Source: Atribacterota bacterium
Lineage (GTDB): Bacteria; Atribacterota; Phoenicimicrobiia; Phoenicimicrobiales; Phoenicimicrobiaceae
Assembly (NCBI GenBank): GCA_038203565.1
Contig: JBBRDV010000010.1
Coordinates: 1 to 34,360 of the forward strand
DNA length: 34,360 nucleotides
Direction of reading: 5' to 3'
Shown here: in pieces, positions 1 through 34,360 of the stretch
Position numbering within the stretch: position 1 is the first letter of the stretch
Layout: each line of letters opens with the position of its first letter
The notes under the pieces: generated by a model
Databases searched by the model: none
Told to the model about the DNA's origin: nothing
What the model saw: the letters and a program-made list of their open reading frames with translations, nothing else
Translations under genes and position numbers: made by a program

Positions 1-106
1 ATATAGTATAGCGTATATTTTTGAATTAAAAAAATGTTTGTACTAATCAAATTAAAAGCTTAAAGTGAAAAGCGAAAAACCATAATTCAAAACTCTTATT
101 TAGTTA

Positions 107-134
107 GTACGGGCAGACCTTGTGTCTGCCCGTA
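107..134 (+). repeat. REP-like hairpin
   Basis: tacgggcagac-cttgt-gtctgcccgta forms an 11-bp perfect GC-rich stem, beginning in a GTAC tetranucleotide (GTAG-like). Confidence 0.6.
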
Positions 135-254
135 GGACAAAGGCGTTCCCCGTTTTCACGAGGAGAGGCTTGCCTGTTTATTAGTTTTTGGCTATTAGTT
201 ATCAATATACAATTAAATATTTAAAACTTTTTTATATAAAGTATTGATTTTAAT

Positions 255-313
255 GTAGGGGTCGAATTTATTCGACCCGTCCTTATTGCGGGCTTGATGT
301 ATCAAGCCCCTAC
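255..313. repeat. GTAG-family REP doublet (REPIN-like)
   Basis: GTAGgggtcgaa-ttta-ttcgaccc at 255..278 (+) and GTAGgggcttgat-ac-atcaagccc at 313..290 (-), in inverted orientation. A truncated gtaggggcac lies at 341..350. Confidence 0.8.
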
Positions 314-360
314 ATTATTACTCGCTGTTGTTATGATTTTGTAGGGGCACTTAGTAATTT

Positions 361-750
361 TCACTTATCAAATAGACCCTCCAGCATTACTTGGGCAATA
401 GCATATTCTTTGGCGTGAGAAATGCTAATAAAATATTTGCTAACTCCTTTTGTTGAAGCGATATTTTTTAATTTTCCAGATGTACCTATGATTGGTTGCC
501 CTAGTTCATCATTTTTTATTTCAATCTCTTTCCAGTTAGCCTCTCTTAATCCTAATCCCAATGCTTTTAATAGTGCTTCTTTAGCAGCAAATTTTCCGGC
601 ATAAGATTGATATTTGTTGCCCTTCTTTTTTTCACAATATTCTTTCTCCAGGGAGGTAAATATCCTGAAAATAAAATTATCTCCCCACTTTTTAATTATT
701 TTTTCTATTCTTTCTATTTTAACTAAATCTATTCCACAACCTATAATCAA
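361..750 (-). CDS. acpS: Holo-[acyl-carrier-protein] synthase
   Basis: GIDLV N-terminus, FAAKEA..KALG and ISISH motifs; TTG start. Confidence 0.95.
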   Translation of the reverse strand: MIIGCGIDLVKIERIEKIIKKWGDNFIFRIFTSLEKEYCEKKKGNKYQSYAGKFAAKEALLKALGLGLREANWKEIEIKNDELGQPIIGTSGKLKNIASTKGVSKYFISISHAKEYAIAQVMLEGLFDK

Positions 751-802
751 TAATATTATTCCTTTTTCTTACTATTTTTTAGCTGTAAATGAATAAGCAT
801 TT

Positions 803-1198
803 TTAAAACTCTCTATAATAAAAATTATCCTCTTTTATCTTTCCTTTTAGCCATTTTAATAAATATTTTTTAACTATGTTTCTGCTAACGGGCATTAAAA
901 AAATAAAACCTAATATATCTGTAACAAAACCGGGAGTAAGAAGTAATATCCCTCCGGCCAGGATAATTGCTCCCTGAATTAAGCTGTCCCCTGGCATGAT
1001 TCCCTCATTTAAATCATTCTGAATCTTCCTTAAAATCATAAACCCTTGACTTTTTACCAGGTATGCTCCAATGGTCCCGGTTAAGATGATTACACCAATT
1101 GTAGTTAGACTCCCTATCTTTTTCCCCACTTCAATTAGAATATACAGTTCTGTTACTGGTACTATTAAAAATAATATTACTAGTTTAGCAAAAAACAT
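803..1198 (-). CDS. fxsA: FxsA family membrane protein
   Basis: P..E..ILIEVG and GGILLLTPGFVTDILG motifs; 131 aa and hydrophobic. Confidence 0.9.
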   Translation of the reverse strand: MFFAKLVILFLIVPVTELYILIEVGKKIGSLTTIGVIILTGTIGAYLVKSQGFMILRKIQNDLNEGIMPGDSLIQGAIILAGGILLLTPGFVTDILGFIFLMPVSRNIVKKYLLKWLKGKIKEDNFYYREF

Positions 1199-1269
1199 GG
1201 TTTGCTCCCATTTATTAGTAATCTAATATTTTTTAAATTGATTTTATCTAACAATAGTTTTAAATTAAT

Positions 1270-1707
1270 CTAAGAATTGCAATATTCCTCTACTTCTTTC
1301 TGCATCTCTTTAGATAGAGCTATAAATTTCCCCTTTGCCTCGGTTAATAAAGTGCCATCTTGCGAACGAGCTTCCGCTTGAGCCTCAATCATTCTGCCTA
1401 AATCTTTAGTCATCTGTGCGGTAAAGATAATTTTTTCACCTACCAGGGCTTTTTTTCTGTATTTGATGTTTATTTCTACGGTCATAGTCATAACATCCTT
1501 AGTTATGATTGCAGTTCTGCCCATTATCTCATCTAAAATAGAAAATAATATTCCTCCGTGAACAATTCCTTTAAAACCTTGATGTTTTGATTCGGGAATA
1601 AACTCCGCTTTAATTTTATCCTGATCTCTAAAAAAAGTAATGTTTAAACCGATAGGATTATCTTTCCCACAAACAAAACAGTTTTTATATCCTGGTAAAC
1701 CTTGCAA
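1270..1707 (-). CDS. PaaI-family hotdog-fold thioesterase
   Basis: CFVCG..NPIGL and HQG..GIVHGG..ILDE motifs; GGGAGG RBS upstream of a TTG start. Confidence 0.85.
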   Translation of the reverse strand: MQGLPGYKNCFVCGKDNPIGLNITFFRDQDKIKAEFIPESKHQGFKGIVHGGILFSILDEIMGRTAIITKDVMTMTVEINIKYRKKALVGEKIIFTAQMTKDLGRMIEAQAEARSQDGTLLTEAKGKFIALSKEMQKEVEEYCNS

Positions 1708-1730
1708 AAGTAAAACCTCCCTGCATTAAT

Positions 1731-1847
1731 TAGTCGCTAGCCTGTCTGCGCCTGCCTGTGCGTTGCACGCAGACAGGTGCAACGCACAGGTAGATGAATA
1801 GTCGTTAGTGTATCGTATCGCGTATTACGTATCGAGTATCTCGTAAA
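1731..1847. repeat. Heptamer arrays (TAGTCGT/TAGTGAA family, then NCGTATY family) interrupted by a mini-element
   Basis: tagtcgc tag[insert]tgaa tagtcgt tagtgta tcgtatc gcgtatt acgtatc gagtatc tcgtaaa. Confidence 0.85.
1741..1794. mobile_element. Nested pair of 27-bp CCTG...CAGG palindromic mini-elements
   Basis: The inner copy 1751..1777 is the reverse complement of cctgtctgcgtgcaacgcacaggcagg. Joining 1741..1750 to 1778..1794 gives a 25/27 match to the same unit. Confidence 0.75.
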
Positions 1848-1851
1848 GATA

Positions 1852-2919
1852 CTAATTTCTGACTATTTCTTTTATCGCCCTTATAGTGGCATAAATATCA
1901 TCTTCAATAATTCCGTAATGAGTAACCAAACGAACTTTGGTAGGTGGTCGCGGTGAACCCAATATATTATATTCTGCTAATTTGGGTAAAAACTGGAAAG
2001 TGTCCATACTTGATTCCTGAAGGTCAAAACATGCCATATTAGTCTGAATTGTCTCTAAATCAACTTTTATTCCACCTATGTCAGCTAAACCTTCGCCTAA
2101 AATACGGGCGTTTTTGTGGTCTTCTTTTAATCTATCTACCATTTTTTCAAGGGCAATTATACCAGCTGCTGCTAAAATACCTGCCTGCCTCATCCCTCCA
2201 CCCAGCATCTTTCTATTTTTACGTGCTCTTTTAATAAATTCCTTTGAACCGGCCAACATCGAACCTACCGGAGCGCTTAAACCTTTGGAAAGACAGAACA
2301 TCACTGAATCAACATTTTTAGCAAGAAGAACAGGTTCAATATTTAATGCGATGGCGGCATTAAATATTCGAGCACCGTCTAAATGAATTTGAATATTCCG
2401 TTGATGGGCCAATTGGCAGATTTCTTCGGTTACTTTCGGTGGGACAATTGTTCCACCTGCTCGATTATGGGTATTTTCCAAACAGATTAAAGTTGTTTTA
2501 GGGTAATGAAGATTTTCATCCCTCAATGCCATTTTAATATCCTGAGTATCAGGAATTCCTTTATCCCCGACAATCAACCGTGGTATCACTCCTGCTACTG
2601 CCGACATACCGCCTACCTCGTAATAATAAATATGGGAGTCCATCTCTAAAATTACTTCATCTCCTCTTTGGCAATGAGTCAATACCGCGATAAGATTACC
2701 CATAGTGCCACTGGGCACAAATAACGCTGCTTCTTTCCCAATTTTTTTTGCAGCCAATTCTTCCAATCGATTAACTGTAGGGTCCTCTTGGTAAACATCG
2801 TCTCCCACTTTTGCATTATTCATAGCATCTCGCATCTCATCAGTTGGCAAGGTAACTGTATCACTTCTTAAATCAATTTTTTTTAACTGATAATTATTAA
2901 TAATTTCCACCTCCAGCAT
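1852..2919 (-). CDS. ltaE: Low-specificity L-threonine aldolase
   Basis: IDLRSDTVT, GDDVY..DPTV, SGTMGN, HLDGAR and CLSKGL (PLP lysine) motifs; exact start uncertain. Confidence 0.95.
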   Translation of the reverse strand: MLEVEIINNYQLKKIDLRSDTVTLPTDEMRDAMNNAKVGDDVYQEDPTVNRLEELAAKKIGKEAALFVPSGTMGNLIAVLTHCQRGDEVILEMDSHIYYYEVGGMSAVAGVIPRLIVGDKGIPDTQDIKMALRDENLHYPKTTLICLENTHNRAGGTIVPPKVTEEICQLAHQRNIQIHLDGARIFNAAIALNIEPVLLAKNVDSVMFCLSKGLSAPVGSMLAGSKEFIKRARKNRKMLGGGMRQAGILAAAGIIALEKMVDRLKEDHKNARILGEGLADIGGIKVDLETIQTNMACFDLQESSMDTFQFLPKLAEYNILGSPRPPTKVRLVTHYGIIEDDIYATIRAIKEIVRN

Positions 2920-2981
2920 ATAAATTAAAGAATTTAAAGCTTTTTTCTTATATTGTATTTCGCATTTAATATTAGATATAT

Positions 2982-3147
2982 TATAGCGTACAGCTAATAC
3001 GTTTAGTTAGATAGTTAGTTGGTTATTTGGTTTGCTAGTTATACAGCTTTTGTAGGTAAGTTTTGTAATTTGTAATATGTGGCAAGTAATCTGTTTTTGT
3101 AAACTTTAAGATATAAGCTTATTACTCATTACATACTACTCATTACT
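2982..3147. repeat. Mixed octamer and heptamer arrays, including an inverted GTAAT heptamer pair
   Basis: tgtaatt tgtaata tgtggca agtaatc (3064..3091) faces tattact cattaca tactact cattact (3120..3147). An 8-periodic tagtt/tggtt run lies at about 3003..3040. Confidence 0.7.
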
Positions 3148-3167
3148 GTATTCCTACACGCTTGCAA

Positions 3168-4496
3168 TTAATATATCATCAAATATCTATCCAATTCCCA
3201 CTGGTGAACTTGAATTCGATAGTCTTCCCATTCTTCTCTTTTGGCCTCGATATAATTTTCTAAAATATGATCGGTTAAAGCAGATTTTACTACTTTGTCC
3301 TTATCTAATTCTAACAAAGCTTCTTCCAAGGTAGAAGGTAAACTTTCAATACCCAAAGACTTTTTCTTCTCTTTGCTCATAGTATAAATATTTTGACTTA
3401 CCGGCTCTCCCGGATTAATCTGGTTCTTAATTCCATCTATTCCTGCTTTTAGAATTACGGCAAAAGCTAAATAAGGGTTACATGATGGATCAGGACTTCT
3501 CAGCTCAGCTCTGGCACCTTCTCCTCTAACTGCAGGTACTCTAATTAAAGGGCTGCGATTTCTCTCTGACCAGGCAATATAAACCGGCGCTTCATAACCA
3601 GGAGTTAACCTCTTATAAGAATTTACCAAAGGATTGGTAATAGCAGTAAAACCTTTGGCATGTCTTAATAATCCACCGATGAAATATAAGGCTTCTTCGC
3701 TCAGTTCATATTTTCCCCTTGGGTCATAAAAGACATTCTTACCATTTTTTAATAGTGAAATATGAGTGTGCATACCAGAACCATTTATTCCGAAAACAGG
3801 TTTGGGCATAAAGGTAACATGTAAATTATGTTTTAGAGCTATGGTTTTACCGGTGAGCTTTAAAGTCATTATTCTATCGGCAGCAGTGAGAGCATCACAA
3901 TATCTGAAATCAATCTCATGCTGACCGGGAGCAACTTCGTGATGTGAGGCCTCAATTTCAAATCCCAATTTTTCCAAGGATATTACCATATCCCTTCTCG
4001 CTTCTTCCCCTAAATCAACAGGCAAAAGATCGAAGTACCCTCCTCGATCATGAGTCTTGGTAGTCGCTTCTCCTCCCTCATTTCTAAAAAATAGAAAAAA
4101 TTCCATCTCTGGTCCAAAGTTAGTGGTAAATCCCATCTCTTCTACTTCTTTTAGCACTCTCTTTAGGTTAGTTCTGGGGCAACCATCAAAGGGGGAACCA
4201 TCAGGATTATAGACATCACAGGTAATTCGAGCAACATCTTTTTCTTCTTCCCAAGGGTTTACCATAAAAGTAGAATAATCTGGTTTTAAAACCATATCTG
4301 ATTCTTCAATCCGTACAAAACCCTGGATAGAAGAGCCGTCGAACATAATCTCCCCATTAAGGGCTTTTTTCAGTTCTCTTACCGGAATTTCTACATTCTT
4401 AGGCATTCCCAAAATATCGGTAAATCTCAATCTTATAAATTTTATATTTAGCTCTTTAGCCTTATTTAAAATCATTTCTTTAGTTATTTTTTCCAT
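3168..4496 (-). CDS. glnA: Glutamine synthetase type I
   Basis: [42 protein letters not shown] and ELRSPDP motifs; 442 aa, GSI-alpha size. Confidence 0.97.
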
Positions 4497-4537
4497 TTAT
4501 ATCTTCCTCCTTAAAGTTTTTTTAATACTTTTTTACA

Positions 4538-4566
4538 AGTATACTCTTTCTCTGATAATTTTACAA
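4538..4566 (-). promoter_or_regulatory. Putative sigma70-type promoter of glnA
   Basis: TTGTAA-17 nt-TATACT on the minus strand, about 40 bp upstream of the glnA ATG. Confidence 0.55.
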
Positions 4567-4579
4567 AATAGATTATTAT

Positions 4580-4614
4580 TCGTATTACGTATCGAATATC
4601 CTGTACTTCGTAAA
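4580..4614. repeat. NCGTATY heptamer array
   Basis: tcgtatt acgtatc gaatatc ctgtact tcgtaaa; closely resembles 1820..1848. Confidence 0.7.
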
Positions 4615-4741
4615 GGAAAAGAAAAGATTCAGAAAAAAATAATATAGAAAATGCAAGAAAATTACTATTCCTTTCTTTATCTTACTGTCCTATTAAAGTT
4701 TACACGAGCACTAATCAATAAAATACTATTCTTTCCTGTTT

Positions 4742-6571
4742 TTATTCCACGGTAACGCTTTTAGCTAAATTTCTCGGTTTATCTACATCGCATCCCAATC
4801 TGTCAGCAATGTGATATGCAAATAATTGTAAAGGTATAACCGATAGAATAGGATATAGTATATCCAAAGTTTTAGGGATATAAAAAACTTTATCTGCTAT
4901 ATTGATAATTTCTTTATCACCTTCTGTAGCAATGGCTAATACCAGAGTATCTCGAGCTTTAACTTCCTTTATATTATTAATCATTTTAGTATAAACTTTA
5001 TCCTGGGGTACGATTACCACTACCGGAAAAGTCTTATCTAAAAGAGCAATAGGACCATGTTTCATCTCTCCTGCTGCATACCCTTCAGCATGAATATAAG
5101 AAATCTCTTTAAGTTTTAAAGCCCCCTCTAAACCGATAGGATAATTAATCCCTCGCCCCAAATAAAGAAAATTATGATATTTATGAAATTCTTCACTTAA
5201 TTTAACAATCTCTGGGTCTTTAAGTAAAATAATCTCGACTGTTTGAGAAATATTTATTAACTCGGAAATTATTTTCTTAATCTCCGATGAATCAAGAGTC
5301 TCCCTGACCTGAGCAAAATAGAGAGATAGTATGTAAAGGCACATTAATTGACCAATAAAAGCTTTTGTGGTAGCCACACCTATTTCCGGACCCGCCTTAA
5401 TATACATTACACTATCTGCCTCCCGACTGATAGTGCTTCCCCTTACATTGGTAAGAGCCAATATATAAGAACCAGCCTTCCGGCAAGCTCTTAAAGCAGC
5501 TAGGGTATCCGCAGTTTCTCCTGATTGAGATATCAGAATGGCTAGATCTTTTTTGCCCAGTAATATTTTTCTATATCTAAATTCAGAACTATAATCCACC
5601 TCTACCGGAATACCAGTTAACTCCTCAAAAATATATTTACCTACTAAAGCTGTATAATAAGAAGACCCGCAAGCTAAAATAGATATTCTTTCTATTTCTT
5701 TAATTTTATCTAAAGGAAGAGATAGTTTGTTAAGTTCCAGCGCTTTTGTAGATAGATTAATTCTATCTTCTAAACTACTACGAATAACCATAGTTTCTTG
5801 AAAAATTTCTTTTAGCATAAAATGTTTATATCCACTCTTTTCTGTCATCTCTTCATCCCAATCAATATTTATTACTTCTTTATGTAAAATTATACCTTCG
5901 GAATTGATTATCTCTACTCCATCTTTAGTTATAGTAGCAATTTCTCTTTCTTCCAAAAAGATTACCCTTTTGGTATAACTAAGTAAAGCGGGGATATCAG
6001 AAGCTAAAAACATTTCTCCTTCTCCTATTCCGATAATCAAGGGGCTCCCGCAACGTGAAGCAATAACTTTTCCCGGATCACGAGTAGAAATAACTCCGAT
6101 AGCGTAAGAACCTTCTATTTCTTTTAAAGATTCCTTTACTGCTAAAGTAAAATTATTCTGATAATTACTTTCTATCAAATGGGGAAGAACCTCGGTATCT
6201 GTTTCAGATATAAAGTTGTGCCCTTCCAAAATTAATCTTTCTCTTAAAGACGTATAGTTCTCTATAATACCATTATGGACTACCACTATTTCTGAATTAC
6301 ATCCATTGTGAGGATGCGCATTTATATTGTTGGGTTTCCCGTGAGTAGCCCATCTGGTATGCCCTAATCCTATATTACCTTTCGGGGCACCTTTTTCTAA
6401 TAAATTTTCTAATTTGGCTACCTTTCCTTTACATTTTACCATTTTTATTTTATTATCTTTCAATACAGCAATACCTGCAGAATCATATCCCCGATATTCT
6501 AATTTCTTTAATCCATCTAACAAAATGGGTACTGCTTCTTTTGAACCAATATATCCAATTATTCCACACAT
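4742..6571 (-). CDS. glmS: Glutamine--fructose-6-phosphate aminotransferase
   Basis: MCGI N-terminus, GHTRWATHG, SQSGETAD, EMKHGP and the C-terminal PRNLAKSVTVE. Confidence 0.98.
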   Translation of the reverse strand: MCGIIGYIGSKEAVPILLDGLKKLEYRGYDSAGIAVLKDNKIKMVKCKGKVAKLENLLEKGAPKGNIGLGHTRWATHGKPNNINAHPHNGCNSEIVVVHNGIIENYTSLRERLILEGHNFISETDTEVLPHLIESNYQNNFTLAVKESLKEIEGSYAIGVISTRDPGKVIASRCGSPLIIGIGEGEMFLASDIPALLSYTKRVIFLEEREIATITKDGVEIINSEGIILHKEVINIDWDEEMTEKSGYKHFMLKEIFQETMVIRSSLEDRINLSTKALELNKLSLPLDKIKEIERISILACGSSYYTALVGKYIFEELTGIPVEVDYSSEFRYRKILLGKKDLAILISQSGETADTLAALRACRKAGSYILALTNVRGSTISREADSVMYIKAGPEIGVATTKAFIGQLMCLYILSLYFAQVRETLDSSEIKKIISELINISQTVEIILLKDPEIVKLSEEFHKYHNFLYLGRGINYPIGLEGALKLKEISYIHAEGYAAGEMKHGPIALLDKTFPVVVIVPQDKVYTKMINNIKEVKARDTLVLAIATEGDKEIINIADKVFYIPKTLDILYPILSVIPLQLFAYHIADRLGCDVDKPRNLAKSVTVE

Positions 6572-6732
6572 TTTTTAATCCTTTCTTAAATTAAATATTT
6601 GTTTTTAAAAATAAATACCCTATTACCAATCCATTAAGAAAGATAATAGGGTTCTCCATTTTTTCTGCTTCTACAATAAATACCTTAATATCTAAGAACT
6701 TTTTTAAGCAATTGTATTATAGCATAGCATAG

Positions 6733-6840
6733 CTAAAACTTAAGGTTTAAAGCGAATAACTAAAAACTATCATTCAAAATTTGAAACTTTTTCGAAATTA
6801 TGAGTTTTAGTTTTATACTTTACACTTTTAGCTTTACGTT
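6733..6840. repeat. AAAAGCG/AAAAACT heptad element with both inverted arms
   Basis: aaaact taaggtt taaagcg aataact aaaaact atcattc aaaat ... ttatgagttttagttttatactttacacttttagcttta; related to 54..94, 33582..33660 and 17597..17640. Confidence 0.65.
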
Positions 6841-6911
6841 ATCTTTTAAAAAACTGTCCTTGATAGAATAGAAAAACCTGTGTAAGAATACTTAAGAATG
6901 GATTTATTTTG

Positions 6912-7078
6912 CCATAAAAACCTTTTTGTGCTTGCAATTACTCACAAGTTTTACAGGTTTTCTAAGGATCGGCCAACCCAGGAGCATCCGTCGAATTATC
7001 GATAAACTCCTTCCTCGTCAACTTACCCTATCAAAATACTTAGTCCTTTATATTGAGTAAGCTCTGGCGCTTGTATTT
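6912..7078 (-). ncRNA. glmS ribozyme (GlcN6P-activated self-cleaving riboswitch)
   Basis: Minus strand reads A^GCGCCAG...P1...GUUGACGAGGAAGGAGUUUAUCGAUAAUUCGACGGAUGCUCCUGGG, followed by a P4-like stem, upstream of glmS. Predicted cleavage site is between 7071 and 7070; ends are approximate. Confidence 0.9.
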
Positions 7079-7131
7079 AATTTTTTAAATTTATATTTCT
7101 TTTATCCCCTCACTTAATTAGTCGTTACTAT

Positions 7132-8478
7132 TTAAACATCTTCTTTTTCAATCACCTCTCTTAGCTCCTGGGATATTTTCTTTAATTTATTTTTATCTTC
7201 TCCTTCTAACAATATCCTAATTAATGGTTCAGTACCAGAAGCTCGGACAAAAATTCTACCTTTTCCGTTAAGTTCCTCTTCTATATCTTTAATAAATTTT
7301 TTTATGCAAACATTTTTAAAGAATCGTTCTTTATCTTTAACCTCATAATTCAAAATAATCTGAGGATATTTTTCCATTATTGAAGCCAGATTAGATAGGG
7401 GTTTTTCTTCTTCCAGAAGAACCTTCATAAGCTGTAGAGAAGTTAACAATCCATCCCCAGTAGTGCTATATTGAGAAAAAATAATATGACCTGATTGTTC
7501 CCCTCCCAATACCGCATTAACCTTCTTCATCATTTCCAATACATAACGGTCACCGATATTAGTTCTTATCACTTTTCCTCCTGCTTTTTCTATAGCCCTA
7601 TCAAAGCCAATATTACTCATTAAAGTAGTTACTACCGTTTTATTGGGTAACTCGGTTTTCTTGATAAGATTTAAAGCACAAATTGCCATTATTTGATCTC
7701 CATCTATAATGTTTCCTTTTTCATCAACAGCAATAACCCTATCTGCATCCCCATCATAAGAAAAACCTAAATCTGCTTTTTGTCTTAAAACTTCTTTTCT
7801 CAAATAAGCAGGATGTACTGAACCACAATTAAAATTTATATTAGTACCGTTGGGGTTATCGTTTACAATAATCATCTCGGCTCCTAATTCTGCAAAAACA
7901 CGGGGGGCAATCATAAAAGAAGCACCATTGGCACAATCTAAAACGATTTTATATCTCTTAAGTGTAAATTTTGGGGGGAGGGTATTTTTTATGTAATCAA
8001 TATATCTTTCTATTGCTCCAGCTAATTCTTTTACCCTGCCAATATTTTTCTTGGTAGGCCATTCATCCTTTGAATGATTTTCAAAATATATTTTCTCTAT
8101 CTCTTCTTCTTCTGAATCAGAAAACTTAAAACCATCTCCTCTAATATATTTAATGCCATTGTGATCGAAGGGATTATGTGAAGCAGAAATAACTATACCG
8201 CAATTAGCATGGTAAGCTCTGGTTAGGTAAGCTACTACGGGGGTAGGTACTATCCCCGCTTTTAAGACATCTACACCTGCTGAACATATTCCTGCTATTA
8301 AAGCAGCTTCTAACATATCCCCTGAAATTCTAGTATCTTTACCAATTAATATCCCAGGATTAGCTTCATTTTTAAATAAATATGCCCCGGTTCTTCCTAT
8401 ATGAAAGGCCACCTCAGCAGTTATAGGCTCTTTATTAGCAATCCCTCTTATCCCATCAGTTCCAAATAATTTTTTCAT
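7132..8478 (-). CDS. glmM: Phosphoglucosamine mutase
   Basis: LFGTDGIRG, ISASHNP (catalytic Ser), DGDADR, GGEQSGH and RASGTEP motifs. Confidence 0.97.
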   Translation of the reverse strand: MKKLFGTDGIRGIANKEPITAEVAFHIGRTGAYLFKNEANPGILIGKDTRISGDMLEAALIAGICSAGVDVLKAGIVPTPVVAYLTRAYHANCGIVISASHNPFDHNGIKYIRGDGFKFSDSEEEEIEKIYFENHSKDEWPTKKNIGRVKELAGAIERYIDYIKNTLPPKFTLKRYKIVLDCANGASFMIAPRVFAELGAEMIIVNDNPNGTNINFNCGSVHPAYLRKEVLRQKADLGFSYDGDADRVIAVDEKGNIIDGDQIMAICALNLIKKTELPNKTVVTTLMSNIGFDRAIEKAGGKVIRTNIGDRYVLEMMKKVNAVLGGEQSGHIIFSQYSTTGDGLLTSLQLMKVLLEEEKPLSNLASIMEKYPQIILNYEVKDKERFFKNVCIKKFIKDIEEELNGKGRIFVRASGTEPLIRILLEGEDKNKLKKISQELREVIEKEDV

Positions 8479-8493
8479 AAACTACCTCGATAT

Positions 8494-8531
8494 TAATTCA
8501 CCAATTGGTAAACCGGATAATTGGTGAATTA
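8494..8531. repeat. Intergenic hairpin (13-bp stem) related to 13963..14008
   Basis: taattcaccaatt ... aattggtgaatta. Confidence 0.7.
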
Positions 8532-8537
8532 TAAATC

Positions 8538-9746
8538 CTATTTATTAATCAACACCGTTACTTCTTCTGGTTCAACTTTAATTAAAGAAATTCCTTCGGG
8601 AAGATCTACTTTAACTTTTACCTTCTGTTCTACCTTAAAAACATCCGTAAATTCTACAAAGCTTTTTATATCTTTTTGTAATTTATCGATTAACACACTT
8701 TTTCCTTCAACAGTTATATCAACTACCTTTGGTATTATTTCATAAGATACAAAGGGAGAAAAATTCTGAGGTATAACTGAAACGTCTTTTAGAGTTTTCT
8801 GAATTACAGCTTCCTTAACTTGTATGCTTACCTCTATTAGTTCAACCTCACCCTCCACTATATTTAAACCTTCTTCTAAGGCCGGTGGGACTTTCACTGT
8901 AAGAGTCTTTGTAATTCCACTTACATCAATGGCAATAGTCTCTAAAAATTCAATATTACTTATTTTAGAATAATTACCAAAAATCTTTATATCATCGGGA
9001 TCAGATAATATTTCAGAAATGTAATAACCCGGAGCTGGCTTCCCGATTATTTTTGGTTTTACTGTTAATTGTTTTTCGGGATACCCACGAGTTAAAGAAA
9101 TTGATACTTCCACTATATCCGGTTCAATCTTTACTTCTTTGATTTCATTTCCGTTTACATCAACTGCTTTTACTGTTAGTTTTCTGCTCAGATCTTCCTT
9201 TATTCCGGAAATATCAATAGCACAAATTATCTGTTTTATATTTTCTAATACACTCTGAGCACCAATTATCTTAACCTTAGAAGGATTAAATTGGGGTTCG
9301 TCAGTTAAAGAATATCCTTTTTCAGGAACCCCTATTAAACTATATTCAACTTCAATCTCTTTAGTTAAAACTTTTTCAACTTCAACTTTTATTTCCGGAG
9401 GAATAATTCTGGTGATCTGTGTTCCTTTAGGAGCAACAACTTCTACTTTTAATTTATATAGACCTTCTGTGTTAATTTCAGAAAAATTTACTATCCCGCT
9501 AATCTGATGAGGAGAAAGGTTATTTATTATATTTTTGGGACCTTTAATCCCCATGCTTACATTTGTGGGAAACTCCTTTATCACTAAGTCTTCGCTGAGA
9601 TTATTTTGGATAAGAGATATATCGATAAAATTCTCTACTATGGGGTTCTCTCCGCTTGCTATATACAACCATAAAATTATCGCTAAAAATAAAGAGAGTA
9701 ATTTGATATCTATATTTTTTAAAAACCAATTTTTTAATTCTTTCAT
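8538..9746 (-). CDS. cdaR: CdaR/YbbR-domain regulator of diadenylate cyclase
   Basis: N-terminal K.LSL.LAI.LWLYI membrane anchor, repeated P..V.I.G YbbR modules, and position between cdaA and glmM. Confidence 0.92.
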   Translation of the reverse strand: MKELKNWFLKNIDIKLLSLFLAIILWLYIASGENPIVENFIDISLIQNNLSEDLVIKEFPTNVSMGIKGPKNIINNLSPHQISGIVNFSEINTEGLYKLKVEVVAPKGTQITRIIPPEIKVEVEKVLTKEIEVEYSLIGVPEKGYSLTDEPQFNPSKVKIIGAQSVLENIKQIICAIDISGIKEDLSRKLTVKAVDVNGNEIKEVKIEPDIVEVSISLTRGYPEKQLTVKPKIIGKPAPGYYISEILSDPDDIKIFGNYSKISNIEFLETIAIDVSGITKTLTVKVPPALEEGLNIVEGEVELIEVSIQVKEAVIQKTLKDVSVIPQNFSPFVSYEIIPKVVDITVEGKSVLIDKLQKDIKSFVEFTDVFKVEQKVKVKVDLPEGISLIKVEPEEVTVLINK

Positions 9747-10552
9747 TTTTTATTATCCTCTGTCGGCCAGAAACCAAATTCAGAGATTATCTTAGGTTGG
9801 TATAAATGCGTTAACATCTTTTTCAATCCCTGGGGTTCCATAGGTCGGGTAATCTTTCCATCTAAAGCAATGGATATATTTCCTGTCTCTTCTGATACTA
9901 TAATTATCAAAGCATCTGTCTGTTCACTTAACCCTAAAGCTGCTCTATGTCGGGTACCTAAAGATTTACTAATATCCATTCTCTCGCTTAGGGGTAAAAT
10001 ACAATTCGCCCCTGCAATCTTATCCCCTCTAAGAATTACAGCTCCATCGTGTAAAGGAGAGTCGAGCATAAATATAGAATATAATAATTCAGGAGAAAAT
10101 TCACTATTTAAAATAATACCGGTCTCTAAAATATCTTTTAAACCTACCTCTCTCTCTAAAACCACCAAAGCTCCTTTATGTTTACTGGAAAGCATTGGCA
10201 TTACCATAACCAATCCATTTATCAATTGTTCAATTTTTTTATCGACTTCCTTGTGCAGAAAGGAGGTATTTATAAAAAATCCTCTTTTCCCCATCTTTAA
10301 TAACCCTCTTCTTATTTCTGGTTGAAATATTATAGGCAGGGCTACAACCATCATAGCCATGGCTCCTTTTAGAAGCCAATTAATAGTTCTAAGACCAAGC
10401 TGATCAGCAATAAAAGAAACGATAAAAAGAATAACCAGACCTTTGATTAATTGCACTGCCGGCGTATCTTTGATTAAGAGAATTACGTGGTAGGAAATAA
10501 AAGCAATGATTAATATGTCTATAAGATCTAAAATACTGAAAGAGATTGGCAC
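9743..10552 (-). CDS. cdaA: Diadenylate cyclase CdaA (DacA)
   Basis: Three N-terminal hydrophobic segments, IFQPEIRR, PLHDGA and GTRHRAA catalytic motifs; GTG start. Confidence 0.96.
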   Translation of the reverse strand: MPISFSILDLIDILIIAFISYHVILLIKDTPAVQLIKGLVILFIVSFIADQLGLRTINWLLKGAMAMMVVALPIIFQPEIRRGLLKMGKRGFFINTSFLHKEVDKKIEQLINGLVMVMPMLSSKHKGALVVLEREVGLKDILETGIILNSEFSPELLYSIFMLDSPLHDGAVILRGDKIAGANCILPLSERMDISKSLGTRHRAALGLSEQTDALIIIVSEETGNISIALDGKITRPMEPQGLKKMLTHLYQPKIISEFGFWPTEDNKK

Positions 10553-10565
10553 TTGATTCTCCCCT

Positions 10566-11498
10566 TTATAATAGCAAAGCTAAGATACCTTTTTGAGCAT
10601 GTAACCTATTTTCTGCCTGATCAACTACTACAGAATGAGGACCATCTATAACTTCATCAGTTATCTCTTCCCCACGATGAGCAGGCAGGCAATGTAAGAT
10701 TATTACATCATCTTTTGCTTTATTTACTAAATCTTGATTTATTTGATAAGGCTTAAACACATCTTTTCTAATTTCACTCTCTTTTTCAAATCCCATGCTG
10801 GTCCAAATATCGGTATATATGACATCAGCTCCAACTACAGCTTCTTTTGGATCTTGGATAATTTCTATTCTGCTACCTATTTTTTTAGCATCCTCGTTGG
10901 CTAGATTTACAATCTCTTCCTTCGGCTCGTAACCAGGAGGAACGGCTAACACAATGTCCATCCCTACCTTAACCGCTCCAAATAATAAGGAATGTGCCAC
11001 ATTATTTCCATCGCCAATATAAGCTAATTTAAGATTAGACAATCTACCCTTCTTTTCTTTAACCGTTAACAGATCACCTAAAACTTGACAGGGGTGCAAA
11101 AGGTTAGACAATCCATTAATAACTGGAACTGATGAATACTTAGCTAATTCTAACATTATTTCATGATTGAAAGTTCGAGCCATAATTCCGTTTACATAAC
11201 GAGATAGCACTCGAGCAATGTCTTTAGTTGCTTCTCTTTCTCCTAATTTTATATCACCGGGACCTAAGTAAATTGCTTGTCCACCTAATTGAATCATTCC
11301 TGCTTCAAAAGATACCCTGGTCCTTAAAGAAGGTTTTTGAAAAATCATTCCTAAAACTTTTCCCTTTAAAAGAGGTTGTTCTTCATGAGAATAATATCTC
11401 AATTTTATAATCTCAGCAGTTTCTAATATTTGAGTAACCTCTTCTCTGCTCAAATCATTAATGGATACTAAATTTTTGCCTTTCATATTTATAGCCAT
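10566..11498 (-). CDS. argF: Ornithine carbamoyltransferase
   Basis: SLRTR, HPCQ, DIWTSMG, HCLP and QAENR motifs. Confidence 0.95.
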   Translation of the reverse strand: MAINMKGKNLVSINDLSREEVTQILETAEIIKLRYYSHEEQPLLKGKVLGMIFQKPSLRTRVSFEAGMIQLGGQAIYLGPGDIKLGEREATKDIARVLSRYVNGIMARTFNHEIMLELAKYSSVPVINGLSNLLHPCQVLGDLLTVKEKKGRLSNLKLAYIGDGNNVAHSLLFGAVKVGMDIVLAVPPGYEPKEEIVNLANEDAKKIGSRIEIIQDPKEAVVGADVIYTDIWTSMGFEKESEIRKDVFKPYQINQDLVNKAKDDVIILHCLPAHRGEEITDEVIDGPHSVVVDQAENRLHAQKGILALLL

Positions 11499-12586
11499 TA
11501 TTTTTTCTCCTTCCTTTTGTAGAAATATTTTTTTACATATTTTGAAGTGGTGGCAGAAAGCAATGCGGGGTAATTTAATTTAAACCTTACTTCAGCACCA
11601 ACTTTTAATTCTTCTTTAAAATCAGTAATATCAATAATTAAATGGTCACTACTTGCACCTACTATTTTTATTCCTTCTTTCAAAGGAATCAAACTATTCA
11701 GATAAATGTCCTGTTTCCCTATTGCTAAAATGGCTCTTTTTCTTATTCCTAAATCCCGAAAAACGGGTATCTTCCCAAAAGCATCCCGACCAATCTCTCC
11801 TCGGGGCAAAGATGGCTTCTCTTGTACTTCTATAACTTCTGCAGTTAAAATAAAAGTATCTTGATAGGTGCCTGCTATATTGCGCAATCTTACATCATCT
11901 TGGCCAAGCATAATACCTACTCCTATCCTTAACTGATTTATTCTATTGGGGATAATGTCATCTTCAACTAATTTTAAAACACTGGTATTGCCCCCTGAAA
12001 TTACCTCCAAATTTATATGAAAATTATTTTCGATTTCTTCAGTTAATTCAACCAGTTTAGTTAGGTTTTCCCGAGTAGGCATTACTCCGCTGATACAGCA
12101 AAAATTTGCACCAATACCTATTATTTTTACTCCTGGATATTTTCTAATTTCGCCTACCATTTGCAAAGCATCATCTGGCATAATTCCTTCCCTTAAGTCC
12201 CCTAAGTCTATCATCAGAATTATTCTATGAACAGCCTTTCTCTTTAAAGCTTCCTGTGATAATGATTTAATTACCGAAATTTCTGAGTTTAAACTTATGT
12301 CTGCCCAATCTAAAACTCTATCCACTTCACTTAACATAGGAATCCTTATTAACATCGTTTCTACTTTAAGTTCAGATTTTTTCAATCCTTTGAGATTCTC
12401 AATTCGAGAATCGCCTAAAATATTTATCCCCCCGTCTATCATGGCTTGACCTACTTCCGTAATAGCACAACATCCTTTAGTTATTCCTACTACTTTAATT
12501 CCGTGTTTTAAACAAAGGGCTTTAATATTTTCTGAATTACTTTTTATCTTGTCTAAATAAATATCTAATCGAGGATTTCTTTTCAT
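11498..12586 (-). CDS. PLP-dependent racemase, ornithine racemase (Orr)/alanine-racemase-like family
   Basis: ITK (PLP lysine), DSRIENL, IDLGDLREG, ISGGN, LRIG and GASSDHL motifs; substrate not determinable from sequence. Confidence 0.8.
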   Translation of the reverse strand: MKRNPRLDIYLDKIKSNSENIKALCLKHGIKVVGITKGCCAITEVGQAMIDGGINILGDSRIENLKGLKKSELKVETMLIRIPMLSEVDRVLDWADISLNSEISVIKSLSQEALKRKAVHRIILMIDLGDLREGIMPDDALQMVGEIRKYPGVKIIGIGANFCCISGVMPTRENLTKLVELTEEIENNFHINLEVISGGNTSVLKLVEDDIIPNRINQLRIGVGIMLGQDDVRLRNIAGTYQDTFILTAEVIEVQEKPSLPRGEIGRDAFGKIPVFRDLGIRKRAILAIGKQDIYLNSLIPLKEGIKIVGASSDHLIIDITDFKEELKVGAEVRFKLNYPALLSATTSKYVKKYFYKRKEKK

Positions 12587-12629
12587 TGTTTCTTTCCTTA
12601 AAAAGGGAAAATAATTATAAAAGATAAAT

Positions 12630-12727
12630 TAGTCGTTACTGCATTCCTATGCTAACGACCAGGTAATCCACAAGCAACCAACTATTTCTTGGCGAGATAC
12701 AATTCACGAGATACGAGATACGATTTT
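12630..12727. repeat. gtcgtta/taacgac hairpin and CGAGATA heptamer array
   Basis: gtcgtta..gcat-tcct-atgc-taacgac (12632..12659); cgagata caattca cgagata cgagata cgatttt (12693..12727). Confidence 0.7.
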
Positions 12728-12751
12728 TGTGTAGTTTTCAGATAAAAAACT

Positions 12752-12798
12752 AAAAAAAAGAGAAAGGCGCCTTACTACTTAGCTAACCTTTCTCTTTT
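12752..12798 (-). terminator. Intrinsic terminator after rpsI
   Basis: 12-bp inverted repeat aaaagagaaagg/cctttctctttt ending in an 8-T run on the minus strand, 17 bp after the rpsI stop. Confidence 0.75.
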
Positions 12799-12815
12799 CA
12801 ATGACGTAAAAATAA

Positions 12816-13208
12816 TTATCTCTTAGAAAATTGGAATCTGGCCCGAGCGCCTTTTTGACCATATTTTTTTCTTTCTTTCATCCTTGCATCCCGAGTTAAT
12901 AAACCTTCTTTCTTTAAGATTGAGCGCAAAGTAGGATCATATTGCAGAAGGGCTCTAGCAATTCCATGTTGTAGCGCCCCTGCTTGGCCAGTAATGCCCC
13001 CTCCTTCTACTTTAGCAAAAACATCTAATTCATTCTTTTTATTTACTAATTCTAAAGGTTTCTCTACTACGGTCGATAAAGATTCTCGTCCAAAATAATT
13101 ATCTAATGTTCTTTTGTTAATTTTTATACTACCTTTGCCAGGGACTAACCAAACTCTGGCAATTGAGGATTTTCTTCTTCCGGTACCATAACTTTTTGTC
13201 TGTGACAA
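12816..13208 (-). CDS. rpsI: 30S ribosomal protein S9
   Basis: GTGRRK, GGG..GQAGA and C-terminal QFSKR; TTG start. Confidence 0.98.
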
Positions 13209-13231
13209 GTATTTAACCTCCTTCCTCGTGC

Positions 13232-13657
13232 TTAGTTAATTTTTTCTAATTTTTGAGCTTGATGGGGGTGTTCATTCCCCTTGTAAATCTTTAACTTTTT
13301 AATCATTGCTCTACCTAATTTTGTATGAGGAATCATGCCTTGGACTGCTTTTTTCACCACTAATTCTGGTTTTTTCTTTAATAATGTTTCCAGAATAACG
13401 CTTTTTAAGCCTCCTGGATAAGAGGTATGATACCTGTATATTTTTCCTTTGAGTTTATTTCCAGTTACTTTTATTTTTTCAGCATTTATAACCACTACAT
13501 AATCACCTAAATCCATAGATGGTGTATAGGTTGGTTTATTCTTTCCTCTTAATATTGTAGCTATCTGAGTAGCTAATCTCCCCAATATTTTTCCTTCTGC
13601 GTCAATTAGATACCATTTTCTGTCAATATCTTCTGCTTTTGCACTGTAGGTTTTCAC
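13232..13657 (-). CDS. rplM: 50S ribosomal protein L13
   Basis: WYLIDA.GK.LGRLA and HPHQAQ; GTG start. Confidence 0.98.
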
Positions 13658-13762
13658 TTTGTTCCTCCCTGCCTAATAATTTCATATGTAATTTATTTTT
13701 AAAAAAATTAATTATTTATTCCCCTTAAAATACTTGTTATTTATTAGAAAATAATATAGTAA

Positions 13763-13791
13763 ATTGTAATATAACCAAGTCCTGATGTCAA
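13763..13791 (-). promoter_or_regulatory. sigma70-type promoter of rplM-rpsI
   Basis: TTGACA-17 nt-TACAAT on the minus strand, about 105 bp upstream of rplM. Confidence 0.8.
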
Positions 13792-13798
13792 GCTAAAA

Positions 13799-13968
13799 TA
13801 GTATATAGTATGTAGTATTTAGTATATAGTTAGATTCGGATTTTATATTTCGTGAATCGTATCTTGAATTTCGGATATATTTAAATAGCTAAATGCTATA
13901 CGCTATAAACTATACGTTATAAAGGCTTCGAGTATTAAATTCTGGTTTCTTTACGCGATACGAAATAT
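13799..13968. repeat. Interleaved heptamer arrays of at least two families
   Basis: tagtata tagtatg tagtatt tagtata; atttcgt gaatcgt atcttga atttcgg; ctaaatg ctatacg ctataaa ctatacg; acgcgat acgaaat. Confidence 0.8.
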
Positions 13969-14008
13969 TAATTCACTAATTGTCTAATCAATTAGTGAAT
14001 TAATATTT
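13963..14008. repeat. Perfect 20-bp inverted repeat overlapping the truA stop codon
   Basis: aaatattaattcactaattg-tctaat-caattagtgaattaatattt. Confidence 0.85.
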
Positions 14009-14746
14009 TACTTTCATTAAAAATAGTCCTTTGGCGGGGACAGTTTTACCTGCCATTTTTCTATTTTTAGCTTCTAATATCTTCTTTATCTCTAAATAAT
14101 TTATATTCCCCTTACCTACTTCCAAGAGAGTACCAACGATGGTACGAACCATTTTATATAAAAAAGCATCGGCCTCAATATGAAAACAAAATATATTTCC
14201 TTTCCTGATTATGTTTATATCTTTAATAGTTCTTTCCCAGTTTCTAATCCTACTCCCCGAACAGGCAAAAGATGTAAAATCATGTTTTCCTTGTAAAAAT
14301 ATACTGGCTTTTTTCATCTCTTCTAAATTTATCTTCTTATAAACGCAATATACATAATTTCTTAAAAAAATAGATAGATAATTATTATTTAGATTAGAAT
14401 TAAAAACATAATAATGATAAATTTTACTAACTGCACTATAACGGGCATGAAAATTATCATCTACTCCCTCTGCTTTTTTAATCCTGATATCTAAGGGTAG
14501 CAATCGGTTTAGAATCAAAGGTAATTCCACCCAGGGAATAGAACTGTTAGTTTTAAAATTTGCTACTTGTCCTAAGGCATGCACTCCTGCGTCGGTTCTT
14601 CCAGAACTATTAAGTACTATTTTTTCTTGGGTAATCTGAGATATTTTTTCTTCCAAAATTCCCTGTATGCTTAAAAGATTTTTTTGTCTTTGCCAGCCAT
14701 AATATTTAGTTCCTTCATATTCTAGGGTAAGCTTTATGTTAATCAT
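14000..14746 (-). CDS. truA: tRNA pseudouridine(38-40) synthase
   Basis: Y.GWQ.Q, GRTDAGVHA, FHARYSA and FLYKMVR motifs; start moved to the ATG at 14746, which follows a GAGGG RBS. Confidence 0.96.
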   Translation of the reverse strand: MINIKLTLEYEGTKYYGWQRQKNLLSIQGILEEKISQITQEKIVLNSSGRTDAGVHALGQVANFKTNSSIPWVELPLILNRLLPLDIRIKKAEGVDDNFHARYSAVSKIYHYYVFNSNLNNNYLSIFLRNYVYCVYKKINLEEMKKASIFLQGKHDFTSFACSGSRIRNWERTIKDINIIRKGNIFCFHIEADAFLYKMVRTIVGTLLEVGKGNINYLEIKKILEAKNRKMAGKTVPAKGLFLMKVKY

Positions 14747-14766
14747 TTTTCCCTCGATATACGAAT

Positions 14767-15564
14767 TCAAAACATTACACTCACTGTAATAGTGATAACA
14801 ATAGTGAGAACAAAGGTTAAAATATCAGTTTTTTTGATTTTTAGTTCTCTATAATGAGTCCTACCCTCTCCCCCTCTATAGCATTTAGCTTCCATAGCAA
14901 TGGCTAATTCATCAGCACGTCGAAACGCATTAACAAACAAGGGTATTAAAATAGGTATTAAATTCTTTGCTCGGTTAAAAATATTTCCACTTTCAAAGTC
15001 TGCACCTCGAGATATCTGAGCTTTCATTATTTTTTCTGTCTCTTCCAATAAAGTCGGAATAAATCTCAGTGCTATAGTCATCATCATAGCTATTTCGTGA
15101 GCGGGCATACCTATGAATTTAAAAACAGACAATAACCTTTCTATTCCATCAGTTAAAGATATAGGAGAGGTCGCCAAGGTAAGCAGGGAGGTAGTTAAAA
15201 TTAGGATAAATAATCGAAAAGAAACAAGCAGTCCTTTTACTAATCCTTCTCGGGTTATTTTTAAAAAGCCTAACTGATAAATCACTTCTCCTTCAGTCAT
15301 AAAAAGATGGATTATCAGAGTAAATATAATAATAAATAATAAGGGACGCAGACCCCTGAAAACAAATTTTGGGTGTACCTTAGAAATAATAATGCTAATT
15401 AATACAAAGCACCCTAAAATTAAATATCCTGAAAATTTTGTTATTAAAAACAAGCTTACAATTATAGCCAAACAACTCAATATTTTTATTCTGGGATCCA
15501 AATTGTGAATTAAAGAATCCCTTGGGATATATTGACCAAAGCTAATATTCCTTAATATTCTCAT
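14767..15564 (-). CDS. ecfT: ECF transporter transmembrane T component
   Basis: LDPR.K, IALRFIP, AQ.SRG and AME.K.Y motifs. Confidence 0.95.
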   Translation of the reverse strand: MRILRNISFGQYIPRDSLIHNLDPRIKILSCLAIIVSLFLITKFSGYLILGCFVLISIIISKVHPKFVFRGLRPLLFIIIFTLIIHLFMTEGEVIYQLGFLKITREGLVKGLLVSFRLFILILTTSLLTLATSPISLTDGIERLLSVFKFIGMPAHEIAMMMTIALRFIPTLLEETEKIMKAQISRGADFESGNIFNRAKNLIPILIPLFVNAFRRADELAIAMEAKCYRGGEGRTHYRELKIKKTDILTFVLTIVITITVSVMF

Positions 15565-15613
15565 CTTTCCCCATCTTTTTAATAATAATTTATAAATTAC
15601 ACTCTTTAAGCAT

Positions 15614-16480
15614 TTATCTCTTTATTGGTTTTTTCATTTTTTTTAACACTTCTCTTTCAGCATCATCTACGGTTAATACCCCGGTATATACATCTTTTCC
15701 TTTTGCTTTTAATTTATGCATACACTCGGTTACCTGTGGAAGTCCTAAACCCACTTTCACTAGATCGTTAGCATGCTTCTCAAAAATTTCTTGGGGAGTA
15801 TCATCTATAATTATTTCTCCTCGATACATTACTAAAAGACGCTTTACTGTCTCGGCAATCTTTTCCATATTGTGCGATACTAATACCACAGTCATTCCGA
15901 AATTATAATGTATTTTTTCTATCTCAGATAATATATTATCTCTTCCCTGCGGATCAAGATTGGCAGTGGGTTCATCTAATATCAACATTTTTGGTCTTAT
16001 GGAAAGTATGCTGGCTAAGGCGACTCGTCGCATCTCCCCTCCGCTTAGAGAAAAAGGAGAACGTTCTGCATAGAGGTTATAATCAAGGTCGACCATCTTT
16101 AAGGCTTCTCTGACTCTTTTTTCAATTTTTCCTTCTGGTAAACCTAATTTTCTTGGGCCAAAGGCTACTTCTTGATAAATTGTTTCTTCAAATAATTGAT
16201 TCTCGGGATACTGAAACACTAAACCTATTTTTTGTCTTACTAACCTAAGGTTTACTCCTTTTTTATTTAAATCCACTCCTTCAACGCAGATTTTACCAGA
16301 AGTTGGTGTAAGTAAACCGTTAAAATGCTGAATTAAAGTCGTTTTTCCGCAACCAGTATTCCCGATTAGACCAATAAATTCACCTTTATCAATCTCTAAA
16401 TTGATATTCTTTAATACTTCTGTTTCAAAGGGCATTCCCAAACTATAGGTAAAGCATATATTTTCTAAATGTATAAACAT
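15614..16480 (-). CDS. ecfA2: ECF transporter ATPase A2
   Basis: Walker A G.TG.GKT, FQYPE.QLFEET, LSGGEMRR and LDEPT motifs. Confidence 0.93.
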   Translation of the reverse strand: MFIHLENICFTYSLGMPFETEVLKNINLEIDKGEFIGLIGNTGCGKTTLIQHFNGLLTPTSGKICVEGVDLNKKGVNLRLVRQKIGLVFQYPENQLFEETIYQEVAFGPRKLGLPEGKIEKRVREALKMVDLDYNLYAERSPFSLSGGEMRRVALASILSIRPKMLILDEPTANLDPQGRDNILSEIEKIHYNFGMTVVLVSHNMEKIAETVKRLLVMYRGEIIIDDTPQEIFEKHANDLVKVGLGLPQVTECMHKLKAKGKDVYTGVLTVDDAEREVLKKMKKPIKR

Positions 16481-17307
16481 AAACTTTCCACCATATCCTC
16501 AACTTTCAATATATGGGGAGATATATCTATTCCTCTTTTGTTTAATCTTAGAGCGAGTTCGGTTATTTGAGGAACATCCAATCTTAATTGTTTTAAAACC
16601 TCTATTTGAGTAAATACCTCCTCAGGTTTTCCTATGAGAGCAATTTTTCCTTTATCTAATACGATTACCCGGTTAGACTCAACTGCCTCCTCCATTAAGT
16701 GAGTAATATAAATGATAGTAATGTTCTCTTCTAAATTTAACTTCTTAACAATATCTACTATCTCTTTTCGACCTCGGGGATCGAGCATTGCCGTAGGTTC
16801 ATCTAAAACCAAATAGGAAGAGTGCAAAGCAATTGCCCCAGCAATTGCTACTCTTTGTTTTTGTCCACCTGAAAGTAAATGCGGTTCGCTTTTTTTGTAC
16901 TCTCTCATTTCTACAACTTCTAAAGCCCAATCAACCCGTTCTCTCATAAGTGTTGTCTTTATTCCAATATTTTCCAGGCCAAAAGCTATATCATCTTCCA
17001 CCGTAGTTGCAATGATCTGATTGTCTGGATTTTGAAATACCATACCAACTTTTCGTCTTATTTCCCATGTTTTGCTCTTATCCTTGGTATTCATTTCATC
17101 TACCCAAATATCTCCGATAGTAGGAAGCAACAAGCAATTCATGTGTTTAGCTAAAGTAGATTTTCCAGATCCATTAGAACCTATAATAGAAATAAAATCA
17201 CCTTTTTTTATTTCTAAATTAATAGAATCCAAAGCTTTTATTTGATCTTTCATATGATAATTGTATATGTGACTTAAATTTTTTATTTTAATCAAAATGT
17301 TCACCAC
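16465..17307 (-). CDS. ecfA1: ECF transporter ATPase A1
   Basis: GSNGSGKST, FQNPDNQ, LSGGQKQR and LDEPTAMLDP motifs. Confidence 0.93.
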   Translation of the reverse strand: MVNILIKIKNLSHIYNYHMKDQIKALDSINLEIKKGDFISIIGSNGSGKSTLAKHMNCLLLPTIGDIWVDEMNTKDKSKTWEIRRKVGMVFQNPDNQIIATTVEDDIAFGLENIGIKTTLMRERVDWALEVVEMREYKKSEPHLLSGGQKQRVAIAGAIALHSSYLVLDEPTAMLDPRGRKEIVDIVKKLNLEENITIIYITHLMEEAVESNRVIVLDKGKIALIGKPEEVFTQIEVLKQLRLDVPQITELALRLNKRGIDISPHILKVEDMVESLCLYI

Positions 17308-17315
17308 TTATTATA

Positions 17316-17727
17316 TAGTATTTAGTATATAGTATGTAGTAAAGAAGTAAAGAGATAGAATACAGAATTCAGCACATAAATTCGTATTTCGTACCTTGTG
17401 AATCGTATCTCATGTTTTAGCGTATAGCGTACAGCGGATATAGGATAGGGACGTATCGCATATGGCCATAAAAAGTTCTGCAAAACCATAGAGAGTAAAA
17501 AGATTTAGTGTAGGAGTTTTATTTATCAAGCTCTCGCAAAACACGAGTGGAATAAATTCGACCCCTACATTAAAATCAATACTTTATATAAATAGTTTTT
17601 AGCTTTGAATTATGGTTTTTCGTTTTAAGTTTTTAATTTAATTAGGACGAGTATTTTATTAATCCAAACTATACGCTAAACGCTACCCGCTCTACGATAT
17701 AAGCAATACTTGATACTTAATAATACA
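17316..17727. repeat. Nested repeat cluster: outer TAGTAT arms and inner TAGCGTA arms enclosing a REP doublet and an AAAAGCG-family motif
   Basis: tagtatt tagtata tagtatg (17316-), tcgtatt tcgtacc (about 17382-), tagcgta tagcgta cagcgga (17418-), REP doublet 17510..17568, heptad motif on - at 17597..17640, ctatacg ctaaacg ctacccg ctctacg (17669-), caatact tgatact (17704-). Confidence 0.8.
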
Positions 17728-17741
17728 ATATTATAAAAATC

Positions 17742-17802
17742 AAAAGGTTAAAAAGTTTAACTATTAAATCATCAGTTTTAACATAAAACTTTTTAACCTT
17801 TT
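17742..17802 (-). terminator. 17-bp inverted repeat after rplQ, possible terminator
   Basis: aaaaggttaaaaagttt / aaactttttaacctttt with a 27-nt loop, 16 bp after the rplQ stop; AT-rich with a large loop, so function is uncertain. Confidence 0.5.
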
Positions 17803-17818
17803 TTCATTTGTTCTTCAA

Positions 17819-18172
17819 TTATTCTACAAATTCAATCACAGCTAAAGATGCCGCATCACCTTTGCGAAATCCAGTTTTCACAATACGTGTATAGCCACCA
17901 TTTCTCTCTAAATACTTTGGGCTAATTTCTTCGAATAATACTTTAGAAGCTTTTTTATTTCTTATTACTTTTTGTACCTCTCTCTGGGCATGTAAATTAT
18001 TATTTTTAGCTATGGTTACTAACTTTTCCACATGTTTTCGGACTTCTTTTGCTTTAGTGAATGTGGTCTCAATCTTTTTATGAGTTATGAGTGAAATAGA
18101 TAAATTAGCTAACAAAGAGCTTCTATGACTACTACTGCGACCTAATTTTCCTTTTAATTTCTTGTGTCTCAT
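17819..18172 (-). CDS. rplQ: 50S ribosomal protein L17
   Basis: MRH..KLGR, KAKE, R.GGYTRI and RKGDAA; start set at MRHKK. Confidence 0.97.
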   Translation of the reverse strand: MRHKKLKGKLGRSSSHRSSLLANLSISLITHKKIETTFTKAKEVRKHVEKLVTIAKNNNLHAQREVQKVIRNKKASKVLFEEISPKYLERNGGYTRIVKTGFRKGDAASLAVIEFVE

Positions 18173-18173
18173 C

Positions 18174-19145
18174 CTAAAAATCCTCCTGGTGTATTTTTTC
18201 ACCTAAGACAAATCCATACTTAGTTATTTTCTCTTTTATTTCATCTAAAGATTTCTTTCCTAAATTCTTTATCTTTATAACTTCCATCGGAGAGTAGTTA
18301 ACTAAATCTCTCAATGTATTTATCTTGGATTTTTTTAGGCAATTATACGAGCGAACTGAAAAATCTAGTTCTTCAATGCTTTTATTTAAGATTTTTTCTT
18401 TTTCGTTATTTTCTTTTTCTTCTTTTGAAATAAGTTCGCCCTCTAATTCGACATCTTCGGGAGAAAACTTAGTAAATATCTTTAAATATTTAATCAATAT
18501 ATTTGCTGATTTACTCAAAGCTTCATCGGGTAAAATGCTTTTATTAGTAAATATTTCCAAAGTTAATTTTTCGTAATTAGAAAATTGACTCAGACTGGCA
18601 GTGTCCACATCATAGCGGACCTTAGTAATAGGTGAAAAAAAAGAATCAACAAAGATGGTATCTACTGGTTGATCCGATTTTTTATTTTTTTCAGAGAGGA
18701 AGTAACCCATTCCTTTTTCAACTACTATCTCCATATATAGTTTGGCATTGCCATTTAAAGTAGCTAGCTTTAAATCAGGATTAAGTATTTCTACATTAAT
18801 ATTGGGGGTTATGTCTGCTGCAGTCACTGTTTTTTTGCCTTTTGCCTTTAATTTCAAAATCTGTGGTTCATCGGCAAATATTTTAACTACTAATTCCTTA
18901 ATATTTAAAATTATTTCAATTACATCTTCTTTAACTCCTGTAATAGTATCAAACTCGTGGGTAATTCCTTCAATTCTAATAGCAGTTGCAGCTGCTCCCC
19001 ACATAGAAGATAATAATGTTCTTCTAAGAGAATTGCCTAAAGTAACACCATAACCTTTTTCTAATGGTTCTATGATAAACTTACCATAATTATCTGATAA
19101 ATTTTCCACTTTAATTTTTATATTATTAATATCCATTACCTTCAA
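18174..19145 (-). CDS. rpoA: RNA polymerase subunit alpha
   Basis: EPLEKGYGVTLGNSLRR.LLSS, HEF..I.GV.EDV and SVRSYNCLK motifs. Confidence 0.98.
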   Translation of the reverse strand: MKVMDINNIKIKVENLSDNYGKFIIEPLEKGYGVTLGNSLRRTLLSSMWGAAATAIRIEGITHEFDTITGVKEDVIEIILNIKELVVKIFADEPQILKLKAKGKKTVTAADITPNINVEILNPDLKLATLNGNAKLYMEIVVEKGMGYFLSEKNKKSDQPVDTIFVDSFFSPITKVRYDVDTASLSQFSNYEKLTLEIFTNKSILPDEALSKSANILIKYLKIFTKFSPEDVELEGELISKEEKENNEKEKILNKSIEELDFSVRSYNCLKKSKINTLRDLVNYSPMEVIKIKNLGKKSLDEIKEKITKYGFVLGEKIHQEDF

Positions 19146-19181
19146 TGCTCTCCTTCTTTAGGTATAGGAAACCCAAATATA

Positions 19182-19814
19182 TTATCGAGAATAATATTCA
19201 ACTACTAATTTTTCCTCTACCGGTAAATTTAATTCTTCTTTAGAAGGAAATTTTATTATCTTTCCTTTTAAGTTCTCAAAATCAAACTCTAACCAGGAGG
19301 GAATACTAACCTCTATCTTCCCTTCTTTAATTTCTTTAATATTTTCGATATTTCCGCTCTTTTTTTTGATCTCAATCACATCATTGATATCAAGCTGATA
19401 AGAGGGTATATTCACTTTTTTTCCATTAACTAGTATATGTGAATGCAGGACCAATTGTCGAGCGTGGGCTCTTGATTTAGTAATACCAAATCGATAAACT
19501 ATATTATCCAATCTCCTTTCTAGCAATTCCAAGAAATTTTCTCCAGTAACGCCTTTTTTCTTTTCAGCTTTTTTAAAAAGATTTTTGAATTGCTTTTCCA
19601 ATAAGCCATAATACTTTCTAAGTTTCTGTTTTTCTCTTAATCTTACGCCATAGGTAGATAATTTTCTTATCCTTGTCTTTTTTACATTTTTACCGGGTAA
19701 CGAAGCACCTTTTTCTATTGGACATTTATTAGAATAACACCTATCTCCTTTTAAAAATAACTTCACTGTTTCTCTGCGGCACAATTTACATACCGCCCCT
19801 GTATATCTTGCCAT
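19182..19814 (-). CDS. rpsD: 30S ribosomal protein S4 (Cys-containing, zinc-type)
   Basis: MARYTG..CKLCRR, LERRLDN and C-terminal EYYSR; start set at MARY after a GGGGAGG RBS. Confidence 0.98.
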   Translation of the reverse strand: MARYTGAVCKLCRRETVKLFLKGDRCYSNKCPIEKGASLPGKNVKKTRIRKLSTYGVRLREKQKLRKYYGLLEKQFKNLFKKAEKKKGVTGENFLELLERRLDNIVYRFGITKSRAHARQLVLHSHILVNGKKVNIPSYQLDINDVIEIKKKSGNIENIKEIKEGKIEVSIPSWLEFDFENLKGKIIKFPSKEELNLPVEEKLVVEYYSR

Positions 19815-19869
19815 ATATAACAATAACCTCCCCACTTTCTTAAAACTTTATAATAGAAAATTTTAACTT

Positions 19870-19993
19870 AAATTAGTTAACTGGTTTAATAGTTAGCTAA
19901 TTAGCTAGTTTAATACTAATAATTCATTTATTAATTAACCATTAACCAGCTAACAAATTTATCTTGCATTTTATATTTGAAACTAACGACTAA
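19870..19993. repeat. Inverted octamer-like arrays plus a CTAACGA unit
   Basis: attagtta actggttt aatagtta gcta.. facing taaccatt aaccagct aac; actaacgactaat directly after the rpsK stop. Confidence 0.6.
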
Positions 19994-19994
19994 T

Positions 19995-20390
19995 TTATAT
20001 CCTTCTTTGTTTTGGGGGTCTGCAACCGTTATGTGGAATTGGGGTAACATCCTTAATCATATTAACTTTTAAACCTACTGCCTGTAAAGATCTAATTGCT
20101 GTTTCTCGCCCTGGACCAGGACCTTTTACTAATACGTCCACTTCTTTTAATCCTTGATCCATAGCTTTTTTAGCCACCGCTTCAGCGGTTATTTGAGCAG
20201 CAAAAGACGTACTTTTTTTACTTCCTTTATAACCCATACTCCCCGCACTAGACCAAGCAATTACATTGCCCTCTCCATCTGTAATGGTGACTATAGTATT
20301 GTTAAAAGTAGATTGGATATGAACTACTCCTAAAACTATATTTCTTTTTATTTTCTTTTTGGTCTTCTGTATTTTTTTCTTATTAGCCAA
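19995..20390 (-). CDS. rpsK: 30S ribosomal protein S11
   Basis: [16 protein letters not shown] and [13 protein letters not shown] motifs. Confidence 0.98.
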
Positions 20391-20419
20391 TTAAATTCTC
20401 CTTTCAGTATCTTTAGATA

Positions 20420-20797
20420 TTACATACTTTTCTTTTTTCTTGCTCCTACTGTTCTCCTGGGCCCTTTCCTGGTTCTCGCATTAGTTTTAGTTCTTTGACC
20501 CCTCACCGGCAATCCCTTTCGATGTCTTAGACCTCTATATGAACCTATATCCATAAGCCTTTTTATAGAGGTGGTAATTTCACTTCTACATTCTCCTTCT
20601 ACTTTATAATTTTTGTCAATAATTCCCTTTATCTTATTTATCTCTTCTTCGGTTAGATCTTTTGCCCTGGTATCCAAATTCACTTTTGATTCCTTTAATA
20701 TGGAACGAGCGCTGGTAATGCCAATTCCATAGATATAAGTTAAAGCATATTCTATTCTCTTATTTCTAGGTAAATCTACTCCGGCTATTCTGGCCAT
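20420..20797 (-). CDS. rpsM: 30S ribosomal protein S13
   Basis: [10 protein letters not shown] and [18 protein letters not shown] motifs. Confidence 0.98.
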
Positions 20798-20821
20798 ATC
20801 TCAATATATCCTCCTTTAAAA

Positions 20822-20938
20822 TTATTTCCCCTGTCTCTGTTTGTGCTTTGGATTATTACAAATTACTCTTATTTTACCTTTTCTTTTTATTATTTTGCAT
20901 TTTGCACACATTTTTTTGACTGATGACCTTACTTTCAT
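20822..20938 (-). CDS. rpmJ: 50S ribosomal protein L36 (zinc-ribbon type); not in the ORF track
   Basis: Hand translation [46 protein letters not shown]; lies between infA and rpsM. Confidence 0.97.
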
Positions 20939-20959
20939 TTATTTCCTTCCTCCATGAAA

Positions 20960-21124
20960 TAGTATATCGCATTTCGTATATAGTATATCGGAAAAAATCA
21001 TTACACCTAATTCTTAATAACAATACTCTCTGGGGACGATTCTCACTATATTGCATATCATAAAATTATATCACAAAAGTGCGGTGCCTAATACGATATA
21101 CGAAATACGACATACAATATACTA
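20960..21124. repeat. Inverted heptamer-array pair around a unique spacer of about 98 bp
   Basis: Left arm tagtata tcgcatt tcgtata tagtata tcgg; right arm aatacga tatacga aatacga catacaa tatacta. Confidence 0.85.
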
Positions 21125-21126
21125 AA

Positions 21127-21345
21127 TTATAATCTATATACAATTCTACCTTGGGTCAAATCATAAGGTGACATTTCAACTTTCACTCTGTCTCCAGGTA
21201 ATATTCTAATAAAATGCATCCTGATTTTACCTGAAATGTGGGCTAATATTTCGTAACCATTTTCCAGTTCAACCCGAAAAGTAGCATTTGGCAAGGATTT
21301 AATTACTTTGCCTTGCATTTCTATGCACTTTTCTTTTACCATCAA
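21127..21345 (-). CDS. infA: Translation initiation factor IF-1
   Basis: [27 protein letters not shown] and SPYDL motifs; start is TTG 21345 or ATG 21342. Confidence 0.98.
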
Positions 21346-21399
21346 TTATTCCTCCGCTTAAATTCTTTTTACTCAAACCATCTGTAAACTGCAAATTAT

Positions 21400-22158
21400 T
21401 TAAAGATTAGTTAATATTTCGTTGCCATCTGCAGTTATAGCTATAGAATGTTCAAAATGTGCTGATCGGCTTCCGTCTTCTGTCACAACTGTCCATCCAT
21501 TATTACAAAGTTTTGTTTTATAACCGCCCATATTTACCATAGGTTCAAGTGCTAACACCATCCCCTCTTCCAACCTTAAACCAGTATGAGAAACACCATA
21601 ATTAGGTATTTGTGGTTCTTCGTGTAAATAACAACCCACTCCGTGGCCTACATATTCTCTTACTACAGAAAAATGTGATTTTTCCACTGTTTCCTGGATG
21701 ACAAAAGAAATATCACCTAATCTGTTACCTATAATGGCTTTTTCTATACCTTTATACAAAGATTTTTTGGTTACTTCTAAAAGTTTTTGTTCTTTTGGTC
21801 CTATTCTTCCTACCGGAACTGTAATCGCAGTATCTCCATAGTAACCTTCTAAATTTGTTCCAATATCTATACTTACAATATCCCCTTCTCTTAATCTTCT
21901 TTTTCCAGGAATACCGTGAACCACTTCTTCATTTATAGAAACACATATAGAATGCTGGAATTCATTTTTTTCTATTCTATAACCTTTAAATGCAGGTTTT
22001 GCTCCATGTTTTATTATATACTCCTCAGCAATTCTATCCAACTCTAAAGTAGTAATTCCCTCTTTTATATTTTCTAATATTTTATTTAAGGCACTTGCTG
22101 CTAATTTACAACTCTTTCTTATGCATTTAATTTCTTCGTGAGACTTTAAAATTACCAT
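21400..22158 (-). CDS. map: Methionine aminopeptidase type I
   Basis: C.SINEEVVHGIP, GHGVG..LHEEP, EPM and SAHFEH motifs. Confidence 0.97.
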   Translation of the reverse strand: MVILKSHEEIKCIRKSCKLAASALNKILENIKEGITTLELDRIAEEYIIKHGAKPAFKGYRIEKNEFQHSICVSINEEVVHGIPGKRRLREGDIVSIDIGTNLEGYYGDTAITVPVGRIGPKEQKLLEVTKKSLYKGIEKAIIGNRLGDISFVIQETVEKSHFSVVREYVGHGVGCYLHEEPQIPNYGVSHTGLRLEEGMVLALEPMVNMGGYKTKLCNNGWTVVTEDGSRSAHFEHSIAITADGNEILTNL

Positions 22159-22162
22159 TAAT

Positions 22163-22813
22163 CTATTTGTTCATTCCTCGTAAAACTTTCTTGATCGCTA
22201 AAAAAGCATTCTCACTTAAATTAGCATCTATCACTTTTAGTAATTTTTTTTCTCTATAATATTTTTTTAAAGGTATCGTTTGTTTAGCAAATACTTCCAA
22301 TCTATTCGTTATAGTCTCTTCTTTATCATCCTCTCGTTGATACAACTCTCCACTGCAAATTTCACAGGTACTATCTTTTTTAGAAGGATTAAATAACAAA
22401 TTGTAATTAGTGCTACATTTCTTACACACTCTACGGTTAGATAACCTTTGTATTATTTCAGAAAAAGGAATCTCAAAGTAAAATACATAATCAACATATT
22501 CGTTGAGCTCTTTATTTAATTTCTCTAATGAATTAGCCTGTTCAATATTTCGAGGAAAGCCATCAAAGATATAACCATTTTTACAATCTTCCTGCTTTAT
22601 TCTTTCTTTTATTATTTCCAGAATAATATGATCAGGCACTAACCCTCCTTTTCTCATAATATTCTCCGCTTCTATGCCCAGCTTATTCTTTTTATCTACT
22701 GCTTCTCTTAAGATTACTCCTGTTGAAATTACCGGAATATTGAATTCTGCCTGCAACCTTTTTGCTACCGTTCCTTTTCCTCCACCTGGAGGACCTAACA
22801 AGATTAACCTCAT
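22163..22813 (-). CDS. adk: Adenylate kinase with CxxC/CxxC zinc LID
   Basis: GPPGGGKGT, DGFPR, CKKC...CEIC and QREDD motifs. Confidence 0.97.
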   Translation of the reverse strand: MRLILLGPPGGGKGTVAKRLQAEFNIPVISTGVILREAVDKKNKLGIEAENIMRKGGLVPDHIILEIIKERIKQEDCKNGYIFDGFPRNIEQANSLEKLNKELNEYVDYVFYFEIPFSEIIQRLSNRRVCKKCSTNYNLLFNPSKKDSTCEICSGELYQREDDKEETITNRLEVFAKQTIPLKKYYREKKLLKVIDANLSENAFLAIKKVLRGMNK

Positions 22814-22879
22814 AACTTTCCCTTTCTTTTAAATCATTAATACAACTTTAATTAGTCGTTAGTCCAGATACAACTGAAA

Positions 22880-24148
22880 CTATTTCTTAATAAATCCTTC
22901 ATAATGCCTCATTAACATGTGTGATTCTATTTGTTGAACAGTCTCTAAAGCCACTCCTACCATAATTAGCAAAGATGTTCCCCCGAAATAGAAAGTAGTA
23001 ATTCCTGTAATTTTTATTAAAATATTAGGTAGGATAGCTATTATGGCCAAAAACAATGCACCACTTAGTGTAATTCGAGTCATTATATGATCAATGTAGA
23101 TAGTAGTATTTTTTCCTGGTCTTATTCCGGGGATAAAACCTCCATATTTTTTCATATTGTCCGCCATATTGGCAGGATTGAAGGTAATTGCTGTATAAAA
23201 GAAAGTAAACACTATAATTAATATAGCATACAAAATTAGATATAATGGCTGTCCCGGTGAAAGAGCATTAGACATACTTTTCATAAAAGCTATATTTTGA
23301 AAAAATTGTGCAAGAGTAGCTGGAAAAAGTAATATTGCGGAGGCAAATATTATCGGTATAACTCCAGCTTGATTTACACGTAAGGGAATATGTGTCCCTT
23401 GTCCACCATACATTCTACGTCCTATTACTCTTTTTGCATATTGAACCGGTATTCTTCTCTGGCCTTTTTGAATAGCAATAACTCCTCCAATAACAACTAT
23501 AGAAACACCAATTAAAATTATTATCGGTAAAATTCCAATTTCTCCAACTTGCAAAAGTTTGCCGGTTTGCACAAGATCGGAAGGAATTCTGGCAATAATT
23601 CCAGCAAAAATAATTATAGAAATACCATTACCAATACCAAAATCAGTAATCTGTTCACCTAACCACATTAAAAAACAAGTTCCGGCTGTAAGGGTAATTA
23701 CCAATAAGAATCTAAAACCAAATCCTGAAATCATCAACACACCCATATTTTGCAGCCAAACACTTATTCCAAAAGCCTGGACAATGGCTAAAAATATTGT
23801 TGCATAACGAGTAATTTTAGTTATTCTATCCCTGCCTTCTTCCCCTTCCTTAGCCCATTGTTCTAAAATAGGAACTACAGATTGCAAAAGACTCATAATA
23901 ATAGATGCATTAATATAGGGCATTATTCCTAAAGCAAAAACTGAAAAACGACTTAATGCCCCTCCGGCGAATAGGTCAAAAAAACCTAATATTCCGCCTT
24001 GAGCAAATAGATTAGCCATTGCTTCTTTATCTATGCCTGGTAAAGGTAGATGACTCCCCAGTCTAACCACAACTAACATTCCCAAGGTAAAAATTAATCT
24101 TCTCTTTAAATCCGGTATTTTAAATAAATTACGTAAAGTGTCTAACAA
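22880..24148 (-). CDS. secY: Preprotein translocase SecY
   Basis: FALGIMPYINASII, GIGNGIS, AGVIPIIFA and IPGIRPG motifs. Confidence 0.98.
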   Translation of the reverse strand: MLDTLRNLFKIPDLKRRLIFTLGMLVVVRLGSHLPLPGIDKEAMANLFAQGGILGFFDLFAGGALSRFSVFALGIMPYINASIIMSLLQSVVPILEQWAKEGEEGRDRITKITRYATIFLAIVQAFGISVWLQNMGVLMISGFGFRFLLVITLTAGTCFLMWLGEQITDFGIGNGISIIIFAGIIARIPSDLVQTGKLLQVGEIGILPIIILIGVSIVVIGGVIAIQKGQRRIPVQYAKRVIGRRMYGGQGTHIPLRVNQAGVIPIIFASAILLFPATLAQFFQNIAFMKSMSNALSPGQPLYLILYAILIIVFTFFYTAITFNPANMADNMKKYGGFIPGIRPGKNTTIYIDHIMTRITLSGALFLAIIAILPNILIKITGITTFYFGGTSLLIMVGVALETVQQIESHMLMRHYEGFIKK

Positions 24149-24589
24149 TTATACCACCTCTATCTTCCCACCAACTGATTCAATCTCGTTTATCGCTTTC
24201 TGACTAAATTTATTTGCTTTGATAGTTAATTTCTTATTTAAGTTACCTTTAGCTAATATTTTTACTCCATGATTTACTTTTTTTATAATTCCCTTATTAA
24301 TTAATTCTGTCTGGGAAACTATATCACCATCTTCAAATATATTTAATCGTCCAATATTTACGATGTTATAATTTTTTTTGAATATACTGGTAAAGCCCCT
24401 TTTGGGAACTCTTCTATAGAGAGGCATCTGACCACCTTCGAAACCCGGTCTGACTCCACCACCCGAACGAGAATTTTGCCCCTTTGACCCTCGGCAGGAA
24501 GTAAAACCATGGCCTGAGCTGCAACCTCTCCCTAGTCTTTTGCGCTTTTTAACTGATTTAGGAGCCGGGTATAAATTATTTAATTTCAT
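24149..24589 (-). CDS. rplO: 50S ribosomal protein L15
   Basis: GRG..SG.G and [15 protein letters not shown] motifs. Confidence 0.98.
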
Positions 24590-25118
24590 TACTTGTTACC
24601 TCCCTTGGTTGTAATCGTTGGCTATACATTTCCAACACACTTTTTCCTCTTAATTTTGCTACGTTTTTTGCATCCTTTAAACTTACAAGAGCATCCATAG
24701 TAGCTTTGGCAATATTCAAATTATTATCACTTCCTAAGGATTTAGTTAAAATATTTTGATATCCTGCTGCTTCTAATATCGCTCGAACAGCACCACCAGC
24801 AATAACTCCGGTTCCAAGAGAGGCTGGTTTCATAAAAACCTTAGCAGCTCCATATTTTCCTATAATTGTATAAGGGATAGTTCCTTTTTTTATTCTTACT
24901 TTTATCAAACTCTTCTTTGCCTTTACCACCCCTTTTTTTATTGCCTCAGAAACGTCTTTGGCTTTTCCATGTCCTATGCCTACTATCCCTTCACCATTCC
25001 CTACGACCACCATAGCGGAAAAACCAAATCTCCTCCCACCTTTTACAACTTTACTTACCCTATTCACAAAAACAACCGTTTCGTTTAATTCCAAACCTTC
25101 AGGGTTTATTTTTAGCAC
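24576..25118 (-). CDS. rpsE: 30S ribosomal protein S5
   Basis: [13 protein letters not shown] and [11 protein letters not shown] motifs; overlaps rplO by 14 nt. Confidence 0.98.
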
Positions 25119-25223
25119 TAATCCACCTCCTCTCCCATTTTTTCTTAATATAACTTCTGGTTCCCAATTTTTTTTTGCTAAATTTAGCTTATTTCTGAAT
25201 TTATATTAAATATCTTTTTTAAA

Positions 25224-25589
25224 TTAAAAAACTATCTTTCCTTTTCTAGTATTCTCTGCTACAGCCTTTACTCTGCCGTGATAGAGGTAACCTCCTCGAT
25301 CGAATACTACTTTTTTTATGCCCTTTTCCTCTAACTTTTTGGCTAGCAAGCTGCCAAGCATTTCAGCAGCCTTTATGTTTCCCTGATATTTTTCCTTCCC
25401 CCTTATTTCCGGGTTGAGTGTAGATAGAGAAACTAAAGTTATCCCTTTCCTATCATCAATTACCTGCGCATATATATGTTTTAAGCTTCTAAAAATACAT
25501 AATCGCGGCCTTTCACTACTACCGGATATATCTTTACGTACTCTTTTATGTCTTTTTATCCTTGCTAATCTTTTACTTATTTTAGCCAA
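25224..25589 (-). CDS. rplR: 50S ribosomal protein L18
   Basis: RPRL..FRS..HIYAQ and [12 protein letters not shown] motifs; start set at TTG 25589 from RBS spacing. Confidence 0.96.
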
Positions 25590-25655
25590 TATTAGCACTC
25601 CTTTCCTATAAAATAGTTGTCAGTGAACAGTCGTTAAAAGTGTTATCTTGATTGA

Positions 25656-26195
25656 TTATTTTGCGCCAGTTTTACCAATTTTTCTTCTCACTACTTCATC
25701 AACATATCTTATTCCTTTTCCTTTGTAAGGTTCTGGTTTCCGCAATAATCTTATTTTAGCTGCAGTTTCACCTACTAGCTGTTTATCGATACCTTTTACT
25801 TTAATTATCTTCTGTTTTTCCACTTCAAATTCAATTCCTTTTGGTGGGTCAACATTTATGGGGTGAGAATAACCTAACTGAATAACCATTTTCCCACCAT
25901 CAAGAGCAGCTCGGTAGCCTACTCCCTGTATTTCCAAGGTTTTTTCAAAACCTGAAAACACACCTTCAATCATATTATTTATCAAACTTCTACTCAATCC
26001 ATGTAAAGATCTGTGAAATCTATCATCGGAAGGCCTGGAAACATAAATCTTGTCCTCTTCTACCTTTACCTGAATATCTGGATGAATCTTTATTTCTAAA
26101 GCACCTCTTTCTCCGGATACCTTTATCTTATTATTATTTAATTCAACTTTAACTCCTTTAGGAATAGTTATTGGCATCTTCCCTATCCTTGACAT
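25656..26195 (-). CDS. rplF: 50S ribosomal protein L6
   Basis: MSRIGK.P, GVGYRA, LGYSHP and PEPYKGKGIRY motifs. Confidence 0.98.
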   Translation of the reverse strand: MSRIGKMPITIPKGVKVELNNNKIKVSGERGALEIKIHPDIQVKVEEDKIYVSRPSDDRFHRSLHGLSRSLINNMIEGVFSGFEKTLEIQGVGYRAALDGGKMVIQLGYSHPINVDPPKGIEFEVEKQKIIKVKGIDKQLVGETAAKIRLLRKPEPYKGKGIRYVDEVVRRKIGKTGAK

Positions 26196-26211
26196 ATAAA
26201 ACCTCCCATTT

Positions 26212-26251
26212 TCGTATTGCGTATCGCGTATATCGTATCTCGTATTGCGAC
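26212..26251. repeat. NCGTATY heptamer array
   Basis: tcgtatt gcgtatc gcgtata tcgtatc tcgtatt gcgac, immediately upstream of the rplF RBS. Confidence 0.85.
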
Positions 26252-26296
26252 TTTGCCCTACTCCCTGTAAATATTATTAAGAGGAGGGTAAAAAAG

Positions 26297-26357
26297 CCTG
26301 CCCCTGAGAAAGCACCTGTCTGCGTGCAGGCGCGCACAGGCAGGCCGCACAGGCAGA
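26297..26357. mobile_element. Second CCTG...CAGG mini-element, probably nested in a degenerate copy
   Basis: cctgtctgcgtgca-ggcgc-gcacaggcagg (26315..26344) is flanked by cctgcccctgagaaagca and ccgcacaggcaga. Confidence 0.65.
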
Positions 26358-26413
26358 AAAGAAGCGATCTTCTGGATTCTAAATTTATTGCTATATACTA
26401 TAGAATAATTTAT

Positions 26414-26812
26414 TTACCAAATATAACAAATTACTTCTCCACCAAGATGACGCTGTAGAGCCTCTTTACCAGTCATTATACCCTTAGAGGTAGAAATTAT
26501 AGCGACCCCGAGACCACCCAATACTTCTGGTATCTCATCTTTTTTTGCATAGACTCTCAACCCAGGCTTGCTAATTCTTTTAAGATTATTAATAGTCTTT
26601 TCTTTATTAATATATTTTAAATAGATGGTCAATTGACCTTGTTTATTATCCTCTCTATATTTATAGTCTCTAATAAAACCTTCGTCTTTTAATATACGAG
26701 TAACTTCTAATTTTAACTTTGATGATGGTACAATTAAAGAATCATGCCGCACCTTGTTGGCATTTCTAATTCTAGTTAGCATATCAGCAACAGGATCCGT
26801 TACAACACTCAT
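26414..26812 (-). CDS. rpsH: 30S ribosomal protein S8
   Basis: [21 protein letters not shown] and GGEV motifs; start set at MSVVTD. Confidence 0.98.
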
Positions 26813-26874
26813 ATATAATATCCTCCTCTCTTTTAAATCCAACTCATTATAATAGATTTCGTTAAATATATCTT

Positions 26875-27060
26875 TTACCAGCTTGACTTAGTTATTCCTG
26901 GCAATTCTCCTCTGTGGGCCATTTGTCTAAAACATATTCTGCATATACCAAATTTCCGCATATAGCCTCGAGGTCTTCCGCAAATATTGCAACGAAAATA
27001 TTTCCTTACTTTATATCTGGGTTCTTTTTTAGCTTTTACTACTAGGGATGTTTTGGCCAC
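26875..27060 (-). CDS. rpsN: 30S ribosomal protein S14, short zinc-binding type
   Basis: RC.ICGR, CR.CFR and PG..KSSW motifs; 61 aa. Confidence 0.98.
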
Positions 27061-27103
27061 ACTATTTCCTCCTTTTTAGTACATAATATAACTTACTTAT
27101 AAC

Positions 27104-27249
27104 TTGTATATCGTATTGCGTATTGCGTAAAATTCAAAACTTATCATAAAACTGCTTGGGTACCCAGAATTTAGGAGCCAGGGATCTGGTTTCTGATTCC
27201 TAACTTTTTCACGATATACGAAATACGAGATACGCGATACGAAATATAC
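27104..27249. repeat. Inverted heptamer-array pair with an internal second-family inverted pair
   Basis: Left arm ttgtata tcgtatt gcgtatt gcgtaaa; right arm ttcacga tatacga aatacga gatacgc gatacga; inside, cagaatt taggagc cagg faces tctggtt tctgatt cctaact. Confidence 0.85.
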
Positions 27250-27250
27250 A

Positions 27251-27790
27251 CTATTTTTTAAAAGGAACACCCATTAATTCTAAAAGGGCTTTCCCTTCTT
27301 CATCATTTAAGGCACTTGTTACAATAGTAATATTCATTCCTAAAGTATTGGTTACCTGATCAAAATCTATCTCGGGAAAAATTAATTGTTCTTTTACACC
27401 TACAGTATAATTCCCTCTTCCATCAAAAGAATCAGAGGGAATACCTCTAAAATCTCGAATTCTGGCGATAGCTATATTAATAAATTTATCTAAGAATTCA
27501 TACATTCTATCACTCCGTAAGGTAACTTTGCAACCTACTGGCATATCCTTTCTAACTCCAAAGTTAGATATAGATTTTTTTGCCCGAGTAATGATAGGCC
27601 TTTGTCCGCTAATAACAGCTAATTCCTTTACTGCTTCATCCATAATTTTTGAATCTTTTGTAGCTCTTCCTAACCCGATATTAATTATTGTTTTCTGCAA
27701 TCTGGGAACAGCCATCACGCTTTTATATTTAAATTTTTTCATCATCTCTGGTACAACTTGTTTCAAATATTTATCTTTCAATCGGGGCAT
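27251..27790 (-). CDS. rplE: 50S ribosomal protein L5
   Basis: GCKVTLR, RIRDFRG, FDGRGNY and IFPEI motifs. Confidence 0.98.
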   Translation of the reverse strand: MPRLKDKYLKQVVPEMMKKFKYKSVMAVPRLQKTIINIGLGRATKDSKIMDEAVKELAVISGQRPIITRAKKSISNFGVRKDMPVGCKVTLRSDRMYEFLDKFINIAIARIRDFRGIPSDSFDGRGNYTVGVKEQLIFPEIDFDQVTNTLGMNITIVTSALNDEEGKALLELMGVPFKK

Positions 27791-27801
27791 AGTTCAACCT
27801 C

Positions 27802-28134
27802 CTAAACCTTATCTATTATTTCTCCGCATTTTTTACACACTCTCACTCTTTTACCCTCTTTAATTCTCTCTCTTCTAATGGCAGTAGGTGTATTACATTT
27901 ATTGCAAATTAATCTGATGTTAGAAGTATGCAATGCGCCTTCCTGCTTAACTATTCCGCCTTGAGGAACCTTTTGGGTGGGTTTAGAGTGTTTCTTTAAA
28001 AAATTAACACCTTCAACTATTACTTCCATCTTCTTGGGGAAAATACGAACAATTTTTCCTTTCTTTCCTTTATCTTCTCCAATGATAATTAATACTTTAT
28101 CACCTTTTCTAAAACTAACTTTATTGTTAACCAA
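27802..28134 (-). CDS. rplX: 50S ribosomal protein L24
   Basis: KOW motif GD.V.II.G.DKGK.G, VEGVN and GGI...E motifs. Confidence 0.97.
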
Positions 28135-28152
28135 ATCGCTATCCCTCCCTTT

Positions 28153-28521
28153 TTATACTACCTCAGGCGCTAGTGAAATTATTTTCATAAAATTTTTATT
28201 TCTTAATTCTCGAGCAACTGGTCCAAATATTCTGGTCCCAACCGGTTCATTTTGAGCATTAATAATAACTGCTGCATTATCGTCAAACCTAATATAAGAA
28301 CCATCTGATCGACCAAGTTCTTTCTTGGTTCGTACAACAACTGCCTTAATAACTTCACCTTTTTTGCAGGTTCCTCCCACTGATGCTACTTTAACTGAAG
28401 CAACAATAATGTCTCCTATCCTAGCATATCTCCTACGGGAACCGCCTAAAACTTTTATACATTGTATTTCTTTAGCACCCGAATTATCCGCAACGAATAA
28501 ACGTGTTTGCATCTGTATCAT
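28153..28521 (-). CDS. rplN: 50S ribosomal protein L14
   Basis: [26 protein letters not shown] and SLAPEV motifs. Confidence 0.98.
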
Positions 28522-28550
28522 CTTAACTACCTTCTCTCCTTAATCATAAT

Positions 28551-28571
28551 TAGTGAATAGTCGTTAGTAGA
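28551..28571. repeat. TAGTGAA/TAGTCGT heptamer array
   Basis: tagtgaa tagtcgt tagtaga; related short copies at about 7119, 22853 and 25614. Confidence 0.65.
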
Positions 28572-28654
28572 ACATCCAACTCTCTTGTTTATTATTTAGT
28601 TAGTATTACTTAAAACAACTAACTTACAGTATGGTCATAGTTGTCTGATTTATC

Positions 28655-28912
28655 TTATTTCGTTCTTTCTAATATTTCCGTAACTCTCCATCTTTTTCTT
28701 TTGCTTAAAGGTCGAGTTTCAGCAATTTTTACTTTATCGCCGATACTACAGATATTTTTTTCATCATGTGCCATAAATTTAGTTGATTTTTTTATCCTTT
28801 TTTTGTAAAGAGGATGTGATACCAGGTATTCAACTTTTACAACTATACTCTTTTCCATATTATTACTTACGACTTTTCCAATTTTTGTTTTATTTTTTTT
28901 CCCGGACAGCAT
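28655..28912 (-). CDS. rpsQ: 30S ribosomal protein S17
   Basis: G.VVS..M.K, HPLY.K, AHDE and ETRPLSK.KRW motifs. Confidence 0.98.
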
Positions 28913-28930
28913 TTAACCCTCCTTTTTATT

Positions 28931-29137
28931 TCAATTTACTTTGTTTTTTTCTAATTCAATTTCTCTTAAAATTGTTTTTGCTCTAGCAATATTATGCCTT
29001 ACTTCTTTTATCCTCATAGGATTACCTAATTGTCCTGTAACAACTTGAAATCTCAAGCTAAATAATTCATCTTTAAAATCAGTCAGTTTCTTTTGTAATT
29101 CTTCTAATGACAAATCTCTTAATTCACTTGCTTTCAT
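28931..29137 (-). CDS. rpmC: 50S ribosomal protein L29
   Basis: ELF.LRFQ...GQL.NP and IAR.KT motifs. Confidence 0.97.
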
Positions 29138-29560
29138 TTATCCCACCACCTGTTCATTTCTGGAAAGAAAACGAGTTTTTATGGGTAACTTATGTGCGGC
29201 TAACCGCATCGCTTCTTTAGCTAAACTTAGTTCAACTCCGCCTAATTCAAATAATACCTTTCCCGGTTTTACTACTGCCACCCAATGGTCGGGGGCTCCT
29301 TTTCCTTTACCCATCCTAGTTTCTGCTGGTTTTTTAGTCACTGATTTATCAGGAAACATTCTTACCCAAACTTTTCCACCTCTTTTTATTGCATGAGTAA
29401 TAGCAACCCGTGCCGATTCTATTTGAGCACTGGTTATCCAATGAGGCTCTAATGCCTGCAAGCCAAAATCTCCAAAAGCAATAAAATCTCCTTTGTGGGC
29501 ACACCCTTTCATGGTTCCCCTATGTGTTTTTCGATATTTTGTTCTAGCTGGTTGTAACAT
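29138..29560 (-). CDS. rplP: 50S ribosomal protein L16
   Basis: [21 protein letters not shown] and A.HKLP motifs. Confidence 0.98.
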
Positions 29561-30278
29561 CTTTCCGTACTCCTTCTCTACTTGATTCTTCTACTTTCTT
29601 GCCAGTTAAAACCTTGTTTATTTCTTTCTGTTTAGATACCTCTTTGTTTTTTGCTGGAAGTACTTCTCCTCGGAAAATCCACACCTTAACACCAATTTTA
29701 CCATAAGTTGTATTGGCTTCGGCAAAACCATAATCTATGTCCGCTCGCAAAGTATGGAGAGGTAACCTACCTTCTAAATGCCATTCTGTTCTTGCTATTT
29801 CGGCCCCGCCTATTCTACCCGAACAAGATACTTTCATACCTTCAGCACCCATTTTCATAGATCGGCTGGTTGCCTGCCTCATTGATCTTTTAGTAGAGCC
29901 TCTTCTTTCCAGTTGTTCAGCAATACTCTCAGCAACTAACTGAGAGTCTAACTCAGGTTTTTTTACTTCAATAATTTTTAACTGTAAATCATTTTTTACA
30001 AATTTAGATAATTCTTCTTTTAATTTAGCAACTTCCGCCCCTTTTCGGCCTATTACAATACCTGGCCTTGCGCAATTTATAGTTAACCTCACTCGATCAG
30101 CTATACGTTCAACTTCGACACAAGAAATTCCAGCATGTTTTAAACGATTTTTAATATATTTTTTTATTTTGTAATCTTGATATATATTTTCTGCATAACC
30201 CTTTTTTGCAAACCACTTATCATCCCAATCTTTTATAATTCCAATTCTTAATCCTTTTGGATGTACTTTCTGTCCCAA
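29544..30278 (-). CDS. rpsC: 30S ribosomal protein S3
   Basis: [19 protein letters not shown] and [11 protein letters not shown] motifs; TTG start. Confidence 0.98.
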
Positions 30279-30623
30279 TTACTTTCCCTCCCCTTTATGA
30301 TCAACTATAATGGTAATATGACTAGTTCTTTTTCTTATTTTGCTTGCTCTACCCATAGCCCGAGGTCTAAATCTTTTCGTTATAGGTCCTTCATCAGCAT
30401 AGGCTTCGGATATATATAAATCTTCTACGTTTATATCATTATTATTTTGTGCATTATAAATCGCAGAGTTTAAAACATTGTATACCATTTTAGCTGAACG
30501 GTTAGGAAGAAACTTCATGGTTAAGAGAGCTTCACCAGCATTCTTGCCCCGAATAATATCTAAAATCTGTCTTCCCTTACGAGCAGATATAGGTAAATAT
30601 TTACCTACTGCCTTTATACTCAT
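30279..30623 (-). CDS. rplV: 50S ribosomal protein L22
   Basis: S.RK.R...D.IRG, PRAMGRA and KRTSHIT motifs. Confidence 0.98.
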   Translation of the reverse strand: MSIKAVGKYLPISARKGRQILDIIRGKNAGEALLTMKFLPNRSAKMVYNVLNSAIYNAQNNNDINVEDLYISEAYADEGPITKRFRPRAMGRASKIRKRTSHITIIVDHKGEGK

Positions 30624-30773
30624 TGTTTTCCTCCTAATTTAGTTTATTTGTTTTTCTGCAATAAAAAAAATTAATTGTTTGGTAATCTTTAATAAATTTA
30701 AATAAAATTTCTTAACTTACCTATATAAGTAATCAAAAGATTTTTTTAATATTTTACTACCTAATATTATTTA

Positions 30774-31058
30774 CTACTTTACCGAAGTTGATTTTTCAGT
30801 ATGAGCACTATGCCCCTTAAAAATCCTAGTAGGGGAAAATTCTCCTAATTTATGACCTACCATGTTTTCGGTAATATACACTGGGATATGTCTTTTACCG
30901 TTATGTACGGCAATGGTATGTCCAACCATTATAGGAAAAATCGTTGACCTTCTAGACCAAGTTTTAATTATAGTTTTCTGTCTCTTCTGATTTAGTTCTC
31001 TAATTTTACTTAATAATTTTTCATCAATATAAGGTCCCTTTTTTAAAGATCTAGACAT
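30774..31058 (-). CDS. rpsS: 30S ribosomal protein S19
   Basis: RSLKKGP, KTWSR.STI and MVGHKLGEF motifs. Confidence 0.98.
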
Positions 31059-31083
31059 CTAAAACAACTGCCTCCCTTATTTA

Positions 31084-31917
31084 CTATTTTTTCGTCCTTC
31101 TTTTTACAATATATTTATCTGAAGGTTTATTCTTTTTTCTGGTCTTATACCCCTTTGCCAGCATACCGGTTGGAGAGCAAGGGTGTCTACCTCCAGAACT
31201 TTTTCCTTCTCCTCCACCCATGGGATGATCAACAGGATTCATGGCTACCCCTCTAACCGTTGGTCTTATCCCTAACCATCTACTTTTGCCTGCTTTACCA
31301 TACGATAAATTTTCATGAATAAGGTTACCAATTTGCCCGATACTGGCTTTACACTCCAAATGAATTAACCTTACTTCACCGGAAGGCAATCTAACATGAG
31401 CATATTTTCCTTCTTTGGCCATAAGTTGAGCTACTGTTCCGGCTGAACGAACTAATTTACCGCCTTGTCCTGATCTTAATTCAATATTATGAATTAATGT
31501 ACCAGTAGGGATATCTTTTAATGATTTTGAATTTCCTACCTTAATATCTGCATCTCTTCCGGATATAATTACATCTCCCACTTTTAAATTTGCCGGACAT
31601 AGGATGTATCTCTTTTCTCCATCATAATATTTAAGTAAAGCTATTCGTGCTGAACGATTAGGATCATATTCAATACTAGAAACCTTTGCCGGAATTCCTT
31701 CTTTTTGACTCCTAAAATCAATTATTCTATACTTTCTCTTACTCCCACCGCCTTGATGCCTAACTGTTAGTCTGCCCTGATTATTTCTTCCGCCTCTTTT
31801 TTTAAGTCCTACGGTTAGAGATTTTTCTGGCTTATCGGTAGTTATTTCATCAAAGGTTGAAATGGTCATAAATCTTCTCCCAGGAGAAGTAGGTTTGAAT
31901 TTTTTTATCTCCGCCAT
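31084..31917 (-). CDS. rplB: 50S ribosomal protein L2
   Basis: [14 protein letters not shown] and [16 protein letters not shown] motifs. Confidence 0.98.
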
Positions 31918-31952
31918 TTAATCTACACCATCCTTAAATATCTTTTTAAGCA

Positions 31953-32240
31953 TTAGATATTTTCTAATTCTTTAATTTTTTCACCCTTTTTTAGGGTAAC
32001 TATCGCTTTCTTCCAATGCGATGTCTTTCCAGAGTATTTTCCTAAACTCTTCTTTTTACCTGGCATCTTCATAATATTTACTTTTGCGACTTTCGTTTTA
32101 AATTTTTCTTCAATAGATTTCCCAATTTCAGTAGAATTGGCTTTCCAATCTACCTTAAATACATATTTATTTTCTTTCTTTAATCTTACGGTTTTCTCTG
32201 AAATTATTGGTTCTAATATAATATCTCTATCTGAAGGCAT
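31953..32240 (-). CDS. rplW: 50S ribosomal protein L23
   Basis: P.ISEK, Y.F.V and WKKAIVTL motifs. Confidence 0.97.
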   Translation of the reverse strand: MPSDRDIILEPIISEKTVRLKKENKYVFKVDWKANSTEIGKSIEEKFKTKVAKVNIMKMPGKKKSLGKYSGKTSHWKKAIVTLKKGEKIKELENI

Positions 32241-32863
32241 TATATTAACACCTCCTCAATTCGCTTTAAAGCTTTTTTGGTAATTATTATCTTTTCATGG
32301 TTTATAAGATCATAGGTATTTATTTTGGAAACGGGCAAAACCTGTGCCCCTTTAATATTTCTTGCTGCTTGTACTATACCGTTATCTTCTTCTTCAATTA
32401 TTATTAATGGTTTTTTAAATGCTTGCAAATTTATTAAAATTTCCACCATCTTACTAGTCTTATTTTCTTCTAATGATAAATTATCTACAATTATAATTTC
32501 TTTATTCTCTAACTTATCTGATAGCACCGATTTTATGGCGGCAACTTTCATTTTTTTAGGCAAAGAAAAGGAATAGTCTCTCGGAGCGGGTCCAAATACA
32601 ATTCCGCCTCCTACCCAAATAGGTGAACTATTAGTTCCTGCTCTAGCCCTTCCAGTTCCCTTTTGTTTCCAGGGTTTAGCTCCTCCACCTCTTACTTCGC
32701 CTCTATTTTTTGTAGAAGCAGTCCCTCTTCTTCTGTTTGCTAAATAACGCTTAACTACTTGATGAACAAGATATTTATTTACTTTAGTATTAAAAATATT
32801 ATCTTTTAGGGAAACTTCTCCAACATTTTCTCCTTTAATATTATGAACTGATAAAGCAATCAT
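32240..32863 (-). CDS. rplD: 50S ribosomal protein L4
   Basis: V.GGG.KPW.QKGTGRAR.G and GGG..FGP motifs; start set at ATG 32863. Confidence 0.97.
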   Translation of the reverse strand: MIALSVHNIKGENVGEVSLKDNIFNTKVNKYLVHQVVKRYLANRRRGTASTKNRGEVRGGGAKPWKQKGTGRARAGTNSSPIWVGGGIVFGPAPRDYSFSLPKKMKVAAIKSVLSDKLENKEIIIVDNLSLEENKTSKMVEILINLQAFKKPLIIIEEEDNGIVQAARNIKGAQVLPVSKINTYDLINHEKIIITKKALKRIEEVLI

Positions 32864-32899
32864 GAACAATCCTCCTTCCCTGGTAAAAATATACTTAAA

Positions 32900-33523
32900 T
32901 TACCCATTTTTATTAATTACAAGCACTGCTCCTTTTGCACCGGGAACTGAACCTCTAACTAAAATTAAATTTCTTTCGAGGTTAATTTTTACTATCTCTA
33001 TATTTTTCACCGTAACTCTATCTGTTCCCATATGCCCTGGCAATTTTTTCCCTTTAAATACTCGAGCCGCATCTGTAGCACCCATTGAGCCAACTGATCT
33101 AAAATACTCCTTCTGGCCATGGGTCTTAGGCCCACCTGAAAAATTATGTCTCTTAATTGCACCAGCAAACCCTTTTCCCTTAGATATTCCTACAATATCT
33201 ACCTTGTCACCTTCTTTAAAAATATCTACCTTTACTTCTGCACCAGATGAATATTTATTGGAATCTTCAATTTTAAATTCTCTGATATGCTTTATTGAAC
33301 TTACTTTGTATTTATTAAGATGACCGGTTATGGGTTTGGAAACTTTTTTCTCTTTTACTTCCTTAAAACCTAATTGAACTGCATTATAACCATCCTTTTC
33401 TATAGTTTTCTTCTGTACTACCTGACAGGGGCCGGCTAAAATTACAGTTACCGGAATAGATTCTCCATTTTTGGCAAATATCCTTGTCATTCCTAATTTC
33501 TCTCCCAATATTCCTGCTACCAT
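32900..33523 (-). CDS. rplC: 50S ribosomal protein L3
   Basis: K.GMT, PVTV, SKGKGF.G, K.PGHMG and G.VPG motifs; start set at ATG 33523 after GGAGGTG. Confidence 0.97.
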   Translation of the reverse strand: MVAGILGEKLGMTRIFAKNGESIPVTVILAGPCQVVQKKTIEKDGYNAVQLGFKEVKEKKVSKPITGHLNKYKVSSIKHIREFKIEDSNKYSSGAEVKVDIFKEGDKVDIVGISKGKGFAGAIKRHNFSGGPKTHGQKEYFRSVGSMGATDAARVFKGKKLPGHMGTDRVTVKNIEIVKINLERNLILVRGSVPGAKGAVLVINKNG

Positions 33524-33551
33524 TTTTACATTCACCTCCGAGTCTAATATT

Positions 33552-33660
33552 TCGTATTGCGTATCGCGTCAGTATTAAGCTAAAAACTTAAAGCGAAAAG
33601 CGAAAAACCATAATTCAAAATTCAAAACTTTTTCTTTTAATTTTAAGTTTTAAGTTTTTG
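33552..33660. repeat. NCGTATY heptads plus AAAAGCG-family heptad element
   Basis: aaaaact taaagcg aaaagcg aaaaacc ataattc aaaa (33582..33620) matches 54..92 at 37/39; followed by an inverted ttttaag ttttaag arm. Confidence 0.8.
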
Positions 33661-33701
33661 TAAAATGTACGAGAAAATTATCTGTTTTGTTTGCCAACCT
33701 T

Positions 33702-34010
33702 TTATTCCAGAGTTTTGAGCTCAATATCTACGCCTGATGGTAAATCAAGATGCATTAATGCTTCTATAGTTTTGGTGGAGGGCTCTAAAATATCAATCAA
33801 TCTCTTGTGAGTTCTCATTTCAAACTCTTCCCTTGACTTTTTATCCACATGTGGTGAACGTAAGACACAATATTTATTTATTTCTGTTGGTAAAGGTATA
33901 GGACCAGAAAATTTTCCGCCAATTCTTTTTACAGTATCTACTATCATTAAGGTAGAATTATCTAATATTCTGTGATCATATGCTTGTAAGCGAATTCTTA
34001 TTTTTTGCAT
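33702..34010 (-). CDS. rpsJ: 30S ribosomal protein S10
   Basis: KIRIRL.AYDH, GPIPLPT, RSPH..K.SRE.FE and LP.GV motifs. Confidence 0.98.
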
Positions 34011-34040
34011 TAACTTTTTATTTTACCTCCCTATTGCAAT

Positions 34041-34227
34041 TCGTATCGAGTATCGCGTATCGCGTGAAACTCAAAAGTATTTCGGATAATGTAATATTTT
34101 TTAAAGGGCGAATAATCCACCCTAGGTTATTATTGGGGTGTATGCAATACACCCCTACTTTTTGCTAATACTATCTCTAATCGCCTTTCCTACTAACGAC
34201 TAACGACTATTCACTAACGACTATTCG
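34041..34227. repeat. tuf-rpsJ spacer: two heptamer arrays flanking a GTAG-REP
   Basis: tcgtatc gagtatc gcgtatc gcgtgaa (34041..34068); REP on - GTAGgggtgtat-tgc-atacacccc (34158..34135), with a degenerate partner near 34103..34122; ctaacga ctaacga ctattca ctaacga ctattcg (34193..34227). Confidence 0.8.
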
Positions 34228-34360
34228 ATTATCTCACTTACCACTCCGGCACTGATAGTGCGTCCTCCTTCTCGGACAGCAAAGCGGAGCTGTTTTTCCA
34301 TAGCGATGGGAGTAATCAGTTCACCGACCACAGTTACTCGATCCCCGGGCATAACCATCT
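34221..34360 (-). CDS. tuf: Elongation factor Tu, 3' end only (runs off the window)
   Basis: Hand translation ..[45 protein letters not shown]; canonical position upstream of rpsJ. Confidence 0.96.

Follow-up and report, generated by a model that had tools for sequence, protein, structure and literature searches.

Period-7 repeat arrays in the ribosomal-protein spacers of an Atribacterota genome as probable arms of PF05635 cassettes that have lost their gene

Period-7 arrays between the genes of the window

The window (the whole stretch of 34,360 nucleotides that was analysed, from an Atribacterota genome labelled G000) carries ribosomal-protein operons and other genes, and all of its repeat arrays are located between protein-coding genes (Table 1). 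No ORF lies within any of them. The first-pass annotation had claimed period-7 arrays of several named sequence families in these spacers. The families are present, and autocorrelation over 18 window spacers gave a peak at lag 7 (z 11.1), followed by lag 14 (z 8.4) and lag 21 (z 3.9), with lag 6 under-represented. Genome-wide, we counted 143 period-7 arrays in intergenic DNA (46.7 per 100 kb) and 25 in ORF-masked DNA (1.5 per 100 kb). In a segment-wise intergenic count, period 7 was observed 137 times, against 1, 2 and 2 times in three block shuffles. Period 8, also claimed for some runs, was observed 23 times against 1, 4 and 1, and periods 5, 6 and 9 gave 2, 3 and 6. Intergenic tandem 7-mers are thus far above chance in this genome and fall under the STRR type, which is a descriptive class only. 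The period stays constant while units vary, as had been noted: 4–5 columns are constant and 2–3 variable per unit, a constancy that is partly by construction because units were anchored on a 4-letter core.

The description of the arrays as inverted pairs around a core is clearly correct at seven sites (clear pairs in Table 1); many other arrays are unpaired orphan arms. The suggestion that they fold away in the mRNA fares similarly, predicted folding reaching z <= -2 against shuffles in 6 of 13 array-bearing window spacers and not in the remainder, with rpsJ-rplC folding worse. The ribosomal spacers are as long as had been stated (rpsJ-rplC 178, rplE-rpsN 190, rpsH-rplF 218, infA-rpmJ 187 and rpsK-rpsD 180 bp), and the four other than infA-rpmJ measure 36 bp or less in two genomes of the same phylum that have no PF05635 match. 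The rpsS-rplV spacer is long (150 bp), yet array-free.

Table 1. Repeat arrays and associated elements in the window
Feature	Positions	Strand	Remarks
Contig-end stack	1..100	.	AGTAT-type arm 1-16 and AAAAGCG-type 5' arm 55-100
Orphan TAGT-type and CGTAT-type arms	1799..1845	.	Directly past stop of Beta_elim_lyase gene (1852-2919)
AGCGT-like, 8-periodic TTGGT and TGTAA/ATTAC arms, stacked	2984..3152	.	
Short CGTAT-type arm	4581..4592	.	
AAAAGCG-type inverted arm pair without ORF	6734..6836	.	Clear pair
ybbR-glmM junction, 8-periodic CCAAT-type arm pair	8494..8531	.	Clear pair; hairpin z -3.6
CGTAT-type arm, spacer between rpsI and alanine-racemase-domain gene	12693..12729	.	
truA-rplM spacer, CGTAT-type arms inside AGTAT-type arm pair	13798..13923	.	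Clear pair
rplQ-ecfA1 spacer, nested stack	17308..17720	.	AGTAT arms outermost
rplQ-ecfA1, inner AGCGT-armed unit, ~310 nt	~17398-17700		Holds GTAG-led hairpins and AAAAGCG arm
rpsK-rpsD spacer, 8-periodic TTGGT arm pair	19869..19992	.	Clear pair 19869-19961; TAGT-type arm at rpsK stop
infA-rpmJ, CGTAT/AGTAT-type inverted arms	20959..21124	.	Clear pair; arms 31 nt, 84% complementary; 103-nt non-coding core
secY-adk, minimal TAGT-type 3' arm	22853..22864	.	
rpsH-rplF	26213..26400	.	CGTAT-type 3' arm 26213-26249 ahead of rplF ribosome-binding site; short AGTAT-type 5' remnant ~26390-26400; small palindromic element in between
rplE-rpsN, CGTAT-type arm pair	27106..27246	.	Clear pair; non-coding core
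rpsQ-rplN, TAGT-type 3' arm	28551..28569	.	
rpsJ-rplC	33548..33657	.	Both arms of AAAAGCG-clade cassette joined without ORF (33577-33657, clear pair); extra orphan CGTAT-type 3' arm 33548-33569
tuf-rpsJ	34036..34227	.	TAGT-type 5' arm at tuf stop (34191-34227); GTAG-led hairpin; CGTAT-type 3' arm 34036-34065

PF05635 genes between inverted arms in related genomes

The first-pass proposal was that the arrays are what is left, without cargo, of insertion elements akin to heptamer-flanked four-helix-bundle genes. Our results support it, and ORF-enclosing relatives do exist. In congeners, arms of the same repeat families as the window arrays surround genes of the PF05635 family. Of about 150 PF05635 matches, most of those with the best scores had their flanks retrieved, and a length filter left 88 ORFs. 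For 77 PF05635 genes, 150 nt of flank was available on either side; the inverted flank score reached the threshold of 14 in 52 of them, against 26 of 2211 control ORFs of G000; the threshold was missed by the other 25 and by 35 of 78 loci from other phyla. The 43 cross-phylum loci that pass come from a set in which the best period is 7 in 45 and 8 in 20. The TIGR02436 profile finds largely the same loci. G000 itself has two intact PF05635 genes, from a clade without inverted flanks within 150 nt (mean score 7.4, 7 loci); an early idea of direct-repeat flanking, taken from these two atypical genes, was dropped, since only 5 of 77 genes have direct-repeat flanks. The other cargo suggested, a GxxExxY, HUH or other nuclease gene, was not found between arms in G000, where a single ORF of 2211, an ordinary-looking gene of 604 codons, scored as arm-enclosed.

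The cassettes occupy gaps between co-directional genes, from the stop codon of one to the ribosome-binding site of the next; the 5' arm (mostly 3–5 units) begins at the stop codon, and the 3' arm ends just ahead of the ribosome-binding site. Their gene is mostly intact and co-oriented with the operon (65:1 upstream, 63:2 downstream), and the flanks inspected are ordinary operon genes. A literature search, with most subscription journals outside its reach, found no description of such a gene-plus-arms cassette.

Which motif the arms have, and whether their period is 7 or 8, goes with the protein clade. There are at least 10 protein clades, each with its own arm motif, on a tree from a quick search in which 35 of 83 inner branches are open and 2 of 88 rows are omitted (short flank or length); the AAAAGCG arms are those of an additional clade, and period 8 occurs in 11 of 12 rows of one starred clade. 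Arm-profile similarity climbs with protein identity, from 0.01 at 30–40% to 0.31 at 60–70% and 0.79 above 90%, and the same CGTAT arms flank a gene from Sedimentisphaerales that shares 64% identity with the CGTAT-clade query. In three clades the arms of one pair match each other better than same-clade arms elsewhere (23.6 vs 16.6, 23.4 vs 16.8 and 19.6 vs 11.1); in five others this advantage is small or absent. Simple co-inheritance of gene and arms would predict the match between clade and motif just as well.

Decay, stacking and variation at shared junctions

The cassettes form a decay series: intact, pseudogene, internally deleted and arms only. Pseudogenes with intact arms are present in relatives. 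G000 has three firm and two weak relics, many relic-search matches being arm-only or chance. In one (C2:48005-48124) a 119-codon ORF is cut to 19 codons between intact arms, its start and end fused across a 13-base overlap, and two others (on C42 and C17) retain the leader and first codons. Of the 88 cassette loci, 36 map onto G000 at 22 distinct junctions, with an ORF in none there; by motif scan 16 of the counterparts have arms, and three lack them, being short native junctions. At ybbR-glmM, a PF05635 gene or its remains occurs in 3 of 29 family genomes (G018, G014 and G007), and similar junction alleles lie in scattered tree branches. Five genomes of one starred clade show, at clpP-clpX, gene, gene, single arm, arms only and an empty junction. 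Gain is indistinguishable from loss on the junction trees, and no target-site duplication is evident by eye in filled/empty pairs. Given the shared arm families, the G000 relics and ybbR-glmM, we consider it likely that the window arrays are terminal arms of PF05635 cassettes whose gene has been lost, piled up by repeated insertion.

The presence/absence variation looked for in the first-pass annotation is strong even among close kin: arm family, number and presence differ at the same junction between genomes a few percent apart. This leaves unsupported the alternative that the arrays bind a host protein of 7-nt periodicity. Arrays do adjoin stops and ribosome-binding sites, ribosomal operons included, a fixed core with variable spacer columns resembles a binding array, and a translational or regulatory role has been proposed for the TAACTGA heptamers of Beggiatoaceae, which also occur within r-protein operons in the accessible text of MacGregor 2015 (PMC4679880). 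Sites for a translation or transcription regulator would, however, hardly change so fast, be built from at least 10 unrelated motifs used interchangeably, or be missing from so many junctions (arm-free ones are common), and the two genomes examined that are PF05635-negative have short spacers. We regard a host regulatory origin as very unlikely.

The window spacers are nested stacks. All 5' forms precede all 3' forms in 77 of 80 distinct spacer architectures, and polarity counts in G000 are 175 vs 41 (families overlap). The rpsJ-rplC array is both arms of one cassette, joined to each other. ORF-less arm-plus-core units are found again at further junctions, facing either way, and are 80–91% identical across 130–310 nt in the best cases: the AGCGT-armed unit of rplQ-ecfA1 recurs at rpsQ-rplN, infA-rpmJ and rplE-rpsN in relatives, and the rplE-rpsN unit at rpsQ-rplN (G008) and infA-rpmJ (G006). 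Many stacks contain GTAG-led hairpins (78 in G000), which are separate passengers. Polymerase slippage, already proposed for the bacterial heptamer excess (cited in PMC4692102, accessible part), probably changes array copy number, and unit number does vary among relatives. As the origin of the arrays, with PF05635 genes only incidentally near, it is scarcely credible and already contradicted: it gives no inverted pairs in fixed order, no clade-matched arms around a gene, no ORF relics between arms and no relocated non-periodic cores.

The ribosomal-protein spacers searched, in 40 loci from genomes and 46 from metagenomes (overlapping sets, with kin not independent), contained neither a PF05635 ORF nor a clear coding fragment, so that descent there from gene-bearing insertions at the same site is something we infer; the arrays may have arrived in these spacers already ORF-less. 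The longest spacers measure 491 bp inside rpsJ..rpoA in the genome loci and 498 bp in the metagenome loci, and orthologous secY-adk spacers reach 458 bp. Apparent expansions at rplN-rplX (L010), rplW-rplB (L009) and map-infA (L007/L008) were set aside, as they look like early stops or N runs. Contigs of four RNA-library runs from near relatives (share of words 0.32–0.41), in which ends, strand and transcription are not readable, bridge several spacers; among the joints listed in them none is an exact arm-pair removal, and one, in two runs, swaps the rplE-rpsN core (110 nt) for 137 other letters.

A putative repeat-reading protein and comparison with known systems

The cassette protein matches the five-chain structure 2GSC (E 5.6e-21) and, below the cut-off, PF22296 (Avd; E 3.7e-9); a single-sequence structure model (pLDDT 45.6) was too poor for use. 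We tentatively suggest that the protein binds the arms and mobilises the cassette. Each subunit of the pentamer would contact roughly one unit of the cognate arm repeat, and the protein would promote copying of the between-arm content, either to a new junction or between arms already in place. Copying would use host recombination or repair enzymes, proposed here because we know of no catalytic function of the PF05635 protein. Pairing between the arms in the mRNA would draw the stop codon close to the following start, and insertions would therefore be tolerable even in ribosomal operons. More speculatively still, this could be a transposase-free mobile system in which a pentamer reads a 7- or 8-base repeat code, with a single motif for each protein clade, set partly by the loop after a conserved NIAEG motif, and has between-arm content copied into stop/start junctions. 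On this view the heptamer repeats found across many bacterial phyla would be traces of its activity, and the rRNA intervening sequence (IVS) would be one landing site among others.

The same cassette and relic origin would hold if the gene were a passenger, its match to the motif resulting from co-inheritance, and if the arm-bounded hairpin were moved by an unlinked HUH/RAYT-type transposase, a reverse transcriptase (RT) or homologous exchange involving arms and flanking genes. This disputes the mechanism, not the origin, and is a serious contender, though short of probable. ORF-less units relocate, GTAG-led hairpins sit inside many stacks, the scattered ybbR-glmM alleles are as flanking-homology exchange would produce, and the protein of the Coxiella IVS was judged probably unexpressed and expendable (PMC4990558, accessible part). 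G000 has 6 Y1_Tnp and 2 RT matches. By eye, however, the flanks of the 6 Y1_Tnp matches have no heptamer arms, 4 of the 6 having short palindromes of their own; the full-length RT, inside an IS-like element on another contig, resembles a broken group II intron enzyme; and L192, a weak PF05635 match in a retroelement-like setting, lacks arms. A passenger would not be expected to be almost always co-oriented and mostly intact, and its presence leaves unexplained why period 7 or 8 follows the protein clade.

The relic origin joins two orphan observations, the bacterial intergenic heptamer excess and a widespread four-helix-bundle family whose structure is solved and which has, to our knowledge, no known function. 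It offers a testable source for the unexplained heptamer repeats of many bacteria, traces a whole life cycle, from intact cassette to arms alone, within one genus, and would explain the long, fast-changing spacers of conserved ribosomal operons here; such arrays should not be taken for host regulatory sites. About ten natural protein/motif pairs are available for crossing in a binding matrix. If the protein recognises the arms, these would be a compact natural set of repeat-reading nucleic-acid binders, with a mode of mobility that uses no known catalytic enzyme.

REP/BIME elements with RAYT, and MITEs, are non-coding inverted-repeat units spread across spacers, with autonomous and ORF-less forms and compound mosaics. 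The present units share these features, and like MITEs have inverted ends at several loci in both orientations. Unlike them, their ends are tandem arrays and not single hairpins or fixed terminal repeats, and the gene that shares those ends is PF05635, not a transposase family member.

Cyanobacterial STRR are intergenic heptamer repeats. Others are the GGGAATC repeats of Xanthomonas and those of Nostoc (PMC4692102) and the Beggiatoaceae repeats (PMC4679880). In the accessible parts of these accounts, they resemble the present arrays in period 7, intergenic position near gene ends, strand bias and length variation among relatives, those of Xanthomonas also in convergent pairs. The explanations proposed there are G-quadruplexes, slippage or control of translation, and no associated gene is mentioned; neither 'helix bundle' nor 'intervening sequence' occurs in the accessible text of PMC4679880. 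The arrays here differ in being tied to a gene family by clade and relics.

Avd of diversity-generating retroelements is a related four-helix pentamer that binds an RNA element encoded beside its own gene; in the accessible part of the account, all five protomers bind the stem-loop, with flipped-out bases in crevices (10.1101/2023.10.23.563531). Unlike such retroelements, the cassette flanks inspected show no adjacent RT, template or variable repeat.

The ORF-bearing 23S rRNA IVS is a further close likeness. In Coxiella burnetii an S23p (PF05635) gene lies in the loop of a terminal-inverted-repeat stem, with variable-number tandem GACAGAT heptamers upstream of the ORF, and ORF decay and deletion are reported (PMC4990558); the accessible part of that account draws no link from the heptamers to intergenic repeats. 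These heptamers resemble the ACAGA-armed clade here, complementary termini likewise enclose the ORF, and the relatives' full cassettes, not the ORF-less window arrays, encode the same protein. RNase III cuts the IVS out of the transcript, and the ends are not rejoined; G000 has an RNase III gene, and no 23S rRNA gene was found in its assembly. Unlike the IVS, which sits in rRNA helices, the cassettes here occupy stop/start junctions of protein-coding operons; they also differ in comprising many clades, each with arms of its own, and in having nested stacks as well as ORF-less units that turn up at other junctions.

Period-7 arrays and spacer variation

The period-7 arrays are real. Autocorrelation of the window spacers had maxima at lags 7, 14 and 21 (z 11.1, 8.4 and 3.9), and across the source genome (1.97 Mb, 218 contigs, 34.8% GC) 137 arrays were observed, compared with 1–2 in block shuffles; the density of period-7 arrays was 46.7 per 100 kb in intergenic DNA and 1.5 in ORFs. 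Period-8 arrays are a smaller class, also real (23 versus 1–4 in block shuffles). The long spacers that had been listed for the ribosomal operons were correct on re-measurement, and the description of arrays as inverted pairs held for some clean pairs, many others being single arms. The window takes up contig C10 of this genome entirely. Names of the ribosomal and several other window genes were read off translations.

Orthologous spacers across relatives vary strongly in length where arrays are present. In 28 same-family loci, 17 of them same-genus, the ranges were 69–358 bp for rplE–rpsN, about 41–491 bp for rpsQ–rplN, 57–458 bp for secY–adk, 45–338 bp for rpsH–rplF and 25–287 bp for rplF–rplR, while adjoining spacers, for example rplX–rplE, were constant at 10–11 bp in the same loci. 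The wide swing was repeated in 46 metagenome loci. In two other-family genomes with no PF05635 match, spacers were short and period 7 was not in excess, on 3 and 5 scorable spacers. The AT-rich, array-free rpsS–rplV spacer is fairly stable across the genus, and possibly a conserved structure. The window and contig C39 share 141 identical bases at their ends, an assembly overlap, so that the point at which the two meet probably lies within an arm stack.

Coordinates of features (C, contigs of the source genome; L, fetched loci)
Feature	Location	Remark
S10-spc-alpha cluster and cdaA-ybbR-glmM-glmS-glnA region	window	minus strand throughout
Assembly overlap	window 1-141; C39:12232-12372	141 bases identical
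ybbR-glmM junction, with hairpin	window 8479-8537	period 8
rpsS-rplV spacer	window 30624-30773	150 bp
GGACGACTGAAAGGAGTCC-like word	L001:1115-1140, L002:1283-1305; L045, L048, L095	
Similar ybbR-glmM alleles	L230, L234, L247; L244-L246, L248	
CCTGYCTG...CAGRCAGG element	window 1741-1793, 26314-26356; C104	
GTAG-led hairpins	window 101-320, 17500-17580, 34115-34150	
CGTC-type REP	L001, about 400-435	
Second rplE-like gene	C150:1953-2465	divergent, 45% identity, outside operon

PF05635 cassettes and their arms

PF05635 four-helix-bundle genes were matched in 45 of the 61 genomes searched, with a maximum of 11 per genome. We recovered 88 near-complete ORFs, 77 of which had 150 nt on either side. 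With an inverted flank score of at least 14 as the threshold, which about one-third of cassettes miss, inverted flanks were present at 52 of these 77, compared with 26 of 2211 ORFs of the source genome. The 5' arm starts at the upstream stop and is followed by an A/G-rich leader; the 3' arm starts at or shortly past the ORF stop and reaches almost to the following ribosome-binding site. Arms mostly comprise 3–5 units (56 of 88), and the gene is co-directional with its neighbours (65:1 for the upstream and 63:2 for the downstream gene). The two intact PF05635 genes of the source genome have same-sense arms on both sides. The nearest match of a cassette protein with a name was to an Atribacterota MAG (81%).

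On the protein tree, each clade has its own motif: CGTAT, AGTAT, TAGTCGT/TAGTGAA, AGTAA, AGCGT or ACAGA. Period-8 TTGGT and CCAAT arms belong to a clade of longer proteins, and AAAAGCG and AAAAGTT arms to two further clades. These arm families of PF05635 clades are the repeat families seen in the window. Of the eight clades whose arms are inverted, three show co-variation between the arms of a single cassette. In other phyla the inversion test was passed by 43 of 78 loci, and most arrays had a period of 7 or 8; by eye, like post-NIAEG loops accompany like arms there, which fits recognition and co-inheritance equally well.

One weak PF05635 match in a relative (L192, G009:C145) is Avd-like, lies beside template-repeat-like sequence without heptamer arms, and is likely a diversity-generating retroelement. 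Separately, a conserved short GGACGACTGAAAGGAGTCC-like word that includes the ribosome-binding site is located just after 3' arms at several junctions unrelated to one another, and is possibly another mini-element.

Decay, nesting and turnover

On contig C2 of the source genome, a 119-codon ORF has shrunk to 19 codons while the AGTAT arms around it are intact, and its two ends are fused over a 13-base overlap; at the same junction in a relative (G005, L202) the copy is cut down differently. Relics on C42 and C17 retain the leader and first codons, and relatives carry pseudogenes between intact arms. Thirty-six of the 88 cassette loci map to the source genome, at 22 distinct junctions, none of which holds the ORF; a motif scan detected arms at 16, in many cases from a different family, and three junctions are short and armless. 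Of 29 family genomes, 3 have a TAGT-clade gene at the ybbR–glmM junction, which in the window carries a hairpin; the gene is intact in one, broken in another and truncated by the contig end in the third. The junction is bare in the relative G023. The rpsJ–rplC spacer aligns as an AAAAGCG-clade 5' arm, then the ORF end and 3' arm, with nothing between. In the ribosomal spacers of 86 loci (40 genome and 46 metagenome, the sets overlapping) we found no ORF and no clear coding relic. We regard it as likely that the window arrays are relics of cassettes.

In 77 of the 80 distinct spacer architectures having both forms, every 3' arm lies beyond the last 5' arm (296 arm pairs in 5'-then-3' order versus 5), the pattern expected if cassettes repeatedly landed within older ones. 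Nesting is sometimes asymmetric, and there are many orphan arms. Non-periodic cores reappear with their arms at other ribosomal junctions, in either orientation: units at rpsQ–rplN (L013) and infA–rpmJ (L008) share approximately 84% identity over 130 nt with the window rplE–rpsN unit, and a 310-nt AGCGT unit of the window is 80% identical to one at rpsQ–rplN (L155). From this recurrence, ORF-less units are likely to be copied too.

At clpP–clpX, five genomes of one starred clade have five different contents, and empty junctions are interspersed among filled ones. Junction contents are probably gained, replaced and lost alike, the trees giving no polarity for these changes. The terminal clpP codons differ according to which arm family begins at the clpP stop (L203–L228), so that protein C-termini seem to be rewritten as cassettes turn over. 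At ybbR–glmM, spacer alleles are closely alike in distant branches, another genus included, and differ between sister genomes, which suggests lateral exchange of junction contents. Two other repeats share the stacks. The palindromic CCTGYCTG...CAGRCAGG element, a separate mini-element, has 27 copies in the source genome under a strict pattern; it is found inserted in arm stacks and, twice, in an RT gene fragment. GTAG-led REP-like hairpins (78 copies in the same genome) are often the innermost layer.

Mechanism and relation to known systems

These comparisons show how cassettes are built, which sites they occupy, and that they decay and turn over. Insertions may be tolerated through folding of the arms; among 13 window spacers, 6 have a folding z of −2 or below. 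The protein may recognise its own arms, because clade matches motif, the homologue 2GSC has five chains, arms mostly have 3–5 units, and the related Avd ring is described as binding an RNA stem-loop (10.1101/2023.10.23.563531). Since only ORF-less units lie in both orientations, gene-bearing ones not, orientation is probably fixed by selection for expression rather than by the insertion step. A mobilising enzyme was not found in the source genome, whose Y1 genes lack heptamer arms on visual inspection; its RT (L178, contig C54) is split by a break, lies inside an IS3-like element and resembles a damaged enzyme of a group II intron. RNA-library contigs, unable to test excision, included no exact excision. 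Mobility driven by the protein is a tentative reading to which we give slightly less than an even chance, level with the alternative that the gene is a passenger of the cassette.

The cassette design matches that of ORF-bearing 23S IVS, and in the Coxiella IVS heptamers are described as adjoining the ORF (PMC4990558), whereas cassettes lie outside the rRNA location that defines such IVS. In the literature searched we found no account of a gene-plus-arms cassette. The bare window arrays match a heptamer class that is presented, in the relevant passages of PMC4679880 and PMC4692102, without an associated gene; to this are now added a clade-by-clade key to the window's families, deletion relics, ordered stacks and relocated ORF-less units. 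The system would be categorically new if the protein reads and moves its own arms.
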